This document shows positions 1-64,000 of a stretch of 64,000 bases of DNA, one piece after another. The stretch spans positions 97,842 to 161,841 of the forward strand of contig CAZDEP010000001.1 of NCBI GenBank assembly GCA_964504715.1, read 5' to 3'. This DNA comes from an uncultured Candidatus Saccharibacteria bacterium. Lineage in GTDB: Bacteria; Patescibacteriota; Doudnabacteria; UBA920. The position numbers were made by a program, and so were the translations under genes. How positions within the stretch are numbered: position 1 is the stretch's first letter; each line of letters begins with the position of its first letter. The notes beneath the pieces are model-generated. The model saw nothing but the letters and a program-made list of their open reading frames with translations. It did not search any database and had not been told where the DNA came from.

Positions 1-723
1 AAGATCGAACTTTTTTCCATTGCCGTGGGAGCAGCTCGTTTTTTCCGAGTGGCCTCCCTCGGTGCCCCCGGTAACGGTTACCGTACAGCCGCAGGCTTTT
101 TTAATGCCTATAATTTCGTTTATAGTTGTGTCCTGCATGCCCGCCAGCTGGGTTTGCGGCGCCGCTTTGTTTACGCTAATTCCATTTTGTGAAAGGACTG
201 CGCGGATTTGTTCTTCACTTTGCCCCCCAACGCCCGACGCCGAACCACTCGCCGGCACATTGCCAAAGCTGTAGCTTCGGCTTTGTCCTACCACGCTTGG
301 AGGCTGGATAGGCTGGAATTTAATCAAGTCGGGGTTTAAAAACTTAAGCAGCACGTAGCCTCCGGCCAGAATTACAATGGAAGTTACGCTGCTGATAAGT
401 ATGCTTTTGGCCTTGTCTACCGACTCCTGGTTGCCTTCGGCAGACATATATATGTAGCCGCCAATAACGATCATAAAGACCGAAAAGACAGATGCCACCA
501 CCAAAGCAAACCTATACAGCCTGTTTATGCAGTTATACAAATCCCCTTGCGCTGCCGTAGGATTGGTGCTGGCATCGCTGGGAGTGCATAAATAGTCGGT
601 AAGCTGCTGCTGGACACCGGTGTACTGTGTGGTTTGGGCGCGGGCGGGCGCGTACGTAAAAAACATTTCCACCAGTAAAAATCCCAAAATAAAAATTTTT
701 AATTTTTTTTTCGTTGCGAACAT
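1..723 (-). CDS. Secreted/membrane protein with signal peptide and two TM helices, pilin-like (possibly T4SS TrbC/VirB2-like); partial, C-terminus runs off the window start
   Basis: ATG at 723 on the minus strand opens a 241-codon frame with no stop to position 1 (MFATKKKLKIFILGFLLVEMFFTYAPARAQ...). N-terminal signal-like segment and two hydrophobic helices. Missing from the ORF track because it is open-ended. Confidence 0.6.
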   Translation of the reverse strand, partial: MFATKKKLKIFILGFLLVEMFFTYAPARAQTTQYTGVQQQLTDYLCTPSDASTNPTAAQGDLYNCINRLYRFALVVASVFSVFMIVIGGYIYMSAEGNQESVDKAKSILISSVTSIVILAGGYVLLKFLNPDLIKFQPIQPPSVVGQSRSYSFGNVPASGSASGVGGQSEEQIRAVLSQNGISVNKAAPQTQLAGMQDTTINEIIGIKKACGCTVTVTGGTEGGHSEKTSCSHGNGKKFDL

Positions 724-748
724 CTATAATATAAAAAATCTAACTATA

Positions 749-2065
749 TCATAAAAAATCTAAGGGATTGTAAGTGTAGCCATAAGGCACTTTATAAGGC
801 CCGTAAATATTTTCGTATTTACCCTTGGAAACGCCAAATCCTTCCGCATCGTATACGCCGAAGTGGATATGGTATCCCCTTTCGGGCCCGTAAAGTTTTT
901 TGGTGGTATTGCCCGTATTGCCCTCGTAGCCAATCAGGTCCCCTTGGCTGACCTTTTGGCCGGATGTAACTTTTATGGATCGCATATGGGCATAAAGCGT
1001 GACAATTTGGCTGGAGCCGTTTTTTGTAGAGAGGCTGTGTTTTACCGCCGCCCAATTGCCGAAAGATTGGTCTGATTTGTCGGTGTATACCACTTCGCCG
1101 TCCGCGGCCGCATAAATGGGCTGGCCGGCGGGGGCTGCCACATCTATCCCATTGTGAAAATTGTATCCGAGCGCGGTAAAACCGGTATTACCATACTTTT
1201 GCGTAAGCACGCCGTCCATGGGCCAGGCCAAAATGCCTTTGCTTACCCGGATGGTTTTATTTCCCAATTTTGTCCTGATCGCCGCATCCAAATCCTGGAC
1301 TTCTTTTTCCAGGTTAGTTTCTTCCTGTTTGCTTTGGGCCAGGAGCTTTTGGTAGTTGCTTTCAAGGCCCCGTGTTTGGTTTAAGAGCACCTGCCTCTGG
1401 TCCCTTTGTTCCTTCAGCGATGAACGGGTTATTTCCAGCTGTTCTTTAAGTTCTTCCAGTTGCTTGAGCTGTATTTTAAGTTCCGCCTGTTGTTTTTCAA
1501 GACGGGCCTTTAATTCCTCAATTTTTGCCAGCAGCTGGTAAATTTTTTCCTGCACACTTTGGTTGTATTGGATTTGGTCCAAAAATTCGGACAAGCTGCC
1601 GCTGCCCAAAGTGGTTTGGAGGGTATACTGGCTGTCGAATTCGTAAAGCTGCTGCAGGAGCAGGCTTAAAACATTTTTGTTTTCCTCAATGTCGTTGATT
1701 TTTTGCTGGATAAGCTTTTCAAGTTCGGCAATTTGCAGGCTCGTGTCGTCAATTTGGGTTTCGCGGGCCTGGATTTGGAGTTCTGTGGACGCTATTTCCT
1801 TGTCGAAAATCAACAGCTCATTTTTTAGGCTTGCTGATTTTGACCGCGTGTCGGCTATTTGCTTGGTTAGCCCCTGGATTTGCTTGTTTAATTCAGTCAG
1901 TTTTTTTTGCCTTTCCGCTTTTGCGGCATTTAAAGCGTCAACAGAAGAAGTATTGGTAGTCGTCGGAGTTTGGGCGGCAGCGCTAAAACCCGCCAGGCCG
2001 AGGCAGAAAATTCCGCCGAGGAGGAGGATTTTGGTTTTTGTGTTTATTTCTCTTAAGTAGTTCAT
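749..2065 (-). CDS. M23 (LytM) peptidoglycan endopeptidase with long N-terminal coiled coil (EnvC-like)
   Basis: C-terminal GIDVAAPAGQPIYAAADGEV...HIHFGVY (HxxxD and HxH M23 motifs). Coiled-coil N-terminal half rich in Q/E/L/K. Confidence 0.85.
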   Translation of the reverse strand: MNYLREINTKTKILLLGGIFCLGLAGFSAAAQTPTTTNTSSVDALNAAKAERQKKLTELNKQIQGLTKQIADTRSKSASLKNELLIFDKEIASTELQIQARETQIDDTSLQIAELEKLIQQKINDIEENKNVLSLLLQQLYEFDSQYTLQTTLGSGSLSEFLDQIQYNQSVQEKIYQLLAKIEELKARLEKQQAELKIQLKQLEELKEQLEITRSSLKEQRDQRQVLLNQTRGLESNYQKLLAQSKQEETNLEKEVQDLDAAIRTKLGNKTIRVSKGILAWPMDGVLTQKYGNTGFTALGYNFHNGIDVAAPAGQPIYAAADGEVVYTDKSDQSFGNWAAVKHSLSTKNGSSQIVTLYAHMRSIKVTSGQKVSQGDLIGYEGNTGNTTKKLYGPERGYHIHFGVYDAEGFGVSKGKYENIYGPYKVPYGYTYNPLDFL

Positions 2066-2107
2066 TGGTAAATATAATTATACCATTATTTTATGCTATT
2101 AGCCAAA

Positions 2108-2141
2108 TAAAAATGCCCCGCTGTAAGCGGGGCATTTTAGT
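2108..2141 (-). terminator. Intrinsic terminator after gltX; stem-loop with conserved CCCGCTGTAAGCGGG core plus U-run
   Basis: aaaatgccccgctgtaagcggggcatttt, followed on the minus strand by tttttatttgg. Confidence 0.6.
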
Positions 2142-3667
2142 TATGCTGCGAGTTTTTCCCGGGCAATGGTTAGGCGGCTTAGTATTTCGTTTTTGCCAAA
2201 TCCAATGGCTAACACCGCCGCGACCTGGTTGGGCGGCGGGCTTTTTTCCATGCCCGTGAGCGCCGCCCTAAGCGGCCACAGCACGCTGCCTTTGTCATAA
2301 TTTTTTTCGGCAATAAAAGTTTCCAGTTCCGTTTGCAACTTATTTGCATCGGTTAAAACCGCTTCGTTTTTGCCTTCCAAAAATTCCGCAAGCTCTTTTA
2401 GTTTCTCACCCGCGTCTTGGACCGTGGATTTTTTCCAGGGCAAGAGCGAAGCCGGATATTCGGGCAGCTTAAAGAAGTAAGCCGTCCTCTGCCCTATCTC
2501 GGAAAGCTTTTTAAGGCGCTCCTGTTCCAAGGCGGCAATGGCCGTGAGGTAATCGGACGAAGTTTTGTTAACATCCACTCCCGCGGACTGCCAAAAAGGT
2601 TTGAGTTTTTCGGCCAGCTCCCCCGCCGGCAGTTTTTTTATATATTGGGAGTTAAACCATTCCAACTTGGTGTCATCAAATACGGCTCCGGCTTTGTTTA
2701 CGTTAGATAAGTCAAACTGCGTTATTAATTCATCGAGCGTAAATAATTCCTGGTCAGTCTTGGGATTCCACCCTAGAAATGCCACGAAGTTTATTAGAGC
2801 CTCTTTCAAATAGCCGTGCTTTAAGAAATCTTCCACCGCCACGTCGCCCTGGCGTTTGGATAATTTTGATTTGTCCGGGTTCAAAATCAGGGGCAGGTGC
2901 GCGAATTGGGTGGGCTGCCATCCCAGGGCTTTATAAATCAGCAGATGCTTGGGTGTGGAAGGGATCCATTCTTCGCCGCGGATAACGTGGGTAATTTCCA
3001 TTAAATGGTCGTCAACGACTACGGCTAAGTGGTAGGTGGGAAAGCCGTCGGATTTTAAAATTACCTGGTCGTCTAAAACTTTGTGGTCGTAAGTTATTTT
3101 GCCGTAAATCAAGTCGTTAATTTCGGTTTGGCCTTCCAAAGGGATGGCAAAGCGGACGACGGGATTTTTCCCCGCCGCCTTGAATTCACCCAATTTTGTT
3201 TTTACTTCATCGTCTTTTAAATTTCTGCACAGCCTGTCGTACATGGGCGGCTTTTTAAGGGCGGTTTGCTCTTTGCGCATTTGCTCCAGGCGCTGTTCGC
3301 TGCAAAAACAGTAGTAAGCCTTATTCTCTGCCAATAGTTGGTCAGCGTATTTTTGGTAAACGCCCATATGTTTTCTTTCCGACTGAACATATGGCCCGTA
3401 TTTGCCAGTGCCTATCCCCGGCCCTTCGTCAAATTTTATGCCGACAAAATTTAAAACTTCAATCAGGTTTTCTTTTGCACCTTCTACAAAGCGGTTTTGG
3501 TCCGTATCCTCTATCCTTAAAAAATGCTCTCCTCCACTATGCCTGGCAAACAAATACGAAAAAAGCGCAGTCCTTAAACTGCCAATATGCACAAAGCCGG
3601 TGGGTGATGGCGCGAAGCGGGTGCGGATTAATTGACCAGGATTGTTCATAATAAAATAGGTTCTCAA
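2141..3667 (-). CDS. gltX: Glutamyl-tRNA synthetase
   Basis: RFAPSPTGFVHIGSLRTALF (HIGH region) and KLSKR (KMSKS). Class I catalytic core. Confidence 0.95.
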   Translation of the reverse strand: MRTYFIMNNPGQLIRTRFAPSPTGFVHIGSLRTALFSYLFARHSGGEHFLRIEDTDQNRFVEGAKENLIEVLNFVGIKFDEGPGIGTGKYGPYVQSERKHMGVYQKYADQLLAENKAYYCFCSEQRLEQMRKEQTALKKPPMYDRLCRNLKDDEVKTKLGEFKAAGKNPVVRFAIPLEGQTEINDLIYGKITYDHKVLDDQVILKSDGFPTYHLAVVVDDHLMEITHVIRGEEWIPSTPKHLLIYKALGWQPTQFAHLPLILNPDKSKLSKRQGDVAVEDFLKHGYLKEALINFVAFLGWNPKTDQELFTLDELITQFDLSNVNKAGAVFDDTKLEWFNSQYIKKLPAGELAEKLKPFWQSAGVDVNKTSSDYLTAIAALEQERLKKLSEIGQRTAYFFKLPEYPASLLPWKKSTVQDAGEKLKELAEFLEGKNEAVLTDANKLQTELETFIAEKNYDKGSVLWPLRAALTGMEKSPPPNQVAAVLAIGFGKNEILSRLTIAREKLAA

Positions 3668-3698
3668 TAAGATTTTTGAATTCGACTTTCATTGACCA

Positions 3699-5096
3699 TT
3701 ATATCAATTTTGCCTGCCCGCCTCTGGCGGGGTCAATCTTGCCAGTGTTAATTATACCTTTTTGCTGCATTCCTTTCAAATCCTCCACAACTATTTCCGT
3801 AAGATTACTTCTTTCTGAATGTATGGTGCGGGCCAAGTTTTCCGGCAATTCCCATTTGAAATCTATAAATTCGTGGTTGTCGACTTTTACGTCGGTGTCC
3901 TGTCCTAAATTTTGGAAGTAAACAATGTTTTGTGTTTGGCCGCGGTTCCGGAAAGGCTTGCTAAACACGCGTGCCCAGGTTAGAGGAAAACGGTAAGAAT
4001 GGGTGCGGGGGGAGGTCCACAAATGTTTTAAGTTGTTAAGGCCCGTTTCCTCCAAAGCCTCGCGGCTGGCTCCCTCTTCCGGGCTTTCGTTTTTGTGCAG
4101 GCCGCCTTGCGGCAATTGCCAATAGTTGGCAAATTTGTCCCTGTCTTCCCCTAGTGAATCGTAAATTTTTGGCTTTGGATGCCGCCTGCAAATTAAAATG
4201 TTCCCCTGGCCGTTTAAAACAACTATAGCTGCGTTTGGCCTGAGTGGCATTTGTTCGTAAATTTTAAATAAAAGGAGTTTGTTGACTAAACCAAAAGTGG
4301 CGTTTTTTATGCGCCACACTCTGCCCGGTTGGGTTAGGAGCCGCCATAACCATTCAAAGCCCGCTTGTCTTACCCATTTTGGCGGATTTGCTTTTTTGCC
4401 GGCAAGATAATCGAACGTGCCCCCGAGGCCAACAAAGAGTTTGACCGAAGGCAGTTTGCCCTGATTTGCCCAAATCCACTGCTCCTGTTGGATAGGTCCG
4501 TAGGCGACAAATAATATACTCGGTTTGGACTTGTTTATTTCATCAATAACCGTTAAATCATTTGGATGCTTGTTTGAATACCCCGCAATAAATTCACTAT
4601 AATTTAAATTACGGCCGTTAACTATATTAAACAACTTTTCTGAGGCTATTTGGGGGGTGTCGCCAAAGCCGCCCAACAAAAAAATGGACGAATTATTTTC
4701 AGCAGCCATTTTGGCAATGTCCCAAATAAGCTCGCTGCCGGGAATTTTTTCTGCAAGCCCAGCTTCTTCCCTGTCTTTTTGTGAAAAAGGTAGAGCGACT
4801 AACGTAAATGCCGCTTGCCAAATGGTTTGAATAACTTTGAGCCAAAAGTTTTTAGCGGAAAGGGGCAAATTTAAAAACTTTTGCGCCCATAAAATTCCAA
4901 TGCCGTCCGCCACGGCAATATCAGCGTGGTTAAGCATAGTCATAACCGGCCGGTTTTTTAGGGCCGCGTAGAGAAATTCCGAGTAAACAGTGGTCAGCCA
5001 AATTTTTTCACCCTTAGCAATGCTTCGCCCTATTGAATTGAGCAATTCTTGCTTGGTGAGGCTGTCTATTTTAAGTCCGGCGATATCTGCTTTCAT
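3699..5096 (-). CDS. Fusion protein: WecG/TagA-family glycosyltransferase (N-terminal) plus NUDIX hydrolase (C-terminal)
   Basis: N-terminal ADGIGILWAQKFL...FLLGG...GLGGTFDYLAGKKANPPKWVRQAGFEWLWRL matches WecG/TagA. C-terminal QLPQGGLHKNESPEEGASREALEETGL is a Nudix box. Confidence 0.75.
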   Translation of the reverse strand: MKADIAGLKIDSLTKQELLNSIGRSIAKGEKIWLTTVYSEFLYAALKNRPVMTMLNHADIAVADGIGILWAQKFLNLPLSAKNFWLKVIQTIWQAAFTLVALPFSQKDREEAGLAEKIPGSELIWDIAKMAAENNSSIFLLGGFGDTPQIASEKLFNIVNGRNLNYSEFIAGYSNKHPNDLTVIDEINKSKPSILFVAYGPIQQEQWIWANQGKLPSVKLFVGLGGTFDYLAGKKANPPKWVRQAGFEWLWRLLTQPGRVWRIKNATFGLVNKLLLFKIYEQMPLRPNAAIVVLNGQGNILICRRHPKPKIYDSLGEDRDKFANYWQLPQGGLHKNESPEEGASREALEETGLNNLKHLWTSPRTHSYRFPLTWARVFSKPFRNRGQTQNIVYFQNLGQDTDVKVDNHEFIDFKWELPENLARTIHSERSNLTEIVVEDLKGMQQKGIINTGKIDPARGGQAKLI

Positions 5097-5208
5097 GCTT
5101 TAGATTATATCCAAAATTGGCAAAATAGGCTATAATAAGTAAAAAAGCAGCCATTATTTTAGACTGCCAGAATGACTAAGTCACGGGTAATTTAATTTGA
5201 TTTAATTT

Positions 5209-5496
5209 GTGGAATCTTTAGGAAAAATAACCAAAATCGCCTCGAGGCTGTCTGTAAAGCCAAAAAAAGACACCCACCTCCACTCCCCTGCCCATTTGTT
5301 GGCTGACGAGCTTTCGGTAAAACTCAACGACAGAAAGCATTTTGCTTTGTATTTGGGCTTGGCAAAAAAGTTTGACCAGGGTTTTTTGCGCAGTATTTTA
5401 GGTCAGGTGCTGGAGTCCAAGGAAGTCAAAAACCCTGGGAAGCTGTTTATGTTTTTGGTCAAGAAAAATAAGTATAATCCGAATGTTCCGACTTAG
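5209..5496 (+). CDS. Hypothetical small basic protein
   Basis: 95-aa ORF upstream of def with no recognisable motif. Start codon uncertain. Confidence 0.35.
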   Translation: MESLGKITKIASRLSVKPKKDTHLHSPAHLLADELSVKLNDRKHFALYLGLAKKFDQGFLRSILGQVLESKEVKNPGKLFMFLVKKNKYNPNVPT

Positions 5497-5549
5497 CATC
5501 TAAACGCCCCGAATTCGGCCAATTTGATTTACAGTATTTTCTATAATTT

Positions 5550-6044
5550 ATGATTCTTCCCATCTTAACTCATCCAAATAAAATTTTAAGACAGCCGACA
5601 GAGCCGGTGGCTTTCCCTCTTTCTCCTGAAATGCAAAAGTTGACCCGGGACATGATAGATACCGTCAAGAAAGCGGACGGAATTGGCCTGGCCGCGCCCC
5701 AGGTGGGCAGGTCGGTGAAGTTGGTTATTATAAATTTGGAAAAGTCCGGCCTTCCCCTCTTCCCGCTTTATAACCCAAAAATTACGTCCCGAGGTTTTAG
5801 AAAAATGGAAATTGAAGAGGGCTGCCTCTCCATCCCCGGCGTGTTTGGTATGGTTAAACGCCCCAAGAAAGTGACAATTGAAGCGCAGAATGCCCGGGGA
5901 GAAAAAATTTCCATAACCGACGAGGGCTGGATATCTCGGGTGGCCCAGCATGAAATCGACCACATAAACGGCGTGCTTATTATTGACCTGATAAAAAAAT
6001 ATACCCAGGGCGAAGATTTAGTCAGATTACAAATACACAAATAG
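5550..6044 (+). CDS. def: Peptide deformylase
   Basis: GIGLAAPQVG, EGCLSIPG and HEIDHINGV motifs. Confidence 0.95.
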   Translation: MILPILTHPNKILRQPTEPVAFPLSPEMQKLTRDMIDTVKKADGIGLAAPQVGRSVKLVIINLEKSGLPLFPLYNPKITSRGFRKMEIEEGCLSIPGVFGMVKRPKKVTIEAQNARGEKISITDEGWISRVAQHEIDHINGVLIIDLIKKYTQGEDLVRLQIHK

Positions 6045-6045
6045 G

Positions 6046-6102
6046 CACTAATCGCACCAATATAGGATTAGTGAAATTTGTGGCATTTGTGAATTTGTGA
6101 CC
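6046..6102 (+). repeat. Start-codon-proximal palindromic leader element (CACTAAT/ATTAGTG plus 3x ATTTGTG units), ends 1 nt before ATG 6104
   Basis: cactaatcgcaccaatataggattagtgaaatttgtggcatttgtgaatttgtgacc. Related to the element at 27796-27872. Confidence 0.6.
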
Positions 6103-6103
6103 T

Positions 6104-6640
6104 ATGAAGTTTATAAAAGATCTTTTGTTATTTGAAATAACCACCACCGGCACCGACTTGGATAAAGACAATATTATCCAGCTTTCTGCTGTGGTGCTCG
6201 ACAAAGATAACCTGCTGGAAAAAGGCTATTTTAATTCTTATATCCGGGTAAGTTATTTGGACAATATTATTTGGGAGCATTCAAAGCTTTTGCGCATCCC
6301 GCCTGAAATGCTGAAAAAAAGCAGCAAAGTTTATGATGTTATAAAAAAGTTCCACCACAGTTTTGGCAAAGAGTATTTGCTTGCCACCCACAACCTTACC
6401 AATATTATGTTTTTGAGGCAGGCGTTTAAAAAAGCCGTTGTGCCCTGGACTTACGAGCAGCATGTGCTGGATTTGTGGACTCTGGGCTACATTTATACCT
6501 TAAATTACGGCCTTAAAAAAATGCCCTCGGCCAATACTTTTTTTGATTATTTTAAAATTAAACAGTCCAACCCTTACGATGCCCTGGAAAAAGTGAGAAA
6601 CGAAGCGGAAGTTTTTAGGAAAATTATTAGAGAAGTTTAA
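6104..6640 (+). CDS. DEDDh 3'-5' exonuclease (DnaQ/oligoribonuclease-like), paralog 1
   Basis: LLLFEITTTG (Exo I) and C-terminal H-x4-D motif (YDALEKV region). Homologous to the next gene. Confidence 0.7.
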   Translation: MKFIKDLLLFEITTTGTDLDKDNIIQLSAVVLDKDNLLEKGYFNSYIRVSYLDNIIWEHSKLLRIPPEMLKKSSKVYDVIKKFHHSFGKEYLLATHNLTNIMFLRQAFKKAVVPWTYEQHVLDLWTLGYIYTLNYGLKKMPSANTFFDYFKIKQSNPYDALEKVRNEAEVFRKIIREV

Positions 6641-6642
6641 CA

Positions 6643-6750
6643 TAATTCGAATTATCCGAATGAAGGCAGTCCGAATGCCCCTAAAGGCAAAGTTTCGGAT
6701 CATTCGGATCCGCCCTGGGGCGGATAATTCGGAGCATTAGGATTATATTT
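6643..6750 (+). repeat. Leader element: 3 direct (T)CCGAAT units, centre, 3 inverted ATTCGGA units, abutting ATG 6751
   Basis: aattcgaatt atccgaatg agtccgaatg ... tttcggatc attcggatc ... ataattcggag. Confidence 0.6.
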
Positions 6751-7314
6751 ATGGATTTCAAAAAAGATTTATTGCTTATTGACTTAGAGACCACGGGGTT
6801 GGATGCGCAAAAGCACGAAATAATCCAAATCGGCGCAGTACTTTTGGACAGGAAGACTTTGAAGGAAAAGGAAGTTTTTTCGTCATATAGTAAACCCGCT
6901 AAGTGGAAAAAGCGCGATCCGGAATCCATGAAAATAAACGGCATCACTTGGGAAAACCTAAAAGGCGCTCCCAGCTTGAAAGAAGTTTTGGGGAGGTTCA
7001 GCGGGCTTTGTAGGCCCGAAAACGTGGTGCTTTCTTATTACGGCGGCCCTTTGGATATGGATTTTTTGCGCGAAGCGTATAAAAAGGCCGGGCTTAAATG
7101 GCAGTTTGACTACCATTACTTTAACTTGTGGGCGGTATTCTATGCGTTTTTGGCTTCCAAGAATAAGCTAAGAAATTCCAAAAAATTTACGGGGTTTTCT
7201 TTGGACGATTTTATGAAGGAATTCAAAATTAAGTCCAACAGCCGCCACGACGCCTTGGAAGACTGCAGAATAGAGGCGGAGGTTTTGCGCCGAATCGTGC
7301 AAAATTTAAAATAG
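6751..7314 (+). CDS. DEDDh 3'-5' exonuclease (DnaQ/oligoribonuclease-like), paralog 2
   Basis: LLLIDLETTGLD (Exo I) and HDALEDCRIEAEV (Exo III, H-x4-D). Confidence 0.75.
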   Translation: MDFKKDLLLIDLETTGLDAQKHEIIQIGAVLLDRKTLKEKEVFSSYSKPAKWKKRDPESMKINGITWENLKGAPSLKEVLGRFSGLCRPENVVLSYYGGPLDMDFLREAYKKAGLKWQFDYHYFNLWAVFYAFLASKNKLRNSKKFTGFSLDDFMKEFKIKSNSRHDALEDCRIEAEVLRRIVQNLK

Positions 7315-7336
7315 CAAAAAACTACATATAATACAT

Positions 7337-8335
7337 ATGAATGATAATATGCCCGCCAGAGGCGGGTCCCTGCCCGTACGGCAGGCGGGCGCCTTTGGCG
7401 CAAAGATCGTATTTTTTGGAACATCCAACGTTGCGCTTCCGGTTTTAGAAGCTTTATCAAAAAAACATGAAATTGCGGCCGTGGTTACCATGCCGGACGC
7501 GCCGGTGGGCAGGTCCCAGGTTTTAACCGAAAGCCCGGTTTCCGTTTTGGCCAAAGAGATGAACTTAAAAATCCTGAAGCCTGCCAAGGTCAAGGATAAC
7601 GAAGTTTTTAAGCTGGAACTGCAGAGTTTTGGAGCTGAACTTTTCGTTGTCGTTTCTTATGGTCAGATTTTGCCAGAAGAAGTAATTAACATGCCGAAGT
7701 TTAGGACACTCAATGTCCACTTTTCTCTTTTGCCGAAATACCGCGGTCCTTCCCCCATCCAATCGGCAATTTTAAACGGCGAAAAAGAAACGGGCACATC
7801 AATTTTTATTCTCGACGAGCAAGTGGATCATGGGCCCGTTTTGGCACAAAAACCCATGACTATAGATGAGGATGACAATTCGGTAAGCCTTTCCCAAAAA
7901 TTAGCCTTCGCGTCTGCGGAGCTAATTATTCCCACCATCGAAAGTTACACATCGGGCAGCCTAATAGCCCAGCCTCAGGACGATGCCGCCGCCACGCACA
8001 CGCAGCATATAGACAAAGCCCACGGCAGGATTGACTGGAATAAGCCCGCGCAGGAAATTTATAACCAATTCCGGGCTTTTTACCCTTGGCCCGGGATTTG
8101 GACGAAGTGGGACGGGAAAATTTTAAAAATAGTTGATTGCAGAACTATAGAACTACAGAATCAAAACACTACAGATGCCTACAGAAACGGGCAGGTTTTG
8201 GATGGAGGGGTAGTGGCGTGCGGAGAAAATACTTGTTTGCAAATTAATACCCTCCAATTGGAGGGTAAAAAAGAAACAAAAATATTGGATTTTTTGAACG
8301 GTTATCCCAATTTTATTTCATCCTTGCTGGAATAA
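7337..8335 (+). CDS. fmt: Methionyl-tRNA formyltransferase
   Basis: IVFFGTS N-terminus, HFSLLPKYRGPSPIQSAIL formyltransferase motif, C-terminal Fmt domain. True start may be a downstream Met. Confidence 0.9.
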   Translation: MNDNMPARGGSLPVRQAGAFGAKIVFFGTSNVALPVLEALSKKHEIAAVVTMPDAPVGRSQVLTESPVSVLAKEMNLKILKPAKVKDNEVFKLELQSFGAELFVVVSYGQILPEEVINMPKFRTLNVHFSLLPKYRGPSPIQSAILNGEKETGTSIFILDEQVDHGPVLAQKPMTIDEDDNSVSLSQKLAFASAELIIPTIESYTSGSLIAQPQDDAAATHTQHIDKAHGRIDWNKPAQEIYNQFRAFYPWPGIWTKWDGKILKIVDCRTIELQNQNTTDAYRNGQVLDGGVVACGENTCLQINTLQLEGKKETKILDFLNGYPNFISSLLE

Positions 8336-8347
8336 GATTGTTTAGAC

Positions 8348-9247
8348 TTATTTTAGATATTTAAGCTTATTGGCTACGTGTTCCTCAAACGTCCTTGAAT
8401 ACACCGGCTCGCCCGAGGGCTGTTTGTGCAGGAAATAAAAGTAGTCGGTATGAGTAGGGTTTAAAACAGCCGTAATGGAAGAAAGTGAAGGGTTGCCGAT
8501 GGGCGTGGGTGGTAATCCCCTGTTTTTGTAAGTGTTGTAAGGGGAATTTTTTTCCAGGTCCTCTAAAAGCGGCGAAGGGTCATTTTTGCCGGTAAAGTAG
8601 TTAATTGTCGCGTCACTTTGGAGCGCCATGCCGGCATTTAGGCGGTTGTAAAAAATCCCGGCAACAATGCGCCGTTCTTCGTCCAGTCTGGCTTTGGATT
8701 CGGCGCTTATGGCATTTCTGCCGGTTTCGTTTTCAATTATTGATGCCAAAGTAATTGCTTCATACACGCTTAAACCCTGTTTTTTTGCCAGCGCTTCCGC
8801 GTTTGTAGGGAGCCGTTTTTTAAATGTGTCTAAAAGCTTTTTTATTATGGTTCCGGAAGCTTCGTCTGCAGGCGTTAATGAACGGTCGGAAATAGATTTA
8901 AACAAACGGTAAGAGTCGGGATATAAAAATCCTTGGAGGTCGCCTTTTGCGTCTTTGGGCAGCAAGTCGTCGTATTCCGAGGTATTAAAGTTTTTTAAGG
9001 CCTTTAAAAAATCACTCGCAGAAACAATCCCCTGCTTTTCCAAATAAGCGGCAATTTCTTTGTTGGACCAGCCTTCAATTATGCGGATATTTATTTCTTC
9101 GGCCTTCTGGTTTTCTATGGATTGCTTTTTTAAAAGCAATTGGTTTTTTTTGTATTTATAGTAAGCCCCGCCTAAGCCGCACGCTAAAATAAGCGCCAAG
9201 GCGCCTAAGATTATGCGGTGTTTTGTGCTGAGTAAAGAAATTTGCAT
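8348..9247 (-). CDS. mltG: Endolytic murein transglycosylase MltG/YceG family
   Basis: N-terminal TM helix and YceG-like core GLPPTPIGNPSLSSI...YFYFLHK. Confidence 0.75.
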   Translation of the reverse strand: MQISLLSTKHRIILGALALILACGLGGAYYKYKKNQLLLKKQSIENQKAEEINIRIIEGWSNKEIAAYLEKQGIVSASDFLKALKNFNTSEYDDLLPKDAKGDLQGFLYPDSYRLFKSISDRSLTPADEASGTIIKKLLDTFKKRLPTNAEALAKKQGLSVYEAITLASIIENETGRNAISAESKARLDEERRIVAGIFYNRLNAGMALQSDATINYFTGKNDPSPLLEDLEKNSPYNTYKNRGLPPTPIGNPSLSSITAVLNPTHTDYFYFLHKQPSGEPVYSRTFEEHVANKLKYLK

Positions 9248-9353
9248 AGAACAATTATACCATTGCCCAGGGCTTGGGCAAAGGGTAATTATGAAAAACC
9301 CTCCCCATTTATACGGGGAGGGTTTTGAAAACGCGTGTTCCCAAAATACGGAT

Positions 9354-10040
9354 TTACATTTTTTTGGTCAGGTCGTCTTCCATTGAATCCAGCCAGCGCT
9401 TTGCGGCATCTTTGCCGCCAAGACCAAAGGCGAGGCCTCCGGCTATGGCCAGCATGGCAATTATCGCGCGGAACAGATCCTGCAGGAAATCGGTGGCTAT
9501 ACCCAGCTGGGACAAGACCGCTATTACAGTAAAGACGATTATCGCCCACTTGGTAATTGCGCTCAGGGCCGATGCGGAATGGAGCTGGCTGGCTTTTACA
9601 GCCGCGGTTACCAATCCAGAGAAGAAATTGGCGGCCAAGAGCCCCAAAAGCATAATGGCAGCGGCTACCACCACGTTCCCCGCGTATCGTAAAACGTCGG
9701 TGTAGAGGAAGTCGCTGACTTTGTTAAGTCCCAAGATTTCTGCGGCGGCCATAAAGCTGCCAAGGAAGAAAAACCATTTTACCAGCCAAGCCCCGAACCC
9801 CGAAATAGACAAGCGGCGATCAACCCGTGCCGAAAGAGCCGTAAGACCAAGTTGATTGGCAAGGGTGTCAATCTTTATAGCTTCCAGAAGCTGTCTAATA
9901 AGCTTGCTTAAGAATATTGCTAAAAGCCAGCCCAATATGACTACCACAACCGCGACTAAAAGGTTAGGAGCCCAGCTTGCGGCTTTGTCATAAAGGTTTT
10001 CCAAGGCTTTTAGGGCAACGCTTGAGTAAGTATCTGTCAT
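9354..10040 (-). CDS. Integral membrane protein with repeated conserved TM-helix motifs (MscS-N-terminal-like family)
   Basis: Four or five hydrophobic helices with repeated LGL/ALS segments. No catalytic motif. Confidence 0.4.
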   Translation of the reverse strand: MTDTYSSVALKALENLYDKAASWAPNLLVAVVVVILGWLLAIFLSKLIRQLLEAIKIDTLANQLGLTALSARVDRRLSISGFGAWLVKWFFFLGSFMAAAEILGLNKVSDFLYTDVLRYAGNVVVAAAIMLLGLLAANFFSGLVTAAVKASQLHSASALSAITKWAIIVFTVIAVLSQLGIATDFLQDLFRAIIAMLAIAGGLAFGLGGKDAAKRWLDSMEDDLTKKM

Positions 10041-10135
10041 TTGTTTTTCCTTTCTTTTTATATTCTCCGCCTTTTGGCGGAAAGTCCCCTGTTACCGACC
10101 AAACAAGGTTGGTTAAGAATTTGTATGAAAAATAA

Positions 10136-10576
10136 TTATTCTCCGATTATGGTAATGTTCACCTGCCTGTCTCTCCCTCCGTCGCACTCTACAAAAAACA
10201 CGCTTTGTCTGGGGCCTAAAATCAGCTGTCCTTTTTCAATTCCCACCGATTCCGATGACCCTAAAATAAAAGCTTTAACGTGTGCGTGGCCGTTACTCCT
10301 TTCGTTGGGGGCAACATTTTGCCTAACCTCAAACAGGTCATGGCTGTAACTTACGTCCACAGGTGCCAGACGGTAGAGCATTTTCATAATGTCCTGAATA
10401 AGCAAGGGCTCATTGTGGTTAAGCCTTATCCCGGCCGTGGTGTGTGGGCTGCCCACGCTTACCAAGCCGTTTTGGACGCCTGACTCTACCACCGCTGTCT
10501 TAATTTGCAGGGTGATATCTATAAGTTCAAACTGCTTTTTAGTCTGAAGGAGTATTTTTTTATTTTCAATTTTCAT
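10136..10576 (-). CDS. yjbQ: YjbQ family protein (UPF0047)
   Basis: HTTAGIRLNHNEP...GHAHVKAFILGSSESVGIEKGQLILGPRQSVFFVECDGGRDRQVNITIIGE fits the YjbQ pattern. Confidence 0.75.
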   Translation of the reverse strand: MKIENKKILLQTKKQFELIDITLQIKTAVVESGVQNGLVSVGSPHTTAGIRLNHNEPLLIQDIMKMLYRLAPVDVSYSHDLFEVRQNVAPNERSNGHAHVKAFILGSSESVGIEKGQLILGPRQSVFFVECDGGRDRQVNITIIGE

Positions 10577-10819
10577 ATTTTTGTATCTGTGGGTCCCAGC
10601 AAGTTTGCCAGTATTTTTAAATTATACCATATCTTTGCCAAATGGGGAAATCAAAAACTCCGAAACAGAGCACTTTGCGTAGTTGCTCTATTTATCGAGC
10701 CTTAAAAAGGCCTGATAAATCAGGCAACTACTACAAAAAACTACAAAAAACCAAGGGGAAATTAAAACTCCCCTACCCATAAAAAAGGGAGAGGAGTTTC
10801 TTTGGCGCATACGGTAGGC

Positions 10820-11092
10820 TTATAGAATGGCTTCTTTGGCCTGCTTGGCAACACGGAATTTTATAACGGTTTTGGCAGGAATCTGGATCTGTTCGCCGGT
10901 GGCCGGATTGCGACCCATGCGGGCGGGGCGGTTCTTCTTAACAAGCTTGCCTAAGCCCGGAAGGGTAAATTCCCCTTCTTTTTTGGTAACTGTGTAGGCC
11001 ATATTTACTAAAGCTTCCACCATTTCGCTAACTTCTTTGCGGGTCTTGCCCAATTTGTCGGCTAAGCCCTGCAAAAGTTCTGACTTGGTCAT
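10820..11092 (-). CDS. hup: DNA-binding protein HU
   Basis: MTKSELLQGLADKLG...RNPATGEQIQIPAKTVIKFRVAKQ, 90 aa. Confidence 0.9.
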   Translation of the reverse strand: MTKSELLQGLADKLGKTRKEVSEMVEALVNMAYTVTKKEGEFTLPGLGKLVKKNRPARMGRNPATGEQIQIPAKTVIKFRVAKQAKEAIL

Positions 11093-11315
11093 TTTAGTTT
11101 CCTTTCATCTTCTCTTTCCCTTCCCCGTTTGCCTTGCTTTGCGAGGCTAGGGCGAGATATCTAAAGATGAGTTTAATTGATTCCTAAATTAAATATATAT
11201 TAAAACCCAATAAAATCAAGGGGTTTAAGGATATTTTTAAAAAAATTTTATAAAATTAATTTTTAATGGCTTAAATAAAGCAGTTTTTTTTAAAAACTTG
11301 ATTATTTATCCACAA

Positions 11316-12341
11316 TTATAGAATTAACATTCCATCGCCAAACGAAAAAAATCGAAATTTTTCCAAAATGGCCCGATTATATATTTGCATAAGTTTTTTT
11401 TGACCCACCAACGCCGCCACCAGCATAAGCAGGCTGCTTTTGGGCACATGGAAATTGCTTATAAGGCCGCTTGTAAGGCGAAATTTAAATCCAGGTTTAA
11501 TAAATAGCTCGGTTGAACCGGCTAACCTTAAATTTTTTGCATAAGTTTCCAGTGTCCTTAAACTAGTTGTGCCTACGGCGATTATAGGGGTGCCTGATTT
11601 TTGTGCTTGCCTTAGGCTGAGGGCCGTTTTGTTGCTTATGGAGTAATTTTCCGAATGTAGCTTTCCGGTTTTTAGGTTTTTTTCTTTTAAAGGGGCGAAA
11701 GTCCCCAAATTAACATTTAAATTAATAAATTTTATTTTTATGCCGCGTTTTTTTAATTGGTTAATTTGCTTTCCGGTAAAGTGCAGGGCGGCGGTTGGAG
11801 CTGCCACTGACTCACCGCTTTTCGCAAAAACCGTTTGGTATTCCCTCCTTTTTTCCGCTTCGCTTAAAGGAGAGTTTTTTATATATGGAGGCAGCGGTGT
11901 CTGGCCGAATCTTTTTAAGACTTGGGGTAATTGAGAAAATTTAAACGAAGGCTTGGCCAGATAATATTTTTCTTCCCGGCCGAGGATTTCAAAATACAGG
12001 TTTGGATTTAAAAAAAGCTTTTCTTTTGGCTTGAGCTTGCGGTTGCTTAAAACTTTTAAAAGCGAGCCCTTTTTGCCTAAGTAAAAAATTTCAGCTATCC
12101 CTCCTGTCACTTTTTTGGTTTGTAATCTTGCAGGAATTACGCGGGTTTGGTTGAAAACTAAAACACAGCCGGAGGGCAGGTAGTCCACGAGGTTTTTAAA
12201 AATATCCAACTTAAGCCTGCCGCTTTTTCGGTTATAAACAAGTAAGCGGGCAGCGTTTCGGGGCCTTGCGGGCTTTTGGGCTATTAATTCTTTGGGCAGC
12301 AAATAATCGTAGGGCTGTAAGGCAGTTTCTAATGTGGGCAT
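11316..12341 (-). CDS. queA: S-adenosylmethionine:tRNA ribosyltransferase-isomerase
   Basis: YDYLLPKELIAQKPARPRNAARLLVY N-terminus and VGTTSLRTLE motif. Confidence 0.85.
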   Translation of the reverse strand: MPTLETALQPYDYLLPKELIAQKPARPRNAARLLVYNRKSGRLKLDIFKNLVDYLPSGCVLVFNQTRVIPARLQTKKVTGGIAEIFYLGKKGSLLKVLSNRKLKPKEKLFLNPNLYFEILGREEKYYLAKPSFKFSQLPQVLKRFGQTPLPPYIKNSPLSEAEKRREYQTVFAKSGESVAAPTAALHFTGKQINQLKKRGIKIKFINLNVNLGTFAPLKEKNLKTGKLHSENYSISNKTALSLRQAQKSGTPIIAVGTTSLRTLETYAKNLRLAGSTELFIKPGFKFRLTSGLISNFHVPKSSLLMLVAALVGQKKLMQIYNRAILEKFRFFSFGDGMLIL

Positions 12342-12384
12342 ATGATTAAGCCCATTTTACTGGAAAATTGTATAAAAATAAAGC

Positions 12385-12412
12385 CCGAAGGGGCATCCCT
12401 TCGGGCTGATAA
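12385..12412 (-). terminator. Intrinsic terminator (GCCCGAAGGG loop CCCTTCGGGC plus U-run on minus strand)
   Basis: Perfect 10-bp stem followed by tttatttttat in minus orientation. Confidence 0.6.
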
Positions 12413-12430
12413 CTTGCCAACTGCAACTAT

Positions 12431-12550
12431 TTATTGGTTGTGCTCAAATCCCCCCGTACCGTAACCGGATTCGTCAGGATCCACTTTGGTTGAACCAAAG
12501 CCGTAGCCTACTCCAGACGGCACCTCTTCGTTGTAAATAGTTTTTAACAT
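12431..12550 (-). CDS. Small acidic Gly-rich peptide (39 aa) with strong SD
   Basis: MLKTIYNEEVPSGVGYGFGSTKVDPDESGYGTGGFEHNQ. GGAGGTGA lies 6 nt upstream and terminators flank both sides. Below the ORF-track length cutoff. Confidence 0.4.
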   Translation of the reverse strand: MLKTIYNEEVPSGVGYGFGSTKVDPDESGYGTGGFEHNQ

Positions 12551-12688
12551 AATTATCACCTCCCCTAAATAGCCTTTAAAAAAGGTCTAAAGGAGAATTA
12601 ATTTTAAAAAGGAAGCAAGCCGGATTGGCTTTTGCTCCCTTTAACAAAATTATAGCTAAAACAAATTAAGGATTTATGAAGCACCTTT

Positions 12689-13132
12689 TTACCGCACGCC
12701 TTGGTTGGTAAGGTAATGTGCACCGGCCGTATAATCTCCCGTAATACCCCCTAGGCAGAACGAAACGGTGTAAGCTAAGCCGTTTTGGCTTTCGTAGATG
12801 TAACTATTGTTGGCAGAGGTGCAGCCGCTTTCCACCGGTAAGGGGGCCGTGGGAATCTGGCCGATGTATTTGTTATTTAGCCCGGGAATGGTGGTGGCCG
12901 GAGTCCCCTGCACCGGATAAGTGTTGTTGGTGGTATAGTAGGCTTCTAAGGCGCTAGCCAGCTGTTTTATGTCGGCCGCGCGTTTGGCGTCGCGGCTCTT
13001 GCGCCTTGAGGACTGCACGGAAAGCGCCACGACGCTATATAGCGTGCCAATAATTGCTATAACTACCAGCAATTCCAGGAGCGTAAATCCAGACTGGCGT
13101 TGTAAAAAACCTTGTTTGTTTTGGATTTTCAT
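12689..13132 (-). CDS. Type IV pilin / pseudopilin (prepilin N-terminal methylation domain)
   Basis: GFTLLELLVVIAIIGTL prepilin cleavage/methylation motif. Confidence 0.85.
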   Translation of the reverse strand: MKIQNKQGFLQRQSGFTLLELLVVIAIIGTLYSVVALSVQSSRRKSRDAKRAADIKQLASALEAYYTTNNTYPVQGTPATTIPGLNNKYIGQIPTAPLPVESGCTSANNSYIYESQNGLAYTVSFCLGGITGDYTAGAHYLTNQGVR

Positions 13133-13199
13133 AAAAAGATATTTTTTTTATTTTATCAAATATAAAAAAAATTTGCAAAAATAAAAAACTTCCACAGCT

Positions 13200-14366
13200 T
13201 TATGGTAAATATTTTTTCCCCTTTAGGTCTGCGGGCAAGTAGTCATCTTTGCCATATTTTTCGTAACCCTTCCCATAGTTTAAATTTTTCATGAGCTTGG
13301 TGGGGGCATTTCGGATTTTAAGAGGTATGGGCAAATTGCCATGGGTTTTTACGTCCTCCGTGGCGGCCAGGTAAGCGTCGTAGGCAGAACGGTCTTTTTT
13401 GCAATTGGCCAAATAGGACACGCCATGGGCTAAATTTATGGCACATTCCGGATAGCCTATGGTCTCGCAGGCCCGAAAGACCGCATTGGCGACTACCAGC
13501 GCGGTGGGCTGGGCAAGTCCAATATCCTCACTCGCAAAAATCACCATTCTTCTGGCTATAAACAGCGGGTCTTCGCCGGCCTCTATCATCCTCGCTAAAT
13601 AATACAGCGCCGCATTAGCTTGGCTGGCGCGCATGGATTTTATAAATGCGCTAATGGTGTTGTAATGCTCGTCGCCTGCTTTGTCATACCTTAAGTGTTT
13701 GGATTGAACGGTGTTTTTTAAATTATCCAGCGTAATTTTGCCGTAAAGGCTTAAGCAGTTGTCAATCACGGTAAGCGCCTGCCTGGCGTCGCCGTTTGCC
13801 AAGCTTATTAACCAGTCAATTGCCGGATTCGCAGAGGATGCCCCTCTAACAAGAGGGGCATCCTCTGAGTTTTCAACAAAAGCGTGGTTGATAATTTTAC
13901 GCATTTCTGTTTCCGACAACTCGCTTAGCACAAATACCCGCATTCTGGATAGTAATGCGGGGATAATTTCAAAAGACGGGTTTTCCGTGGTCGCGCCAAT
14001 TAAAGTCAGCCCGCCAGATTCCACGTGAGGCAGCAAAAAATCCTGCTGCGCTTTGTTGAAGCGGTGGATTTCATCCAAAAATAATATTTTGGGTTGGCCA
14101 AGCAAAGGGGGCTTATCAACAATCTTTCTTATATCATCTTTGCCCGCGGAAACCGCCGAAAGTTCGTGGTATTCGGCATTTACTGCCTTGGCATAAATCC
14201 GCGCCAGCGTGGTCTTGCCTACGCCCGGCGGCCCCCAGAGGATAAAACTAAATAAATGCCGGCTTTCTATAGCCTGCCTAAGCGGTTTGCCCTCCCCCAC
14301 CAAATGCTCCTGGCCTACAAATTCACCAAGGGATCTGGGACGAATTTTATTTGCCAGAGGTTCCAT
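13200..14366 (-). CDS. rarA: Replication-associated recombination protein A (AAA+ ATPase RarA/MgsA)
   Basis: Walker A GPPGVGKTT, Walker B ILFLDEIHRFNK, MgsA C-terminal domain. Confidence 0.9.
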   Translation of the reverse strand: MEPLANKIRPRSLGEFVGQEHLVGEGKPLRQAIESRHLFSFILWGPPGVGKTTLARIYAKAVNAEYHELSAVSAGKDDIRKIVDKPPLLGQPKILFLDEIHRFNKAQQDFLLPHVESGGLTLIGATTENPSFEIIPALLSRMRVFVLSELSETEMRKIINHAFVENSEDAPLVRGASSANPAIDWLISLANGDARQALTVIDNCLSLYGKITLDNLKNTVQSKHLRYDKAGDEHYNTISAFIKSMRASQANAALYYLARMIEAGEDPLFIARRMVIFASEDIGLAQPTALVVANAVFRACETIGYPECAINLAHGVSYLANCKKDRSAYDAYLAATEDVKTHGNLPIPLKIRNAPTKLMKNLNYGKGYEKYGKDDYLPADLKGKKYLP

Positions 14367-14397
14367 GCTTTTAGAGTATACTATCGTTCACTTTTAA

Positions 14398-15642
14398 TCA
14401 AGTCTCCTTTATTTTGGAAAAGATAATCAGGGATACCAAAAAGAACGGCAGCATGGCAAGTACGCCGTAGCGCTGATTGCCGGTAAAAGACGACAGTGCG
14501 CCGAAGATTATAGGGCCCGTGGTCGCCGCAATTTTGCTGGCAAAGCCGTTAAAACCGAAAAATTCGCTCCGTTTTTCTTCCGGCACAAGTTTGGTCATCC
14601 AGGCCCGGGCCGCACCCTGGGAAGAGCCAATGACCAACGCGCCAATTAACGCGGCAGCATAAAAATGCCAGGGAACTTGGCTGAAAAATATGGCTGTAGT
14701 GACCAAAAACCAACCCCATATAGTTACTATCAAAACAGGTTTTTGGCCCACTTTGTCCGAAATCCAACCCGAAAGCCACGCCGCGGGGAAAGCAATAATT
14801 TGGACAGCCAAAAGAATCAGGGTGAGCTGCTTAAATGGGATGCCTAAAGTGGCGCGGGCGAAAATCGGCATAAAGCCGAACATTGTAACCATGGCGTCAT
14901 TCATAAAATAAAACGCCGCCAAAAACCAAATTATATTTTTATAATTCCGGAAATTTTTTGCCGTGTAAAAAATTCTGCCGAAAGAGGCCTTCATTAGCTG
15001 TCTCAAAGGTTTGTGGAAATTTGAAACCGGCTCTTTAACGCAAAAAAACAAAGGCAGAGAGAAAATCAAAAAGAAAGCGGCTGTGAGCGGGAAAGTCAGG
15101 CGATATTTGTGAATCAGGTTCCCTTCAAAGCCCTGTCCAAAAAGCGGCATGAGCAAAAGCATGGCGGCCACGCCGCCAATATAACCTAAGCCCCACGCAA
15201 AGCCCGAGATCCTCCCCCACAAATTTTTTGGCGCTATCTGGCCTAAAAACGAATCATACAAAGTGGAAGCAATTTCAAAGCAAAGGTTGGCAATAATAAA
15301 CACGAGGGAAGTTAAAAGCAGTGTCCCGGGACCGCTAAAGTAAAGGCAGGCGGTGCCCAGGATGGCTATTAAAACCACGGCAATAAATTTGCGTTTTCTC
15401 CTGCCGTCCTCATCCGCCATGGCGCCAAGTATGGGCGCGGCCAGGGCCCCTAAAAGGATGGATATGCCGGCAATTAAACCCCAGTAAAAATCGCCCCGGG
15501 CTTTGCCGGCAATTGCCTCGCGGTAAAAAACCGGAAACACGAAACTTAAAATTAAGACCGAATAAGAAGAGTTGGCAAAATCGTACAAGGCCCAAGAAAG
15601 ACCCTGTTTAACGTTGCCTTGGCCGAAGATTTTAGAAAGCAT
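14398..15642 (-). CDS. MFS transporter
   Basis: 414 aa with about 12 predicted TM helices in MFS-like two-halves organisation. Confidence 0.65.
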   Translation of the reverse strand: MLSKIFGQGNVKQGLSWALYDFANSSYSVLILSFVFPVFYREAIAGKARGDFYWGLIAGISILLGALAAPILGAMADEDGRRKRKFIAVVLIAILGTACLYFSGPGTLLLTSLVFIIANLCFEIASTLYDSFLGQIAPKNLWGRISGFAWGLGYIGGVAAMLLLMPLFGQGFEGNLIHKYRLTFPLTAAFFLIFSLPLFFCVKEPVSNFHKPLRQLMKASFGRIFYTAKNFRNYKNIIWFLAAFYFMNDAMVTMFGFMPIFARATLGIPFKQLTLILLAVQIIAFPAAWLSGWISDKVGQKPVLIVTIWGWFLVTTAIFFSQVPWHFYAAALIGALVIGSSQGAARAWMTKLVPEEKRSEFFGFNGFASKIAATTGPIIFGALSSFTGNQRYGVLAMLPFFLVSLIIFSKIKET

Positions 15643-15780
15643 TTTGTTTAAGTTTGATTATTCTATAAGGATGTAGTTTCTGACCAGTCGTATACCAAAC
15701 ACCCCATTTTTTCTTTAACCATTTCATGTTGTTTTTTTATCTGGCGTAAGTTACTAGTTAGGCAGAAAATTTTATTTGGA

Positions 15781-16260
15781 TTACAGATTAAATACTTGTA
15801 AATCATGCCCGGTGTGGGCGAGGAATTTTTTAAAGTCCCCAATCCTCAATCCCAGAGTGGCGGTATTTATGTTGGGGTGGACGTAAATTTTTTCGTCGTT
15901 AAGTATATCGGCATCCAAAAAATATTTTATTTTATGTTCGGGGTCGTGCATTAGGCCCAAAGGCGAAACCGAGCCCGGCGTGAGGTTCATTAAACTTTTT
16001 AATTCCTCCGCGCTGCCAAAACTAAAACCCTTCTCCCCTACTGTTTTGGCAAAAGCCTTCAAATTTGCCCGCTTGTCATGTTTAATCGTCAAAAGATAAA
16101 ACTGGTGGGTTTTTTCAGCCCGTAAAAATAAGTTTTTCGCGTTTAACTTTACCTCGGGGATGTCTATTTGCCCCGACTCCTCGTTGGTAAAAACCGCGGG
16201 GTGCTCATATTTTTCGTAAGCAATTTTCAGGCTGTTTAAAAGTTCCAAAATATCGTTCAT
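15781..16260 (-). CDS. YbaK/ProX-type aminoacyl-tRNA deacylase (trans-editing domain)
   Basis: HPAVFT...KNLFLR...GSVSPLG motifs typical of the YbaK/ProX family. Confidence 0.7.
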   Translation of the reverse strand: MNDILELLNSLKIAYEKYEHPAVFTNEESGQIDIPEVKLNAKNLFLRAEKTHQFYLLTIKHDKRANLKAFAKTVGEKGFSFGSAEELKSLMNLTPGSVSPLGLMHDPEHKIKYFLDADILNDEKIYVHPNINTATLGLRIGDFKKFLAHTGHDLQVFNL

Positions 16261-16616
16261 ATTTTAACGTTTATGAGTTCTATGTCCATGGGCTTTGTCA
16301 TTTTGTATTTTCTGCCGTCCTTGGTGTCAAAAATAACCCACGGCGGATTTTCGGCAGAGTAGAGTTTTTTTAACGCTTGCCTGATAACTTCTTTTTGTAT
16401 GTTATGTTGATGGGATATGGCATCTACCACTTCCTTTACAAGCTCATCTTTGGAAAAATCCATTTCTTTGCGCGCTTTTTGTATTTCGGCCTTATTGGTT
16501 AAATCGCCGGCCATAGTCCCCGCCAAACCGGTTAAAATCCCGCGCAAAACTCGCCGCCGGTCGGGCTTATTGTTTTTTGGCTCGTGCTCTTGGGGGGATG
16601 GATGTTCGGGATTCAT
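16257..16616 (-). CDS. Hypothetical protein, translationally coupled to the ybaK-like gene
   Basis: 4-nt overlap with the downstream gene. N-terminal RRRVLRGILTGLAG resembles a Tat signal. Confidence 0.4.
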   Translation of the reverse strand: MNPEHPSPQEHEPKNNKPDRRRVLRGILTGLAGTMAGDLTNKAEIQKARKEMDFSKDELVKEVVDAISHQHNIQKEVIRQALKKLYSAENPPWVIFDTKDGRKYKMTKPMDIELINVKI

Positions 16617-16658
16617 AATATAAAGGTTAATATTTATATTTTAGCAGGAAAACCAGCA

Positions 16659-17390
16659 TTAGACACCCTTTAAGTACTTGAGCCTTAAAGTTTGGGGCAG
16701 GCGTTCTATGGAATACCTAAGCATTGTCCTGGGCATTTGCTTGTGGTGGCGGTTGAGAAATTCTATTAGCAGTGCTTGGTTGCAGCGTTTGCCCGCTTCC
16801 CTAAGCATCCAGCCCGTGGCTTTGTGGATAAGGTCGTGCTTGTCATCCATTAAAATTTTTGAAATCTGCAAGGCGTCTTTTGCGTCGCCATAGTAAATAA
16901 AATCAAAAGTGGCCAAAATTGCAATCCGCCTTTCCCAAAGGTTTTTGGATTTAGCCAGCCGATATAAAATTGCTTTATTTTTTTTGCGCAAGTAAGCGCC
17001 CACAATTTTTGGCGCGCTTAAATCCACCAAATCCCAGTTGTTTATGTATTTGGTGTGCTTAAGATAGAAATCAAAAATTGCCTTTTGCTCTGGCGTACTA
17101 GCTTGTCCGTCGTAGTCTTGACGAAGACGGGTACTTTGAAACTTGAAAATAAGGATAAAAAGTGCGATCAGCCGCTCTTCGTGGATTTTGCTTTTGAGTA
17201 AAGTTTTTAAATCTTTTAATATTAAATCTTTAAATTGCCTGGCCACTTGCCTTTGCGCGGGCACCACAATACCTAAAAATTTGTCGCCCTCGCCATACTC
17301 CCCTTTTCCCGTCTTAAAAAACCTTTGCAGAAGTTCTGCCTTTTTGGGGTCGGCCAGTTTTCTTATTTCGTCTCTGAGTTGATATAACAT
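16659..17390 (-). CDS. DNA alkylation repair protein (AlkC/AlkD HEAT-like repeat family)
   Basis: N-terminal LADPKKAELLQRFFKTGKGEYGEGDKFLGIVVP is characteristic of PF08713. Confidence 0.75.
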   Translation of the reverse strand: MLYQLRDEIRKLADPKKAELLQRFFKTGKGEYGEGDKFLGIVVPAQRQVARQFKDLILKDLKTLLKSKIHEERLIALFILIFKFQSTRLRQDYDGQASTPEQKAIFDFYLKHTKYINNWDLVDLSAPKIVGAYLRKKNKAILYRLAKSKNLWERRIAILATFDFIYYGDAKDALQISKILMDDKHDLIHKATGWMLREAGKRCNQALLIEFLNRHHKQMPRTMLRYSIERLPQTLRLKYLKGV

Positions 17391-17414
17391 GTCTGAATTA
17401 TAGCAAAAAAAGAA

Positions 17415-18046
17415 GAAGCGGGCGCGTCCTCGTCAGCCGGCATTTAAGCCTTTAGACGATTAAAGCGCCCGCGTAAAGCTTTGGGTCATGCGAGCGACTT
17501 GCCACAGTATTGGCAAGCCGAAAGGAGTTCTTGTCCCCCGTTGCCGTTAGCAACAGGGAGAACTCGGCGATCCAGGTCGGTCCTGTACCACCGACCAGCC
17601 CCCTCCTTGAGGATACGCACGTCGCGCGGTTTTGCCGCGCAAGCGTGCTCCTCAAGGAGGCGGTTTTCGAGCCTCCTTGATTCTTGCATACGGCAAATAA
17701 TACACAAAAATTTTCATTAAATCAAGCCGCCGTAGCATCGTCGCTTGAAAAAAAATCAAGATAAGCGTAGAATTTGGGTTATGCAACAAGAGGAAACGGT
17801 CGGGCCCGGCCCGACCGCCACCCATTCTCAAACCCGCGGGGGCGGGTTTGGGGCGGACGATCCGTACGAAACGGATCGCCGTTTTTCTTCCGCGCCTTCA
17901 AGCGCGGAAGAAACCCCCGCCCCCGCACCGCGGCCTGGCCATGCGCCAGGCTGCGAAGAATAACCCCTTGCCCTCCGCGCGCAAAATCCATCTACACAAA
18001 AAAAGCCTTCCCTTTCATGCGCGCGGAGGCTTTTTTTATTTTAACT
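17415..18046 (+). ncRNA. GC-rich (about 65% GC) hairpin-dense non-coding island; candidate structured ncRNA(s) of unknown class
   Basis: At least nine perfect 7-12 bp stem-loops, including gcgggcgc/gcgcccgc, cttgcca/tggcaag, cggtcgggc/gcccgaccg, aaacccgc/gcgggttt, gatccgt/acggatc and cttccgcgc/gcgcggaag. Mutually exclusive pairings between 17601-17612, 17648-17660 and 17670-17678. Ends in a strong intrinsic terminator. No credible ORF and not listed in the track. Confidence 0.45.
17972..18042 (+). terminator. Strong rho-independent terminator (11-12 bp GC stem CCTCCGCGCGC/GCGCGCGGAGG, then UUUUUUUAUUUU)
   Basis: Seen directly. No U-run on the opposite strand. Confidence 0.7.
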
Positions 18047-18190
18047 GAATTAATATATTGTCTGTCATTCCGGACTTGATCCGGAATCTAGATCCTGAAA
18101 CCCCAGTAGTAGAACCTTTGGTTCACTACGGGGCAAGCGAGTTCAGGATGACAAAACGGATAGGTTGTTTTGTGCTCGTCGCAATGACAA

Positions 18191-19723
18191 TCAAACTAAT
18201 AAGCTTTCCCCGGTCATTGACGCGGGTTTTTTTTTGTGCATTAGGCTTAAAATGGTGGGAGCGATGTTGGCCAAAGAACCATTAAAAGATTTAAGATTTA
18301 AAGATTTAAAATTGGAAACCAATATAAACGGAACAAGATTGGTTGTGTGGGCGGTGTGTTTTTCGCCCGTAACTGAATCAACATTCTGTTCCGCATTGCC
18401 GTGGTCCGCGGTCACTATTGCAACCCCTTTTTTAGACAGCACAGCCTCGCAAACCCGTTTAAGTTCCCTGTCCACGGTTTCCACGGCGGTAATTATTGCG
18501 CTTTTGTTTGCCGTATGGCCCACCATATCGGCATTGGCAAAATTTACCACCAGAAAATCGTCGCCGGCGCTTATTCTCTCTATGGCTTTGTCCGCAATTT
18601 CCCGCGCGCGCATTTCGGGCGCCAAGTCGTGCGTGGCCACATCGCGCCGGCTGTCAATTAAAAAATGTTGTTCCGCCACATGCGGGGTTTGCCTGCCGCC
18701 GTTGAAAAAGAAAGTCACGTGCCCGTACTTTTCCGTTTCCGCAATGTGCGACTGCTTTAAGCCGGCCCGGCTAATTTCCGCCGCCAAAGTTGTATCCAAC
18801 TTTTGCGGCGGGAAGGCAACCACCGCGTCTATGTCGGGATGGTATTCGGTCATGGTTACAAAAAACAAATTTTGTTTTTTTGCGCGCTCCACAATTTTTA
18901 GCGAGAGCTGGCGCGGCCGGTCGGTGCGGAAATTAAAGAAAAAAATACCATCGTTATCCTCGACCGTGTACGCTTTGCCGCTATCATCCAAAAAAACCAG
19001 CGGTTCCAGGTACTCGTCCATAGCCCCTTCTTGGTAAAGCGCGCGCAGGGCCTCGGAGGGCTTAAGGCCTTTGAAAGTTTTGCCTTCGCCTTCAAAAATT
19101 GCCTTTTCCGCTTTTTCCGTCCGGTGCCAGTTTTTGTCGCGATCCATGGCAAAATAGCGGCCGGTGGCCGTGGCAATAAAGCCTATTCCTAAATCTTCCA
19201 CCACTTTCTCCAGCTCGCAGAGGTACTTATGGTTTTCCTTGGGAGGCGCGTCGCGCCCGTCGGTAAAGGCGTGAATAATTATTTTGCTTATGCCGGACTG
19301 TTTGGCCGCTTTTAAAAATCCGTGCAAATGTTCCTGGTGGCTATGCACCCCAATGGGGCTGACCATGCCTAAAATATGCAGCGCGGAGTTGTATTTTTTG
19401 ACATGCTCAAACAGCTTAACAAAAGCCGGATTGGACTTAAACTCGTCATTGTTTAAAGCTTTGGATATGCGGACAAGTTCGGTGTCTATGGTTCTGCCCG
19501 CCCCCATTGTCATGTGGCCGATTTCGCTGTTGCCAATGGTGCCCTTGGGCAGGCCCACGGCTTCTTCGGACGCGTCCAAAACAGCATGGGGGTATTTCTC
19601 CATGGCATAATCAAAAAATGGGGTATGAGCCTCGGCAATGGCATTGTGTTCGCTTTCCTGCCGAAGGCCCCAGCCGTCTAAAATAATAAGGCAAACTGGG
19701 CGTATACCATCATACTTTATCAT
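18191..19723 (-). CDS. gpmI: 2,3-bisphosphoglycerate-independent phosphoglycerate mutase
   Basis: N-terminal LIILDGWG, metal-binding ADHGN motif, 510 aa. Confidence 0.9.
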   Translation of the reverse strand: MIKYDGIRPVCLIILDGWGLRQESEHNAIAEAHTPFFDYAMEKYPHAVLDASEEAVGLPKGTIGNSEIGHMTMGAGRTIDTELVRISKALNNDEFKSNPAFVKLFEHVKKYNSALHILGMVSPIGVHSHQEHLHGFLKAAKQSGISKIIIHAFTDGRDAPPKENHKYLCELEKVVEDLGIGFIATATGRYFAMDRDKNWHRTEKAEKAIFEGEGKTFKGLKPSEALRALYQEGAMDEYLEPLVFLDDSGKAYTVEDNDGIFFFNFRTDRPRQLSLKIVERAKKQNLFFVTMTEYHPDIDAVVAFPPQKLDTTLAAEISRAGLKQSHIAETEKYGHVTFFFNGGRQTPHVAEQHFLIDSRRDVATHDLAPEMRAREIADKAIERISAGDDFLVVNFANADMVGHTANKSAIITAVETVDRELKRVCEAVLSKKGVAIVTADHGNAEQNVDSVTGEKHTAHTTNLVPFILVSNFKSLNLKSFNGSLANIAPTILSLMHKKKPASMTGESLLV

Positions 19724-19769
19724 ACTTTATAAGTATAACACTTTTTATGCTAAAACTTTAGCAAAGTTT

Positions 19770-21536
19770 TTATTGGGCATTGCCCATAAATCCCCCGGCC
19801 TGGATTCCCCAGAGTTTTTGGTAAACGCCCTGCTTGGCTTTAATTAGCTCCTGGTGCTTGCCTTCTTCTACGATTCTTCCGCCGTCGATTACGACAATCC
19901 GGTCCATTTGCATAATGGTGGAAAGGCGGTGGGCGATGACAATTACGGTTTTGCCCTTCATAAGTTCTTTAAGCGCGTCTTGGATGTACCTTTCGCTTTC
20001 GCTGTCCAAAGAAGATGTGGCTTCGTCCAAAATAAGTATGGGCGCGTTTTTTAAAATTGCCCGGGCAATGGCCACCCTTTGCCTTTCGCCGCCCGAAAGT
20101 TTGACTCCCCTTTCGCCGACGTAAGTTTCATAAGCGAGCGGAAAGGCGTTTATAAATTCATGGGCGTGGGCCTTGTCAGCCGCCTGCATAACCTCTTCGT
20201 CGCTTGCATCCAGTTTGCCGTAACGGATGTTCTCCATTAAAGTCCTGTGGAATAAAATCGGTTCCTGCGGCACAAGGCTTAAATTTTCCCTCAAAGAATC
20301 CTGCGTAACTTTGGCAATGTCCTGGCCGTCAATGTTTATTTTTCCGGAATTAAGGTCATGAAAACGCAGCAGCAGTTTTACAATGGTGGACTTGCCGCCG
20401 CCGGAAGGGCCGATAAGCGCCACCCGCTCCCCGGCTTTTACATGCAGGTTAAAATTTTGCATGACTTCCACGCCTTCTTTGTATGTGAAGCTGACATTGT
20501 TAAAAATAATTTCGCCTTTTTTGACTTTGAGTTCCTTGGCGCCCCCGGCATCGGTAATTTCGTGCGGTTCTATGAGCATTTCCGTCATTTCATTGGCATC
20601 GGCCGTTGCTTCGTAAATAGTGCGGATGTTTTTTCCGGTATCCCACAACTGGTCAAAAATCCTCAAAATGTAGGCTTGGACCAAAGCAATGTCCCCCACG
20701 GCAATTTGCCCGGTTTGCCACAAATGCAGGGCTAAGTACATAAGGCCGAACTCTAGCGATATCATATAAAAGCTTTGGAAGATTTCCGCAATGTTGCCTA
20801 AGTCGCCGGATTTTTTGCGCGCGCGGAATTGGCTGTCGGTAACGCTGGCAAAGCGGGAAAATTCCAGGGGGTAGCGCGAATAAATTTTTATGTTAAAGTT
20901 ATTCGTCAAAGTGTCGGCCAGCTGGGCGGTGGTCCGGGTGTCGGCATGGGCGCGCTTTATGTCAAAGGGCAGCTTGTAGCGGGCAAAAAAGTAAACCATA
21001 ACCATATAGCTAAGACACCAGCCCAGCATAATGCCGCCCAAAAGGTGGTTGCGCCAAAAAAGAATGCCCACAATAATGAACATTTCCACCAGCGAACGCC
21101 CCAGGTTGTAGAAAACCTGGTCGGAAATTTGTTCAAACGCCCTTTCATAGCGCTTAACTTTGGTAACCAGGCTGCCAATGAAGCTGGAGTTAAAAAAACC
21201 AATGGAGTGGCGCTGGAGGTATTCGTAGCAGGTGCGAACCAGGTCTGCCATTACCCTTGGCTGAAAAAAATTGTTTAAAAAGTTAATGCCGCGCCAAACC
21301 GCAATCCTAAAAGCGTTGAGGGCAAAAATCGTGGCAATAATTATTACTGCGGGCCGGAACGATGCGGGCGTCGGCGATTCGGCAACCAGGGTTATAAGCC
21401 GGCTATACAAAAGCGGCGGAATATCCCTAAGAAGGGTAACTGCGATCATGCTGAAAAACAGCACGTAAGGCTGCCACGTGTACTTTTTGGCATGCCGCCA
21501 GAAAATTTTTAGAGTTTGCCTGGTTAGCGACTGCAT
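19770..21536 (-). CDS. ABC exporter, fused permease/ATPase (MsbA-like)
   Basis: Six-TM N-terminus, Walker A GPSGGGKST, signature LSGGERQR, Walker B ILILDEATS. Confidence 0.9.
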   Translation of the reverse strand: MQSLTRQTLKIFWRHAKKYTWQPYVLFFSMIAVTLLRDIPPLLYSRLITLVAESPTPASFRPAVIIIATIFALNAFRIAVWRGINFLNNFFQPRVMADLVRTCYEYLQRHSIGFFNSSFIGSLVTKVKRYERAFEQISDQVFYNLGRSLVEMFIIVGILFWRNHLLGGIMLGWCLSYMVMVYFFARYKLPFDIKRAHADTRTTAQLADTLTNNFNIKIYSRYPLEFSRFASVTDSQFRARKKSGDLGNIAEIFQSFYMISLEFGLMYLALHLWQTGQIAVGDIALVQAYILRIFDQLWDTGKNIRTIYEATADANEMTEMLIEPHEITDAGGAKELKVKKGEIIFNNVSFTYKEGVEVMQNFNLHVKAGERVALIGPSGGGKSTIVKLLLRFHDLNSGKINIDGQDIAKVTQDSLRENLSLVPQEPILFHRTLMENIRYGKLDASDEEVMQAADKAHAHEFINAFPLAYETYVGERGVKLSGGERQRVAIARAILKNAPILILDEATSSLDSESERYIQDALKELMKGKTVIVIAHRLSTIMQMDRIVVIDGGRIVEEGKHQELIKAKQGVYQKLWGIQAGGFMGNAQ

Positions 21537-21649
21537 AAATGGATATGTTACAAAAGATTTTTGAAAATAAAAAATTATCTTTCGAGTGGAATCGAAAAGA
21601 TAATTGTATGGAAACCCAGGATCTTAGTTCTCGACAGGCTCGAACATTA

Positions 21650-22042
21650 TTATCTTTTCAAACCCAATCCCCAATTAACAAAGAACAGGACTATGCTAAA
21701 CAGCATGGCCCAGCCTAAGCCCTCCACCTTAAAGCCCGGGACAATTGCACTGGCCAAAAGCACGAGCAGGGCGTTGATTATTAAGGTAAAGAGGCCTAAC
21801 GTTAAAATGTTAATGGGCAGGGTCAAGATTATTAAAAAAGGTTTTATAAAAGTGTTAATGAGGCCGATTACCACGGCCGCCACGAGCGCCGGAAAAAAGC
21901 CGGCAATTTGCACGCCGGGCAAAATATAAGCCGCGACCATTATGGCCAAAGCGGACAGGATCCATTGGATAAGTATTTGCATAAAATCGTCCTTATTTAA
22001 GAATTTTAACATTTTTAATCCAATATTCCAAATATCCGGCAT
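21650..22042 (-). CDS. Small 4-TM membrane protein (DUF360 / phage-holin-4-like family)
   Basis: Hydrophobic helices ILPGVQIAGFFPALVAAVVIGLINTFIKPFL. Real start probably the downstream Met (MQILIQW). Confidence 0.5.
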   Translation of the reverse strand: MPDIWNIGLKMLKFLNKDDFMQILIQWILSALAIMVAAYILPGVQIAGFFPALVAAVVIGLINTFIKPFLIILTLPINILTLGLFTLIINALLVLLASAIVPGFKVEGLGWAMLFSIVLFFVNWGLGLKR

Positions 22043-22097
22043 GGACTGGATTTATTTGGGGTTTTATGTTAAAATGCCGAAAGTTGGCTAAAAGTCC

Positions 22098-22173
22098 GCC
22101 GGCTTAGCTCATCTGGTAGAGCAACGGTTTTGTAAACCGTAGGTGGCCGGTTCGAGTCCGGCAGCCGGCTCCA
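22098..22173 (+). tRNA. tRNA-Thr (anticodon UGU)
   Basis: Cloverleaf gccggct/agccggc acceptor, anticodon loop tttgtaa, T-arm ggttcgagtcc, encoded CCA. Confidence 0.85.
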
Positions 22174-22266
22174 GCATCATTTATAGGATCAGTTATGATG
22201 CTTTAGATTTTCCTGACGCCCAGGAAATCTTTAAATCTTTCTATTATTAAATATTTAAATTTACTA

Positions 22267-22422
22267 ATGTCCCAAGATCATCTTATAAATTTGGAATGCA
22301 CCGTTTGCCATAACCTTAATTACCAAACCAAGAAGAACAAAAAAAATACGCAAAAGCGTTTGGAACTTCAAAAGTTTTGCAAATTCTGCAAAAAGAAAAC
22401 TTTACATAAAGAAACCAAATAA
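22267..22422 (+). CDS. rpmG: 50S ribosomal protein L33
   Basis: [51 protein letters not shown], 51 aa with CxxC...CxxC. Absent from the ORF track (under 60 aa). Confidence 0.85.
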
Positions 22423-22452
22423 CTCATGAGCCATCTTACGATGGCTCTTTAT

Positions 22453-22526
22453 GGGGGCGTCGTATAATGGTAGTACAGCGGTCTCCAAAACCGCTTGCGT
22501 GGGTTCGATTCCTACCGCCCCTGCCA
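22453..22526 (+). tRNA. tRNA-Trp (anticodon CCA)
   Basis: gggggcg acceptor, anticodon loop ctccaaa, T-arm gggttcgattcctac, encoded CCA. Followed by a terminator hairpin at 22527-22566. Confidence 0.85.
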
Positions 22527-22656
22527 AAAAGAATGTGTGCCTTTGCGGTGCACATTCTTTTTGGTTACGCAGGATAGGAATCGAAGGGCGCGAGTGCAAT
22601 CCGAGCAGGTGCAGGATTGCATTGTGTGTAGCGCCCCGGCTTTTTGTCGGAGCAAA

Positions 22657-22679
22657 AAGGATTCCTACCGCCCTTGCCA
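22657..22679 (+). repeat. Direct repeat of the tRNA-Trp 3' end (att-like scar or pseudo-tRNA fragment)
   Basis: aggattcctaccgcccttgccat versus tRNA 3' end ttcgattcctaccgcccctgcca, about 130 bp apart. Confidence 0.5.
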
Positions 22680-22799
22680 TAAAAAACCGGTTTGATATGG
22701 ACGGGTTTTTTTGTTATCATTTATTAGAATTATTAACTTAGTCATTTGGTGCAGATGCGGGAGAGATTGCTTCGGCTGCACTCGCAATGACAAAAAAAG

Positions 22800-24053
22800 A
22801 TGAAATTCAAAGTAAAGGACATAAATTTGGCCAAGGCCGGCAAAATGAAAATCGCCCTGGCGGAAAAGGAAATGCCGGTTTTAAATATCATCCGGCAGGA
22901 TTTTAAAAAGCGCCAGCCTTTTAAGGACGTCCGGATTGCCGCGTGTTTGCATGTAACGAAAGAAACCGCGGTTTTAATCCGCACGCTGGTAGCGGGAGGC
23001 GCAAGCGTTGCGGTTTGCGGCAGCAATCCCCTTTCGACACAGGATGACGTTGCGGCAGCAATGGCGGAGGAAGGCGTAAATGTTTTTGCCTGGCGCGGGA
23101 TAAACAATGAAAAATATTACTGGTGCTTAAACCAGGTGCTTGACAGGAACCCCCACATTACCATAGACGACGGTGCGGACGTAATTTCCCTAATCCACGG
23201 CAAGCGGAAGGAACAGCTAAAGACGGTTTGGGCCGGACAGGAAGAGACGACCACGGGCGTCATTCGCCTTAAGGCCATGGACAAAGCGGGCAAATTAAAA
23301 TACCCGATAGTCGCCGTAAACGACACGCCGACCAAACACATGTTTGACAACTACTACGGCACGGGCCAATCCACCATGGACGGCCTTTTGCGCGCAACCA
23401 ATATTTTATTGTCAGGAAAAACCGTGGTCATTGCCGGCTACGGCTATTGCGGCAAAGGCATGGCTTTAAGGGCAAAGGGCCTGGGCGCGAGGGTGATTGT
23501 AACGGAAGTTGACCCCCTGCCCGCCCTCCAGGGCGTTATGGACGGCTTTCAGGTCATGCCAATGGGCCAGGCCGCGAAAATTGGCGACGTGTTTTTAACC
23601 GCCACGGGCGACAAAGACGTCATTACCAAAGAACATTTTAAGTTAATGAAGGACGGCACGGTTTTAGGCAACAGCGGGCATTTTAATGTGGAAATAAACG
23701 TGGCACAGCTCGAGCGCGAAGCCCGCGCCAAAAGGCAGGTCAGGGATAATTTAATGGAATACGAGATGCGCGACGGCCGCAGGCTTTACTTAATCGCCGA
23801 AGGCCGCTTAATGAATCTGGCCGCGGCCGAAGGCCATCCTTCCGCGGTTATGGATTTGTCTTTTGCCGACCAGGCTTTAACTGCCGAATGGCTTGTGGTA
23901 AATTATCAAAATCTGGAAAAAAAGGTTTATGACGTACCCAAGGAAATAGACGAAAAGGTTTCCAGGTTAAAGCTCCAGGCCCTGGGCGTTAAAATTGACG
24001 TGCTCACGCCGTCCCAAAAGAAATACCTTGCCAGCTGGCAGGAAGGAACATAA
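22800..24053 (+). CDS. ahcY: Adenosylhomocysteinase
   Basis: NAD-binding GYGYCGKG, conserved catalytic regions, 417 aa. Confidence 0.9.
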   Translation: MKFKVKDINLAKAGKMKIALAEKEMPVLNIIRQDFKKRQPFKDVRIAACLHVTKETAVLIRTLVAGGASVAVCGSNPLSTQDDVAAAMAEEGVNVFAWRGINNEKYYWCLNQVLDRNPHITIDDGADVISLIHGKRKEQLKTVWAGQEETTTGVIRLKAMDKAGKLKYPIVAVNDTPTKHMFDNYYGTGQSTMDGLLRATNILLSGKTVVIAGYGYCGKGMALRAKGLGARVIVTEVDPLPALQGVMDGFQVMPMGQAAKIGDVFLTATGDKDVITKEHFKLMKDGTVLGNSGHFNVEINVAQLEREARAKRQVRDNLMEYEMRDGRRLYLIAEGRLMNLAAAEGHPSAVMDLSFADQALTAEWLVVNYQNLEKKVYDVPKEIDEKVSRLKLQALGVKIDVLTPSQKKYLASWQEGT

Positions 24054-24120
24054 TTAGGTCTTGGATGTTGGATGTTAGTCAAGCAATAAAAAACACATTT
24101 CGTTTGAAATGTGTTTTTTA

Positions 24121-24206
24121 TGGTGGGCAGAGCAGGATTCGAACCTGCGTAGCCGAAAGGCGCCTGATTTACAGTCAGGTGTAATTGACCGCTCTACCAT
24201 CTGCCC
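24121..24206 (-). tRNA. tRNA-Tyr (anticodon GUA), long variable arm
   Basis: Reverse complement gggcagatggtagagcggtcaattacacctgactgtaaatcagg...ggttcgaatcctgctctgcccacca. Bidirectional terminator hairpin at 24088-24120. Confidence 0.85.
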
Positions 24207-24276
24207 ATATTAAAAAATGAAGGTGCCATCTAATAAGACTAGCTAATTTTACCAGCTTTAGGATATTATTTCAAGG

Positions 24277-26118
24277 CTACCTAACATCCTCAAAATTTAT
24301 TTTCAGAGCGTTTAGAATTACCGCGACGTCTATGGCTTCCTGCAAAAGCGCGCCGTAAATGGGAGGGATGTAGCCCAAGGCGGCCACCACCATAAGCAAG
24401 ATGCTTATGCCAATCCCTGCAAAAATCCCCTCTTTGGCCACGCGCATTACCCGTTGGGCTATATGCAGCGCGTCGTGCACGCGCATAAAATTATTTTGCA
24501 TTATTACTATATCTGCGCTTTCGGAAGAGGCGGAAGACCCGTGGTAGGCAATGGCAATGCCGACGTCCGCGGCCGCAAGAGCCGGCGCATCGTTAACGCC
24601 ATCCCCCACCATAGCCACGGGCGCGTAGGAGTTTTTTAAGTTCTTTATGGCTTGGACTTTTTGTTCCGGCAAAAGTTCGGCTTCGTAATCTTTTATGCCC
24701 AAATCGGCGGCAATTTTGGCGGCCACCGGCCGCTTGTCGCCGGTGAGCATAACCATTTTTTGGATGTTATGCTCCTGCATGGAGGCAAAGACCTGCTTTG
24801 TTTCCGGCCGGACGGCGTCGGCAAAGGACACATAGCCCAAAAGCGTCCCGCCCTGGGCGAGATAAACTGAAATTTTTCCCTCTGAGGCAATTTGGTCATG
24901 GGCTGCCTGTACGGCCTCGGAAATTTCCACGCCCTGCTGTTTTAAAAAATTGAGTTTGCCGAAAATATAATTTTTGCCGGAGAGTTCCGCGGTTACGCCG
25001 TTGCCGAGCGATTCTTTAAAATTTGTCGGCAGCTCCAAACGCAAATTTTTTTCCTTTTTTGCGTAGTCAACCAAAGCGCGCGCAAAAACGTGGTTTGAGT
25101 ATTGGTCCACGGACGCGCCAATTTGCGCGACCTCCGCGCCCGGCACCAAAGCGGTAATTTTTTCCACTTTGGGTTCGCCTAAAGTCAGTGTACCGGTTTT
25201 GTCAAAGGCCAGCGCGCGCGCTTCGCCCAAAATTTCCAACGCCGCCCCATTTTTTACAATGGCTCCCCTGGAAGCTGTCTTGCTAATGCCGGAAATAATG
25301 GCAATGGGCGTGGCCAAAATAAGCGGGCAGGGTGTGGCCACGACCAGGACGGATAAAAAACGTATGGATTCGCCGGAAATAAGCCACGCGCCTACCGCCA
25401 GCACAAAAGTTATGGCCGTAAACCATACGGCATAGCGGTCGGCAAGCCTGACTACCGGCGCTTTGCTGTCTTGGGCCTCCTGCACCAATTTGACTATGCG
25501 CGCGTACTGGCTTTCGTGGGCGGGTTTTAGCGCGCGGATGATTAGCGCTTCGTCTTTGTTAACGGTACCGCTGTAAGTTAAGCTGCCCGGCTGTTTTTTG
25601 GCCGGGAGTGATTCGCCCGTAATGCTTTGTTCGTCGACTTCCGAAACGCCTTCTTCCACTATCCCGTCAGCCGGCAGGGTCTCGCCCGGTTTTACCAGCA
25701 AAAGGTCATGGGCCGCAATATCTTCTATTTTGATATCCACAATTTCCGAGCCCGTTTTTTTGTGCGCGACGGTGGGCGCCAAAGACAAAAGCTTGGTAAG
25801 TTCGCGGCTGGAGCGTTTTAGGGCGTAGGCTTCCAGAGCTTCGCCGCCCGACAGCATAAGCAAAATGACGGTTCCCGCCAGGTATTGCTGTAGCGCGAAA
25901 GAAGTTAAAATTGCCGCAATGGCTATTAAATCCACGCCAAAATGTCCGCGGAAAATGTCTTTGAGCATCCTGTATACCAAAGGCAGTGTGCCAATTACCA
26001 GGGTAACCAGCCAAACTTTGTCATCCCAATATTCTTTTCCGGCAAAGTGAAAAAGGCTTCCTAAAATAAGTCCAAAGAGGCTAAGGAGGGGTATGGCGTA
26101 AGCGTAGAATTTTTGCAT
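24277..26118 (-). CDS. P1B-type heavy-metal translocating P-type ATPase (no N-terminal metal-binding domain)
   Basis: DKTGTLT phosphorylation site, TM CPx motif (ATPCPL), GDGVNDAPAL hinge. Confidence 0.85.
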   Translation of the reverse strand: MQKFYAYAIPLLSLFGLILGSLFHFAGKEYWDDKVWLVTLVIGTLPLVYRMLKDIFRGHFGVDLIAIAAILTSFALQQYLAGTVILLMLSGGEALEAYALKRSSRELTKLLSLAPTVAHKKTGSEIVDIKIEDIAAHDLLLVKPGETLPADGIVEEGVSEVDEQSITGESLPAKKQPGSLTYSGTVNKDEALIIRALKPAHESQYARIVKLVQEAQDSKAPVVRLADRYAVWFTAITFVLAVGAWLISGESIRFLSVLVVATPCPLILATPIAIISGISKTASRGAIVKNGAALEILGEARALAFDKTGTLTLGEPKVEKITALVPGAEVAQIGASVDQYSNHVFARALVDYAKKEKNLRLELPTNFKESLGNGVTAELSGKNYIFGKLNFLKQQGVEISEAVQAAHDQIASEGKISVYLAQGGTLLGYVSFADAVRPETKQVFASMQEHNIQKMVMLTGDKRPVAAKIAADLGIKDYEAELLPEQKVQAIKNLKNSYAPVAMVGDGVNDAPALAAADVGIAIAYHGSSASSESADIVIMQNNFMRVHDALHIAQRVMRVAKEGIFAGIGISILLMVVAALGYIPPIYGALLQEAIDVAVILNALKINFEDVR

Positions 26119-26198
26119 CCTTTCTATTTTAACACAAAATCCGTATTGTCAATAAATTTATTAAAAAAACATCCCGCTGTAAGCGGGATGTTTTTTTA

Positions 26199-26274
26199 TG
26201 GAGCCGTTGACCGGGATTGAACCGGTGACCTTCTCCTTACCATGGAGATGCTCTACCAGCTGAGCTACAACGGC
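26199..26274 (-). tRNA. tRNA-Thr (anticodon GGU)
   Basis: Reverse complement gccgttgtagctcagctggtagagcatctccatggtaaggaga...accggttcaatcccggtcaacggctcca. Followed on the minus strand by terminator hairpin 26165-26196. Confidence 0.85.
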
Positions 26275-26296
26275 GCGAGAATAATATAATGGAAGA

Positions 26297-27055
26297 TTAT
26301 TTTGCTTGAGGTTTAATTTTTTCCAACCGGCCCTTTAATTCCAGATACTTAAAATTTTGCGGATCAATGGCTAAACCGTGAGCCAGCGCTTCCATTGCCT
26401 CTGTGGGCTCGTTTAAGGCCTTGAGGCTTTGCGCCAGATTATAATAGCGGTTTGGCTGGTTTGAATCAAGTGCTACCGATTTTTTGTAGGCTTCGGCGGC
26501 TTCCGAATAATTTTGGGTTTTAAAGGAAACGAAGCCCAAGTTAGACCAGTATTCCGCCATTCCCGAAGCGTGGGAGGTTAAGTACATATATATATCCCGC
26601 GCATCAGCAAAATTCCCATGATGCAAATAATATTTGCCCAAGTCGTCGTAAAGCTTTAAATTTTTTGGCTCTTTTTTTATTAATTCGAGCAGGTCGTCTT
26701 CGCTTACCGGAATTTGGGGAATGTCCCGCGGCTCTTCGGCCAAATGCGGGATTTCCGGCGCGCGGTTGCGCGCCGCAAACAGCCGTTTGACTTTTAAAAC
26801 CGCACTGCCGGAAGGCGTAATTTCTTTTGCTTCCAATATAAACCGCCAGATTTTTTTTACCCAAAAAACCACATGGTGCCTAATTTTGGAAAAACTTTCC
26901 GCCGGCAAGCCTTTTCTTGTGAGTTTTTCGTGGGCTGGCTGTTCCTTTTCTTTCCCGCCCAAGAGGTTGGCCTCCGGCAAGCGCCTGAGCACCATTAAAA
27001 TGGCGACGAAAATCGCAAGCAGGAAAATTAAGGTTGGAATTATTTGGTAAGACAA
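26297..27055 (-). CDS. TPR-repeat protein with N-terminal membrane anchor (TTG start)
   Basis: N-terminal hydrophobic helix. C-terminal half has tetratricopeptide repeats (AEYWSNLGFVSFKTQNYSEAAEAYKKSVALD...). Confidence 0.65.
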   Translation of the reverse strand: MSYQIIPTLIFLLAIFVAILMVLRRLPEANLLGGKEKEQPAHEKLTRKGLPAESFSKIRHHVVFWVKKIWRFILEAKEITPSGSAVLKVKRLFAARNRAPEIPHLAEEPRDIPQIPVSEDDLLELIKKEPKNLKLYDDLGKYYLHHGNFADARDIYMYLTSHASGMAEYWSNLGFVSFKTQNYSEAAEAYKKSVALDSNQPNRYYNLAQSLKALNEPTEAMEALAHGLAIDPQNFKYLELKGRLEKIKPQAK

Positions 27056-27059
27056 GCTT

Positions 27060-27200
27060 AGAATTGACCTAATTACCTAATTGCCCTAATTATTCTAAAC
27101 AAATCCCAATGACTAATTTTAAAATTGGGTATTAGACATTCTTTAGGGCACTTAGAATAATTAGAAATTAGGAATTTATAAGTCTAATCTTGTGCCCGAA
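27060..27200 (-). repeat. Leader/intergenic element: 3 direct CTAATT units, central CCCAAT/ATTGGG hairpin, 3 inverted AATTAG units; abuts the TPR gene start
   Basis: cctaattac ctaattgcc ctaattatt ... cccaatgactaattttaaaattggg ... ttagaataattagaaattagg. Confidence 0.55.
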
Positions 27201-27203
27201 TTT

Positions 27204-27794
27204 CTAATTGCCCAAAACGAAACGGGCGAAACGCCTTACGACCACATTTTCCCCCATTTTGGCAACCGCATCGGCCACAAACCGTTCCACCGTAATGTCC
27301 GGATTTTTTACAAAGGGCTGGCTTAAAAGGCAGGCTTCCTCAAAATATTTGTTGAGTTTGCCGTCCAGAATTTTATTTGCAATCTCTTCGGGCTTGCCTT
27401 TCAGGCTGTCTTTGGCCTGCTCGCGGTAAATTTCTTTTTCTTTTTCCACGACTTCGGCCGGGACGTCATTTTTGGATACGTAAAGCGGATTGGCCCCGGC
27501 AATGTGCAGGGCCAGCTCGCGGGCCAAGGTTTTAAAATCCTCGGTACGGGCCACAAAGTCGGTTTCGCAATTTATTTCCAGCAAAACTCCAACCCGGCTG
27601 CCCGGATGGATATAGGCCTCAACCAGGCCTTCTTTGGCGACGCGATCCGCTTTTTTTCCCATTTTGAGCGCGCCTTTTTTGCGGAGGATCTCCACCGCTT
27701 TATTTTTGTCCCCGCCGGCTTCATCCAGAGCGGTTTTTACGTCCATTAGTCCCGCACCTGTGAGTTCGCGGACTTCTTTTATAATATCGTTCAT
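27204..27794 (-). CDS. tsf: Elongation factor Ts
   Basis: MNDIIKEVRELTGAGLMDVKTALDEAGGDKNKAVEILRKKG N-terminal UBA-like signature. Confidence 0.95.
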   Translation of the reverse strand: MNDIIKEVRELTGAGLMDVKTALDEAGGDKNKAVEILRKKGALKMGKKADRVAKEGLVEAYIHPGSRVGVLLEINCETDFVARTEDFKTLARELALHIAGANPLYVSKNDVPAEVVEKEKEIYREQAKDSLKGKPEEIANKILDGKLNKYFEEACLLSQPFVKNPDITVERFVADAVAKMGENVVVRRFARFVLGN

Positions 27795-27795
27795 A

Positions 27796-27872
27796 GATCA
27801 CTAATGCACAAATTGCACAAATTGCACAAATATCGGATTAGTGATATTTGTGGTATTCGTGTATTTGTGATC
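27796..27872 (-). repeat. Leader element between rpsB and tsf: CACTAAT/ATTAGTG stem plus 3x (G)CACAAAT and 3x ATTTGTG units, ending 1 nt before the tsf start codon
   Basis: gatcactaatgcacaaattgcacaaattgcacaaatatcggattagtgatatttgtggtattcgtgtatttgtgatc. Confidence 0.6.
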
Positions 27873-27876
27873 TTAA

Positions 27877-28611
27877 TTATTTGGTTTCTTTTGCGGGCAC
27901 GGCGGCCGTCGGTACAACTGCGGCCGGCATGCTTTGCCTGCCTTCGTTTACGGCTTCAGCCAGCGCTTTGGCCATAAGTTCCACCGCTTTGGTGGCGTCG
28001 TCGTTGCAGGGAATAACGTAGTCTATGCCTTCGGGGCTGACGTTGCTGTCCACCAGGCTAACAATTTTGGCTTTAGCCTTTTTGGCTTCCTGTACGGCAA
28101 TGGCGTCGTGCTTAGCGTCGGTAACGAATACGGCTTCCGGAATGCGTTTTAAGTTCTTAATGCCTTCAAAAAGTTTTTTGAGTTTTTCAATTTCGCGCTC
28201 TATCATTAAGCGCTCTTTTTTGGTATAGCGTTCTATTTCGCCGCTGGCTTTGAGGTTTTCCAGTTTTTCCAGTTTTCTAATTGTCTTTTGGATGGTGCGG
28301 AAGTTGGTAAAGGTGCCGCCCAACCAGCGGATGTTCACAAAAGGCATGCCGCACGATATGGCCGCGTTTTTTAAGGCTTCGCGCGATTGCTTTTTTGTCC
28401 CAATGAACAAAACCGTGCCGCCGCGGGCTGCGGTTTCCCTGGCAAACTCCATGGCTTTAATTAACGCCTTTTTGGTTTTTTCCAAATCCAAAATATGGAT
28501 GCCGGACCGCGTGGTAAAAATATAAGGCTTCATTTTGGGGTTCCAACGCGAGGTGGAATGCCCAAAATGTGCGCCGCTTTTCAGCAGCTCTAAAAGGCTG
28601 ACATCTTTCAT
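27877..28611 (-). CDS. rpsB: 30S ribosomal protein S2
   Basis: MKDVSLLELLKSGAHFGH...FIGTKKQ...TFTNF conserved S2 motifs. Confidence 0.95.
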   Translation of the reverse strand: MKDVSLLELLKSGAHFGHSTSRWNPKMKPYIFTTRSGIHILDLEKTKKALIKAMEFARETAARGGTVLFIGTKKQSREALKNAAISCGMPFVNIRWLGGTFTNFRTIQKTIRKLEKLENLKASGEIERYTKKERLMIEREIEKLKKLFEGIKNLKRIPEAVFVTDAKHDAIAVQEAKKAKAKIVSLVDSNVSPEGIDYVIPCNDDATKAVELMAKALAEAVNEGRQSMPAAVVPTAAVPAKETK

Positions 28612-28752
28612 TTCTTAACCTTTCTCTTCTATTCCGCGGGATTCTGATATAAGCCCTCAAGCCCATCAGAACAGGAAGACTTGTCCCGTGCGTTATTCGT
28701 GCGGGATGTGCGGAATATGCTTGATTAATTAACAATGGAATTATACCAAGTC

Positions 28753-28781
28753 TTGACGAAAAAGGCAAGAGAGGCTATAAT
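28753..28781 (+). promoter_or_regulatory. Sigma-70-like promoter for rpmE (TTGACG, 17 nt, TATAAT)
   Basis: cttgacgaaaaaggcaagagaggctataat, 32 nt upstream of rpmE ATG. Confidence 0.55.
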
Positions 28782-28813
28782 TTATTCTGATATTAAAAGA
28801 TTATTGCGATTTT

Positions 28814-29077
28814 ATGAAGCCCACTATCCATCCCCAATTCCATACCAGCGCTAAAATATCTTGCGCTTGCGGCAATGTTATAATAACCGGTGCCACGGTG
28901 GCAGAAATGCACACTGAAATCTGTTCGAATTGCCATCCGTTTTACACCGGCAAGCAGAAACTCGTGGATACCGCCGGACGCGTTGATAAATTCAAGCAGC
29001 GCCAGGCCGCCGCAGTGGCTAAAAAGTCTACGGTTTCCGCCAAAAAGCCCCGCAAAGTCAGAGCCGCCAAGGAGTAA
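28814..29077 (+). CDS. rpmE: 50S ribosomal protein L31
   Basis: MKPTIHPQFHTSAKISCACGNVI...CSNCHPFYTGKQK (L31 CxxC zinc motif). Confidence 0.9.
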   Translation: MKPTIHPQFHTSAKISCACGNVIITGATVAEMHTEICSNCHPFYTGKQKLVDTAGRVDKFKQRQAAAVAKKSTVSAKKPRKVRAAKE

Positions 29078-29198
29078 ATTTTACTTTTTACACAACCACC
29101 CGCATGTAAGTTTTGGGTGGTTTTGTGTTAGAATAAAGTTAATCCCCGTCAGTTTATCCTGAAAGAAGTCCGGGGTAGAATATAAATTACGGAAACAT

Positions 29199-30269
29199 AT
29201 GGAACCCGCGTTGCAAAAAATATTAGACGAATACGACCAAATAACCGCTGATTTATCCAAAGGCGGCGGTGTTGATATTGCCAAATTAGGTAAGCGTCAG
29301 GCGGAGCTCGGGCCTATAGTAGAAAGAATTAAGAATTATGAATTAAGAAGTAAGGAATTGGCAGATAATTTAACTTTGATAAAAGATGCAGATCCGGATA
29401 TTGCCGAGTTGGCCAAAAGCGAGGTAAGCAGGCTGGAAACCGAAACAGCGGGCTTAAAATCCGAAATCGAGGAAACACTTTTGCCTAAAGACCCGAATGA
29501 TGACAAGAATGTAATTGTTGAAATAAGGGCGGGCGCCGGCGGAGATGAAGCCACACTTTTTGTGGCGGAGCTTTTTCGCGCCTACGGCAAGTTTGCCCAG
29601 GGAATGGGATTTAAACAGCATATTGTATCTTCTTCGCGGAGCGAAGCGGGCGGGTTTAAGGAAGTCATTTTTGAAATTCACGGCAGGGCATCGGCCAGCG
29701 CCGGCCCTTATGCGATTTTTAAATACGAGTCCGGAGTTCACCGCGTGCAGCGCGTGCCGGAAACCGAAAAGAGCGGCCGCGTGCACACTTCCACCCTAAC
29801 CGTAGCCGTCTTGCCGATTTTGGAAGAAAAAGATTACGCCATTGACCTCAAAGACTTGAAAATTGAGGCCACCACATCTTCGGGCCACGGCGGCCAATCG
29901 GTTAACACAACCTATTCCGCCATTCGCATCCTCCACATACCTACGGGCATTACCGCCCAGTGCCAGGACGAACGTTCCCAGGCACAAAACCGCGAAAAAG
30001 CCATGGAAGTCATTCGCGCCCGCGTGGCCGCGCACTACGAAGAGATTGAAAACAAAAAAGTGCGCGACCTTACTAAAAGCCAAATTGGCACCGGCGACCG
30101 CAGCGAAAAAATTCGCACCTACAACTTCCCCCAGGACCGCGTTACCGACCACCGCATAAACCAAAATTTCAACCAAATAAACTTAATTATGGAAGGCGAG
30201 CTCTCCCCCATTATCTCCGCCCTCCAAAAGGCGGATGTGGAGGCAAAAAAAGGCGCGCTGAAAGCATGA
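29199..30269 (+). CDS. prfA: Peptide chain release factor 1
   Basis: GGQ motif SGHGGQSVN and RF1-type RVQRVPETEKSGRVHTS tripeptide region. Confidence 0.9.
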   Translation: MEPALQKILDEYDQITADLSKGGGVDIAKLGKRQAELGPIVERIKNYELRSKELADNLTLIKDADPDIAELAKSEVSRLETETAGLKSEIEETLLPKDPNDDKNVIVEIRAGAGGDEATLFVAELFRAYGKFAQGMGFKQHIVSSSRSEAGGFKEVIFEIHGRASASAGPYAIFKYESGVHRVQRVPETEKSGRVHTSTLTVAVLPILEEKDYAIDLKDLKIEATTSSGHGGQSVNTTYSAIRILHIPTGITAQCQDERSQAQNREKAMEVIRARVAAHYEEIENKKVRDLTKSQIGTGDRSEKIRTYNFPQDRVTDHRINQNFNQINLIMEGELSPIISALQKADVEAKKGALKA

Positions 30270-30284
30270 TCGGGGATAATCAGA

Positions 30285-31172
30285 TTGACCAAGATGAAAA
30301 TCCGGGAATGCCTAAAAAAATATTCAAACATAGAAATCGAGCTCCTTTTGGCGGATGTGTTAAAAAAGCCTAAGGAGTTTATTTTTTTGCATCCCGAGTT
30401 TATTTTATCATCTAAACATCTTAAGACTTTGGAAGCGCAAGTTAAGAGAAGACAGGAGGGCGAGCCCGTGGCTTACATTTTGGGCTACAAGGACTTTATG
30501 GGGCGTCGTTTTGCCGTAAATAAGGATGTGCTTATTCCCCGCCCGGAGACTGAAGGGCTTGTCGAACTTGCGCTCGACAGAATTAAGAATTATGAATTAG
30601 GAATTAAGAATGCCAAATCGTTACGTATTTTGGACGTGGGCACAGGCAGCGGGTGCATAGCTGTTTCTTTGACAGCAATGATGCCCGTTGCGCCAAGCAA
30701 CGGGTATCATTGCGAAATCACAGCGTCGGATATATCAAAAAAAGCTTTGGTAGCAGCCAAGCAAAATGCAAAAAGCCACAAAGCAAAAATCACATTCATC
30801 CACAGTGATTTGTTTAAGGACATTCCTGGCAAGTTTGATGTGGTTGTGGGCAATCTTCCTTACGTGCCTATGAAAATGCTTAGGAAGCATTTGTTGCACC
30901 GCGCCAAGTTTGATGCCCAGGACCCTTTTGCCGGTTTAAAATACGAACCCAAATTCGCGCTAACGGACGGGACCAGTATTTGGCTAATCTACAAACGTTT
31001 TTTTGAGGAAGCCAGGGCGCATTTAAACCCCGGCGCGGTGATTCTGCTTGAAATTGACCCGGCATCGAGAAAGTTTTTAAAAACTTATCAGCAGAAGTAT
31101 TTGCCGGGAGCTAAGGTGAAATTTTATAAAGATGTAAACAATTTGTGGAGGTATATGGAAATAGCAAGATGA
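30285..31172 (+). CDS. prmC: Release factor glutamine N5-methyltransferase
   Basis: ILDVGTGSGCIAVSL SAM-binding motif and VVVGNLPYVP (NPPY-like). Adjacent to prfA. Confidence 0.85.
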   Translation: MTKMKIRECLKKYSNIEIELLLADVLKKPKEFIFLHPEFILSSKHLKTLEAQVKRRQEGEPVAYILGYKDFMGRRFAVNKDVLIPRPETEGLVELALDRIKNYELGIKNAKSLRILDVGTGSGCIAVSLTAMMPVAPSNGYHCEITASDISKKALVAAKQNAKSHKAKITFIHSDLFKDIPGKFDVVVGNLPYVPMKMLRKHLLHRAKFDAQDPFAGLKYEPKFALTDGTSIWLIYKRFFEEARAHLNPGAVILLEIDPASRKFLKTYQQKYLPGAKVKFYKDVNNLWRYMEIAR

Positions 31173-31203
31173 CGGTCTTCTTGCGCCGCAAGAAGACCGT
31201 CAT
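31169..31203 (+). repeat. Perfect palindromic hairpin ATGACGGTCTTCTTGC-GCC-GCAAGAAGACCGTCAT overlapping the prmC stop; second copy at 58306-58340
   Basis: 16-bp arms identical at both loci with loops gcc and ttt. Further terminator hairpins at 31231-31257 and 31285-31318. Confidence 0.7.
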
Positions 31204-31319
31204 CATTTGGGCAGAAAACACGGGCAATAAAAACGAAAGGCTCAACCGGTTGAGCCTTTCGTGTGCACTCCGAGCTTATTTTAAAAGGCTCACACATAGT
31301 GTGAGCCTTTGTATTTTTC

Positions 31320-32015
31320 TTATTTCTTTTCTTCTTTGGCGCCGGCTTTTTCATCAACAGCGGCTTCTTCACCCTCTTCGGCTTTCGGTTTTTCCGAAGC
31401 GGCGACGGCGGCCTCTACGGCGGCTTTTTCGTCGGTGACCGGTACGGCCAGTTCAGCTTCCACGTCCCTCGGCGGCTGGACTTTAGCCACCACTTCTTCC
31501 GGGGAAGTTAAAATCTGCACTTTGTCGCTGACTTTGAGGTTTTTAATGTGGAGGGAATGGCTGAAGTCAACCAAGGCGGAAATATCCACCTGGATGTTGT
31601 GAGGCAGGTCGGCCGGCAAACACTGGACTTCCACTTCGTTTAAGACTTTTACCAAAACGCCGCCTTGGGCTTTAACCGCCGGGGATTCGCCAATAAATTC
31701 CAAAGCAACTTTCGCTTTTAATTTTTCGGTCATGCTTACTTGGTAAAAATCCACGTGCATCGGTTCGGAAGTTAAGTAATGCAGCTGGATGTCGTGAATT
31801 AAAACCGGATGCGGTTTGCCGTCGCCGGTGACTAAATCTACAATCGAGCTTTCTCCCGCCTTTTTCAAAACTTTCTCAAATTCATTTTTCTTTATGGCCA
31901 AACTGACGTTTTCCACATTGTGCCCGTAAAGCACGGCAGGGATAAGGCCCTGCTTGCGCAGTTTTTCGTTATTTTTTTCTTTCTTAACAGACGCCTCAAG
32001 CGTAACTTTTTCCAT
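31320..32015 (-). CDS. rplY: 50S ribosomal protein L25 / general stress protein Ctc
   Basis: N-terminal L25 domain (KLRKQGLIPAVLYGHNVENV), Ctc-like C-terminal extension, acidic/lysine-rich tail. Confidence 0.85.
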   Translation of the reverse strand: MEKVTLEASVKKEKNNEKLRKQGLIPAVLYGHNVENVSLAIKKNEFEKVLKKAGESSIVDLVTGDGKPHPVLIHDIQLHYLTSEPMHVDFYQVSMTEKLKAKVALEFIGESPAVKAQGGVLVKVLNEVEVQCLPADLPHNIQVDISALVDFSHSLHIKNLKVSDKVQILTSPEEVVAKVQPPRDVEAELAVPVTDEKAAVEAAVAASEKPKAEEGEEAAVDEKAGAKEEKK

Positions 32016-32168
32016 ATTGTTGCCTTTTAGCTCTTACCCATCGGCCTTTAAATAATAAACGCCTACTTATAGAGCTTTAATTAACTTGCATTTAGCTTCG
32101 CAAATAATAACAAAAATCCACCCTTTTGTCCAGGGTTTTATACTTTTTTGATGGGAACAGGTTTTAGG

Positions 32169-32585
32169 TTATTTTCTATCCGTAAAAAAAGCCACGAAAT
32201 CACCTTTAAATTTGCGGATTTCTTTATGTACGCCTATGACTTCGTTTGCCGAAATTGGCGGGTGTTTTTTGAATTTGGCGCTGTCGGCCTGGGTTAAGTC
32301 GGTAACCATGCCCACGCTAAAAACTTCCGGGCCGCGAATTTCTACGTTAAACATGACCGAAGATTTGCACTTGGCGCAATCGGAGTGGATAAGCACGCTG
32401 GCTTCGCCGTACAATTCGTCTTGGTTGGTTTCAATAATTTTAGTTTGTTCTAAGCGGTATTTAACGCCGCAAATCGGGCATCTTAAAATTCGCGCCAACC
32501 ATTCGAGGATTTTTTTGACGTCAAAATTTTTCCCGTTCCCGTTATTGGAAAAATTATTTTTATCCATAAATTCAGTATAGCCCAA
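32169..32585 (-). CDS. Hypothetical zinc-ribbon protein
   Basis: CPICGVKYRL...CAKCKSS (CxxC-x31-CxxC). Immediately downstream of the SEDS gene on the same strand. Confidence 0.45.
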   Translation of the reverse strand: MGYTEFMDKNNFSNNGNGKNFDVKKILEWLARILRCPICGVKYRLEQTKIIETNQDELYGEASVLIHSDCAKCKSSVMFNVEIRGPEVFSVGMVTDLTQADSAKFKKHPPISANEVIGVHKEIRKFKGDFVAFFTDRK

Positions 32586-32589
32586 AATT

Positions 32590-33690
32590 TTAAAATCTCA
32601 AAGTTTTTGTTTGCAGGGCGACGTTTTGGGCTATGCCGAGCGAGATCATGAGCATTATGTAAAAACTTCCGCCTGCGGAAAAGAAAGGCAGCGGGATCCC
32701 GGTAACCGGTAAAAGGCCTATGTTCATGCCAATATTTACCAAAGTGTGGATTAAAATTAAGAAAAAAACCCCGGCCACTACAAACAGCCCCAAATCATCC
32801 CGCGCTTTTTGCATCACCAAAAGCAGGCGCCAATGCAAAAAGAAAAACAATCCAAGGAGCGCAAAGCTGCCGACTATCCCGATTTGCTCCGCGCTGGCGG
32901 CAAAAATAAAATCGGTTTGCCTTTCCGGCAAAAAGCGGTTTTGGCTTTGCGAGCCTTTGCCCAAGCCCTTGCCGAAAAGCCCGCCGCTGCCCACGGCGAC
33001 CACAGCCTGTCGGACGTTATAGCCCTGTCCGCGCACGTCGGCGGTGGGGTCCAAAAACACGCGGATGCGGTTTTTTTGGAAATCTTTAAGGAGAAAATGC
33101 CAGCTGCCGGCCCCGATGATAATAAACAAAAGCAAAAGCCCCGCAATAAATTTTTTGCTAATGGGGCTTATAAGCAGCATGCATAAGGCAATGCCCAAAG
33201 CCGCCGCCGCCGACCCGAAATCCGGCTGCAGCAAAACCAGGCCCACTAAAATCGCCGCGTAAGCCAGGGCTAAAATTATATTTTTTATGGAGTTAATCTG
33301 TCCCCGCCTTAAATAGAGAATGCGCCCGAGGCCCAGGATGATTACAATTTTAACAAACTCGGCCGGCTGCAGGCTGAAAAATCCCAAATTAATCCAGCGC
33401 TGGCCGCCGCGGATAACCTGTCCGAAAAAAAGCACGTAAACCAACGCGGCAATTGAGGCAATATATAGAAAGCGGTGGCCTTTGGCCAGGGCGTGGTAGT
33501 CAAATAGGCAAAAAAATAAAAAGCCGGACCAACCAATCCCCACAAAAGCAACCTGCCGCCAAAAGACATTTAAATTTTCGCTGGAGAAGGAGGTGCTGTA
33601 CAAAAGCGCGAGCCCGCAAATGGTAAGCAAAAAAACCGCTACCAACAGCGGCAGGTCCAAATAGCGAAACTGCCGGAAAAATGAAAACAT
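32590..33690 (-). CDS. SEDS-family peptidoglycan glycosyltransferase (FtsW/RodA)
   Basis: 10-TM protein with C-terminal GLLPVTGIPLPFFSAGGSF SEDS signature. Confidence 0.9.
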   Translation of the reverse strand: MFSFFRQFRYLDLPLLVAVFLLTICGLALLYSTSFSSENLNVFWRQVAFVGIGWSGFLFFCLFDYHALAKGHRFLYIASIAALVYVLFFGQVIRGGQRWINLGFFSLQPAEFVKIVIILGLGRILYLRRGQINSIKNIILALAYAAILVGLVLLQPDFGSAAAALGIALCMLLISPISKKFIAGLLLLFIIIGAGSWHFLLKDFQKNRIRVFLDPTADVRGQGYNVRQAVVAVGSGGLFGKGLGKGSQSQNRFLPERQTDFIFAASAEQIGIVGSFALLGLFFFLHWRLLLVMQKARDDLGLFVVAGVFFLILIHTLVNIGMNIGLLPVTGIPLPFFSAGGSFYIMLMISLGIAQNVALQTKTLRF

Positions 33691-33787
33691 AGAGTAATAT
33701 CAAATTTTCAATTCCTAACAGAACACCAATACCTCATCAATTTGGCATTTTCGGCATTAGGAATTGGTTGGTAATGGGGAATTAAAA

Positions 33788-34651
33788 CTATCTACCCAAA
33801 TCCCCTCCTCCGGTTTTGGCCGAGGAGTCGGGCACAACCAAATTGTTTTTGTCCAAAAGATTGGTAGCGGGCAGGGCCTCGATTTTAACCACATTGCTGC
33901 CGGATACGCCCGACCAAATTTGCTTGTAATCGCGCCTTTCGGAAGGCTTGAGGTTAAATTCGCTGCGTTGGCTGGCGCCGATTATTTTGCCGCCTGTTCC
34001 GTAAAGCAGGAACGTAATTTTTACTTCCTGCAGCTGGTAAGCGCTTAAATTCTGAATTGCCCCTTCCACCACGTAAGCGTAAGGGTTAGTTTGATCGCGG
34101 CCTTTGGGTTCATTCGCAACTATTTTTACAGTCGGCAGATTCAGTTTTTTTTGCCACTTAAGACTGTCGGGCAAAAGCAATTTTACCTGGGCGATGGGTT
34201 TTTGGGTATTCACCTTCGGTGCCACCAGGTATTTTTGTTCGTTCGGCAAAAGGTAAGTCACTCCCCCTTCAGAAGGAGCTGCCATTAGCCCGTCTTTGTC
34301 TAAAAATTGGAATTCGTAAGGAACTTCTTTGGCGGCTAAATCCAAGTTGGGGTTAGTAACTCTCCCTACGGCCGCAAAAGTATTTTCTCCCAATGAAGCC
34401 ACATCTATCCTGTCGAGAATGAGGTTTTTGGCTTCGGTAAAACTAGGGTGTGCGGAAGCCTCCAAGCCCTTGTAATTTTGGGCAGAAATGCCCAGGCTAA
34501 TGTTTTTGGCAATAAAGTAAGCCGGTAAAAACAGGACCACGCCGCTCAAAAATATCCATTTTTGCCATGAGGCAAAAGACCCCAGCGCTTTTTGCGCTTT
34601 GAATTTTACCTCTTCGGCTTTGAGTTCAAGTTTTTCCTTAAAAAGGCTCAT
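33788..34651 (-). CDS. Hypothetical membrane-anchored exported protein
   Basis: Single N-terminal TM helix (WIFLSGVVLFLPAYFIA), then a roughly 240-aa soluble domain with no recognisable motif. Confidence 0.45.
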   Translation of the reverse strand: MSLFKEKLELKAEEVKFKAQKALGSFASWQKWIFLSGVVLFLPAYFIAKNISLGISAQNYKGLEASAHPSFTEAKNLILDRIDVASLGENTFAAVGRVTNPNLDLAAKEVPYEFQFLDKDGLMAAPSEGGVTYLLPNEQKYLVAPKVNTQKPIAQVKLLLPDSLKWQKKLNLPTVKIVANEPKGRDQTNPYAYVVEGAIQNLSAYQLQEVKITFLLYGTGGKIIGASQRSEFNLKPSERRDYKQIWSGVSGSNVVKIEALPATNLLDKNNLVVPDSSAKTGGGDLGR

Positions 34652-34689
34652 TTTTGTTTAAATTTTGTAACAATTTTATTATAGCAAAA

Positions 34690-34803
34690 TAGCGGGGTTT
34701 TTGGTACAATCTAATTGACAAAATTGACAAAAATAAAAAAATTGACAAAATTAGACTGCGATTAAATTTTGTTCAATTATGTCAATTATGTCAATTTTGC
34801 TCA
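34690..34803 (+). repeat. Leader element: 3 direct TTGACAAAA units, centre, 3 inverted (T)GTCAATT units, ending at the dnaE start codon
   Basis: aattgacaaaattgacaaaaataaaaaaattgacaaaatt...gtcaattatgtcaattatgtcaattttgctca ATG. Confidence 0.6.
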
Positions 34804-37800
34804 ATGAACTTTGTTCACCTCCATTGCCATTCCCATTATTCGCTGCTTGATGGGCTGTCCAAAATTGACCCGCTGCTTACGCGGGCCAAGGAACTTGGCA
34901 TGCCTGCTTTGGCTTTAACCGACCATGGCACTATGTATGGTGCCGTGGAATTTTATACGCACTCCAAAGATATAGGCATCAAGCCCATAATTGGCCTTGA
35001 GGCTTATATTGCGCCAAGGAACCTTGCGGACAAAGAAGGCCGAAGCGACGCGGACTATTTTCATTTGACTTTGCTTTCCAAGAACAGTGAAGGTTATGCC
35101 AATCTTATTAAACTGACGACCATTGCGCATTTGGAAGGCTTTTATTACAAACCGCGCATAGATTTGGAAGTATTAAAGAAGCACTCAGAAGGGTTGATAG
35201 CCTTAAGCGGCTGCCAGCGCGGCGAAATTCCGCGCGCCATTATGAACAGGCCGCAAGGTGAAGCCGACAAAGTGTTGGGAAAATATTTGGATATTTTCGG
35301 GCGCGAAAATTTATTTATTGAAATCCAAAAGAATAGCCGCCATGACGACCCCAAAGAACTGGAGTTACTGGAAAAGTCGGTGGCTTTTGCGCGGCACAAT
35401 TCGTTGCCTTTGGTGGCCACAGCCGATTGCCACTATATATATCCGGAAGATATGGAAGCCCAGGACGTTTTGGTGTGTATTGGTACGGCGCGCACTGTGG
35501 GTGACGCTAACCGTTTGGATATGCGCGGTTACGATTTGTCTTTAAAATCCGCGGAAAAAATGGCTGAGCTTTTTTATCAAACCCCCGAGGCGCTGGAAAA
35601 CACCCTTAAAATTGCCGAGATGTGCAATTTTGAAATGAAGCTCAACCAGCGTTATTTTCCAAGCGTGCCAATCCCGGAAGGCATGACTTCCGCGGAATTT
35701 TTGCGGCAGCTGACATACGAGCGGGCGAAAAATATTTACGCCAAGGACGGCCCCAATTCTCCCATCCCCCCCGAAATCCAAACGCGCATAGACTACGAGC
35801 TCGACATTATTATAAAAAAAGGTTTTGACACCTACTTTTTAATGGTGGCCGATGTGGTGGAAGGTGCGCACAAAGTCGGTGCGATTACCAACACCCGCGG
35901 CAGCGCGGCCGGCAGCATTGTGGGATACATTTTGGGCATTACCAATGTGGATCCGCTCTATTTTGAATTGCCTTTTGAGAGGTTTTTAACCGCCCATCGC
36001 CCCACACCGCCGGATATTGACCTGGATATTGCCGACAACCGGCGCGATGAAGCCATTGCCTATATTACAAAAAATTACGGCCGCGACAAAGTGGCACAAA
36101 TAATTACTTTTGGGACCATGAAGGCCCGGGCGGCGGTAAGGGATGTGGGCCGCGCTTTGGGCGTGCCCTATTCCAAATGCGACCGCATTGCAAAAATGAT
36201 TCCAATTGGCAAGCAGGGGTTTGACATGACCCTCGACAAGGCCCTTGAGATGAGTCCGGAACTTAAGGAAGTTTACGCCCAGGATCCCGAAACGCGCACT
36301 GTGCTGGAAATTGCAAAAAAAATCGAAGGCAATGCCCGCCATGCCTCGGTCCACGCCGCCGGCTTGGTTATTACTCCCACGGTTTTAACCGACTACATGC
36401 CCTTGCAGAAAGAACCCGACGGCGAACGCATTATTACCCAGTACGATATGTACGCTTTGGACGTAAATGCCAACAGTAAGGCCATTGGCGTGGTAAAATT
36501 GGACCTTTTGGGCATCCGCAATCTTTCCATTCTGGAAGCGGCGGTAAATTTGGTAAAAAAGCGCCACAACATCGACATCAACATATACAAACTGCCGCAT
36601 CCGGATAAAAAAACTTTTGAGCTGCTCGGCGCCGGCCTGACCTTCGGCGTTTTCCAGCTTGGGTCTTCGGGCATGACCAGGTATTTAAGGGAGCTTAAGC
36701 CTGCCTCCATTTTTGACATTATGGCCATGATAGCGCTTTACCGCCCGGGGCCCATGCAGTTTATAGAGGATTTCATTAAACGCAAGCACAACCCCCAGCA
36801 CATAAAATATTTTGATCCGGCTTTTGAAAAAATTCTCCACAGGACCTACGGCATTTTGGTGTACCAGGACGATTTGCTCACAATCGCCCACGATTTGGCG
36901 GGCTACAGCTGGGAAGAAGTGGATAAGTTCCGGAAGGCCGTCGGTAAAAAAATTCCCGAAGAAATGGCCAAGCAGAAAATTAAATTTATCCAGGGCTGTA
37001 TGAGCACGAGCGGCTGGAGCCACACCAAGGCTTCGGAAATTTGGAATTGGATTGAGCCGTTTGCCGCTTACGGCTTTAACAAATCCCATTCGGCGTCATA
37101 CTCGGTCGTCGCTTACCAGACGGCTTTTATGAAAGCCAACTATCCGGTGGAATTTATGGCCGCGGTTATGACCGCCGAGTCGGGAGACGAAGACAAAATT
37201 TACGAGGCCGTTGAAGAATGCAAAAATTTAGGAATTAAAATTTTGCCACCCGATGTTAATACCTCCGATGCCGACTTTACGGTGGTCGACGAAAAGACGA
37301 TCAGGTTTGGCCTCAACGCCGTGAAGAATTTAGGGAGCGATGTGATCGCCAAGATAATTGAGAGCAGAAGTGTAGTCGACCCATTTATGGGGCCTGATAA
37401 ATCAGGCAACTACTTCCAATCTCTGGAGGATTTCCTGCTTAGGGCCCACGTTAAAAATTTCAACAAAAAATCCTGGGAAGCTTTGGTTAAAGCCGGCGCG
37501 CTGGACAATTTTGGGGAAAGGAACCAGCTCTTGGCCTCCACGGAAGAGGTTTTGGATTTTGTCCGGGAACATTTTAAGGCCGAGGAGCAGGGACAGGTGT
37601 CGTTGTTCGGCAAATCTTTAAAACTTGGGCAGCTGGTTTTAAAAAAAGTTGAGCCCGCTACCAAAGAAGACAAGCTGGGGTGGGAAAAGGAACTTTTGGG
37701 CATGTATGTTTCCGCGCATCCTTTGGATAATTACCAAAAAGTACTGGGCCACCTTTCTTCCATCCGCCAGTTAAAAAGCGCGGCGGACGGCAGTATTGTT

Positions 37801-38301
37801 TCCGTCGGCGGGATAATCGCCAAGCTCAGGCGGACATTAACCAAAAAGAATGACCCTATGGCTTTTGTGACTTTGGAAGACCCGAGCGGCACGGCCGAAG
37901 TGCTTGTTTTCCCCAAAGTTATGGAAAAAGCCCTCCCCTTTTTGCGCGGGGAAGCGGTGGTGGAAATAACCGGCCGGCTGTCGGTGGAAGAAGACGACTT
38001 TACAATAATCGCGGATGAATTAAAGGACCTCCCCAGGGATTCGGTATACGAAGTGGCTTTGGCGGAAATGGAGAAATCAAAATCGTTGGTAATTTTTATG
38101 AATTCGCTTGCCAGCCTAGGAGTGTTAAATAAAATTAAAGATGTCCTTGGGGGCCACGCCGGAAACGCGCAGGTGTATTTGCAGCTGGGAGTCGGGCCAA
38201 CTGCAAAAAAAATCAAGACGCAGAGTTCGGTCCGAATTAGTCCTGAATTGGTGGAAAGCCTAAAAAAAATACGTGAAATTTCCAAAGTGGATGCGGTATG
38301 A
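34804..38301 (+). CDS. dnaE: DNA polymerase III alpha subunit
   Basis: N-terminal PHP domain (VHLHCHSHYSLLDG), polymerase core and C-terminal OB domain, 1165 aa. Carries the 24-nt palindromic element ggcctgataaatcaggcaactact at 37391-37414. Confidence 0.95.
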   Translation: MNFVHLHCHSHYSLLDGLSKIDPLLTRAKELGMPALALTDHGTMYGAVEFYTHSKDIGIKPIIGLEAYIAPRNLADKEGRSDADYFHLTLLSKNSEGYANLIKLTTIAHLEGFYYKPRIDLEVLKKHSEGLIALSGCQRGEIPRAIMNRPQGEADKVLGKYLDIFGRENLFIEIQKNSRHDDPKELELLEKSVAFARHNSLPLVATADCHYIYPEDMEAQDVLVCIGTARTVGDANRLDMRGYDLSLKSAEKMAELFYQTPEALENTLKIAEMCNFEMKLNQRYFPSVPIPEGMTSAEFLRQLTYERAKNIYAKDGPNSPIPPEIQTRIDYELDIIIKKGFDTYFLMVADVVEGAHKVGAITNTRGSAAGSIVGYILGITNVDPLYFELPFERFLTAHRPTPPDIDLDIADNRRDEAIAYITKNYGRDKVAQIITFGTMKARAAVRDVGRALGVPYSKCDRIAKMIPIGKQGFDMTLDKALEMSPELKEVYAQDPETRTVLEIAKKIEGNARHASVHAAGLVITPTVLTDYMPLQKEPDGERIITQYDMYALDVNANSKAIGVVKLDLLGIRNLSILEAAVNLVKKRHNIDINIYKLPHPDKKTFELLGAGLTFGVFQLGSSGMTRYLRELKPASIFDIMAMIALYRPGPMQFIEDFIKRKHNPQHIKYFDPAFEKILHRTYGILVYQDDLLTIAHDLAGYSWEEVDKFRKAVGKKIPEEMAKQKIKFIQGCMSTSGWSHTKASEIWNWIEPFAAYGFNKSHSASYSVVAYQTAFMKANYPVEFMAAVMTAESGDEDKIYEAVEECKNLGIKILPPDVNTSDADFTVVDEKTIRFGLNAVKNLGSDVIAKIIESRSVVDPFMGPDKSGNYFQSLEDFLLRAHVKNFNKKSWEALVKAGALDNFGERNQLLASTEEVLDFVREHFKAEEQGQVSLFGKSLKLGQLVLKKVEPATKEDKLGWEKELLGMYVSAHPLDNYQKVLGHLSSIRQLKSAADGSIVSVGGIIAKLRRTLTKKNDPMAFVTLEDPSGTAEVLVFPKVMEKALPFLRGEAVVEITGRLSVEEDDFTIIADELKDLPRDSVYEVALAEMEKSKSLVIFMNSLASLGVLNKIKDVLGGHAGNAQVYLQLGVGPTAKKIKTQSSVRISPELVESLKKIREISKVDAV

Positions 38302-38622
38302 TTAAATTTAAGAAGCATGTAGGATCTTTGTTTTTATTTATCCACATCCGGCAAACATGCCCAGCTTGCATGCTTTGGAAGCTTATGTTATAGTGTTTTT
38401 AAGTTCTTCAAACGCTATTTACCAGGGCAACCAACCTTGGGAAGTTTGGAACAATTCAGTATAAAAGATCCCGATGTTCTAGAGCCATCGGGATGGACTG
38501 GGACGGAACCGTCTTAGTCCGTCACACGGACAAGACCCCAGGAATTAGTTCATCTTTTTTGATGCACTAATCCCGGGGTTTTGTTATTTTGTAAAAAGAC
38601 GGTTAATAAGAAATAATTTTTT
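38302..38622 (+). other. 320-nt structured non-coding spacer ending in terminator-like hairpin plus U-run; unassigned leader or ncRNA
   Basis: Hairpins atcccgatg/catcgggat, ggact..gacggaaccgtc..agtcc, gtccg/cggac. Long stem ccccaggaattag...ctaatcccgggg followed by ttttgttatttt. DnaA-box-like ttatccaca at 38340. Confidence 0.35.
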
Positions 38623-39309
38623 ATGGCTAAAGAATTTGTCTCGCCGGAGCGTGAAAATTTATGGGTAAATGAGTTCAAAAATGCAGTTTTGGGGCTGACT
38701 CAAAATAGTTTTGATGGCGGTCAATTACATATGAAAGCAGCCGATTTCCACGAAAGCGGGGGCTTAAACGACAGAATCTATTCACAGGAGGTTATTGTGC
38801 CTGACGAACTGGAGGATGAAGATTTGGGGTCTGTGATTAACGTTGCGACGTTTGAAGAACAGGGTAAAAAATTCCTTTCATTGAGTTTTTACCTTACCCC
38901 CTTCCTGGACGGAAAAGGTGTCCCGCAAAAAGTTTTAAAATATTTTTCCTCAAGACTTCCCGACTATGCTTTACGCCTTGATATTCTTCACAATAATACC
39001 CGATCAAACATGTTGGAGTCTATGCAAAAGAGCATGATAAAAAATCCTCAGGGCTGGAAAACAGAATTGGCACCGCAACTTTTGGCTTTCGCCGACCGCT
39101 CTTTAAAAGGTAGTGGCTATATTGTAACCGGAATAAAAGTGGAAGAAGATTTGGATATGGGAGTGTTGCCGGTAGTTTTTGCCTTGTCCGAGAGGGGGCT
39201 GGACAAGAGTTCTCGGCGGCGTGTGGAATTTGAGGAGCATATTGGCTTGGCCCAAGTTGAAGACACTTTAAATTTGACGGAAATTGCCAGGGGACATTTT
39301 AATGAGTGA
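38623..39309 (+). CDS. Hypothetical protein
   Basis: 228-aa ORF immediately upstream of thrS with no recognisable motif. Confidence 0.45.
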   Translation: MAKEFVSPERENLWVNEFKNAVLGLTQNSFDGGQLHMKAADFHESGGLNDRIYSQEVIVPDELEDEDLGSVINVATFEEQGKKFLSLSFYLTPFLDGKGVPQKVLKYFSSRLPDYALRLDILHNNTRSNMLESMQKSMIKNPQGWKTELAPQLLAFADRSLKGSGYIVTGIKVEEDLDMGVLPVVFALSERGLDKSSRRRVEFEEHIGLAQVEDTLNLTEIARGHFNE

Positions 39310-39380
39310 TATGATAATTAAATTTTAAATATTTAACCGGCCCGGGGTTTTGTCAAAGGGCTTTAAAAAAAGGAACGCAT

Positions 39381-41150
39381 ATGTCAAACCAGGAATATCT
39401 AAAAAAAGAAAGGCTGCAGAAAATCCGCCATACCATGGCGCATTTGACGGCGGCCGCGGTCAGAGAGCTTTGGCCAGGTTCGCAAAATGCCATTGGCCCG
39501 GCAATTGATGACGGTTTTTACCAGGATTTTGAAATTGCGGGTACTTTAACGGAGCAGGATTTGCCTAAAATCGAAAAGAAGATCCGGCAGCTCTTGCCCA
39601 AATGGACGCATTTTGAAAAAAAAGAAGTCACCAAGGAAGAAGCCTTAAAAGAGTTTGCCTGGAATAAATACAAAACCGAACTCATTCACGAATTTGCCGG
39701 CGAAGGTAAGGCCATTACTTTTTATAATGCACCGGGTTTTGTAGACTTGTGCAGAGGCGGCCACGCGGAGAGTCCGGTAAAAGACGTAAAGCCGGACGCG
39801 TTTAAGCTGACCAAAGTTGCGGGCGCATACTGGCGCGGGGACGAAAAAAACAAAATGCTCACGCGCGTTTACGGCGTGGCTTTTGAAAGCAAACAGGAAT
39901 TGGAAGCGTATTTAAATATGCTGGCGGAAGCGGAAAAGCGCAACCATAAAGTTTTAGGGCCCAAGTTAGATTTATTTACAACCTCGGACTTGGTTGGCGC
40001 CGGGCTTCCTCTTTGGACTCCCAAGGGTACGCTTTTAAGGACTTTGCTTGACGATTACGTGTGGTCGTTGAGGAAAAAACTTGGTTATGAAAAAGTGGAG
40101 ATCCCCCACATTACCAAAAAAGAGCTATATGAGACCAGCGGGCACTGGGACAAGTTTAAAAACGAACTGTTTAGGATAACCACCCGCGAGGGCCATGAAT
40201 TTGCCATGAAGCCGATGAATTGCCCGCACCATACCCAAATTTACGCGCGCAAATTGTGGAGTTACCGCGAGTTACCACAGCGCTACGCCAACACCACCAC
40301 CTGTTACCGCGACGAGCAAACCGGGGAACTTGCTGGGCTTTCCCGCGTGCGCGCTTTTACGCAGGACGATGCGCACGTATTCTGCCGCTTTGACCAAGTG
40401 GAAGAAGAGCTCGGTAAAATTTGGGACAAAGTGGTTGAACCGTTCTATAAAAGTTTCGGCTTTAAGCTCCGTTTGAGGCTTTCGCTTTACGATCCGGAAA
40501 AGAAAGCGAATTATCTGGGTGGTGAGGATAAATGGCAAAAAGCGGAGGCCGTCCTTAGGAAATTGGCTAACGAACGCAAGGTGGATTTTTTTGAAGGCCT
40601 GGGTGAAGCCGCGTTTTACGGGCCCAAGCTGGATTTTATGGCCCAAGATTCTTTGGGCCGCGAATGGCAAGTCGCCACAATCCAGCTGGATATGAACCAG
40701 CCGGAAAGGTTTGATTTGGTTTGTGTGGACGAAAAAGGACAACGGGAAAGGATTGTAATGATCCACGCTGCGATTATGGGCTCCATTGACCGCTTCCTTT
40801 CCATACTTATAGAACATACGGGCGGCGCTTTTCCCTTGTGGCTCTCCCCCGTCCAGGCTGCCGTTTTGCCAATATCCAAAAAGCAAAACGCGTATGCCAA
40901 AAGAGTGATAAAAGAGTTAAACGCCTCCACATCTGATTTAAGGGCCGAAATTGACGACCGCGACGAATCGGTGGGCAAAAAAATCCGCGAAGCCACCATC
41001 CAAAAAATTCCCTACCTGCTTATAGTGGGCGAAAAGGAAGCCAAGGCGAAAAAGGTTGCCGTAAGAACCCGGGAAGGCAAAGATCTGGGGGTTATGGCCG
41101 TCAAAAAATTGGCGGAGAAATTAAACCTGGAAATTGAAAAGAAAAAATAA
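39381..41150 (+). CDS. thrS: Threonyl-tRNA synthetase (short form lacking N-terminal TGS domain)
   Basis: Editing-domain HTMAHLTAAA motif, class II catalytic core, C-terminal anticodon-binding domain. Confidence 0.9.
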   Translation: MSNQEYLKKERLQKIRHTMAHLTAAAVRELWPGSQNAIGPAIDDGFYQDFEIAGTLTEQDLPKIEKKIRQLLPKWTHFEKKEVTKEEALKEFAWNKYKTELIHEFAGEGKAITFYNAPGFVDLCRGGHAESPVKDVKPDAFKLTKVAGAYWRGDEKNKMLTRVYGVAFESKQELEAYLNMLAEAEKRNHKVLGPKLDLFTTSDLVGAGLPLWTPKGTLLRTLLDDYVWSLRKKLGYEKVEIPHITKKELYETSGHWDKFKNELFRITTREGHEFAMKPMNCPHHTQIYARKLWSYRELPQRYANTTTCYRDEQTGELAGLSRVRAFTQDDAHVFCRFDQVEEELGKIWDKVVEPFYKSFGFKLRLRLSLYDPEKKANYLGGEDKWQKAEAVLRKLANERKVDFFEGLGEAAFYGPKLDFMAQDSLGREWQVATIQLDMNQPERFDLVCVDEKGQRERIVMIHAAIMGSIDRFLSILIEHTGGAFPLWLSPVQAAVLPISKKQNAYAKRVIKELNASTSDLRAEIDDRDESVGKKIREATIQKIPYLLIVGEKEAKAKKVAVRTREGKDLGVMAVKKLAEKLNLEIEKKK

Positions 41151-41246
41151 TCTTAAGTTTTTTCGCTAAGGGGAAGAGGGGTTATTGCAGGTGGTTAGTG
41201 GTGTTATCTTGCTGACTTCAAACCTTCTTCCCCGGGGGTGTGGATA

Positions 41247-41274
41247 TTGACAAATTTCCAAAATCTGCTATAAT
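41247..41274 (+). promoter_or_regulatory. Consensus sigma-70 promoter (TTGACA, 16 nt, TATAAT) followed by a roughly 120-nt structured 5' UTR of the RRM protein gene
   Basis: ttgacaaatttccaaaatctgctataat. UTR has a 10-bp enclosing stem aagagctca...tgagctctt. Confidence 0.6.
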
Positions 41275-41398
41275 ATAGCCAGTCATCTTAGTTTAAGTGT
41301 CCTCAAGCTTTTTTTAAGAGCTCAAAAGACAGTCTTAAATTGTTTAATAAATTTTAGTAAGAGTGTAAGGTGAGCTCTTAGAGAAAGCCTTTGAAAAA

Positions 41399-41710
41399 AT
41401 GGCGAAGAAACTCTTTATCGGCAGTCTGCCTTGGGCGACTACCGGTGACGACCTTAAGCAGCTTTTTTCCCAACACGGCACCGTTACTTCGGCTACCGTG
41501 ATAATGGATAAAATGACTGGCAGGTCTCGCGGTTTTGGTTTCGTTGAATTTGAAAACGATGCCGAAGCTGACGCCGCAGTTGCAGCCTTAAATGGTTACA
41601 CTTTGAGCGGCAGGCAAATTACCGTTAACGAAGCCCGTCCTATGGAAGACAGGCCTCCCCGCAGAAATTTCGGCGGCGGTAACGGCGGCGGTTGGAACAA
41701 CAACCGTTAA
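41399..41710 (+). CDS. Glycine-rich RNA-binding protein (single RRM)
   Basis: RNP-2 LFIGSL, RNP-1 RGFGFVEF, C-terminal GGGNGGGWNNNR tail. Confidence 0.9.
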   Translation: MAKKLFIGSLPWATTGDDLKQLFSQHGTVTSATVIMDKMTGRSRGFGFVEFENDAEADAAVAALNGYTLSGRQITVNEARPMEDRPPRRNFGGGNGGGWNNNR

Positions 41711-41714
41711 TCCT

Positions 41715-41770
41715 TTCCACAAAAAAAATTCCTCCTCTCGCCAAAAGCGGGAGGAGGAATTTTAAATTAC
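41715..41770. terminator. Bidirectional intrinsic terminator (AATTCCTCCTC ... GGAGGAGGAATTTT)
   Basis: Perfect 11-bp stem between convergent genes with A/T runs on both sides. Confidence 0.6.
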
Positions 41771-41783
41771 GGAATTTAGGGGA

Positions 41784-42545
41784 TTAAGTCAGAATGGTTG
41801 GTTCGCCTCGAGTTATGGCCAGTGTGTGCTCAAAGTGGGCAGAAAGGCCGCCATCTGCCGTGCGAATAGTCCAGCTGTCGTCATCTATAAAAATTCGCCA
41901 GCTTCCTTCGGCAAGCATGGGTTCTATGGCCAATACCATGCCTTCTTTAAGCTCCATGCCCTGGCCTTTTTTTCCAAAGCAGGGAACTTGCGGATCTTCG
42001 TGTACCTCATAGCCAACCCCGTGTCCGACCAAATCCCTAATCACTGAAAAACCGGCGCCTTCGGCAACAGTTTGGATGGCATAGCCTATATCACCTATTG
42101 TTTTGCCTGCTTTGGCGACGCCGAGCGCGGCCAAAAGGGCTCTTTGTGTCGCGTCAATTATTTTTTTTGCAGTGTCCCCTATTTTGCCAACGGGCACGGT
42201 AATTGCCGTGTCGGTAAAGAGCTCCTTAAATTCCATGCCAATATCCAAGCCGACAATATCGCCTTCTTTAAGCACTACTTTTTTTGAAGGGATGCCGTGG
42301 ACAATTTCGTCATTGATCGAAGTGCAGAGCGCGGCCGGAAATTCATTGCCTTTCGGCCCATAGCCTTTAAAACTGGGTCGTCCCCCGGCTTGATAAATTG
42401 CTTTTTCGGCAAATTCGTTTAGTTCCCACGTTGTCACGCCGGGTTTGACCAGCTTTGCCGTGCGATATAAAATATCGCGCAAGATTTTACCGCCCTGCGC
42501 GATTGTGGTAATTTCTTCCGGGGTTTTTATAAAACCTTTTTTCAT
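41784..42545 (-). CDS. map: Methionine aminopeptidase, type I
   Basis: Pita-bread fold metal ligand regions (GDIVGLDIG ... HGVGYEVHEDP). Confidence 0.9.
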   Translation of the reverse strand: MKKGFIKTPEEITTIAQGGKILRDILYRTAKLVKPGVTTWELNEFAEKAIYQAGGRPSFKGYGPKGNEFPAALCTSINDEIVHGIPSKKVVLKEGDIVGLDIGMEFKELFTDTAITVPVGKIGDTAKKIIDATQRALLAALGVAKAGKTIGDIGYAIQTVAEGAGFSVIRDLVGHGVGYEVHEDPQVPCFGKKGQGMELKEGMVLAIEPMLAEGSWRIFIDDDSWTIRTADGGLSAHFEHTLAITRGEPTILT

Positions 42546-43147
42546 TTCTGGAAATTATTTAATAGGCCCACCAAAACTTTTTGGACTTGTGGCACAGGGG
42601 CGTTGGAAGAGATTTTTTTGAATGCGTAAACTTTGCGGAAGAAGTTGACTACTTCCGTAATGTTCGTGCGGTAGTATTTTACCCGCTCTTTTAAAGCCGC
42701 GGCATTGTCGTCGCTTCTTTTGCCGAATTTGCCCCGGAAGTCCTGCTTGCGTTCGGTCATACGCCGCACGGTTTCTTCCATGGGGATGGTGAGATAAATG
42801 ACCAGCGGATTGCCGCGCCTTTCAGCCTTAAGCCATTTGGCGACCAGCTTTGCCTCGCCGAGCATTTTGGGCGTGCCGTCAAAAAGTATCCCTTTGCTTT
42901 TAGGCGTGGAGTGGATTTTGTCGTGCAAAATTTTCCTGACAATTTGCGTGGGGCTGAGCTTGCCTTTGTCGTAAGTTTTATCCAGGCCCAATTTCTTTCT
43001 CTCTTGCCCGCTTTTGACTTTGCGCAATTCTTTGCCCATATCCAGGTCGTACATATTAAAAAGGCGGCACAAATGTTTGGCGTGTGTGGCTTTGCCTGCT
43101 GCCGGGTCCCCCAGTAAAATCAAATTGATTGGCAATCTTGGATTCAT
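42542..43147 (-). CDS. Divergent adenylate/nucleoside-monophosphate kinase-like P-loop protein
   Basis: P-loop LLGDPAAGKATHAK and NMP-kinase-like layout. 4-nt overlap with map. Confidence 0.5.
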   Translation of the reverse strand: MNPRLPINLILLGDPAAGKATHAKHLCRLFNMYDLDMGKELRKVKSGQERKKLGLDKTYDKGKLSPTQIVRKILHDKIHSTPKSKGILFDGTPKMLGEAKLVAKWLKAERRGNPLVIYLTIPMEETVRRMTERKQDFRGKFGKRSDDNAAALKERVKYYRTNITEVVNFFRKVYAFKKISSNAPVPQVQKVLVGLLNNFQK

Positions 43148-43158
43148 AAAGAGGCAAT

Positions 43159-43731
43159 TTAGAGGCCGAGTGAAGAGTTAATTGCTTGGGTAACCTTTTC
43201 TATTTCCGGGCGTCCGTCTATTTGGACAAAACTCGTGCGTTGTTTTAAATATTCCACTACCGGCAGTGTGGCCTGGTAATATTGTTCCAGCCTTTTTTCA
43301 ATAACTTCCTGCGTATCGTCAGCGCGGTTTTCCTTTTCGGCTCGTGCCAAAAGGCGTTGTAAGGAGTCTTCTTTGGGCAAGTCTATAAATAAAGTCGTGA
43401 AATTCTCCCGGCCCTGCTGCTTTAAAAACCGGATTAAAAATTCCGCTTGGCCCACTCTCCTTGGGATCCCGTCAAAAATTACGCCTTGGTCTTTAGGGAT
43501 ATGCGAAAGGCGCGACTCCACGACTTCAAAAAGTTTTTCGTCCGGAAGTAAAATTCCATTGTCGACCATATTTTTTACTTCGTCGCCCAAAACGGTCTTT
43601 TCTTTGGCCACTTCCCTAAGTATGCCGCCCATTTCCCAATAAAAAAACCCCAGCTTTTCGGCCAGTATTCGCGCTTGTGTGCCTTTGCCCGACCCTTGTG
43701 GGCCTATTAAAAATATTGTGTTTAAGGCCAT
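43159..43731 (-). CDS. adk: Adenylate kinase (short LID type)
   Basis: IFLIGPQGSGKGTQA P-loop, GILLPDE, VIFDGIPRRV motifs. Confidence 0.9.
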   Translation of the reverse strand: MALNTIFLIGPQGSGKGTQARILAEKLGFFYWEMGGILREVAKEKTVLGDEVKNMVDNGILLPDEKLFEVVESRLSHIPKDQGVIFDGIPRRVGQAEFLIRFLKQQGRENFTTLFIDLPKEDSLQRLLARAEKENRADDTQEVIEKRLEQYYQATLPVVEYLKQRTSFVQIDGRPEIEKVTQAINSSLGL

Positions 43732-43922
43732 ATTTTAAGTTAAATCGGCTTTGGAATATTAACAGCTTGCAATGTATTGGCTATATTTTAAAACATTTTT
43801 GGAAATTTGTCGAGATTCTGTTATAATTTTTGTGTCAACCTGAACTTATTTCAGGATCCAGGAAATAAGAAATCAAAAACAAAAAAATGGATTCCGTATC
43901 AAGTACGGAATGACAGACAAGC

Positions 43923-45626
43923 TTGGAGTTCAATCTTTTTTATCAAATTACAGGCATAATAGTCTTGGCCGGCATTGTGGCAATGCTGGTGTCCTTCCTC
44001 CGGCAGCCTTCCATAATCGCATTCATTATTACCGGTTTGGTGGTGGGCCCCTTAGGCTACATGCAGCTCCACCAAAGCGGCACGCTGGACGCCCTCGGCC
44101 AAATAGGCATCACCTTGCTGTTGTTCATGGTTGGTTTGGAATTGGATTTAAAACGCATAAAGCAGCTGGGCAAAGTTTCTTTTAAGGCCGGCTTGGCCCA
44201 AATTGTATTAACAACTGTGGCCGGATTTTTCCTTTGCACCCTGTTGGGTTTTGACCCGGTGGTTTCTTTATATGTGGCTGTCGCTTTAACTTTTGCCTCC
44301 ACCATAATTGTCGTAAAATTGCTTTCGGAAAAAAAGGATCTGCAGGCGCTTTATGCCCGCATAGTTGTTGGCGTTTTAATAGTCCAGGATTTTGTCGCTT
44401 TGGCCATATTGCTGTTCGTGGGCGGCAGCGGCGGCGAACACAACGATATTTTTAAAGCGCTTCCCACTTGGCAGTATTTGATTGCCATGGTGGTTAAGGT
44501 TTTAATTTTGATTCTGCTGCTTTCCTGGCTAAGCCGCAAATTATTCCCGAAATTTTTAACCCGCTTTGGAAAGTCCGACGAACTTTTGATGGTCTTTTCC
44601 CTCGCCTGGGCTTTGGGCCTGGCGGCGTTTATGTCTTTGCCCGCGGTGGGTTTTTCTTTGGAGATTGGCGGATTTGTTGCCGGTTTGGCTTTGGCAAACA
44701 GCCATGTCCATTTTGAAATTTCGGCGCGGATTAAGTCGCTGAGGGACTTTTTCATTATCATTTTTTTCATTGTGTTTGGCACCAAACTGGCTTTTGCCGG
44801 CATTGGCGCGTTGTTCTGGCCGGTGTTGGCATTGTGCGGTTTTGTGCTTGTCGGGCAGCCGCTAATTATGATGTTGATTATGGGTGCTTTGGGCTACAAG
44901 CCGCGCACGTCTTTTTTTGCGGCGGTTACGATGTCTCATATTTCTGAGTTTAGCTTCGTGCTCATAGCTTTGGGCAACCGGCTGGGGCATATCCCCGATG
45001 CCATAGTCGGCGCGGTAACCTTGGTGGGGGTAATTTCAATTGCAGCCTCCTCTTACTTTATTACCTATACCCGTAAAATTTTTGACGTTCTTTCCCCTTA
45101 CCTCACCTGGTTGGATTTTAAAAAAGGCAGCGGTGAAAAAAGTTTGGAAGATACAAAATTAAAAAACCATATTATTTTGGCGGGCGCCAACCGTTTGGGC
45201 TCGAGATTTTTGGCTTCACTGGCTTCAAAAAATAAAATCGTTGTCGTGGATTTTGATCCCCACATCGTGCAAAAGTCGGAGAAAGAAGGTTATTTGGCAA
45301 TTTGCGGCGACGTGACCGACCCATATATTCAGGAGCAAGTCAGCATTTCTACAGCTAAAATTATAGTTTCTACCATACCGGATTTGGAAGACAGCCTCGC
45401 TTTGCTTTCGGCCGTAAAACAGCAAACGCGAGGACAGACGCGGCGGCCCAAGTTGATTTTTGTCGCGCAAAACGATTTTGAAAGCAAATATTTGTACGAA
45501 GAAGGCGTGGACTACGTTTTGTCCCCTCATTTTATTGGAGGTCTGCACCTTTCGCGCATATTGGACGGTGACATTGGCCTCGCGGGCTTAAAATCCCTGC
45601 GCAAACAGCATTTGGAAGTACTTTAA
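43923..45626 (+). CDS. Monovalent cation:proton antiporter (CPA2, KefB-like) with C-terminal TrkA-N/RCK domain
   Basis: About 11 TM helices then Rossmann-like HIILAGANRLG...VVVDFD. TTG start. Confidence 0.75.
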   Translation: MEFNLFYQITGIIVLAGIVAMLVSFLRQPSIIAFIITGLVVGPLGYMQLHQSGTLDALGQIGITLLLFMVGLELDLKRIKQLGKVSFKAGLAQIVLTTVAGFFLCTLLGFDPVVSLYVAVALTFASTIIVVKLLSEKKDLQALYARIVVGVLIVQDFVALAILLFVGGSGGEHNDIFKALPTWQYLIAMVVKVLILILLLSWLSRKLFPKFLTRFGKSDELLMVFSLAWALGLAAFMSLPAVGFSLEIGGFVAGLALANSHVHFEISARIKSLRDFFIIIFFIVFGTKLAFAGIGALFWPVLALCGFVLVGQPLIMMLIMGALGYKPRTSFFAAVTMSHISEFSFVLIALGNRLGHIPDAIVGAVTLVGVISIAASSYFITYTRKIFDVLSPYLTWLDFKKGSGEKSLEDTKLKNHIILAGANRLGSRFLASLASKNKIVVVDFDPHIVQKSEKEGYLAICGDVTDPYIQEQVSISTAKIIVSTIPDLEDSLALLSAVKQQTRGQTRRPKLIFVAQNDFESKYLYEEGVDYVLSPHFIGGLHLSRILDGDIGLAGLKSLRKQHLEVL

Positions 45627-45666
45627 AAAAACATCCCAATCTGATCGGGATGTTTTTTTTAAATGT

Positions 45667-46212
45667 TTAGTTTTGGTAGTTTTTGGCAAATTCAAGCAAT
45701 TCCTTAAGCATATTTCTGCCTATTTCCATATCCGTTGCTCTTTTTTCAAGCTGGGACTGGCCTTTGGTACGGCCCTTTTTTTCAGGCGCTAACCTGTCGA
45801 AATCTGTCGTGGTTTTGGCTACTACATTCCAATAATCTCTTGCGAGCGTTTGCAGTTGCAGAAGTTTATTTGATGCTCCAGAATAATCCGGTGCATTGTT
45901 TTTTAGGTTTTCTCCGAAAACCGCCCTCCCCAGAAAGTAATCCGCTCCCGAAAGTTCTTCCACGCTGGTATTTATAGTTCCTTGGCTTTTGTATATTTCC
46001 TTAAGAAGTTCATACTCATCGCTTAAAAGTGACTTAAATGCCTGCTCAAAATTAGGGCTTGATTCCCTGACGAATTGATTAAGCTCGTTTGGAGTGTAGT
46101 CTCTTTGGGAAAGCATCTCTTGGATTTTGTACCAGCCGGCTTTTACCCTCCCGAGAAGCTCAATTTTCCTGGCTTCGGGATTTCCCATTTCCGGCGAATT
46201 GAAACTTGTCAT
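45667..46212 (-). CDS. Hypothetical protein
   Basis: 181-aa ORF with no recognisable motif. Bidirectional terminator at 45627-45663. Confidence 0.4.
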   Translation of the reverse strand: MTSFNSPEMGNPEARKIELLGRVKAGWYKIQEMLSQRDYTPNELNQFVRESSPNFEQAFKSLLSDEYELLKEIYKSQGTINTSVEELSGADYFLGRAVFGENLKNNAPDYSGASNKLLQLQTLARDYWNVVAKTTTDFDRLAPEKKGRTKGQSQLEKRATDMEIGRNMLKELLEFAKNYQN

Positions 46213-46340
46213 ATGGTTGTTTTGATTAATAAAGGTTTGTACTAAATTAAGTCTAAGCGTTTGCTTTTAGGTTGTCAATAATTTTGCCTTTTAATTTAGC
46301 CCAAATACCCAAATTTGCCAGGGTATGATAATATTCCATT

Positions 46341-47720
46341 ATGATCAAACTTTACAATACCCTGTCCCGTAAAACTGAAGAGTTTAAACCCATCAGCAAA
46401 GGAAAAGTCGGGCTTTACACATGCGGGCCCACGGTTTACGACTTTGCCCATATTGGAAATTTAAGGACTTATATTTTTGAAGACCTGCTTCATCGCGTTT
46501 TGGAATATAACGGCTACACGGTGGATCACGGTATGAATATTACCGATGTGGGGCATTTGGTCGGCGACGGGGACGAGGGCGAGGACAAATTGGAAGTCGG
46601 CGCCAAGCGCGAGGGCAAATCCCCTCTGGAGATTGCCAAGTTCTACACGGACAAGTTTTTCGCCGACATGGATGAATTAAATATTATCCGGCCCAACCAA
46701 ATTTTGTCCGCTACCCAGAGCATTCCTGAGCAGATAAAAATAATTAAAATTCTGGAAGAAAAAGGCTTTGCTTACAAAGGAGATCAAGCCGTATATTTTG
46801 ATACTTCCAAATTCCCCGACTACGGCAAACTTTCCGGTCAGAAATTAAATGAAAAGAAAGTCGGGGTGCGCGAAGAAGTAATAATCGACAAAGACAAGAA
46901 AAATCCGGCCGATTTTGCCTTGTGGTTCTTTTTGGCCGGGCGATATAAAAATCACATTTTGCACTGGCCTAGTCCCTGGGGCGAAGGCTTTCCGGGCTGG
47001 CATATAGAATGTTCCGCAATTTCACGAAAACTTTTGGGCCAGCCGTTTGACATACACTGCGGCGGCGTGGACCACATTGGCACCCACCACACCAACGAAA
47101 TTGCGCAAAGCGAAGCCGCGTTCGGCGCTCCCCTTGCGAATATTTGGATGCATGGGGAATTTTTGCTAGTGAACGCGTCACGCATGGGCAAAAGCGAAGG
47201 CAACCTGCTCACTTTGGATGAATTAAAAAAGCGCGGGTTTGACCCGCTTGATTATCGCTACATGTGCTTGCAAGCCCATTACCGGACGCAGTTGAATTTT
47301 ACGTGGGAAACCTTGCAGTCCGCTCATAATGCCCTGGGAAGACTAAGATCGCAAATCGCAAAATTTAATAGTGACCATAGCTCGTCAGATCCAAAAATTT
47401 TCGAACAAGCTTTTTTGGAAGCGATAAATGATGATTTGAATATGCCCAAAGCTCTTGCTCTGCTCTGGGATTTTGCCAATAAAGTTGACGGCCGTCAATT
47501 TTATAAAAAATTGGATAAGGTGCTGGGACTGGATTTATTTAAAGTCGAGTCGGAAGATTATCCCGACAGCCTTAAAGGCTTAATTGAGCAAAGGCAGACA
47601 GCAAAAAACCTCAAAGACTTTGCTAAGTCCGATGACCTTAGAAAGCAAATTGAAGTTTTGGGGTATGTAGTTTCGGATACGCCGGAAGGCCAAAAGATTA
47701 AAAAGAAAATTAGTATTTAA
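46341..47720 (+). CDS. cysS: Cysteinyl-tRNA synthetase
   Basis: HIGH variant FAHIGNLRTY, KMSKS variant RMGKSEGN, zinc-binding Cys. Confidence 0.95.
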   Translation: MIKLYNTLSRKTEEFKPISKGKVGLYTCGPTVYDFAHIGNLRTYIFEDLLHRVLEYNGYTVDHGMNITDVGHLVGDGDEGEDKLEVGAKREGKSPLEIAKFYTDKFFADMDELNIIRPNQILSATQSIPEQIKIIKILEEKGFAYKGDQAVYFDTSKFPDYGKLSGQKLNEKKVGVREEVIIDKDKKNPADFALWFFLAGRYKNHILHWPSPWGEGFPGWHIECSAISRKLLGQPFDIHCGGVDHIGTHHTNEIAQSEAAFGAPLANIWMHGEFLLVNASRMGKSEGNLLTLDELKKRGFDPLDYRYMCLQAHYRTQLNFTWETLQSAHNALGRLRSQIAKFNSDHSSSDPKIFEQAFLEAINDDLNMPKALALLWDFANKVDGRQFYKKLDKVLGLDLFKVESEDYPDSLKGLIEQRQTAKNLKDFAKSDDLRKQIEVLGYVVSDTPEGQKIKKKISI

Positions 47721-47899
47721 TATCCCCTAATTTTCCCCATCTTAAGCATAAAATACCCTTATTTAAGGGTATTTTATGCTATTTAATCATATTTAGTTTT
47801 AGGTTATAATAGTTAAGCAATCTAACTAAATATTTTCAACCTCTCTGTCCGCCTGAGGCGGGACATCTCCCCAGGGGAGAATATTATCGGAATCAAATT

Positions 47900-49288
47900 A
47901 TGAATACTGGAATTAATCTACGTACCCCGCCACAGAATACCGAAGCCGAAGCCGCGCTTTTGGGCTGTTTAATGCTCGACAAGGACGCCTGGGTTAAGGT
48001 GGCCGACCTTTTAGAGGCGGACGATTTTTACGACCCCAAGCATCAGGTTATTTACGCGGCCATTACCGAGTTGTTTGCAAAAAATACGGCGATAGATATT
48101 TTGACCGTGACCAATTCCCTGGAAGAAAAGCAGCAGACCGAAAAAGCCGGCGGCGCGGCGTATTTGTCCGAGCTGGTGGCCGGCGTGCCAAGTTCTGGCA
48201 ATGTGGTGTATTACGCGGAAATTGTTAGGAAGAAAGGCACCTTAAGAAAACTCATAAGCGCTACCAATCAGGTGACAGATTTGGCTTATAAGGAAGAAGG
48301 AGCCGTGGAAGACATATTGGACCAGGCGGAACAAAAACTCTTTGGCGTCTCGCAAAAGCATTTAAAGCAGCAGTTTGTCCCGATTTCTTCCGTCTTGCAT
48401 TCCACCTTTGAAAGAATAGACGAGCTGCACAGGGAAAAGGGCAAATTAAGGGGCATATCAACGGGCTATGTGGATTTGGACGGACTTTTGGGCGGCTTGC
48501 AAAAATCCGACCTCGTGGTTTTAGCCGCGCGGCCTTCCATGGGAAAAACTTCCCTGGCTTTGGACATAATGCGCCATGTGGCGGTTGACTTAAAAAAACC
48601 CGTGGGTATTTTTTCTTTGGAAATGAGCAAAGACCAGCTGGTAGACCGCTTGCTTTCCGCCCAAAGCGAAGTTAATTTGTGGAAAATCCGCACCGGACAC
48701 TTAAACGACGAAGACTTTGCACAGATCGGCGAAGCTATGGGCCTTTTGTCCGAAGCGCCGCTTTATATAGACGATGCTGCGGGCAGCAACATTATGGAAG
48801 TTCGGACCAAGGCGAGGAGGCTTCAGGCGGAGGCGGATTTGTCTCTAATAGTAGTGGACTATTTACAGCTTATGGAAGGCCGGAATCAGGAAAACCGCGT
48901 GCAGGAAGTTTCCGAAATTTCCCGCTCCTTAAAGCTCTTGGCCCGTGAACTGAATGTACCTGTGCTTGCGCTTTCGCAGCTGTCGCGCGGCGTGGAAAAT
49001 CGTCCCGACAAAGTCCCCCAGCTTGCCGACTTGCGCGAATCCGGTTCCATTGAACAGGATGCCGACGTGGTGATGTTTATTTACCGCGAAGATATGTACA
49101 AGGGCAAAGATTCCCGCCGGCCCAACATTGCCGAAATCCACATTAAAAAACACCGTAACGGCCCCACGGGGCAGGTTGATTTGTTTTTTGACCAGGACCG
49201 GACATCTTTCAAAAATTTAGACAAGACGTTTGATGTGAGTCCGTCCGCGGTTATGCAAAGCGTGGCAGGAGAGCAAGGAAATATATAA
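47900..49288 (+). CDS. dnaB: Replicative DNA helicase
   Basis: N-terminal DnaB domain, Walker A ARPSMGKTS, RecA-like C-terminal domain. Confidence 0.95.
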   Translation: MNTGINLRTPPQNTEAEAALLGCLMLDKDAWVKVADLLEADDFYDPKHQVIYAAITELFAKNTAIDILTVTNSLEEKQQTEKAGGAAYLSELVAGVPSSGNVVYYAEIVRKKGTLRKLISATNQVTDLAYKEEGAVEDILDQAEQKLFGVSQKHLKQQFVPISSVLHSTFERIDELHREKGKLRGISTGYVDLDGLLGGLQKSDLVVLAARPSMGKTSLALDIMRHVAVDLKKPVGIFSLEMSKDQLVDRLLSAQSEVNLWKIRTGHLNDEDFAQIGEAMGLLSEAPLYIDDAAGSNIMEVRTKARRLQAEADLSLIVVDYLQLMEGRNQENRVQEVSEISRSLKLLARELNVPVLALSQLSRGVENRPDKVPQLADLRESGSIEQDADVVMFIYREDMYKGKDSRRPNIAEIHIKKHRNGPTGQVDLFFDQDRTSFKNLDKTFDVSPSAVMQSVAGEQGNI

Positions 49289-49289
49289 A

Positions 49290-49380
49290 ATTCGAATTTT
49301 CAAATTTGAAAAATATTTAATTTAGAAATTAAATTTATTAATTTTTTGGATTTCGAATTTCGCACTTCGGATTTATTTTA
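49290..49380 (+). repeat. Leader element of TTCGAA/TTCAAA/TTTGAAA units and inverted copies, abutting the recR start
   Basis: aaattcgaattttcaaatttgaaaaa ... ggatttcgaatttcgcacttcggattt. Confidence 0.45.
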
Positions 49381-50025
49381 ATGACTAAATTACCAAACAG
49401 TTTACAAAAGTTGATAAATGAGTTAAGCAAACTCCCCGGAATTGGGCCAAAAACCGCCCAGCGACTGGCCTTTTATTTGCTTAAAAGGGATAACATAGAC
49501 AATTCCGCGCTGACTCAGGCCTTAAACGAACTTAAGGGCGGAGTGGTTTTTTGTTCCATTTGCCACAATATGGTCGAAAGCGACCCTTGCATAACTTGCA
49601 CTGACCAAACCCGGGACGCTTCCCTTTTGTGCGTGGTGGAAGAGCCTTTGGACGCTTTGGCAATAGACAAAACCGGCAAGTTTAAGGGCAGGTACCATGT
49701 GCTGGGCGGGGTCTTAAATCCCATGGAAGGCATAGGGCCCGAGCAATTAAAAATAGATTCATTATTAGGGCGGATCAGCGCCGGTCGAGAAGATGACCCT
49801 CTCGCCGCGAGAGGGTCATCTTCTCCGGTTATGGAAATTATTATTGCCACCAACCCCAGTTTGGAGGGAGAAGCCACAGCCATGCACTTATCTAAAATTA
49901 TTAAGCAAGCAAACCCGGAGATAAAAATTACCCGCATTGCGCGCGGCCTGCCAATGGGCGGCGACCTGGAATACGCCGACGACATAACCCTCATGCGCGC
50001 CTTGGAAGGCCGAAGGGAATATTAA
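49381..50025 (+). CDS. recR: Recombination protein RecR, carrying a 13-aa in-frame insertion encoded by a perfect palindrome
   Basis: HhH motif, C4 zinc finger (CSICHN...CITC), Toprim domain. Insert AGREDDPLAARGSSSP between GIGPEQ and the Toprim ATNPSLEGEAT. Confidence 0.9.
   Translation: MTKLPNSLQKLINELSKLPGIGPKTAQRLAFYLLKRDNIDNSALTQALNELKGGVVFCSICHNMVESDPCITCTDQTRDASLLCVVEEPLDALAIDKTGKFKGRYHVLGGVLNPMEGIGPEQLKIDSLLGRISAGREDDPLAARGSSSPVMEIIIATNPSLEGEATAMHLSKIIKQANPEIKITRIARGLPMGGDLEYADDITLMRALEGRREY
49787..49825 (+). repeat. 39-nt perfect palindrome (GAGAAGATGACCCTCTCG-CCG-CGAGAGGGTCATCTTCTC) inserted in frame in recR
   Basis: Seen directly. Length is a multiple of 3. Flanked by ccgg..cgg. 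Resembles the GC-centred palindromes at 31169 and 58306. Confidence 0.7.
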
Positions 50026-50172
50026 AAAATATTTTATGAATGAATTTCAACACAGCTTTGTCGAACGCAAAGATGTGCCCAAGCGAATTATTATAGAATT
50101 GGAGCCAATGAGACAAACGGTTTTTTAAAACAATATAAAAGAGGCCTGCCTTCCGACGCCGAATATCACATC

Positions 50173-50727
50173 GTGAATGTGGACTACGATATACTGCCGA
50201 ACGAACAAAAAAATGAAAACCCGATCCCTTTTGCCAATAATAGCGTAGACGAGGCGGTAATGAGCAACGTGCTGAGCGATACTCCCTATTTGGATTTTGA
50301 ATTAGTAGATCCCGCAACGAAAGATAGATTGCGTGCATTTTGGCAGAGCATTGGAAGTAAAGGGGCTATTGAATCGCAGTCATATGATGAAATTTTAGAC
50401 GATATTGCTGTCTTCCAAAAAATGAGAACAATAGACGATATTTTGCGCGTTTTAAAAGAAGGTGGAATGCTTAGGATTTACGAAAACTACAATCATGCCC
50501 GTCCCAATGCCTATATTAAAGTTATTGAACAGCTGCAAAAGAAAGAAGGGATAGATTTTGTGGAAGATGATGAGGAGGAAAAAAGAATTGATCCTCTGCT
50601 AAAAAAAGAGAACGGCGAATATTTGGAAGAGAGAAGAAAATATTCAAACCCTCGAGGACTCGAAGATTATGTGCCAAGGCTCCATAATAAAGTTTATAAG
50701 ATAATAAAGAAAACCAATGAATTTTAA
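50173..50727 (+). CDS. Hypothetical acidic protein (GTG start; possibly frameshifted continuation of a 30-codon ORF at 50036-50128)
   Basis: No recognisable motif. Its frame is open from 50044 and overlaps an ATG-initiated 30-codon ORF in another frame. Confidence 0.4.
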   Translation: MNVDYDILPNEQKNENPIPFANNSVDEAVMSNVLSDTPYLDFELVDPATKDRLRAFWQSIGSKGAIESQSYDEILDDIAVFQKMRTIDDILRVLKEGGMLRIYENYNHARPNAYIKVIEQLQKKEGIDFVEDDEEEKRIDPLLKKENGEYLEERRKYSNPRGLEDYVPRLHNKVYKIIKKTNEF

Positions 50728-51109
50728 AGGACATAGGCCACGAAGCTCATCGGAGTATCATGAAAGGCCAAAGAAAATTAAGATCACTAAAATCCCGCCC
50801 GGCGATTTGCCCGAAAATATCAGAGAGCAGTGGGTGGGTGTTGTTATTCCGCTTGCGCCTTTAGATGAACGGCTAAGGTACACAACCGGAGTTGAGTTGG
50901 GGGAACCCCAAAACCAAAATGGCTTTGAAGTTTTGGCCACTGAGGCTATTGCAGCCTTGCTAAAAAAATGTGAAGAACTTCAAAAAAATGGAGATGACGC
51001 AGCTTATGAAAAAGCCCACCAGGCGTGGCAAGCCTGGCTTAATTCATATTGGAATCGTGAAGGCATTAGGCTGGAGTTTAAAAGAGATTGCTGCGTTATT
51101 GTAGAATAA
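50717..51109 (+). CDS. Hypothetical protein, translationally coupled to the preceding ORF
   Basis: 11-nt overlap with the 50173 ORF. Basic N-terminus, then helical. Confidence 0.4.
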   Translation: MNFKGHRPRSSSEYHERPKKIKITKIPPGDLPENIREQWVGVVIPLAPLDERLRYTTGVELGEPQNQNGFEVLATEAIAALLKKCEELQKNGDDAAYEKAHQAWQAWLNSYWNREGIRLEFKRDCCVIVE

Positions 51110-51145
51110 AAAAACGTCCCGCTTACAGCGGGACGTTTTTTTATA
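51110..51145. terminator. Intrinsic terminator with conserved core CCCGCTTACAGCGGG (third member of a recurrent hairpin family)
   Basis: aaaaaaacgtcccgcttacagcgggacgttttttt. Same apical sequence as 2108-2141 and 26165-26196, with co-varying stem extensions. Confidence 0.65.
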
Positions 51146-51446
51146 TCTTGGTTATTTCAACTTCGGTGAAACTTTGCCTGTGGCCTATGGTCCTTCTGTA
51201 TTTGGATTTAGATTTGTATTTAAAGACCCTGACCTTGTCTCCCCTGCCCTGCTTTAAGACCTTGCCTTCTACTTTGGCGCCGGAAACAAAGGGCTTGCCC
51301 AAGTTTACGTCTGTGCCGTTTGAGGTCAAAAGTACCTGGTCAAAATTTATGGTTGAGCCGGCTTCGCCGCTGAGTTTTTCCACCTGGATTTTGTCGCCTT
51401 TTTTTACCAAGTATTGCTTGCCGCCTGTTTGAATGATTGCTAACAT
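51141..51446 (-). CDS. rplU: 50S ribosomal protein L21
   Basis: MLAIIQTGGKQYLVKKGDKIQVEKL, 101 aa. No adjacent rpmA. Confidence 0.9.
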   Translation of the reverse strand: MLAIIQTGGKQYLVKKGDKIQVEKLSGEAGSTINFDQVLLTSNGTDVNLGKPFVSGAKVEGKVLKQGRGDKVRVFKYKSKSKYRRTIGHRQSFTEVEITKI

Positions 51447-51531
51447 AAAATTTAATTTACGAGCGGAATCGAGAAGTTAAAATTTAAAGATTGTTCTCGA
51501 CAGGCTCGAACAATATGTATTTAAATAACTG

Positions 51532-52677
51532 TTATATTTTATCACTTTTTGATTTGGAAGTCAATCCCCCATCTTTTGCACCATCAAATAAATCGGGAAT
51601 ATGGGGGTGTTCGCGTTTATAAATAATGACCGTGGCCAGAGCCATGAATATCATTAAACAAAAGAGCAAAACCAGGGCAATCAGTTTGCCCAAGCTCTGT
51701 AAAAATACAGCCGTAAAGCCGAAAAAGGCACTTATTGCGTAAAGGGTCAAAACAGCCTGTTTTTGGCTGAAGCCAATATCTAAAAGCCGGTAGTGCAAAT
51801 GCCTTCGGTCGCCGGAAAAAGGGCTGCTGCGGTAAAAAATACGCCTAATAATTACCCAGGCGACATCTAAAATGGGGATGCCCATAACCAAAAGCGCGGT
51901 GGCGATTTTCGCACCCAAAATTACGGCAAGTACGCCTAAGGTAAAGCCAATAAAGGTGCTGCCGCCTTCCCCCAAAAATATTCGCGCAGGGTGAAAATTG
52001 TAAATGAGAAAACCGACCAGCGCGCCCGCAAGCATTATGGCCAGGGTTGCCGTCATGGGTTGGTTAACTTTTTCAGTCAGGGAAACGGCGAATATCGCAA
52101 ACGCGCCAATGCAGCCTACGCCGGAAGTAAGGCCGTCCAGTCCGTCTAAAAATTTGGTCGTATAAATCATGCCCATTAACCACAGCCATATAAGCAGGGC
52201 TGAAATTTCCAATTTCCATCCGCCGGCCGCCGGACCAATTTGCAAGAAATAGTCAATATTAATGGGTGCGCCGAAGGGATTGCTTAAGAACTTAATCCCA
52301 ACGCCAATCCCGGCCACGACCACCACTAAAGATGCGAGTGCGGGGAAAAGCCAGGTGAGTTTGGGCGGCAAGTTATATTTGTCGTCCAAAATTCCGCCAA
52401 AAATAAGTAAGGCTCCCCCAGCAGCGGTAGCTAAAAAGAATTTTAACGGGATGATGTTAAAATCCACCTCGCCTGCGAATAAATAAACTGCCATTGAAAT
52501 GCAAAAAGCAAAAAATACCGCACTGCCCCCAATAAGCGGAGTCGGGTTTGGGTGGATTTTCCGGGGCGCGGAATTTGGGTAGTCTAAAATTTTAAACTTA
52601 AAAGCGAGACGTCTGACCAGGGCAGTAAAGAGGGTGGATAAGGCTACTGCCCAAAAAAACCAAAAAAAATAAGACAT
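51532..52677 (-). CDS. Polyprenyl-phosphate N-acetylhexosamine-1-phosphate transferase (GT4 MraY/WecA family)
   Basis: FLDGLDGLTSGV, PARIFLGEGGSTFIGF, RRHLHYRL motifs. About 10 TM helices. MraY versus WecA cannot be resolved by eye. Confidence 0.75.
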   Translation of the reverse strand: MSYFFWFFWAVALSTLFTALVRRLAFKFKILDYPNSAPRKIHPNPTPLIGGSAVFFAFCISMAVYLFAGEVDFNIIPLKFFLATAAGGALLIFGGILDDKYNLPPKLTWLFPALASLVVVVAGIGVGIKFLSNPFGAPINIDYFLQIGPAAGGWKLEISALLIWLWLMGMIYTTKFLDGLDGLTSGVGCIGAFAIFAVSLTEKVNQPMTATLAIMLAGALVGFLIYNFHPARIFLGEGGSTFIGFTLGVLAVILGAKIATALLVMGIPILDVAWVIIRRIFYRSSPFSGDRRHLHYRLLDIGFSQKQAVLTLYAISAFFGFTAVFLQSLGKLIALVLLFCLMIFMALATVIIYKREHPHIPDLFDGAKDGGLTSKSKSDKI

Positions 52678-52801
52678 AAAATAGATTTCAAATATTTGAT
52701 TTCAAAGGAATGCCCAATGCTTCAATTTAAAATGTGAAATTTGTCGTCCCTGCGGGACATCTGTGGTAGGTACAACCGAAGGCATGATAATCGGACATTT
52801 T

Positions 52802-54454
52802 TTATTCGCCGCCTTCGGCGGTTTGCATCTCCTTCATTGTTAGCGCGGTGTTTTCCCCTTTCCTGGCCTTGGGGGTTACCCAAAACTCCAGGTATTTTCC
52901 AAACATAAGCCTGGTTTGGGCTTCAATGGCCGGTAGGCTGTGAAAAAGCACGGCGGAAATAGGCACCAAAAACCATTGGAGGTACATGGAAATGGTTCTC
53001 CATGGGCCGTATTTGCGGGGCCTCGGGGGCAGCAGGATAAGGTTTACGTACACGCTGAAAATTAAAAACACCAGCGCCACACGCATAAGCGTCTGAGTGA
53101 CATAAGGCAAGTTAAAAGCCACCACGCTCTGCAAGAACTCTCGGCCGCCGACAATTAACGGCAGCCAGCCAAGCACGGCTATCATAATGCTGGCCGTGGC
53201 CCAAGTAAAGTTAGTTTCCACATATTGGTACAATTTGTAGATTTTCCAATATAGCGGTGTTTTGCTTTTTATTAGGGGCCAAATAAGATGCGGATAATAC
53301 TCTACGTTGTAAGCCCAGCGCCTTTTTTGCTTGTATTGGTTTATGAAAGTTTGCCATGTGGTTTCAGCCAAGCAGGTGTCCAAAGAGACAGGCAAAAACA
53401 GCGGGATAACCCGATAGTCGCCGTTATAGTGCAGGAAACACTGCCAATAAATAAACTCATCTTCATTGACAATATCTTTTTTCCAAAAACCGACTTCTTT
53501 TAAAGCCTTTAAAGTCATGGTGTGGGAAGAAAAAGTCTTGAGCCTGTCCGGGCGGCTGCTTTCGGTAAATTGCCAGGAAGATATGGTTATTACACGGATT
53601 AACGCGGGGCTGTCCCAAATGTTATTATTGTAAATGGCAATGGGCTGGAAGCTGGAACGGTATGGTTTTTCGGAAGTTAAAAATTCGTACATGACCCGGC
53701 CGAAATATTCCGGATGAATAATTGTGTCGGAATCAAAGTTGGAAACTAAAACCTTATCTTCCTCTATACCCAGTTTGGCGAGTTCAGGCAAAATTTGCTT
53801 GATTGAATAAGTGGCGTTGGCACTCTTGCCGCGGATCTCACCCTCCAAACCGTCCGGATGAACAGTATAAAATACTTTATGAAAGGTTTTTTGATAATTT
53901 TCCATAACCTGCTTGGCGGTGCCAGTTGCCGCCAAGCCGGCCCTTTCTTCACCCGCAAGCAGGAGAATAATTTTGTCTTTCGGGTAATGGCAATTGGCCA
54001 GGGCGCTAATGGAGGAGTTTAAGACTTCCGCGCTTTCATGGACAAAAGGTAATAGAACAACATGGTAATAGTTTTCAAGTGGCCAAATTTCCCGCCCCCT
54101 AGACAGGAGATTTTGCAGTCTTTTGATTTCTTGGTTCAAATAACGCCGTTCGCTATAGCTTTTAGCTTGCCTGCTTTCCAAAAATTCAATGAATTTCGGC
54201 AGATCGCTTAGCCTTTGCGCGTAATCCAGCCAGTTTATTTTGACCATGAATTTAAAGCGCAAATAACTGGATATAAGATGGATGGCGCCGTTAATGGCGC
54301 GCAAAAGCCAGTAAAAATCAAAACAAATTATAAAAAGCGCAGCCCAAATCGGCTTTGTAAAGGAAAGAATTATTGCAAAAATAAATACGGCCCAGAACTG
54401 GAGTCCGGGCAGGATTTCCCAAAACCTTTCTGTACGGCTTCGTTTTCTGAACAT
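52802..54454 (-). CDS. Processive family-2 glycosyltransferase (cellulose/chitin/PNAG-synthase-like), membrane-embedded
   Basis: DxD-type SNFDSDT and QxxRW motif (QKRRW), with N- and C-terminal TM bundles. Confidence 0.65.
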   Translation of the reverse strand: MFRKRSRTERFWEILPGLQFWAVFIFAIILSFTKPIWAALFIICFDFYWLLRAINGAIHLISSYLRFKFMVKINWLDYAQRLSDLPKFIEFLESRQAKSYSERRYLNQEIKRLQNLLSRGREIWPLENYYHVVLLPFVHESAEVLNSSISALANCHYPKDKIILLLAGEERAGLAATGTAKQVMENYQKTFHKVFYTVHPDGLEGEIRGKSANATYSIKQILPELAKLGIEEDKVLVSNFDSDTIIHPEYFGRVMYEFLTSEKPYRSSFQPIAIYNNNIWDSPALIRVITISSWQFTESSRPDRLKTFSSHTMTLKALKEVGFWKKDIVNEDEFIYWQCFLHYNGDYRVIPLFLPVSLDTCLAETTWQTFINQYKQKRRWAYNVEYYPHLIWPLIKSKTPLYWKIYKLYQYVETNFTWATASIMIAVLGWLPLIVGGREFLQSVVAFNLPYVTQTLMRVALVFLIFSVYVNLILLPPRPRKYGPWRTISMYLQWFLVPISAVLFHSLPAIEAQTRLMFGKYLEFWVTPKARKGENTALTMKEMQTAEGGE

Positions 54455-54462
54455 AAAAAAAA

Positions 54463-54810
54463 TTAATTTTGGGCAGCCAGAAGAATTAGGCTAAGCAATA
54501 CCAAAAGTTGAAAAAAGAGCGTGCCGGCGGCAATCGCGCGCGGCAGGAATTCTTCAGGTTCCCCCAGCTTTCGGTATATGGCAATGTTAAGTATGCTAAC
54601 AGCCAAAGCCAGCAAAGGCAGTGAGTATAAATTGGAGCCATTTCCATACCAAATTACTCCCGAATGCACGGTATATTTTAAGGCCACATTTTCGCCTTTA
54701 AGCCCATCTTTGAAAACAACTAATAAAAATGTTATAATATTAATCAAGAAAGAAGAAATCCACAGAAACAAAAAATCGCTTAGTTTTGAGGGGAAATATT
54801 TAAATTTCAT
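54463..54810 (-). CDS. Small 4-TM membrane protein in the glycosylation cluster
   Basis: 115 aa, hydrophobic. No motif; function unknown. Confidence 0.4.
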   Translation of the reverse strand: MKFKYFPSKLSDFLFLWISSFLINIITFLLVVFKDGLKGENVALKYTVHSGVIWYGNGSNLYSLPLLALAVSILNIAIYRKLGEPEEFLPRAIAAGTLFFQLLVLLSLILLAAQN

Positions 54811-54862
54811 AAAAGTATCTAAATAATTATACCGAAAAAGAGCGGTTTAAGCAAAGGCACAC

Positions 54863-56533
54863 TTGCTTTTCATGAATAAAAAACAAAAACTCTATTTTTT
54901 TGTTGTTGTCCTTCTGGCAGTATTTTTTAGGTTTTTCCAAATTACCCAAATGCCCGGCGGCTTGTTTCCCGATGAGGCCGCAAACGGATTGGATATAAAT
55001 TCAATGCAACAGGGCCAGTTGCAGCCTTTTTATGAGCGCGGCAACGGACGCGAGGCTTTGTTTTTTTATATGGAGTGGGCCAGCGTTGGAATTTTTGGCA
55101 AAGGCGCATGGCAAATGCATGCGGTTTCGGCCAGCGTTGGGCTTTTAGCGGTTATTGTATGCTTTTTGGTTACCAGGCGGCTGTTAATGGTTGGCCAAAA
55201 GTCGGATGACCCACAGGCTCTCGATCGAAGTATAAATATAGCTTTATTGGCGTCTTTTTTAATGGCAGTTTCCAGCTGGCACACCGTGCTTTCGCGCACG
55301 GCCTTTAGGGCAAACTTAATCCCCTTGTTTGCGGGCTTGAGTTTTTTATTTATACTCAAAACTTACCAGGCAACAAAAAACCGGGAAAAATATTTAAACG
55401 CTTTTGTCGCAGGCGCGGTCTTTGCACTCGGCTTTTATACCTACATTGCCTACAGGATTTTAGTCCCAATAGTGGGGTTCCTAATTATTTGGCCTTGGCT
55501 GGCGGTGGGGCTAAAAACCGGCATAAGGGAGTATTGGAAACAATTTTTACTATTTTTGATGGCCGCTGTCATATTTTTCTATCCGCTTTTCAGTTATTTT
55601 AGGAGCCATCCCGGCAGTTTTATTGGCAGAAGCGGTCAAGTGTCAGTATTTAATCCCGAGCTTAACGGTGGCGATTTAATAGGCACAATTTTGGAAGTTT
55701 CGCGTTTAAGCTTTTTGGCTTATTTTACTGAAGGAGATTTAAACTGGCGGCACAACATATCGGGACTGCCTTTCCTTTCTCCCCTGGTTTCGCCGTTCTT
55801 TGCAGCCTCACTTGCAATAGTTACTTTGTTGGCAATTGTTTATTTCTTTGCCCCCAGAAAAAGGGCGGTGTGGTGGAAATATGCTGTGCTGGCCGCTTGG
55901 TTTTGGGGCTTGCTGGTGCCTGTTATTACCACGGGCGAAGGCATCCCCCATGGTTTGAGGTCAATAGGAACGATTCCCCCTGTGTTTATAATTAGCGCAC
56001 TGGGATTGTATAAGTTCGGCGAATTTGTTTGGGGTCTCCATAAAAAATATGGAATCTCCGGCATTTTAAAAAATTGGCTGGTAAAAAGCATGTACAAGCT
56101 CGCAGTTTTTTGCTATCTTTTAGCCTTGGTTTTGCAAACATATTTTGCCTATTTTGTTTATGCCGCAAGCAGCCCGGAAAATTTTTATTCCTTCCGCAGC
56201 GATCTCGTGCCAGTTTCCAAATATTTAATTTCCCGCTGCAACAAAGAGCAAACCTATTTAGTGCTAGATAAGTTTTCCGTCCAATCCACCGATTTTTTGA
56301 CCAGTGACCCAAACGGCAATTTTACGAGTCCCTGCAGTGTCCCCTACCGGCAGGTTGATCCGGAAGATTCCTGGAAATTACCGGAATTAAAGCCGGGCGA
56401 TGAAATAGTTTTTGCGCAATCGAGCATTTTTGACATTAAAAAATTTAAACAACACCATACAAACACCCATTTACGGCTGGAGGTCAGGAATAAATTCGGC
56501 CAGACGGTAATGGCGGTGTATGGAAGTCAGTAG
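54863..56533 (+). CDS. GT39/ArnT-PMT family polyprenyl-phosphate-sugar glycosyltransferase
   Basis: N-terminal FPDEAANGL...GNGREALFFY loop typical of the ArnT/PMT superfamily. About 12 TM helices. Confidence 0.7.
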   Translation: MLFMNKKQKLYFFVVVLLAVFFRFFQITQMPGGLFPDEAANGLDINSMQQGQLQPFYERGNGREALFFYMEWASVGIFGKGAWQMHAVSASVGLLAVIVCFLVTRRLLMVGQKSDDPQALDRSINIALLASFLMAVSSWHTVLSRTAFRANLIPLFAGLSFLFILKTYQATKNREKYLNAFVAGAVFALGFYTYIAYRILVPIVGFLIIWPWLAVGLKTGIREYWKQFLLFLMAAVIFFYPLFSYFRSHPGSFIGRSGQVSVFNPELNGGDLIGTILEVSRLSFLAYFTEGDLNWRHNISGLPFLSPLVSPFFAASLAIVTLLAIVYFFAPRKRAVWWKYAVLAAWFWGLLVPVITTGEGIPHGLRSIGTIPPVFIISALGLYKFGEFVWGLHKKYGISGILKNWLVKSMYKLAVFCYLLALVLQTYFAYFVYAASSPENFYSFRSDLVPVSKYLISRCNKEQTYLVLDKFSVQSTDFLTSDPNGNFTSPCSVPYRQVDPEDSWKLPELKPGDEIVFAQSSIFDIKKFKQHHTNTHLRLEVRNKFGQTVMAVYGSQ

Positions 56534-56535
56534 CA

Positions 56536-56620
56536 ATTAGCTAGTAGCCGGTAGTCTGTAGGCGGGCAGTTTGGCTACCCCCTACTTGCTACAAGCTACT
56601 CGCTAAATTCTCAATATTAG
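56536..56620 (+). repeat. Leader element: 3 direct xGTAG units and 3 inverted CTAC units before the start of the second GT39 gene
   Basis: agctagtagccggtagtctgtaggcgg...ctacttgctacaagctactcgcta. Confidence 0.5.
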
Positions 56621-56623
56621 TTT

Positions 56624-58213
56624 ATGAAAAAATATTTTTGGCTTATTGTAATTTTATTAATCGGCGCAATACTTCGTTATTATCACAACACCGACATCTC
56701 GCTTTGGCATGACGAAGCTTTTTCAGCTCTGTTGATTAAGTACAATTGGAGCGAGATGATGTATCGCATAGGCCTCGACGTCCATCCGCCGGCGTATTAC
56801 GTGTTTTTGAGGCTCTGGCATTATATTTTTGGCGACAGTTTGCTTTCCTTGCGTTCTTTTACTGTTTTTTTCAGCCTTGCAACCGTTTGGGCGACCTGGC
56901 TATTTGTAAAAGAAGCGTTTAAGAACGAAAAGTTTGCATTGTGCGCCGCAGCTTTAGTGGCTTTGAATCCGTTTCAAATCCAGTATGCAACGGAAGCGCG
57001 AATGTATACTATGGGTGCGTTTTTTGCAATTTTGGCCGCTTACTTTTTAACCAAGGCCCTCAACCTTGGCGTTTCCATTCATAAAACCGCCCAAGCGGAG
57101 CAGGTGCCCAATTTGCCGGAAGTAATTTCAGGCAAGAAAAAAATGCTTGCCGCTTATTTCGGCTTTGTGCTATCCACCGTCATAATTATTTATACGCATT
57201 ACTATCTGCTGTTTACGGCTGCGGCAATAGGTTTCTACGGCTTGATTTACATTTTTCGCCATCATTTGGGCCACGGTTTGGGGAAATATAAATGGCTCTT
57301 AATTTCTTTTGCGTTAATCGTTCTGGCTTTTTTGCCTTGGCTAAAAGTTTTCCTTTTCCAATATAGGCAAGTGGGCGCCGGCTACTGGATACCGCCTATG
57401 GACAGGTGGAGCATACCTTCCGTGCTTTATACTTTGCTTTTTGGTTTTTCCCATGACGTCAACCAGGTAAGCGTGCAAAAGGTTTTAATATTTGTTGCAT
57501 TGGGAAGTCTGGTTGTTTTATGGCTGTTTTTAAAGAAAACTCAAAGCTTTTCCAAATGGCTGGTCTTTTTGGCAATTTTGGCGCCATTTTTGGGCAGTGT
57601 TCTCTTTTTGGTTTTGGCCAAGCTTAAAGGTAGTAACAGTTCGGTGTTTTTAGTCCGGTACTTCCTTTACAGTTCGGCATTTTTGTCAGTTATGGTTGCC
57701 GGGTGGTTGGTTAGCCTAAAACAAAAAAAAATCTCGACAGTTTTATTGAGCATATATTTAATTTTGAATTTTTGGGCATTCCTAAAATATTGGGATAACC
57801 TCCATATCCAATCCCGCCCCGGGATGAATGCCGGATCAAAGTATTTGAAGGCCAACATTCAGCCCAACGACAAGCTTTATGCGGGCAGCAGTTTTATTTT
57901 TTTCAATTTAAAATATTATGTCAGCCAGGTAAAAATCAGCCAACGCCCCTTGCTGTTTACCGGGGGAACACGGGAGGCTTCGTCTCTCCCCCATTTTGCG
58001 GGAACAGCTATTTTAACAAACGAAGATTTATTGCCCGATTTTAATTCTGCTGTAAAAACAGGCGAACAGGTTTGGCTGGTGTGGACCAGCGGCTTTGGTT
58101 CCTCAAAACCTGCAGTGCCTAAAAATTGGGCTCAATTAAGCGAAAAAGAATACCCGGAAGTTAGGCCATACTTAGGCGCAAGTACTTTTGTCACACAGTA
58201 TGTAGTGAATTAG
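56624..58213 (+). CDS. GT39/PMT_2 family glycosyltransferase (second paralog)
   Basis: LWHDEAFSA...DVHPPAYYVFLRLW loop, characteristic of the PMT_2/YkcB-like family. Multi-TM. Confidence 0.7.
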   Translation: MKKYFWLIVILLIGAILRYYHNTDISLWHDEAFSALLIKYNWSEMMYRIGLDVHPPAYYVFLRLWHYIFGDSLLSLRSFTVFFSLATVWATWLFVKEAFKNEKFALCAAALVALNPFQIQYATEARMYTMGAFFAILAAYFLTKALNLGVSIHKTAQAEQVPNLPEVISGKKKMLAAYFGFVLSTVIIIYTHYYLLFTAAAIGFYGLIYIFRHHLGHGLGKYKWLLISFALIVLAFLPWLKVFLFQYRQVGAGYWIPPMDRWSIPSVLYTLLFGFSHDVNQVSVQKVLIFVALGSLVVLWLFLKKTQSFSKWLVFLAILAPFLGSVLFLVLAKLKGSNSSVFLVRYFLYSSAFLSVMVAGWLVSLKQKKISTVLLSIYLILNFWAFLKYWDNLHIQSRPGMNAGSKYLKANIQPNDKLYAGSSFIFFNLKYYVSQVKISQRPLLFTGGTREASSLPHFAGTAILTNEDLLPDFNSAVKTGEQVWLVWTSGFGSSKPAVPKNWAQLSEKEYPEVRPYLGASTFVTQYVVN

Positions 58214-58305
58214 TTATAAAAAAAACAGGCATTATTGCTTATACAGTAATGCCTGTTTTTAATTTGCAAGGTAGATTGCCAGCGGTTTGTTCGGCATAAC
58301 ATAAA

Positions 58306-58340
58306 ATGACGGTCTTCTTGCTTTGCAAGAAGACCGTCAT
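58306..58340. repeat. Second copy of the palindromic hairpin ATGACGGTCTTCTTGC-TTT-GCAAGAAGACCGTCAT; bidirectional terminator
   Basis: Arms identical to 31169-31203. A separate hairpin plus U-run at 58233-58268 terminates the GT39 gene. Confidence 0.7.
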
Positions 58341-58345
58341 TTGGT

Positions 58346-59026
58346 TTACTCAATCACTGTACCTTCAAACTCTTTTCCCAGCAAAATTTTTTCCAGGTTC
58401 TTTAAGTTCTTGCCTGCCGCTATAATTGCACGTAGACCGGAAGCTTTGGCGGTTTTTGCTGCCGTCGGATCAAATGGCAGATTTGCTCCGGGGTTCCACT
58501 GGCTACCGGTAATTTTTAAAAGTCCTGGCCACGAAATATTTTTAATTTTTTTTGCGTCTTGGAATTTTTTCGGGTCCTTGCTGTAAAGAAAGGGAATGTT
58601 GCTTAAATTAATAATTGTCTTTCCGCCGTAGGCCAGGGCGAGCCTTACAGCGTCGTCGTCGGTACTCCTTCCCGGCATCCACCCGCCGGCCACTAGAATT
58701 TTTTCCTTAAAATTTAATTTTTTGTTGGGATCGGAAATCACGTTGGGGTTGGCCAGCTTTCCGAACATCAGCTGAATGAGTTTGGCATTCAGCCAGGTTG
58801 ACTGTATGCCCAGCCAGTCCAGAGCCGTATTGTCGGGCTTGGAGATTTGCGACAAGGCAGCCTGATATTTCCGGCAGGTTTTTCCGCCACCGGTAATTAA
58901 AATAAACCTGTTCCCCCGCTTTGCATGGCGTTCTATTAGGCTTTTAAAGCTTTTCAGGAATTTTATGTCCACTTCATCGGGAACAATTAGCGAACCGCCT
59001 AAAGAAATTACAAAAAGATTTTTCAT
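58346..59026 (-). CDS. pyrH: Uridylate kinase-like amino-acid-kinase family protein (archaeal-type PyrH-like)
   Basis: LFVISLGGSLI, ILITGGGKTCR, LVAGGWMPGRSTDDDAVRLA motifs. Long ORF begins at 59083, but the internal Met at 59026 avoids overlap with the upstream gene. Confidence 0.6.
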   Translation of the reverse strand: MKNLFVISLGGSLIVPDEVDIKFLKSFKSLIERHAKRGNRFILITGGGKTCRKYQAALSQISKPDNTALDWLGIQSTWLNAKLIQLMFGKLANPNVISDPNKKLNFKEKILVAGGWMPGRSTDDDAVRLALAYGGKTIINLSNIPFLYSKDPKKFQDAKKIKNISWPGLLKITGSQWNPGANLPFDPTAAKTAKASGLRAIIAAGKNLKNLEKILLGKEFEGTVIE

Positions 59027-59031
59027 ATGGG

Positions 59032-59979
59032 CTATTTTATGGGCGTGGTTGTCGCTTGGACAGGCTGTGGCTCCCGGGCGCACTCGGCATCAAGGTAACA
59101 CACAAAACCTTTGTCGTTAATTCTCATGTCTATATATTTTATTGAATGTATTCTAGCTTGACCAATATCTTTAAGCAAGAGGGCCGCTTGATAGACGGTT
59201 TTGTCCATGTCGGAATTTATGTCGAAATACCAAGACCACCCGTATTGGGTTTTAATTTCAACCTCCGGGCTTTCTGGGTTTTCTAACGCAATGCTTTTTG
59301 TTTCTGAGTCAAGTTGTGTGCGCAGTAAGGTCATTAGCGCATTTAAATTCTGAATATACCCATCTCCAAAGGCGTTTTGGTTTTCATAAAAAATCTCTTC
59401 TTTCTTTATAATTAGGGGTAACAGCAGGCCGGCTTCGCTGCTGCTGGCGTACATTTCAGAGCTGCTTAGTTGTCTTGTCACCAGCCCGTCATTGGAAACA
59501 ATATAAGCGCTTTGCGGCGTTTGCATTTGGAATTGGTCATAGCGGCCCTGGACGGTAATTTTGAGAGTTGCCGGGAAGTGTTTTTTAATCGATATTATTT
59601 GGCTGATCTGGCCGTTTTTTTTAAGCAGGTAATCGGAAAGCCTTTCTTTGGATAGCAAAACTAAATTTGACCGTGACCACGGAAAACGGACAGCCAGGTA
59701 ATCGCGCACAGTTTTCTCTACTGACTGGCTTTCGGTTTCGTTGATCCCGGAGATTTGCACAGTTTTTACGGAAAACAAATTCGGAATATAAAAAAAGTAT
59801 ATTGCGAAAATCATAATTAGGCCCGCGTATATTTTATAGCGCAAAGAAGACAGGCCAATTTTATTAAAAAATATCCCCCATTTGGTTTGGGGAATATTTT
59901 TGGCTACTCTTTTGTACCCCCGGGCATCTTGGAGTTTTTTTCGGAAGTTTGGGTTTTGGAATTTTATTTTATTGTTCAT
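59032..59979 (-). CDS. FtsQ/DivIB-like cell-division protein (TM anchor plus POTRA-like domain)
   Basis: Cytoplasmic basic N-terminus, TM helix LIMIFAIYFFYI, then VKTVQISGINETES... as in the POTRA domain of FtsQ. Confidence 0.45.
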   Translation of the reverse strand: MNNKIKFQNPNFRKKLQDARGYKRVAKNIPQTKWGIFFNKIGLSSLRYKIYAGLIMIFAIYFFYIPNLFSVKTVQISGINETESQSVEKTVRDYLAVRFPWSRSNLVLLSKERLSDYLLKKNGQISQIISIKKHFPATLKITVQGRYDQFQMQTPQSAYIVSNDGLVTRQLSSSEMYASSSEAGLLLPLIIKKEEIFYENQNAFGDGYIQNLNALMTLLRTQLDSETKSIALENPESPEVEIKTQYGWSWYFDINSDMDKTVYQAALLLKDIGQARIHSIKYIDMRINDKGFVCYLDAECAREPQPVQATTTPIK

Positions 59980-59984
59980 GTGAT

Positions 59985-60072
59985 ACTTATATACTAATCA
60001 TGCGAATGATACAGATGGATACGAATATATTATTAGCATTATTTATAATATTAGTACCCATTCGTATATTGG
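59985..60072 (-). repeat. Leader element with direct CGAATGATACA/GATACGAATAT units and inverted ATTCGTATAT/GGTATCATT units, upstream of the ftsQ-like start
   Basis: tatactaatcatgcgaatgatacagatggatacgaatatattattagc...attagtacccattcgtatattggtatcatt. Confidence 0.45.
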
Positions 60073-60074
60073 TA

Positions 60075-61421
60075 TCATTTTTTAATCATGTCTTTGCCCA
60101 CGTATGGTTTTAAGACCTCCGGCACGGCAATGGAGCCGTCTTTGAGCTGGTAGTTTTCAATTATGGCTATTAAGATGCGCGGACTGGCGACCACGGTGTT
60201 GTTAAGGCCGTAAACGTGTTTAACCTTCCCTTCGCTGTCTTTGTAGCGGATGTTAAGCCGTCTGGTTTGCCAATCGGTTAAGTTGGAGTCGGAATGCGTT
60301 TCTCCGAAATTTTTTCGGGAAGGCATCCATGTTTCAATGTCATACATTTTGTATTTGCCCGCGCCCATATCGCCCGTGCAAATATTCAAAACGCGGTGGG
60401 GCAGCTTTAGATCCTTAAGCATTTCCTGCGCAATTTCACGCATGGCTTCGTGCCATTTTTCGCTTTCCAAAATATCGGCTTTGCACAAAACTACCTGTTC
60501 GACTTTCATAAATTCATGTATGCGGTAAATGCCCTTGGTGTCTTTGCCGTAGCTGCCAATTTCCCCGCGGAAGCATTGCGAAATGCCGCAAACTTTTACG
60601 GGCAAATCTTTTTCTTCCAGAATTTTGTCGGAATAATACGCCAACAGCGCGGGTTCCGAAGTGCCTGAAAGGAAAAGCGGATGCTTTAAATAATCGGAGT
60701 CCCGAAGTTCGCCTTCGGTCCCTAAAACGTACTGGTCTTGCCGCCCGAACGGGAAATGGCCGCTGCCAAAAAAAGCAAATTCCCTGGCCATAACCGGTGG
60801 AATTAACAGCTGAAAGCCTTTCTCCCCCATTTTCTTTAAGGCATGCCAAATTAGGCCGTACTGCATAAGCACGGCTTCGTTTTTTAGGTAATAACCCCTA
60901 AAGCCCGCGGTTTTTACGCCCGCCTCCAAATCCAGCATATTGTGGGCTTCCATAAGCTCTACGTGGTCTTTAGGCTCAAAATCAAAGACTGTGGGGACTT
61001 GTTGAACCTTTTCCTGGTCTTTCGGGTCTATGTCGCCTATAGAAGGGCTCCAATACAGCCATGGAACGTTTTCGCTGTCGTCTTTGCCAATGGGGGTTTC
61101 GGGACTCGGGATATTGGGGACGAGCGATATAAGCCTTTCGTAGTCGCCCAAAATCCTGTCTAACTTTTTTTTCATTTCCGCTTCTTTTGCATCCACTTCC
61201 TTCATTTCGAGCAGCTTGGCTTTTTTTTCTTCCGGCGAAAGCTTGGCTATTTCTTTTGAAAACTGGTTTTTGGTCGCCTTCAGGCTTTCCAGTTCTGTTA
61301 GAAAGTCCCGCCTTTGGGCGTCCAAATCCAAAAGCGCGTCCAAACTCAGGTCAATGCGCTTGTTTTTTATGGCTTCTTTTACTTTTTCCTGATTTTCACG
61401 GATGAATTTTATATCGAGCAT
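60075..61421 (-). CDS. serS: Seryl-tRNA synthetase
   Basis: N-terminal coiled-coil arm and class II motifs 2 and 3 (FRGE...GSYG, GLNNTVVASPR). Confidence 0.95.
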   Translation of the reverse strand: MLDIKFIRENQEKVKEAIKNKRIDLSLDALLDLDAQRRDFLTELESLKATKNQFSKEIAKLSPEEKKAKLLEMKEVDAKEAEMKKKLDRILGDYERLISLVPNIPSPETPIGKDDSENVPWLYWSPSIGDIDPKDQEKVQQVPTVFDFEPKDHVELMEAHNMLDLEAGVKTAGFRGYYLKNEAVLMQYGLIWHALKKMGEKGFQLLIPPVMAREFAFFGSGHFPFGRQDQYVLGTEGELRDSDYLKHPLFLSGTSEPALLAYYSDKILEEKDLPVKVCGISQCFRGEIGSYGKDTKGIYRIHEFMKVEQVVLCKADILESEKWHEAMREIAQEMLKDLKLPHRVLNICTGDMGAGKYKMYDIETWMPSRKNFGETHSDSNLTDWQTRRLNIRYKDSEGKVKHVYGLNNTVVASPRILIAIIENYQLKDGSIAVPEVLKPYVGKDMIKK

Positions 61422-61510
61422 ATGCGTTATCCTTCTCCCCTTAAAATTGGGGAGGTTGGGGCAGTTAAATAATTAGAGCGGAATTTAAATACTATTTAAG
61501 AGGATTTTTT

Positions 61511-61909
61511 TTAATGATTCGAAAGATAATTTAAGATTTTCTTTTCTAAAAGCTTAACAACTTTTTCCACGTCATTTTTAAATTGGGGGTAAGACTCATT
61601 AAATAATCTAATTAAACTGGAGTGGTCATAGCTATGAACTCTTAACTCGGTAGAGTTTGAGCCTCCATTGTTTTTTGGCGTCCAAACCGTCCCCTCAAAA
61701 GTATAGTGAGCTTGTACTGTTTTTCTAAATCGTACGTGGGACAAGTCGCTTATGTAAATTTTTCTGTTGTCTAGGTCCACAATATAGGAAATGCCCGAAG
61801 CTTCGGGTTTTAAAACCTCATTAATTTTAGCGTTCGTCCTAAAGTCTTTTTTGAAAGAAAAAGTCTCAACGTAATATTCAGGCGTTAGCTCGTATTCTAG
61901 TTCTGGCAT
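61511..61909 (-). CDS. Hypothetical protein
   Basis: 132 aa, no recognisable motif. Confidence 0.4.
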   Translation of the reverse strand: MPELEYELTPEYYVETFSFKKDFRTNAKINEVLKPEASGISYIVDLDNRKIYISDLSHVRFRKTVQAHYTFEGTVWTPKNNGGSNSTELRVHSYDHSSLIRLFNESYPQFKNDVEKVVKLLEKKILNYLSNH

Positions 61910-61927
61910 TGTATAATTTAATCTTTA

Positions 61928-62350
61928 TTAATCCAGAAACTTAACCGTTTCATAAATGTTCCTAAAGGCGTCGAGGTTCTGGATTTCGTGTGGGGGGAAA
62001 TATTTAAGTTCCGAAATTTCCTCTTCAAGGCCCGCTTTAAGCTGGCCGCTTAAAATTTTACATTCGTATGTGCAAATAATAATTTGCCATACATCCCCGC
62101 TCGGTTGTTGTTGGGTTTCCGAAAAAATTTTAGGGATAAGTCTAACTATTTCCACATTTAACCCTATTTCTTCCCTTACCTCGCGAACCAGCGCTTCTTC
62201 GGGCGTTTCCCTGAATTCTATTCCCCCGCCCGGGAATTCCCATTTGCCGTGCGCGGATTTTAAATCCGGTTGATGCCTGCGCGCAAGCAAAATTTCCCCT
62301 TTTTCGTTGCGAATTACGCCCACGACAATTGTAATCTGCTTGGTATGCAT
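61928..62350 (-). CDS. NUDIX hydrolase (MutT-like)
   Basis: Nudix box GKWEFPGGGIEFRETPEEALVREVREEIGL. Confidence 0.85.
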   Translation of the reverse strand: MHTKQITIVVGVIRNEKGEILLARRHQPDLKSAHGKWEFPGGGIEFRETPEEALVREVREEIGLNVEIVRLIPKIFSETQQQPSGDVWQIIICTYECKILSGQLKAGLEEEISELKYFPPHEIQNLDAFRNIYETVKFLD

Positions 62351-64000
62351 TATGTATATAAAGGCAGGTTGCCGGTAAGTTCCTTAACTTTGGATTCGGC
62401 TCCAAAAACCAAAATCCCCAAATGTTCTATTTCTTCGTGCGGCTTTTGGGCAGTCCATTCAGCCACTTTCTTGTCATTGGTGGACTCCAGCATTTCTTTG
62501 GTAAATTCCGCAACCTCTAAACCGTGTTGTTTGGCTTGCTCGGCGAGCTTTTTAAGCTCCTGGTTGGAGGTGGCCGTTTTTATCATTATGGCGTAGCGGA
62601 TGTTGAGCTTAATGTTTTTTCCGTCTTTGGATTTTATTTCATCCTGGTGGAAAAGGTTGTGGCCTTTTTTTGTAATGCGCGCCGCAAATGCCGCGTTTAA
62701 ATGGGCGACAGTGTTAAGCTCTTTCCACGCCTCAAGCCCTGCATTTTTGCTAATAACAGCCACGGCCAGCAGGTTTTCTTTGGCTTTTGCCGGGCCCTTT
62801 GCAGCTTCTTTCATGAGCGGGAAAACCACAGTTTCGCGTATGGATTTGTCGGCCAAAATCGCAAACAGCCTTTCGGAAAGTCCAAAACCCGCGCATGGCG
62901 GCATGCCATATTCCATGGCTTCTACGTAGTGCTCGTCCAACATTTGAGCTTCCTCATCGCCGGCCGCCCTTAAAGACGCCTGCTCTTCAAACCTTAAGCG
63001 CTGGTCAACGGGGTCGTTAAGCTCGCCAAAGCCTTTGCCCAATTCCGTGCCGTAGGCAATTATTTGCATCCTTTGTACCAGCCTCGGGTTTTTAGGGTCG
63101 CGCTTGGCCAAAGGCTCCAATTCTATTGGTTGGTCGACAAGAAAAACCGGTTTTTGCGCCGGGATATTTTTACGGACTTCTTTGAAAATCAGGTCAATGA
63201 GCCTGCCCCGTCCGGCAAATGTCTCATATTTTAAATTATGGCTGTCGCAATATTTTTTTAAGTCCGCGTCTAATGCTGTAAGCAGGTCAATCCCTGTGTG
63301 TTTTTTAAAAATTTCAATATAGCTGACTTTTTCCCATTTTCCGCTCCAGTCAACCGTCTGTCCCCTTGCCGTAATAATTAGGGTGCCAAAAGTATCCTCG
63401 ATTATCTTTTGGTACATTTCGCGCACCAAATCCATCATTTCTTCAAAAGATGCATAGGCCCAGTAAAATTCCATCTGAGTGTAGTCCTGCAAATGTTCGG
63501 TAGAAATCCCCTCGTTTCGAAAAATGCGACCGATTTCAAAAACTTTTTCATACCCGGCAACCAGCATTTTTTTAAGCGGCAACTCTAGCGATATGCGTAA
63601 GTAAAAATCTTTATCCAGGGCGTTATGGTGGGTAATAAAAGGCCTGGCTTCGGCGCCACCGGTGGAGGACTCCAAAATTGGCATGTCAATATGCAAAAAA
63701 CCTTTCGCCTGCAAAAATTCCCTCATGCTGTTCCAAAAGCGGGCTTTTTTTATAAAAATTTCCCTGGCTTCAGGGTTAAGCAGTATGTCCAAATACCTTT
63801 TCCTTAAGCGTTCTTCTTCGTCCGCAAGGCCAAAGTGTTCGGAGGGAAGCGGAAGCAGGCTCTTAGCCAGTAACTTGTAGCCGCTAGCCGCTAAAGTCTT
63901 TTCACCGGTTTTAGTTTTAAAGAGGTTGCCCTCTATTTGGACAAAGTCGCCCAAGTCAAAATTTTTAACAAAAAATTTGTAAGTTTCGCCCAGGCCGTCC
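62350..64000 (-). CDS. lysS: Lysyl-tRNA synthetase (class II); N-terminus runs off the window end
   Basis: Class II motifs (FRNEG, GGAEARPF, CAGFGLSERL). Frame stays open upstream of the TTG at 63954 to position 64000, so the N-terminal OB domain continues beyond the window. Confidence 0.9.
   Translation of the reverse strand, partial: DGLGETYKFFVKNFDLGDFVQIEGNLFKTKTGEKTLAASGYKLLAKSLLPLPSEHFGLADEEERLRKRYLDILLNPEAREIFIKKARFWNSMREFLQAKGFLHIDMPILESSTGGAEARPFITHHNALDKDFYLRISLELPLKKMLVAGYEKVFEIGRIFRNEGISTEHLQDYTQMEFYWAYASFEEMMDLVREMYQKIIEDTFGTLIITARGQTVDWSGKWEKVSYIEIFKKHTGIDLLTALDADLKKYCDSHNLKYETFAGRGRLIDLIFKEVRKNIPAQKPVFLVDQPIELEPLAKRDPKNPRLVQRMQIIAYGTELGKGFGELNDPVDQRLRFEEQASLRAAGDEEAQMLDEHYVEAMEYGMPPCAGFGLSERLFAILADKSIRETVVFPLMKEAAKGPAKAKENLLAVAVISKNAGLEAWKELNTVAHLNAAFAARITKKGHNLFHQDEIKSKDGKNIKLNIRYAIMIKTATSNQELKKLAEQAKQHGLEVAEFTKEMLESTNDKKVAEWTAQKPHEEIEHLGILVFGAESKVKELTGNLPLYT

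Follow-up and report, generated by a model that had tools for sequence, protein, structure and literature searches.

A WecG/TagA-type glycosyltransferase fused to a predicted RppH-type Nudix domain is an old and widespread architecture in Patescibacteria

RESULTS

Gene neighborhood and integrity of the fusion

The window, by which we mean the whole 64,000-nucleotide stretch of DNA that was analyzed, carries on its minus strand, at 3699..5096, a gene whose product joins a GT26 glycosyltransferase (GT) to a Nudix domain, an assignment based on the list of open reading frames, on Pfam, and on an identical protein in an independent assembly. As an earlier note on this DNA had read it, the gene is a single open reading frame of 465 amino acids plus stop, which runs in one frame from an ATG start to a TAA stop. 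A domain scan bore out the two domains that had been named there, both above the curated cutoffs: PF03808 (Glyco_tran_WecG) covers residues 113-263 (E = 1.5e-38; 132.6 bits versus a cutoff of 27.4), and PF00293 (NUDIX) covers residues 285-426 (E = 2.2e-17; 63.8 bits versus a cutoff of 21.1).

Directly downstream lies gltX for glutamyl-tRNA synthetase (2141..3649, minus strand; called genes, Pfam PF00749), a conserved neighbor of the fusion gene across Patescibacteria, with a gap between the two of about 50 nt here and of 4 nt, or an overlap, elsewhere. The third gene of this conserved block (749..2065, minus strand; PF01551 and NCBIfam matches) encodes a coiled-coil M23 peptidase of EnvC/DipM/NlpD-like type, and PF01551 was present in all contexts examined. 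The surroundings of the fusion abound in genes for RNA and translation (gltX, def, fmt, two RNase_T exonucleases, and queA, with LigT in basal clades) as well as in genes for wall and division (the M23 peptidase, MltG, alr, ddl, and ftsQ). No glycan or teichoic-acid gene cluster was found around the fusion, its neighbors being housekeeping and wall or division genes. A candidate for the enzyme that makes the GT26 acceptor is located 46 kb away in the same window, namely a WecA/TagO-type polyprenyl-phosphate HexNAc-1-P transferase (51532..52677, minus strand; PF00953, E = 1.3e-27), for which TIGR02380 (wecA) was the best NCBIfam match at 111 bits, a score below the cutoff yet better than that for mraY.

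These genomes pack their genes tightly, often with overlaps, and GT-only versions occur at the same locus, both of which would fit an accidental origin of the long frame, be it a sequencing or assembly frameshift that joins two genes or a recent neutral merger without functional integration. We regard the probability of such an origin as negligible. A 100% identical fusion protein was obtained from the NCBI contig and from the independent Logan assembly of SRR14271345, and both domains were present in one protein in all of the 120 best homologs (44-100% identity, many separate assemblies). Among loci from GTDB species genomes, 63 of 79 held both halves in one unbroken frame, and fused orthologs number in the hundreds, reaching down to 30% identity.

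The junction itself tells the same story. The earlier note had raised the concern of a frameshift near 4100-4300; the interdomain linker (residues 264-285; 4242..4307, minus strand) is part of one long helix, residues 257-280, which in both AlphaFold2 (AF2) models spans from the GT tail into strand 1 of the Nudix domain. The linker measures 22 residues (range 21-23) in 233 of 233 aligned fusions, of which 118 belong to the clade of the window (tier 1) and 115 are of ancestral type (tier 2), and the GT-only orthologs end right after the conserved "YK" of the linker helix. AlphaFold gave pTM values of 0.90 and 0.89 for two divergent members, which, together with the constant linker length, fits a rigid partner domain. 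The identical protein from an independent assembly, the hundreds of fused orthologs, the GTDB loci, and this conserved, continuous helix of fixed length thus rule out a frameshift or merged-gene origin, and the invariant active sites and the ancestral status of the fused state described below likewise argue against a neutral merger. The product of the gene is thus a true two-enzyme protein, a form ancestral to a large family from Patescibacteria (CPR). The catalytic residues of the GT and Nudix halves were all essentially invariant across the 233 fused sequences, and judged by sequence both halves look catalytically intact.

The glycosyltransferase half

The GT half aligns with TagA of T. italicus, with a gap at one insert. 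The N-terminal part of the GT26 core (residues 1-80; 4857..5096, minus strand), which aligns to TagA 4-81, holds T36, Y38 at the position of TagA N39, E40, and D64, the counterpart of the general base D65. T36, E40, and D64 were ~100% conserved in the 233 fusions. The C-terminal, Rossmann-like part of the core (residues 114-233; 4398..4757, minus strand), aligned to TagA 80-195, holds K117 (TagA R83), Q204 (Q167), and D229 (D191). It is followed by the GT26 C-terminal tail (residues 234-263; 4308..4397, minus strand), for which the alignment to 7mpk extends up to TagA 226, and in which E248, W249, R252, R259, and R262 correspond to TagA E210, W211, R214, R221, and R224 and are about 100% conserved across the 233 sequences. 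We took the residue roles from studies of TagA (PMC8784642 and PMC6493773), the first of which describes those of the tail.

A sequence search against the PDB matched the GT half to TagA with E = 1.4e-24, and its predicted structure (AF2 pLDDT 93.9) matched 7mpk, 5wb4, and 5wfg in Foldseek with target TM scores of 0.88-0.91 and E values of about 1e-12 to 1e-13. With 90.1 bits against a cutoff of 69, the NCBIfam model TIGR00696 of the GT superfamily was also exceeded. On this sequence and model evidence, the GT half belongs to the GT26 WecB/TagA/CpsF superfamily with a predicted GT-E fold, in agreement with the earlier assignment to the lipid-linked linkage-unit (TagA/WecG) type. The likeness to TagA/TarA (T. 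italicus 5WB4, 5WFG, 7MPK, and 7N41), a UDP-ManNAc:GlcNAc-PP-undecaprenol ManNAc transferase, extends to the same GT-E fold at a TM score of 0.9, to the general base D65 with Q167, D191, and the tail residues E210, W211, R214, R221, and R224, all invariant in the fusion, and to the retained C-terminal tail, by which the active site is completed. WecG, the UDP-ManNAcA transferase for ECA in E. coli, is of the same GT26 family, catalyzes a reaction of the same kind with a lipid-PP-GlcNAc as acceptor, and associates peripherally with the membrane via its C-terminal helices (PMC9804384); it differs in having no Nudix domain, and the host of the fusion is not an enterobacterium.

The fusion departs from TagA/TarA not only by its C-terminal Nudix domain but also, in the clade of the window, by a hydrophobic insert of 33 amino acids (residues 81-113; 4758..4856, minus strand), which appears as a gap in the TagA alignment and is conserved in the family. 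Its median length was 32 amino acids in tier 1 versus 3 in tier 2. The insert forms helices 84-104 and 106-111 in the AF2 model and exceeds the rest of the protein in hydrophobicity, but at a KD value of 1.35 over 19 residues it falls under the usual threshold for a transmembrane helix and is therefore a peripheral element at most. A further departure concerns the determinants of ManNAc: Q167 is kept, whereas the position of N39, which contacts the 3-OH of ManNAc, is Y38 in 118/118 sequences of tier 1 versus N in 115/115 of tier 2, and the pocket residue R83 is K117 in the clade of the window, so that donor or acceptor specificity may differ and the donor sugar may not be ManNAc. The TarA equivalog NF041710 was not reached (97.1 bits versus a cutoff of 350), and the WecG model NF002980 scored only 72 bits against a cutoff of 323. 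Given the missed equivalog score and the changes N39 to Y and R83 to K, the GT should not be called TagA/TarA, and the sequence suggests that the ManNAc-transferase name TagA is probably wrong in specificity for this clade.

The Nudix half

The Nudix domain occupies residues 286-445 (3762..4241, minus strand) and was typed by Pfam, the NCBIfam RppH models, the PDB entries 1f3y and 4s2v, and Foldseek. Behind it, the last residues, 446-465 (3702..3761, minus strand), form a tail that is unaligned and variable in the family and that, at a pLDDT of 44-55, is probably disordered. The Nudix box GGLHKNESPEEGASREALEETGL (residues 331-353; 4038..4106, minus strand; read from the sequence) fits GX5EX7REUXEEXGU and is canonical, as had been stated before; G331, E346, and E350 show no variation and E349 almost none. 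This box with its catalytic glutamates and the PF00293 score above threshold identify the C-terminal half as a member of the Nudix superfamily.

The earlier note had described Nudix enzymes as hydrolases of nucleotide-sugars and similar substrates, and here our data led elsewhere. The best RppH model, NF001938, aligned over its full length (residues 280-444 to 7-170 of 172) at 86.8 bits, short of the equivalog cutoff of 116; the closest PDB sequences were the lupin Ap4A hydrolase (1f3y) and E. coli RppH (4s2v); and the nearest named stand-alone relatives are annotated as RNA pyrophosphohydrolase (RppH). In both sequence and fold, the best matches were thus RppH/NudH and the asymmetric Ap4A hydrolases (4S2X, 6VCK; lupin 1F3Y), from which the fused domain differs in being joined to a GT, in scoring under the RppH equivalog cutoffs, and in the changed cleft of the window's clade. 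GDP-mannose mannosyl hydrolase (NudD/WcaH/Gmm; 1RYA, 2I8T) shares the Nudix fold, is linked to polysaccharide synthesis, and acts on a sugar-nucleotide donor, but it stands as a protein of its own and resembles the fused domain far less in structure: Foldseek gave TM scores of 0.57-0.60 to it versus 0.77-0.79 to E. coli RppH, its structures ranked below all RppH and Ap4A-hydrolase entries, and for the nucleotide-sugar Nudix subfamilies, NCBIfam returned no match of the fused domain to GDP-mannose hydrolase. By sequence, predicted fold, nearest relatives, and residue mapping, the Nudix half is assigned to the RppH/(di)nucleoside-polyphosphate-hydrolase clade and not to a nucleotide-sugar clade.

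This placement bears on one possible role of the domain, close to the idea in the earlier note, in which it would control the donor by splitting UDP-HexNAc to UMP and HexNAc-1-P and so regulate flux, similar to what has been proposed for the GDP-mannose mannosyl hydrolase of the colanic-acid cluster. The fusion partner indeed uses a UDP-sugar, Nudix enzymes that act on UDP-sugars and GDP-mannose exist (PMC5389931), and 1rya and 2i8t were among the weaker Foldseek matches. We nevertheless find donor control very improbable, since the domain lies far nearer to RppH and Ap4A hydrolase in TM score and NCBIfam matches, since its conserved residues are those that in RppH grip a terminal phosphate, which a UDP-sugar does not have, and since it would be futile to destroy a donor beside the enzyme that uses it.

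The conserved residues were mapped onto RppH by hand from the E. coli sequence, in agreement with the HMMER alignments, with the ligand and cleft roles taken from PMC7144940. R286, N288, Q330, Y368, Q387, and R429 correspond to the terminal-phosphate ligands R8, N10, Q37, Y77, Q95, and K140, and E346, E350, and E409 to the metal ligands E53, E57, and E120. These positions were about 100% conserved in the 233 fusions of both tiers, with R or K at the K140 site. The nucleobase cleft is more variable. In tier 2, R27 is kept in 93/115 sequences and the position of F139 is often hydrophobic (the pedestal), whereas in the clade of the window R27 varies (R/F/K), S32 is replaced by Y, V137 by H, and F139 by E, and an insert of ~19 amino acids (residues 306-324; 4125..4181, minus strand; median 20 amino acids in tier 1 versus 5 in tier 2) sits at the cleft between the positions of R27 and S32. 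Given a cleft so remodeled and interrupted, RNA recognition as in E. coli RppH is not assured for this clade.

The chemistry by which a diphosphate monoester loses its terminal phosphate is the same whether the substrate is pp-RNA, which becomes p-RNA, or a lipid carrier, and Nudix enzymes that hydrolyze prenyl diphosphates are known. The domain could therefore be a cytoplasmic-face polyprenyl-diphosphate phosphohydrolase that, placed by a lipid-binding GT, would convert newly made polyprenyl-PP to reusable polyprenyl-P and Pi or release polyprenyl-P from dead-end polyprenyl-PP-sugars. The known undecaprenyl-PP phosphatases (BacA/UppP and the PAP2 enzymes) have active sites that face outward, and to our knowledge the dephosphorylation of de novo C55-PP on the cytoplasmic side is an unresolved matter in the field. 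Favoring such a role is that the Nudix domain is rigidly held on a GT that is peripheral to the membrane and has a polyprenyl-PP-sugar as its acceptor (PMC6493773). Against it stand the nucleotide-binding features of RppH, which are largely kept (R27 and, for tier 2, also the hydrophobic pedestal), and the hydrophilic character of the clade-specific cleft insert (HPKPKIYDSLGEDRDKFAN). We consider a lipid substrate very improbable.

Golgi UDPases and GDPases serve glycosyltransferases, and a cytoplasmic analog of this arrangement would be a Nudix half that clears the by-product, splitting the UDP released by the GT to UMP and Pi, which would relieve product inhibition and make the first committed step of glycopolymer synthesis effectively irreversible. 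Several observations fit. TagA follows an ordered Bi-Bi mechanism in which UDP leaves last and inhibits competitively versus the donor (PMC6493773), and E. coli RppH is slowly active on NDPs, UDP among them (PMC7144940). R259 and R262, the ligands of the UDP diphosphate, lie on a helix that runs directly into the Nudix strand with the terminal-phosphate ligands R286 and N288, at the invariant 22-residue spacing, and the donor pocket of the GT (N39Y, R83K) and the base cleft of the Nudix domain are altered together in the clade of the window. This joint change, however, amounts to one phylogenetic event, and none of the characterized enzymes in the RppH/Ap4A-hydrolase clade hydrolyzes NDPs efficiently, this being a slow side reaction. 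We would moreover expect a tethered UDPase without a tunnel to act on bulk UDP and to spend without gain a phosphoanhydride bond that could otherwise be recycled by nucleoside-diphosphate kinase.

Distribution and loss of the Nudix domain

The fusion is no rarity of the window but an old architecture that is widespread across Patescibacteria. A second fused group, of ~400 amino acids and with the same architecture, was found in bins labeled Parcubacteria and Falkowbacteria. Fusion is the ancestral condition, from which the Nudix domain has disappeared on at least five occasions, with the GT staying at the same locus. At 16 loci with GT-only orthologs, we found no separate Nudix gene within ±4 kb. 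Replacement by another phosphohydrolase was likewise rejected: a HAD-GT fusion occurred at one locus (L080) but was unique, and a LigT-type 2H phosphoesterase, which adjoins the GT in 8 basal-clade loci, occurs together with the fused Nudix in two of the loci (L061 and L066) and is thus a neighbor by lineage and no substitute.

In the reverse direction, a search with the Nudix half that covered 1.84 billion representatives yielded no verified stand-alone form among the seven short matches examined. Four of these were fragments of fusions: P0121 and P0132 still include the last part of the GT tail, the frame of P0137 stays open, reading FKVFRS, as far as the edge of the contig, and P0146 clusters with a 432-amino-acid fusion. 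A fifth, P0125, is fragment-like by its N terminus, as it starts within the linker motif, and two (P0123 and P0144) stay ambiguous between a stand-alone Nudix and a fragment. That the fused type of Nudix was found only joined to the GT counts in favor of by-product clearance; the at least five losses of the Nudix with an unchanged GT count against it. The substrate channeling or by-product clearance that the earlier note had suggested draws some support from the inhibition of TagA by UDP and the slow UDPase activity of RppH, and it is weakened by the repeated loss of the Nudix while the GT was kept; overall, we judge UDP clearance rather unlikely.

DISCUSSION

Our tentatively preferred reading, which we hold with less than even confidence, is that the protein is an RppH-like hydrolase of nucleoside polyphosphates or RNA 5' ends held on a membrane GT, i.e., a covalent analog of RppH-DapF. 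The GT half would act at the cytoplasmic face of the membrane, where it would add the second sugar to polyprenyl-PP-HexNAc supplied by the WecA/TagO-like enzyme of the same window. The Nudix half would be a Mg-dependent hydrolase that cleaves the terminal phosphate(s) off nucleosides whose 5' end is a di-, tri-, or tetraphosphate; in line with RppH-like chemistry, its substrates would be the 5' ends of pp(p)-RNA, Np4N alarmones and caps, or both. As a fixed partner, the GT domain would place the Nudix domain at the membrane and possibly activate it, and the fusion would couple the synthesis of an envelope polymer with the turnover of RNA 5' ends or alarmones. The Nudix would be a dispensable accessory, and the GT would be indispensable. 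Speaking for this reading are the RppH-type ligands and relatives of the Nudix half, the fixed linker, the GT kept at its locus after losses of the Nudix, and the mixture of RNA and wall genes nearby; the missed RppH equivalog cutoffs and the remodeled cleft in the clade of the window speak against it. One general consideration also pulls the other way: domain fusions more often join enzymes that share a metabolite, which favors a GT-related substrate over RNA or Np4N.

The closest functional analogy is the RppH-DapF pair of E. coli, where an enzyme of cell-wall precursors attaches to RppH and stimulates it (PMC4227774, PMC6061855, and PMC6061791), and structures of this precedent (6vck, 6d1q) were among the Foldseek matches. 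There, too, an RppH-type Nudix is physically tied to an enzyme of envelope precursors, with the partner serving as a structural activator; the differences are that the association is noncovalent and that the partner is an epimerase of the lysine/peptidoglycan pathway and no GT. In being covalently fused to a nucleotide-using enzyme of one pathway, the Nudix also resembles that of the bifunctional NadM-Nudix (NMN adenylyltransferase/ADP-ribose pyrophosphatase, 2R5W), which was likewise among the Foldseek matches and which differs in its partner, in an ADP-ribose-type Nudix, and in the opposite order of domains, the whole-chain match being poor at an rmsd of 13 Å.

Both halves are well-studied kinds of enzyme. 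Their union in Patescibacteria is rigid, ancient, and widespread, and we came across no account of it. The remark in the earlier note that this fusion had not been seen described agrees with our literature search, which included a Nudix-clan review and the lipocone paper and in which no paper reported a union of GT26 and Nudix. Public databases label the fused proteins "WecB/TagA/CpsF family glycosyltransferase," a name under which a second enzyme is hidden in hundreds of entries. Since the genomes of Patescibacteria are minimal, an additional catalytic domain that has been conserved probably does not sit idle. If this domain cleared UDP or acted on the lipid carrier, it would constitute a new way to drive or recycle the first committed step of wall-polymer synthesis, and in the latter case a membrane-tethered Nudix with RppH-like terminal-phosphate chemistry would be a new answer for C55-PP on the cytoplasmic side. 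If instead it is of RppH type in function, the fusion would be a second, independent case, after RppH-DapF, of a hydrolase of RNA 5' ends or alarmones tied to an envelope enzyme, which would suggest that wall growth and RNA turnover are generally linked and provide a system to study this link in a single polypeptide.

A single gene encodes both domains

The fusion ORF (3699..5096, minus strand; 465 aa, ATG start, TAA stop) contains PF03808 (WecG/TagA/CpsF glycosyltransferase, GT) at residues 113-263 (E 1.5e-38) and PF00293 (NUDIX) at residues 285-426 (E 2.2e-17), both scoring far above the curated Pfam cutoffs, with a Nudix box at residues 331-353 that matches the consensus. Pfam and the ORF itself thus bear out the two-domain gene with a canonical box that an earlier note had described without stating its strand. 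An identical (100%) protein was found in a 177-kb NCBI contig and in an independent Logan assembly of SRR14271345. When 5.8 billion proteins were searched, all of the best 120 hits (44-100% identity) contained the two Pfam domains within a single protein (419-531 aa), the named organisms among them being Patescibacteria or Candidatus Doudnabacteria. In GTDB species genomes, 575 related stretches were confirmed by a scan, and 63 of the 79 loci retrieved had both halves in one frame. The junction, where the note had suggested checking for frameshift-merged genes, is a conserved helix and not a low-complexity linker. The independent assembly, fused homologues, one-frame loci and conserved junction uphold a single gene and rule out such an artefact for practical purposes.

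The glycosyltransferase half resembles TagA

Compared with solved structures, the N-terminal half aligned with T. italicus TagA (7mpk; E 1.4e-24) as two segments (query 3-80 to TagA 4-81; query 114-264 to TagA 80-226), which indicates an insert of ~33 residues at 81-113 and a retained TagA C-terminal tail. The AF2 model (pLDDT 93.9) superposed on TagA/TarA with a target TM of 0.88-0.91. In TagA, D65 is the general base, N39 and Q167 contact ManNAc, Y137, K166 and D191 contact uridine, R83 is a conserved pocket residue, and the tail provides E210, W211, R214, R221 and R224, with R221 and R224 gripping the UDP diphosphate (PMC8784642, PMC6493773). The fusion has D64, Q204, D229, E248, W249, R252, R259 and R262, all ~100% conserved across 233 aligned fused sequences. 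Because these catalytic and tail residues are present and conserved, the half is, as predicted from sequence, a competent GT26 enzyme. No specific donor sugar should be assigned: the TarA equivalog test failed (NCBIfam, 97 bits versus a cutoff of 350), and in the window's clade, whose members carry inserts in both halves, TagA N39 is replaced by Tyr (118/118) and R83 by Lys. The GT insert of this clade is the most hydrophobic 19-mer of the protein, yet remains below the transmembrane threshold. In some members (e.g., P0090, P0037, P0112 and P0089), long Pro/Ser/Gly-rich low-complexity loops at columns ~165-320 of the family alignment A1 fall in or directly after the insert helix, a site that evidently accepts large insertions.

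The Nudix half is of RppH type

The top NCBIfam matches of the Nudix half were RNA pyrophosphohydrolase (RppH) models, aligned at full length but below cutoff (86.8 versus 116), and the top PDB matches were lupin Ap4A hydrolase and E. coli RppH. The closest named stand-alone relatives are annotated as RNA pyrophosphohydrolase or (di)nucleoside polyphosphate hydrolase. E. coli RppH binds 5' phosphates through R8, N10, R27, Q37, Y77, Q95 and K140 and metals through E53, E57, Q37 and E120; R27, S32, V137 and F139 contact the second nucleotide's base (PMC7144940). The equivalents R286, N288, Q330, Y368, Q387, R429, E346, E350 and E409 are essentially invariant in the 233 fused sequences. The base cleft is partly retained in a second group of fusions of ~400 aa; the window's clade has a modified cleft, split by an insert of ~19 aa. 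Given these matches and invariant ligands, the half is predicted to hydrolyze terminal phosphates or polyphosphates, as RppH/ApnA-type enzymes do.

GDP-mannose mannosyl hydrolase is the classic sugar-nucleotide Nudix enzyme. The predicted structure fits it less well (TM 0.57-0.60) than RppH (0.77-0.79), and the nucleotide-sugar specificity implied earlier did not survive comparison with the NCBIfam, PDB, fold and ligand data. Hydrolysis of the GT donor by the Nudix half accordingly appears improbable.

The window has another Nudix gene, MutT-type and stand-alone (61928-62350, minus strand; 140 aa). Directly upstream of it is a class II aminoacyl-tRNA synthetase gene (D/K/N type; 62350-63954, minus strand) with a C-terminal DUF2000 domain; the two ORFs overlap by one base, 62350.

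The fusion is ancestral and the Nudix half was repeatedly lost

A search with the Nudix half uncovered the second, larger group of ~400-aa WecG-Nudix fusions, from bins labelled Parcubacteria, Falkowbacteria and Patescibacteria, which lack both inserts and retain the canonical TPNPE motif (N39 in 115/115). The linker from the GT tail to Nudix strand 1 measured 22 residues (range 21-23) in both groups, and AF2 models of one member each (pTM 0.90 and 0.89) displayed the same long connecting helix. In a TagA-rooted neighbor-joining tree (30 bootstraps), the ~400-aa fused group was basal, and the window's clade was monophyletic (100% bootstrap) with a fused first branch. Hence, GT-only genes reflect secondary Nudix loss. 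They form two well-supported clades (L080/81; L079/77/83/76), plus L062, L067 and L068, each nearer a fused protein than any GT-only protein, which suggests at least five losses, with crown nodes poorly supported. The GT-only genes keep the same locus and terminate cleanly just behind the linker-helix "YK", with no Nudix homologue within 4 kb. We found no verified Nudix half without a GT; those apparent stand-alone hits that could be checked proved to be contig-edge fragments of fusions, and two others stayed ambiguous. The fusion thus combines two apparently intact active sites with a linker of fixed length; it is ancestral, and its loss is asymmetric.

Other genes abut or join the GT. At eight loci, all in basal clades (L061, L066, L076, L077, L079, L080, L081 and L083; two also with a fused Nudix), a LigT/ThpR-type 2H phosphoesterase gene (RNA 2',3'-cyclic phosphodiesterase family) abuts the GT start on the upstream side, 0-151 nt away and on the same strand. 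In L080 (3410-4822 of contig JBLMZH010000049.1), a HAD domain intervenes: the GT-only orthologue is a single 471-codon ORF whose N-terminal HAD-family hydrolase (PF00702/PF13419), another phosphohydrolase at the opposite GT end, is in frame with the GT. This occurred in 1 of 85 loci; the case may be isolated or stem from misassembly. In another subclade (18 loci, including L032, L035, L043, L057, L070, L072, L075, L078 and L082; fused and GT-only alike), a CAP/SCP (cysteine-rich secretory protein family) gene is immediately upstream.

The gene neighborhood does not discriminate

On one strand, the fusion gene is followed by gltX and then by a coiled-coil M23 peptidase gene, an order that the window shares with Parcubacteria and Falkowbacteria, the genes elsewhere being 4 nt apart or overlapping; one Falkowbacteria locus lacks gltX, and the fusion adjoins the peptidase. 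L080, L081, L084 and many "uncultured Candidatus Saccharibacteria" loci share this GT(-Nudix)-gltX-M23 block with Doudnabacteria; labels on such records (Acidobacteriaceae, Verrucomicrobiia, Gammaproteobacteria or Saccharibacteria) are probably the result of mis-binning, or of generic names given to Patescibacteria MAGs. The region's best promoter-like site (TTGAAA-17-TATAAT, 11/12; 3751-3779, minus strand; 12 sites versus 6.7 ± 2.4 expected) falls within the fusion gene, at its 3' end and shortly upstream of gltX, which suggests that gltX may possess its own promoter. In the window's clade, the genes surrounding the block are def, fmt, two RNase_T exonucleases, queA, HU and MltG; elsewhere, they are CorA, a GT4 glycosyltransferase, alr, ddl, ftsQ and an xerC-like gene. 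No dedicated glycan cluster surrounds the fusion gene. This mixture of RNA/translation and wall/division genes favors none of the explanations.

The exonucleases are tandem RNase_T/DnaQ-type 3'-5' paralogues (6104-6640 and 6751-7314, plus strand) between def and fmt, kept in 4/4 Doudnabacteria-type relatives examined. Divergent from the fusion gene is a 95-aa ORF (5209-5496, plus strand) without a match in Pfam or NCBIfam, whose position recurs (same 95-aa product in L001 and L004; small unannotated ORFs in L003 and L005). A type IV pilin-like gene (12689-13132, minus strand) shows an N-terminal methylation motif and weakly matches ComP_DUS; in relatives L003-L005, T4SS_pilin-like genes come after the M23 peptidase.

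Possible roles of the fused enzyme

The GT half would add the second sugar to polyprenyl-PP-HexNAc at the membrane. A WecA/TagO-type transferase (a WecA/TagO-like GT4-family phosphotransferase; 51532-52677) is a candidate maker of the lipid-PP-HexNAc acceptor. It adjoins GT2 and GT-C membrane proteins in a membrane glycan-synthesis cluster (51532-58213), a possible partner pathway, whose other members are a 550-aa GT2-like protein, a PMT_2/GT-C-type transferase, and an ORF (115 aa) and membrane protein (556 aa) with no family hit. That the Nudix half hydrolyzes lipid pyrophosphate seems improbable.

Homology, conserved ligands and repeated loss, which marks the Nudix half as dispensable, lead us to propose, tentatively, that it works on Np4N or on the 5' ends of pp(p)-RNA much as RppH does, the GT serving as its rigid partner, localizing and perhaps activating it. 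In E. coli, the cell-wall-precursor enzyme DapF binds and stimulates RppH (PMC4227774, PMC6061855, PMC6061791); the fusion would be a covalent analogue. The main rival, hydrolysis of the GT's own UDP product, is in our judgment unlikely. UDP leaves TagA last and is a competitive inhibitor (PMC6493773), RppH slowly hydrolyzes UDP (PMC7144940), and the helix with the UDP ligands runs straight into the Nudix strand with the phosphate ligands; however, no characterized RppH-clade enzyme is a good NDPase, and in the absence of a tunnel a tethered UDPase would only drain the bulk pool.

We found no description of the fusion, which the note had not seen described, in 8 million full-text papers; coverage leaves out most subscription journals, and absence is not proof. 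Hundreds of database entries share the architecture without remark, named solely as glycosyltransferases. Overall, the fusion of a GT26 enzyme with an RppH-type Nudix, both of known kinds, is real and ancient in CPR bacteria, and is open to direct biochemical testing.

Follow-up and report, generated by a model that had tools for sequence, protein, structure and literature searches.

The window analysed here, a stretch of 64,000 nucleotides from an uncultured bacterium assigned to Doudnabacteria (contig CAZDEP010000001.1, positions 97,842 to 161,841), contains core housekeeping genes such as def, rpsB, tsf, dnaE, recR and serS, together with eight long quasi-palindromic elements, E1 to E8, located beside them and in other spacers (Table 1). 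In this bacterium, many intergenic gaps hold long hairpins of this kind, the arms of which consist of tandem repeats. The repeated units follow a period of 7–9 nt across the elements, with direct copies forming one arm and inverted copies forming the other.

Table 1. Repeat-armed elements of the window and the putative promoter element of dnaE. Extents of E1 to E8 are the outer pairs of the minimum-free-energy (MFE) fold; z is the RNA folding score relative to shuffled sequences.
Feature	Position	Strand	Location	Units (5′ arm / 3′ arm)	Copies per arm	From upstream stop (nt)	To start codon (nt)	z
E1	6021..6101	+	family A; spacer between def and RNase T-like exonuclease gene	TACAAAT, CACAAAT, CACTAAT, CACCAAT / ATTAGTG, ATTTGTG ×3	about 4+4	5′ arm overlaps final 7 codons and stop codon (6042-6044) of def	2 (ATG at 6104)	-4.5
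E2	6646..6733	+	between two exonuclease genes	TCCGAAT / ATTCGGA; nested GC hairpin in 3′ arm	3+3	5	17	-3.1
E3	27060..27190 (core 27076-27172)	-	downstream of tsf, before TPR gene	CTAATT / AATTAG	about 4+4		64 (start at 26995 in public assemblies); 4 with alternative TTG start	-3.0
E4	27795..27873	-	family A; whole rpsB-tsf spacer	CACTAAT, CACAAAT ×3 / ATTAGTG, ATTTGTG, ATTCGTG, ATTTGTG	about 4+4	3	0	-6.3
E5	34714..34805	+	family B; immediately 5′ of dnaE	TTGACAAAA ×4 (one degenerate) / TTATGTCAA-type ×4; period 9	about 4+4		0 (stem takes in A and U of the AUG)	-4.2
E6	49289..49373	+	dnaB-recR spacer	TTCGAA-type, AT-rich	weak, 2-3+3	0	7	-1.0
E7	56537..56606	+	between two GT39/PMT_2 genes	GTAG / CTAC cores, 7-nt period	about 4+4	3	17	-5.8
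E8	59984..60074	-	family A, TAC subtype; between serS and FtsQ-like POTRA gene	TACCAAT, TACGAAT, TACTAAT / ATTCGTA, ATTAGTA	weak, 2-3+3	0	4	-0.8
Putative extended -10 element of dnaE	34702..34710	+	upstream of E5; assigned by consensus	TGGTACAAT

The initial annotation had described at least eight instances of this direct-plus-inverted layout, and all eight lie where it had placed them. All were also recovered by a blind detector that asks for at least three direct and at least three inverted copies with at most one mismatch. At k = 6, this detector returned 14 hits compared with 6.4 ± 2.4 in 30 block-wise dinucleotide shuffles, and at k = 7 it returned three (E1, E4 and E5) compared with 0.03. 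The locus of E1 had been given correctly, but a start at 6046 misses its 5′ arm. Folding of each element into a hairpin of 25–35 bp, which had likewise been proposed, is borne out for most of them: MFE folds contain 27–35 pairs in every element except E8, which has 18, and in six elements folding is significantly more favourable than in shuffled sequences (z from -3.0 to -6.3), whereas E6 and E8 are not distinguishable from these. In the window copy of E8, the fold is weak or decayed. The sense strand has no folding advantage (totals of -388 versus -380 kcal/mol for 16 elements, and the same use of G-U pairs), so that a palindrome acting at the DNA level, or a neutral one, would also be compatible with these folds. 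Only four tRNAs pass the Rfam gathering thresholds and no element matches a family, while permissive scans return only eukaryotic microRNA-precursor models, far under threshold.

With respect to placement, the stems start 0–5 nt past the upstream stop codon (E1 overlapping it) and end 0–17 nt before the next start codon in seven of the eight cases, so they are 3′ or intercistronic features as much as leaders. The statement that each element abuts a start codon is true only of E1, E4 and E5 (Table 1), and the distance between E3 and the TPR gene includes a conserved promoter-like block. A preference for co-directional spacers does not reach significance: these make up 32 of the 48 spacers and contain 10 of the 11 long hairpins.

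Promoter-like signals bear on which of these stems could be part of the downstream mRNA. A TATAAT-like box ending 5–13 nt before the ATG is present in about 16 of the 58 window genes, and these look leaderless. Hexamers resembling a -10 box also lie between stem and ATG at E2 (a TAGGAT/TATATT stretch), E7 and E8; the genes that follow these three elements may therefore have leaderless transcripts of their own, with the stem outside the mRNA. At E5, no upstream cistron is available for coupling, and the putative extended -10 element upstream of the stem is conserved in alignment, reading TGGTATGCT in the relative L083 and TGATATGCT in L088. The promoter scan does not list this element because it has no -35 match. 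Given the conserved box, which was recognised by consensus, E5 is probably the 5′ leader of dnaE, and for this element the original description as a leader stands. The absence of a Shine–Dalgarno (SD) sequence at the genes preceded was also noted correctly, but such sequences are absent upstream of almost all window genes too.

Comparison with relatives reveals two behaviours, in which E4, E1 and E8 are conserved well above synonymous sites and E7, E3, E2 and E5 are replaced or absent. The E4 ortholog is identical at 80 of 82 positions in L083 and at 79 of 82 in L087, while L088 has a shorter related form. The first of these values compares with 52–66% at flanking third codon positions (P = 3e-16) and with 85% across all coding positions (P = 2e-4). 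Unpaired positions of E4 are conserved as well (26 of 28, P = 8e-5), which makes a pure structure model insufficient and hints at sequence-specific recognition. Similarly, the E1 ortholog in L105 is identical at 73 of 86 positions, compared with 57% at third codon positions of the first exonuclease gene, exo1 (P = 3e-8). The E8 ortholog in L101 has a better fold than the window copy (-20.9 kcal/mol) and is identical at 83 of 98 positions, compared with a corresponding 66% (P = 3e-5). These values indicate that some copies, for example E4, are under purifying selection.

In the GT39, tsf–TPR, exo1–exo2 and dnaB–recR spacers, the architecture is kept while the sequence changes wholly, in line with the shared design that had been emphasised at the outset. 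In the first of these, the GTAG/CTAC units of the window correspond to GTATTAA/AAATAC in L101 and GAATTAT/ATAATTC in L100, and the spacers of L102 and L103 (32–44 nt) are without a hairpin. L087 has a conserved copy of E3, L083 has an AAATTTC/GAAATTT hairpin in its place, and the 38-nt spacer of L088 has no element. Between the two exonuclease genes, L104 and L105 show nothing but direct repeats of the TGACAAAA type, and L107 shows a hairpin of that type; between dnaB and recR, L103 has a different repeat-armed hairpin (CAAAAT/ATTTTG) and L102 has none. In place of E5, L083 and L088 have CTTACT direct repeats, and both also lack a hairpin found at 33708 in the window; E8 is missing in L100 (17-nt spacer). 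Genes at 65–82% identity can thus be found without the hairpin. The element-free spacers of relatives are short (7–44 nt), so that a folded element would restore the usual distance between stop and start. Short-read contigs break within E4 and E2.

The claim that each element uses a different unit does not hold. The alignment of E1 with E4 spans 83 columns at 78% identity, where shuffled sequences reach at most 54 matches, and E8 is built from the same type of unit. This unit, YACNAAT, defines family A, whose three copies in the window show 72–78% mutual identity; the other units occur once in the 64 kb. Within family A, units have the form CAC...GTG in E1 and E4 (14 of 15 and 15 of 15) and TAC...GTA throughout E8, L101 and L107, a switch that is best read from the paired units as concerted compensatory change. 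E8 and the def–exo1 hairpin of L107 also have a 20-nt stretch in common, identical at 19 positions. The E5 unit, TGACAAAA (family B), reappears in different spacers of relatives, and E5 resembles arrays upstream of prmC in L083 and of exo2, the second exonuclease gene, in L107. At least two unit families thus recur in spacers that are not orthologous, both inside one genome and from one genome to another, and the earlier argument that unrelated sequence speaks against a mobile element is not supported.

The same architecture is present between co-directional genes in Acidobacteriota, Verrucomicrobiota and Magasanikbacteria, where the k = 7 detector gave 17 hits in 1.14 Mb compared with about 0.6 expected. 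In these other phyla, the rpsB–tsf spacer is modestly enriched in repeat-armed hairpins.

We tentatively interpret the elements as intercistronic quasi-palindromes (E5 being a 5′-leader one) that would originate by slippage and template copying and be retained because their fold holds the stop codon and the next start codon adjacent, an account that is plausible if somewhat short of probable. Replication slippage would duplicate a short unit of 7–9 nt, against a slippage-prone background of many tandem repeats with this period, and template switching between the arms would copy a change across, so that concerted evolution would link all units and the two arms. Both processes have precedents: among the long simple repeats of prokaryotes, heptamers are the commonest and have been ascribed to polymerase slippage (PMC4679880, citing Mrazek 2007), and RNA hairpins can arise and be maintained through template switching (PMC8794818). 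Now and then an entire element, or one arm of it, would be copied to another spacer, giving rise to a few dispersed unit families. In keeping with such copying, E1 resembles E4, and one arm of a plain hairpin at 10679-10731 matches a segment inside dnaE without a difference for 24 nt. Transcribed within operon mRNAs, the elements would fold into a stem of 27–35 bp, which would remove about 60–100 nt of spacer and bring the stop codon next to the start codon at its base. A terminating ribosome could then melt the base and re-initiate on the next cistron, which would constitute translational coupling in an SD-less genome. For the upstream cistron, the stem is also a candidate attenuator, processing site or 3′ stabiliser. 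Spacers would tolerate only those inserts that fold in this manner, and purifying selection would then act until a new array takes over.

Several known systems share parts of this description, and our reading places the elements close to REP/REPIN-like sequences. Intercistronic RNase III and attenuator hairpins, such as the R sites of phage T7 and the E. coli rpsB–tsf attenuator, set the relative expression of cistrons. They likewise have long, imperfect stems interrupted by internal loops, lie between genes transcribed together and keep one architecture with differing sequences, rpsB–tsf being a recurrent site; the present elements differ in having no U-tracts, and repeat-built arms are, to our knowledge, not described in that class. 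MIRUs are short repeats in operon spacers that keep the flanking stop and start linked (translational coupling), but they are direct tandem repeats of 46–101 bp with small ORFs rather than hairpins of 7–9-nt units. Integron attC sites are also defined by fold and not by sequence, measure about 57–141 nt and lie directly 3′ of co-directional genes. They were rejected on account of the core housekeeping neighbours (rpsB, tsf, dnaE, recR, def and serS), the internally repetitive arms, the absence of an adjacent integrase and the absence of R″/R′ cores (RYYYAAC/GTTRRRY) in the sequences read. TIGR arrays are clusters next to a Tas (Nop-domain) gene, and their units carry dual spacers and box C/D-like motifs (PMC12045711); here, the elements are single and dispersed among housekeeping genes, and no Nop-domain protein was found with Pfam.

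A rather unlikely alternative is that the elements are selfish REPIN- or MITE-like palindromes, copied by a transposase encoded elsewhere (such as RAYT or an IS200/IS605-type Y1 enzyme), with any effect on the host being incidental. REP, BIME and REPIN sequences are comparable in being extragenic, often intercistronic imperfect palindromes of about 60–110 nt made of two inverted halves, and in forming dispersed families that differ from strain to strain; REP elements also act as mRNA 3′ stabilisers. The resemblance includes the scatter of unit families over non-orthologous spacers, the presence or absence of E8, E5, E3 and the 33708 hairpin among close relatives, the contig breaks within E4 and E2, and the GTAG/CTAC core of E7, a tetranucleotide reportedly conserved in REPs. 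The geometry of two inverted REPs is matched, but the arms are arrays of three or four tandem 7–9-nt units instead of a single 20–35-nt unit. Moreover, many low-copy unit families coexist, with at most three copies each in 64 kb. Identity between paralogous copies is only about 78%, compared with 85–98% between orthologs, a range far above synonymous sites; dead insertions should decay neutrally. A Pfam scan of about 40 window proteins and the precomputed annotations for neighbouring genes in relatives gave no transposase, RAYT (Y1 transposase) or reverse transcriptase, no target-site duplication is visible, and a search of JGI metagenome contigs for the E1/E4 core pattern gave nothing beyond chance coding hits. 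A MITE was rejected because E1, E4 and E8 are not bordered by a duplication, sites with and without an element are not alignable, and no IS was found in the window.

The reading originally offered, dedicated 5′-leader hairpins selected to control SD-independent initiation of the genes they precede, now appears improbable. It accommodates E1, E4 and E5, which end 0–2 nt from the AUG or include it, as well as the conserved -10 element upstream of E5 and the conservation of E4, E1 and E8. A published analogy also exists: in marine Beggiatoaceae, as well as in Cyanobacteria and Bacteroidetes, TAACTGA heptamers precede start codons and have a proposed translational role (MacGregor 2015, PMC4679880). 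Like cyanobacterial STRRs, these are heptamer-scale tandem repeats a few nucleotides from SD-less starts, including those of ribosomal-protein operons. The TAACTGA repeat, however, is a single heptamer used genome-wide and almost always directly (169 direct sets versus one inverted; PMC4679880), whereas the elements described here use many units paired with inverted copies, so that only the start proximity and the absence of SD are common to both. Against a specific tie to non-SD initiation, starts without an SD are the norm here, and in SD-using phyla, Acidobacteriota among them, an ordinary SD comes after a repeat-armed hairpin. In five elements the stem stops 4–64 nt short of the start codon, the tie to the upstream stop codon is equally tight, the same genes in relatives can lack any hairpin, and no sense-strand folding bias is found.

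It is very improbable that the elements are protein-binding arrays at the DNA level, operators or nucleoid sites that a repeat-reading protein would bind cooperatively. Ribbon-helix-helix repressors of the omega/MetJ type read 7–8-bp heptads or metboxes placed as direct and as inverted copies, which the 7–9-bp period resembles, and both the conserved non-pairing positions of E4 and the strand-symmetric folding would fit such sites. E5 could also be an array of -35 boxes: its TTGACA units score as such, giving four promoter-like sites compared with 1.0 ± 1.0 in shuffles. This model would nevertheless need as many cognate proteins as there are units (at least six in 64 kb of a genome of about 1 Mb), no candidate regulator genes adjoin the elements, and the units at one spacer change completely among close relatives.

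Finally, functionless by-products of slippage- and template-switch-prone replication would fit the weak folds of E6 and E8, the fast turnover and the abundance of repeats, but this is very improbable in view of the conservation of E4, E1 and E8 far beyond synonymous sites, as is the variant of unusual intrinsic terminators, since no U-tract (T-run) follows any stem, the terminator scan found nothing at E1/E2 and E5, and canonical terminators with GC stems and U-tracts exist elsewhere in the window (I12, I16 and I10). Tandem repeats of period 7–9 are plentiful even within the coding sequences of prfA and prmC, and they include direct-only arrays at start codons, as in L083 (prmC), L104 (exo2) and L102 (serS).

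The EF-Ts encoded in the window finds its closest named relatives in Candidatus Doudnabacteria, within the CPR/Patescibacteria, and an identical protein is encoded on an NCBI contig of 176,879 bp and in Logan assemblies; look-ups by exact protein extended the window by about 2 kb only. The eight elements are distributed along a compact series of housekeeping genes. They lie between def and exo1 (E1), exo1 and exo2, two adjacent exonuclease genes (E2), tsf and a TPR gene (E3), rpsB and tsf (E4), dnaB and recR (E6), two GT39 genes (E7), and serS and an FtsQ-like gene (E8), with E5 located 5' of dnaE. Their presence was confirmed by reading the sequence, and all eight were recovered at k=6 by a detector whose sole criterion was three or more direct copies of a k-mer, with up to one mismatch, and then three or more inverted ones. 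Compared with 30 block-wise dinucleotide shuffles of the window, it gave 14 matches at k=6 (6.4±2.4 in shuffles) and three at k=7, namely E1, E4 and E5 (0.03 in shuffles). The repeat arms are present as first described, but the unit count is nearer 4+4 than the proposed 3+3, with a period of 7-9 nt. The stems comprise 27-35 pairs, with mismatches of 1-2 nt at regular spacing. Against 200 shuffles, RNA folding is supported for E1, E2, E3, E4, E5 and E7 (z −3.0 to −6.3), but E6 (z −1.0) and E8 (z −0.8) fold no better than shuffles. Over the whole window, Rfam at the gathering threshold identified four tRNAs, and neither this threshold nor permissive ones yielded a relevant family for the hairpins. 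A further hairpin, between the 287-aa gene and ftsW, is missing from two relatives, L083 (39-nt spacer) and L088 (7-nt spacer).

Features located in the window and in comparison loci (L-handles: L083, L087, L088, L100-L105 and L107, relatives; L025-L080, other phyla)
Feature	Locus	Position	Details
EF-Ts gene (tsf)	window	27204-27794	minus strand
Plain long hairpin	window	10679-10731	between HU and UPF0047 genes; z −6.65
Further hairpin, AATTCCTAA.../...TTAGGAATT	window	33708-33772	between 287-aa gene and ftsW; z −2.3
Putative extended −10-like element of dnaE	window	34702-34710	TGGTACAAT; conserved in L083 and L088
Genes with TATAAT-like box (examples)	window	3699-5096, 7337-8335, 8348-9247, 16659-17390, 28890-29162	
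Start-proximal duplications	window	19709-19730, 10553-10581, 5188-5209	
Start-proximal duplications	L083; L104; L102	5213-5249; 6512-6554; 14674-14712	
Family A	window	E1, E4, E8	units YACNAAT / ATTNGTR
Family A in relatives	L105, L107; L101; L083, L087, L088 (shortened)	def-exo1 spacer; serS spacer; rpsB-tsf spacer	
Family B	window; L107	E5; complete exo1-exo2 hairpin	units TGACAAAA / TTTTGTCA, period 9
Family B, direct-only arrays	L104/L105; L083	exo2 start; prmC start	
Family C	L101; L102	GT39 spacer; upstream of serS	unit GTATTAA
Repeat-armed rpsB-tsf hairpins (Verrucomicrobiota, Acidobacteriota, another MAG)	L033; L060; L065; L080; L025	1498-1583; 7358-7488; 9856-9955; 1347-1414; 1319-1389	
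Control-set units	Acidobacteriota MAG		GGTTTCA
Control-set units	Pyrinomonadaceae		CAGTAAT
Control-set units	Verrucomicrobiota		GTTTTAA, GTTGAA
Control-set units	Gemmatimonadota		GGGTGTG
Control-set units	Magasanikbacteria		CTAATTT, TAAAGTC

Two short-read assemblies made independently from the same organism, L001 and L111, start inside E4 and E2, respectively. Such ends fit a de Bruijn graph assembly interrupted by palindromes or repeats, and in practical terms the elements break short-read CPR genome assemblies.

The elements had been described as abutting start codons. This is accurate for E1 (2 nt), E4 (0 nt) and E5, in which the AU of AUG lies inside the stem, but gaps of 17, 7, 17 and 4 nt separate E2, E6, E7 and E8 from their starts, and E3 ends 64 nt short of the start annotated in public assemblies. 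The other boundary had been overlooked: stems follow the upstream stop codon at a distance of 0-5 nt, and in E1 the def stop codon is itself part of the element. The elements occupy entire spacers and are not start-attached. Ten of the 11 long hairpins lie in co-directional spacers, which make up 32 of 48 spacers; this enrichment is not significant.

Hardly any SD-like motif is found among the 58 window genes, and a TATAAT-like hexamer ends 5-13 nt before the ATG in about 16 of them, so that SD-less initiation is a trait of the genome and not specific to hairpin-preceded genes. Judging from these sequence motifs, the mRNAs of this Doudnabacteria genome seem as a rule to be leaderless or nearly so. 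Many Patescibacteria, Bacteroidota and Verrucomicrobiota are SD-poor, largely leaderless bacteria, and the subject bears on how operon-internal genes are translated without SD when mRNAs are mostly leaderless. The genes exo1, tsf and recR have no TATAAT-like box at that spacing and are probably co-transcribed with the gene upstream. A promoter formed by the 3' arm was considered for E1 and E4 and rejected, as neither arm has a −10 hexamer that is convincing at a leaderless distance. E2, E7 and E8 could accommodate a −10-like hexamer between stem and ATG. In the case of dnaE, the conserved −10-like element lies just before E5 and marks the point where similarity to L083 and L088 stops; its location suggests that E5 is probably the dnaE 5' UTR. 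The TTGACA units of E5 score as −35 boxes too.

Relatives display two behaviours side by side, namely strong conservation and wholesale replacement or absence. Between the window and L083, E4 is identical at 80 of 82 positions, compared with 52% (tsf) and 66% (rpsB) at third codon positions (P=3e-16) and about 85% over all coding positions of these flanking genes (P=2e-4). The two differences are both in the loop, and 26 of 28 unpaired positions are kept. Similarly, E1 (73/86 identical) and E8 (83/98) stand against 57% and 66% at third positions, respectively. Conservation so far above synonymous sites shows, on comparative grounds, that the established copies of E4, E1 and E8 matter to the cell. 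At the GT39 spacer, the window and two relatives, L101 and L100 (91% and 82% protein identity), each have a repeat-armed hairpin that cannot be aligned with the other two, and L102 and L103 (65%) have no hairpin. At the position of E3, an AAATTTC-unit hairpin is found instead in L083 and none in L088; the exo1-exo2 spacer contains E2 in the window and a family B hairpin in L107; and between dnaB and recR, L103 carries a different hairpin and L102 lacks one. E5 is missing from L083 and L088, and E8 from the 17-nt spacer of L100; element-free spacers in relatives measure 7-44 nt.

Unit-level comparison and BLAST among the elements of the window and its relatives defined three families. The initial annotation had regarded the units as unrelated, which does not hold: in the alignment of E1 with E4, 65 of 83 columns agree (shuffles, at most 54), and E8 has the same unit type. 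The opposite orientation of E4 relative to E1 scores 59/82, too near to choose between the two, as both elements are palindromic. Moreover, E8 has 19 of 20 nt in common with the def-exo1 hairpin of L107, at another locus in another genome. E2 and E6 have AATTCGAATT in common directly after the stop codon, and little else. The occurrence of shared families at non-orthologous spacers indicates that copying between spacers occurred. Family A units read CAC…GTG throughout E1 and E4 (14/15 and 15/15) and TAC…GTA throughout E8, L101 and L107, in other words a C-G to T-A switch across all units and both arms. The covariation proposed as a check is informative at the unit level across subfamilies, but RNAalifold found 0 compensatory pairs in five family-A copies because these are too similar. 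A metagenome search with the E1/E4 core GGATTAGTGAWATTTGTGG gave only chance matches (8/8), in unrelated coding sequence (G-L-V-K/I-F-V). Whatever the function, the elements provide a clean natural case of concerted, compensatory evolution within one hairpin.

Other phyla were represented by a control set of 1.14 Mb, obtained by a genome-collection search with an EF-Ts alignment that had at least two Doudnabacteria loci among the matches listed. This set contains 17 k=7 matches versus about 0.6 expected from a rough baseline, the shuffle rate of the window. All ten matches inspected are intergenic, and they lie between co-directional genes wherever both flanking ORFs are identifiable. The rpsB-tsf spacer holds four of the control matches versus about 0.9 expected (P≈0.013). 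In L080, a terminator-like conventional stem is followed by the rpsB-tsf hairpin and then by an AAGGAG SD. In both Acidobacteriota cases, a normal SD follows the hairpin, which indicates that the architecture is not tied to SD-less initiation.

The explanation tentatively favoured, which could well be wrong, combines an intercistronic role with a filter. With the stem set between a stop and a start codon, a ribosome that terminates there would already have melted the stem base and would be positioned beside the next AUG, and the element may thereby serve translational coupling and/or the dosing or stabilisation of neighbouring cistrons. Short spacers, in turn, would tolerate only self-folding inserts. 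It is a rather unlikely, far-reaching proposal that such stop-start bridging hairpins form an undescribed cross-phylum class of cis-elements, with which cells would maintain the translation or the correct dosage of internal cistrons in the absence of SD. On this proposal, tandem-unit arms would let units and both arms switch in concert (CAC..GTG to TAC..GTA), the sequence being replaceable wholesale with structure and flush stop/start placement kept, and the rpsB-tsf spacer would recur as a location across a range that runs from Patescibacteria to Acidobacteriota and Verrucomicrobiota. The interest rests on three results, namely a conservation higher than in the coding sequence nearby, the concerted and compensatory evolution of the arms, and the cross-phylum rpsB-tsf recurrence. 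A spacer-removing hairpin conserved above adjacent coding sequence is a concrete, testable candidate mechanism.

Among the alternatives, a purely selfish REPIN/MITE-like element is unlikely. Copying between spacers and turnover are the features that it would explain; on the other side stand the conservation of established copies and the search of the window and of the relatives' neighbouring genes, which found no transposase, RAYT or reverse transcriptase, and no target duplications are visible. REP/BIME/REPIN elements, together with intercistronic processing or attenuator hairpins, are nearest in mode of working, but a REPIN has a single REP per arm, which is not the arrangement here. Start-proximal short repeats are also shared with the Beggiatoaceae TAACTGA arrays. 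The leader model of the initial annotation is improbable as a whole. The elements that it noticed are real, with part of their description at fault, and its interpretation finds partial support; a specific link to SD-less starts is not supported, since SD-lessness is genome-wide and Acidobacteriota hairpins precede an SD. Binding arrays acting at the DNA level, for which the tandem units might speak, and neutral by-products or odd terminators, at variance with the conservation of E4, E1 and E8, are both improbable. The window elements do not qualify as MITEs, intrinsic terminators or attC sites, and belong to no Rfam family. TIGR-Tas arrays, which are clustered, lie next to a Tas gene and have box C/D motifs, were likewise rejected. 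No description of tandem-unit-armed hairpins as a class was found in the open-access papers searched.

As to origin, the arms look like slippage products, as their sequence suggests. Tandem repeats of period 7-9 are frequent in the window, the interiors of prfA and prmC included, and, among the long simple repeats of prokaryotes, heptamers are the most frequent according to PMC4679880. The creation and maintenance of RNA stems by template copying between arms is reported for other systems in PMC8794818. The unit-wide compensatory switch and strand-symmetric folding fit such arm-to-arm copying; sense and antisense strands fold symmetrically, and comparison of their folding and G-U bias gave no signal. 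Additionally, the plain hairpin that separates the HU and UPF0047 genes has one arm (10709-10732) that matches a dnaE-internal stretch (37391-37414) without a difference over 24 nt (chance expectation ~3e-5); in L105 and L107 this spacer lacks the hairpin. The hairpin has the look of a young one, born recently from copied sequence, and such de novo birth, like the concerted evolution, is relevant to RNA stem origins. This arm would be antisense to dnaE mRNA if transcribed with the minus-strand genes.

A GAATTAA/GAATTAT heptamer array of about five copies is nearly the same within the adjacent prfA (29324-29359) and prmC (30579-30611), where both arrays encode ...RIKNYEL...; like arrays are found in prfA/prmC of L003 and L083, and the unit is that of the L100 GT39-spacer hairpin. 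Tandem duplications of 8-10-mers span or immediately precede start codons, several tandem ATGs resulting; examples are AAAGTATGAT x2, TGAAAATA x3.8 and ATGACAAAA-type x4. In L104 and L105, tandem duplications at the exo2 start lead gene callers to differing start calls, and such arrays can mislead them into extended N-termini.

Another plain hairpin (41303-41392, z −6.5, ~30 bp) lies directly upstream of 41399-41710, which encodes a 103-aa RRM-domain RNA-binding protein, and could be a candidate autoregulatory leader. Finally, 21650-22042 matches Phage_holin_4_2 (E 2e-33) amid housekeeping genes, beside the tRNA-Thr/rpmG/tRNA-Trp region.

Follow-up and report, generated by a model that had tools for sequence, protein, structure and literature searches.

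Two putative divergent small transcripts packed with hairpins beside an AlkD-type glycosylase gene in Doudnabacteria

The GC-rich island described here, which lies in a 64-kb window (the whole stretch of 64,000 nt that was analysed), most likely represents not one RNA but two short, hairpin-packed transcripts that run outward from a shared core. On balance, we think it probable that these form a lineage-restricted, bidirectional pair of structured small transcripts, of which the folded form is under selection and which are probably also translated. The island adjoins a minus-strand gene for an AlkD-type DNA glycosylase (16659-17390; PF08713) on one side and the minus-strand gpmI gene (18191-19723; PF01676/PF06415) on the other, the domain matches confirming the identities assigned to both neighbours in a preliminary description of this DNA. 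That description had proposed a single plus-strand non-coding RNA of about 630 nt at 17415-18046, with riboswitch-like switching and a strong terminator. Upon an inverted-repeat search, all stem-loops that it listed were recovered, including a mutually exclusive pairing of 17599-17613, 17649-17663 and 17671-17680, and a 12-bp GC stem (17972-17983/18018-18029) followed by T7. It was also right in depicting the locus as an unclassified, strongly structured and terminated sequence without a known family, whereas the proposed single unit proved to be split, at about 17690-17780, by an AT-rich promoter core.

The GC content of 17415-18046 amounted to 56%, and not to the 65% that had been claimed; values of 66-68% were reached in local 120-nt windows only. 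The structured halves have GC contents of 58% and 60.5%, and the core between them consists of 80 nt at 35% GC. After regression on GC, the island was the strongest folding outlier of the 64-kb window. The left half (17398-17692) gave folding z-scores of -9.45 (minus strand) and -7.09 (plus strand), while the right half (17780-18044) showed the opposite preference (plus strand, -9.96; minus strand, -6.68); 0 of 200 shuffles was as extreme in either half. Furthermore, AAGGAGG/CCTCCTT pairings recur and compete with each other within the island, and this theme is conserved.

The comparisons that follow involve four species, from which alone the island is known. Those gpmI relatives that bear a name belong to Candidatus Doudnabacteria, which places the window in a genome of the candidate phyla radiation. 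The exact AlkD and gpmI proteins of the window occur only on contigs of identical sequence. Nothing was gained from L001, L002, L083 and L088-L095, which are same-species contigs without sequence differences. A syntenic contig of a second species, L087 (ENA ERZ27268712), carries the island and encodes gpmI and AlkD with 76% and 78% amino-acid identity, respectively; seven further contigs are of the same species as L087 and identical. Two more contigs, L096 (GCA_964505125.1) and L097, carry only the AlkD-adjacent part of the island because these contigs are short. Accordingly, the whole island was recovered in two species, and its AlkD-proximal module, which we refer to as Block C, in four, so that covariation statistics are weak. 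The four species are about equidistant, with an AlkD amino-acid identity of about 80% and an AlkD third-codon-position identity of 68-75%. For the flanking genes, pS ranged from 0.49 to 0.61 and third-position identity from 56% to 75%. Blocks of the island that are 92-100% identical across species add up to about 290 nt, and synonymous divergence within these conserved blocks was about 5%, as compared to 49-61% in the flanking genes. Since the synonymous sites of the blocks are far more conserved than those of the neighbours, constraint would act at the nucleotide level. The blocks thus appear either to be constrained at every codon position or to have been exchanged recently between lineages, and recent recombination could account for part of their high identity, besides purifying selection.

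The AT-rich core of about 90 bp (17690-17780), which is 85% identical to that of L087, bears two promoter-like sites placed back to back. The plus-strand site, TTGAAA-17-TAGAAT (17745..17773), has 10/12 matches, and 7 nt separate its -10 box from the ATG at 17781; the minus-strand site, TTGATT-17-TATTAT (17697..17725), has its -10 box 7 nt before an ATG at 17689. As indicative of sigma-70-type promoters we took -35 and -10 hexamers at 16-18 nt spacing that are more conserved than the spacer. Indeed, the hexamers of both sites were identical to those of L087 at 24/24 positions, while the spacers had changed at about 6 positions (plus site, 17 nt) and 2 positions (minus site). Both core sites are therefore regarded as predicted sigma-70-type promoters. 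The distance of 7 nt between -10 box and ATG in the two units compares with 6-7 nt in AlkD and gpmI. Judged from these motifs, transcription of both units would start at or next to the ATG.

The right unit is predicted from inverted repeats and folding to be a structured transcript of ~262 nt (17781..18042, plus strand). It contains helix P1 (17797-17817), a long-range helix P2 (17836-17846/17916-17926; a local hairpin at 17829-17850 is the alternative to it) that encloses two variable hairpins (17858-17878 and 17884-17913), helix P3 (17929-17955), a small helix (17956-17969) and the 12-bp terminator stem (17972-17983/18018-18029), which is followed by U7 at 18031-18037. With a GC stem and a U-tract on the transcribed strand, this terminator has the hallmarks of an intrinsic (Rho-independent) one; a simple terminator scanner missed both island terminators because their loops are longer than 8 nt. 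The earlier claim that it would act on the plus strand only could not be maintained, as an A7 run in the loop permits an alternative stem AAAAAAAGCCT/AGGCTTTTTTT, which reads as a weak gpmI terminator on the minus strand. Identity to L087 was 94% for the terminator and 3′ region, and 40% for the inner hairpins (17851-17913).

In a consensus fold of the right unit and its L087 counterpart, 65/65 pairs were kept, 6 of which had changed on both sides, and none was broken. When the pairing partners were slid by 1-3 columns as a control, only 0-1 compensated pairs remained and pairing fell to about 50%. In a shuffle control, 10/500 shuffles reached the observed value of compensated pairs, a count that cannot drop much lower because just two sequences were available. 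The 12 substitutions that distinguish the conserved blocks of the window from those of L087 leave every stem intact: 4 of them make up two compensated pairs, 17936/17948 and 17957/17968, and the others fall in loops, linkers or past the U-tract. In place of the two hairpins of the P2 junction, L087 has hairpins whose sequence differs. In addition, P3 and the helix that joins the 5′ end to the 3′ end contain conserved G-U pairs, which speak for the plus strand. Together, these comparisons lend modest support (n=2 sequences) to the view that the right unit is a conserved structured RNA. The right-half helices were kept with compensatory changes; Block C of the left unit showed no covariation among its four sequences.

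The left unit would run from 17689 to about 17405 on the minus strand, and it ends in a hairpin and a U-tract before the AlkD promoter. Its first 21 nt (AUGCAAGAAUCAAGGAGGCUC; 17669..17689, minus strand) form a conserved 5′ segment that is 95% identical to L087 and, according to the predicted fold, able to pair with the U/C-rich tail of Block C. The lone L087 substitution in this segment coincides with a 2-nt bulge of the predicted 5′-3′ helix, and in both units a purine-rich 5′ end can pair with a pyrimidine-rich terminator tail. Block C, the 3′ module (17405..17472, minus strand; inverted repeat and fold), has an outer stem GCGGGCGC/GCGCCCGC (17472-17465/17425-17418) that encloses a conserved inner stem-loop, and this stem is directly followed on the minus strand by UUCUUCUUUUUUU (17417-17405). 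Consisting of an 8-bp GC stem (17472-17418) and then UUCUUCUUUUUUU, Block C classifies as a minus-strand intrinsic terminator, the hairpin of which sits directly against the AlkD -10 box. Its 68 nt (17395-17462 in the window-L087 comparison) were 100% identical in L087 and L096, and 92% identical in L097, where the changes are confined to loops. A covariance model of Block C identified no other copy in 603 kb.

Between its conserved ends, the left unit has a variable, hairpin-dense body (17473..17668, minus strand), which includes the long hairpin 17599-17663, with an alternative partner at 17671-17680. Since this body is only 28% identical to that of L087, the two are not homologous. The L087 body is itself strongly structured (z = -9.4), as is the partial body of L096 (z = -4.1). 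Between L087 and L096, the bodies were 57% identical, which is below the 75% AlkD third-position identity of these species, and one hairpin at the same position in both differs by two compensated pairs that alter the encoded amino acids.

With both units described, the single plus-strand structured or riboswitch-like RNA of about 630 nt at 17415-18046 retains hardly any probability. It would account for the hairpin chain, which is unbroken save for the AT-rich core, and for the strong plus-strand terminator at 18042 of a sequence that belongs to no Rfam class. However, a promoter scan of the island revealed no plus-strand promoter-like site before 17745, neither upstream of 17415 nor near 17480-17520, where -35 and -10 elements had been suspected, and the promoter core that divides the halves is conserved. 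Moreover, the hairpin 17418-17472 has a U-tract solely on the minus strand and Block C terminates in that direction only, the predicted fold of the left half is more stable on the minus than on the plus strand (-151.5 versus -137.9 kcal/mol), and the left body is not homologous between orthologs. The preliminary description had also offered a two-part locus as a fallback, with breaks near 17745 and 17895, of which the former comes close to what we found.

Both units contain an open reading frame that starts at the 5′-proximal ATG. It is possible, albeit doubtful, that the island simply holds two orphan leaderless genes for small proteins of 60 and 67 codons, the hairpins being secondary and reflecting mRNA stability, codon or GC bias, or the regulation of translation. 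Both ORFs begin, like ordinary genes here, at an ATG 7 nt past a -10 box. The right ORF (MQQEETVGP...PGCEE; 60 codons, 17781..17963, plus strand) is kept in L087 as a 55-codon ortholog with a 15-nt in-frame length difference, its N-terminal and C-terminal parts being 96% and 92% identical, respectively. In the MQQEE frame, 6/7 substitutions of the conserved parts are synonymous, as compared to 1-5/7 in the other five frames. Both this synonymous bias and the frame-preserving difference in length indicate that the right unit may code for protein. The left ORF (MQESRRL...; 67 codons, 17486..17689, minus strand) ends in a TGA 13 nt before the Block C stem, and in three species a left ORF opens at the 5′ ATG and is closed by a TGA that precedes Block C by 5-13 nt. 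The left ORFs of L087 and L096 could be aligned without gaps, with 46% amino-acid identity.

Several observations argue against coding as the sole explanation. The low synonymous divergence in the conserved blocks, set against that of the flanking genes, points to constraint on the nucleotide sequence, and the untranslated terminator region is as conserved (94%) as the coding blocks. The left ORFs of L087 and L096 showed a pN of 0.39 and a pS of 0.58 (pN/pS about 0.67), with no specificity for the ORF frame, and the compensatory changes in their shared hairpin alter amino acids. The first 7 codons of the 67-codon ORF are common to the 96-codon ORF of L087, but no further residues are shared, and 4/6 reading frames are open in the GC-rich DNA of the island. 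The encoded peptides are rich in Pro, Gly, Ala and Arg and without homologs or family: the island ORFs gave nothing significant in Pfam, PHROGs or NCBIfam, and the 60-residue ORF matched just itself among 5.8 billion and 1.84 billion proteins. An AlphaFold2 model of the 67-residue ORF was of low confidence (pLDDT 56) and uninformative. A receiver-domain protein was considered for the 96-residue ORF of L087 and rejected, as Pfam gave no match.

The rapid turnover of the variable hairpins raises another question, namely whether mutation or selfish DNA produced the island as a by-product, its GC-rich palindromes having arisen by template switching or from palindromic mobile elements that built up in a tolerant gap between genes and serve no function themselves. 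We consider this improbable. Such an origin would fit the near-perfect stems and the quick replacement of hairpins (28-57% identity, versus 75% AlkD third-position identity for L087/L096), as well as the genuine MITE-like repeat next door at 18063-18153. It would also fit the distribution among relatives: both the island and synteny with AlkD are absent from L084, L086, L098 and L099, the gpmI of which is 72-76% identical, and L100, the closest gpmI relative, of which only 117 nt downstream are available, bears in the same place a GC-rich hairpin stretch that is unrelated to the island. On the other hand, about 290 nt of blocks have remained 92-100% identical though synonymous sites are near saturation, and the promoter hexamers are conserved while their spacers vary. 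Moreover, blastn, nhmmer and a covariance model revealed no further copies of the island hairpins, be it in the window or in loci totalling about 1 Mb, on which ground a multi-copy palindromic element (REP, MITE or RPE) was rejected as the identity of the island itself. REP/BIME clusters, Rickettsia palindromic elements and yeast mitochondrial GC clusters are multi-copy families of GC-rich palindromes; the island resembles them as hairpin-forming, GC-rich intergenic DNA in a lower-GC genome that can lie in frame within ORFs and turns over fast. Unlike these families, it is without other copies in the window or related loci, and large parts of it are conserved orthologously together with promoter and terminator signals.

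The position of Block C immediately upstream of AlkD suggests yet another role, in which the left unit would be a translated leader or attenuator of AlkD and a ribosome near Block C would decide between termination and read-through. Like leader-peptide attenuators of the trp and pyrBI type, the locus has a small ORF just before a terminator hairpin upstream of a gene, with mutually exclusive pairings; the stop codon lies 5-13 nt before the terminator stem, the AAGGAGG and CCTCCTT pairings compete, and Block C is invariant. Nevertheless, we regard this role as quite improbable. AlkD owns an extended -10 box (TGCTATAAT; 17397..17405, minus strand, read from the sequence) 6 nt before its ATG at 17390, and this box is invariant across 4/4 species, which suggests that the AlkD start is of the leaderless type with a conserved promoter of its own, unlike the genes behind trp- and pyrBI-type leaders. 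The distance from stop codon to stem varies, and at the 13 nt seen in the window a terminating ribosome would miss the stem. Also unlike in such attenuators, the ORF is long (67-96 codons) and hypervariable, and it contains no run of regulatory codons. Finally, no known attenuator or riboswitch model matches the island, Rfam leader models reaching no more than 15-19 bits where 55 are required, and doing so on the terminator at 18000 alone. The riboswitch-like A:B/B:C switching of the preliminary description fared no better: the alternative pairing at 17599-17680 exists, but it sits in the left interior, which is non-homologous to L087, and the specific switching logic is therefore not conserved.

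The pair of structured small transcripts that we favour would work as follows. The two sigma-70-type promoters, placed back to back in the core, would each start transcription at or next to an ATG, giving rise to two short GC-rich RNAs that go outward and fold into chains of near-perfect hairpins. In the right RNA, the scaffold formed by P1, the junction-closing P2, P3 and the terminator would be conserved, while the sequence of the junction hairpins could vary freely provided that their hairpin form is retained. In the left RNA, 21 invariant nt at the 5′ end and, at the 3′ end, an invariant 68-nt hairpin with U-tract would enclose a body that is wholly different in each species but always hairpin-dense. 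Selection would then maintain the folded RNAs themselves, possibly as stable small RNAs with both ends protected, and since AUG would be their first codon, these RNAs probably give rise to orphan peptides as well. Block C may serve in addition as a terminator and insulator directly before the AlkD promoter. As the hairpins are symmetric, selection at the DNA level may contribute as well.

A more far-reaching version of this model, to which we attach a rather small probability, holds that the island is a new RNA gene pair of candidate-phyla-radiation (CPR) bacteria, consisting of leaderless dual-use transcripts in which invariant ends bracket a hairpin cassette. The sequence of the cassette would be under diversifying selection or very fast turnover, exceeding that of synonymous sites, yet the cassette would stay folded and translatable. 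The AAGGAGG/CCUCCUU stems, which look like Shine-Dalgarno and anti-Shine-Dalgarno sequences in a genome that hardly uses Shine-Dalgarno sites, might act on ribosomes or on the 3′ tail of 16S rRNA.

With respect to known families, a scan of the whole window with Rfam 15 at gathering score passed only 4 tRNAs and no island family. In a permissive scan of 17300-18300, the best hits scored 24.6 bits against a threshold of 70 and 23.9 against 40, with E >= 0.09. The preliminary description had named tmRNA, RNase P, SRP, 6S, OLE, GOLLD, ROOL, raiA and HEARO as families to check and had argued against the first three of them; none of them reaches its gathering score, and ARAGORN finds no tmRNA in the window. 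The island is like these large ornate and housekeeping RNAs in being GC-rich, multi-helix and intergenic, but unlike them it comprises two units, each about 270 nt long, in opposite orientation. Blastn of the island DNA gave no plasmid or phage match, and a scan of viral contigs no match. Furthermore, a search of genome contigs for AlkD yielded 80 loci at <=63% identity without an island homolog (blastn, nhmmer), Block C is absent from L101, an AlkD relative at a greater distance (72%), and scans of JGI metagenomes returned nothing with a small-ORF alignment or the invariant 31-nt Block C pattern. Three other identities were considered and discarded: a hammerhead ribozyme, suggested by CUGACGAG in Block C, as the GAAA element and stem III are missing from the core and none of the ribozymes in Rfam gave a match; a replication origin, as there is no skew switch and no DnaA box (TTATCCACA) was seen on reading the island; and a retron, omega-RNA or IS-end RNA, as no reverse transcriptase, TnpB or transposase is encoded nearby.

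The locus is best viewed as an unclassified addition to the broad group of small bacterial transcripts that are structured or have dual functions. SgrS/SgrT, RNAIII/delta-hemolysin and SR1/SR1P are dual-function small RNAs of bacteria. Like these, each unit is short, has its own predicted transcription and corresponds to a terminator-ended structured RNA with a small ORF, and constraint is seen on helices and reading frame alike. In contrast to them, the island forms a divergent pair limited to a few Doudnabacteria species, its start would be leaderless, it has no sequence or Rfam relationship to them, and no target or seed region was identified. The clear promoter and terminator signals, the conservation far above that of the neighbours and the hairpin-for-hairpin replacement make the locus a concrete candidate for an RNA that has a regulatory or structural role and is specific to this lineage. 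Its layout, in which invariant ends flank a replaceable hairpin body, is unusual. CPR bacteria have tiny genomes and cannot be grown alone, and to our knowledge almost nothing is known about their small RNAs and small ORFs. The locus has so far been found in a handful of species and has no bearing on a long-standing open question, but it could be used for studying leaderless expression and hairpin turnover in these bacteria.

The wider setting of the island was inspected as well. The ATG of gpmI is preceded at 7 nt by a -10-like box, and such a box is found 4-8 nt upstream of the start in 12/47 genes of the window, while a Shine-Dalgarno motif precedes 4/47. Lastly, the MITE-like repeat that adjoins the island has a second copy at 43833-43915.

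A cluster of AAGGAGG / CCTCCTT stems, which resemble Shine-Dalgarno and anti-Shine-Dalgarno sequences, was found at 17602-17678 in the minus unit, the proposed structured small transcript on the minus strand in the left part of the GC-rich island. Such stems were also clustered at 4816-5090 in L087 (ENA ERZ27268712), a syntenic relative carrying the island. The 64-kb window has six AAGGAGG sites in all, three of which fell inside 80 nt of the minus unit, and the unrelated minus-unit body of L087 contained AAGGAGGC three times and GCCTCCTT twice. In both minus units, the AAGGAGG segments outnumbered the CCTCCTT segments by one.

When the 47 window genes of at least 150 aa were inspected for GGAG, GAGG or AGGA at -16 to -5, a Shine-Dalgarno motif was present in only four, indicating a Shine-Dalgarno-poor genome. 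Many window genes displayed a TATAAT-like box 4-8 nt upstream of the start codon, and this sequence pattern suggests that leaderless mRNAs may be widespread in the genome. At 41240-41710, a gene for a small RRM-type RNA-binding protein (MAKKLFIGSLPW...) is preceded by a near-consensus promoter (ttgaca-17-tataat) and a leader of ∼110 nt, an unusual arrangement here given that most of this genome's genes appear leaderless.

A MITE-like element of 83-91 nt is present in two copies, one beside the island (18063-18153) and one at 43833-43915. Its terminal inverted repeats read TGTCAT(T/C)C.G.AC, and ATTCCGGACTTGATCCGGAAT forms a hairpin in its interior. Its folding gave z = -5.6, and its small hairpin showed compensated changes in the second copy. 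The element was not present in the orthologous island of L087. An end resembling that of the element, tgtcatcctgaac, was located after gpmI in L086, a relative lacking the island. In the closest gpmI relative, L100 (JGI 3300025323; 80% identity), gpmI is immediately followed by a different GC-rich, hairpin-bearing sequence (2132-2248; 117 nt, up to the contig end), which hints at turnover of hairpin-rich DNA at this position within the clade.

The segment at 22527-22680, downstream of tRNA-Trp (22453-22526), contains a hairpin resembling a terminator as well as a structured, GC-rich stretch. This stretch terminates in ggattcctaccgcccttgcca, a near-copy of the tRNA-Trp 3′ end (19/21 matches), which looks like either a tRNA-like remnant or the target duplication that a small insertion within the tRNA gene would leave.

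Beyond the four related species (the window species, L087, L096 and L097), the nearest homologs of AlkD (16659-17390) were 52-63% identical (loci L003-L082) and scattered over Patescibacteria, DPANN archaea, Bacteroidota, Gammaproteobacteria and Bdellovibrio, a distribution suggesting that the gene may frequently be transferred horizontally.
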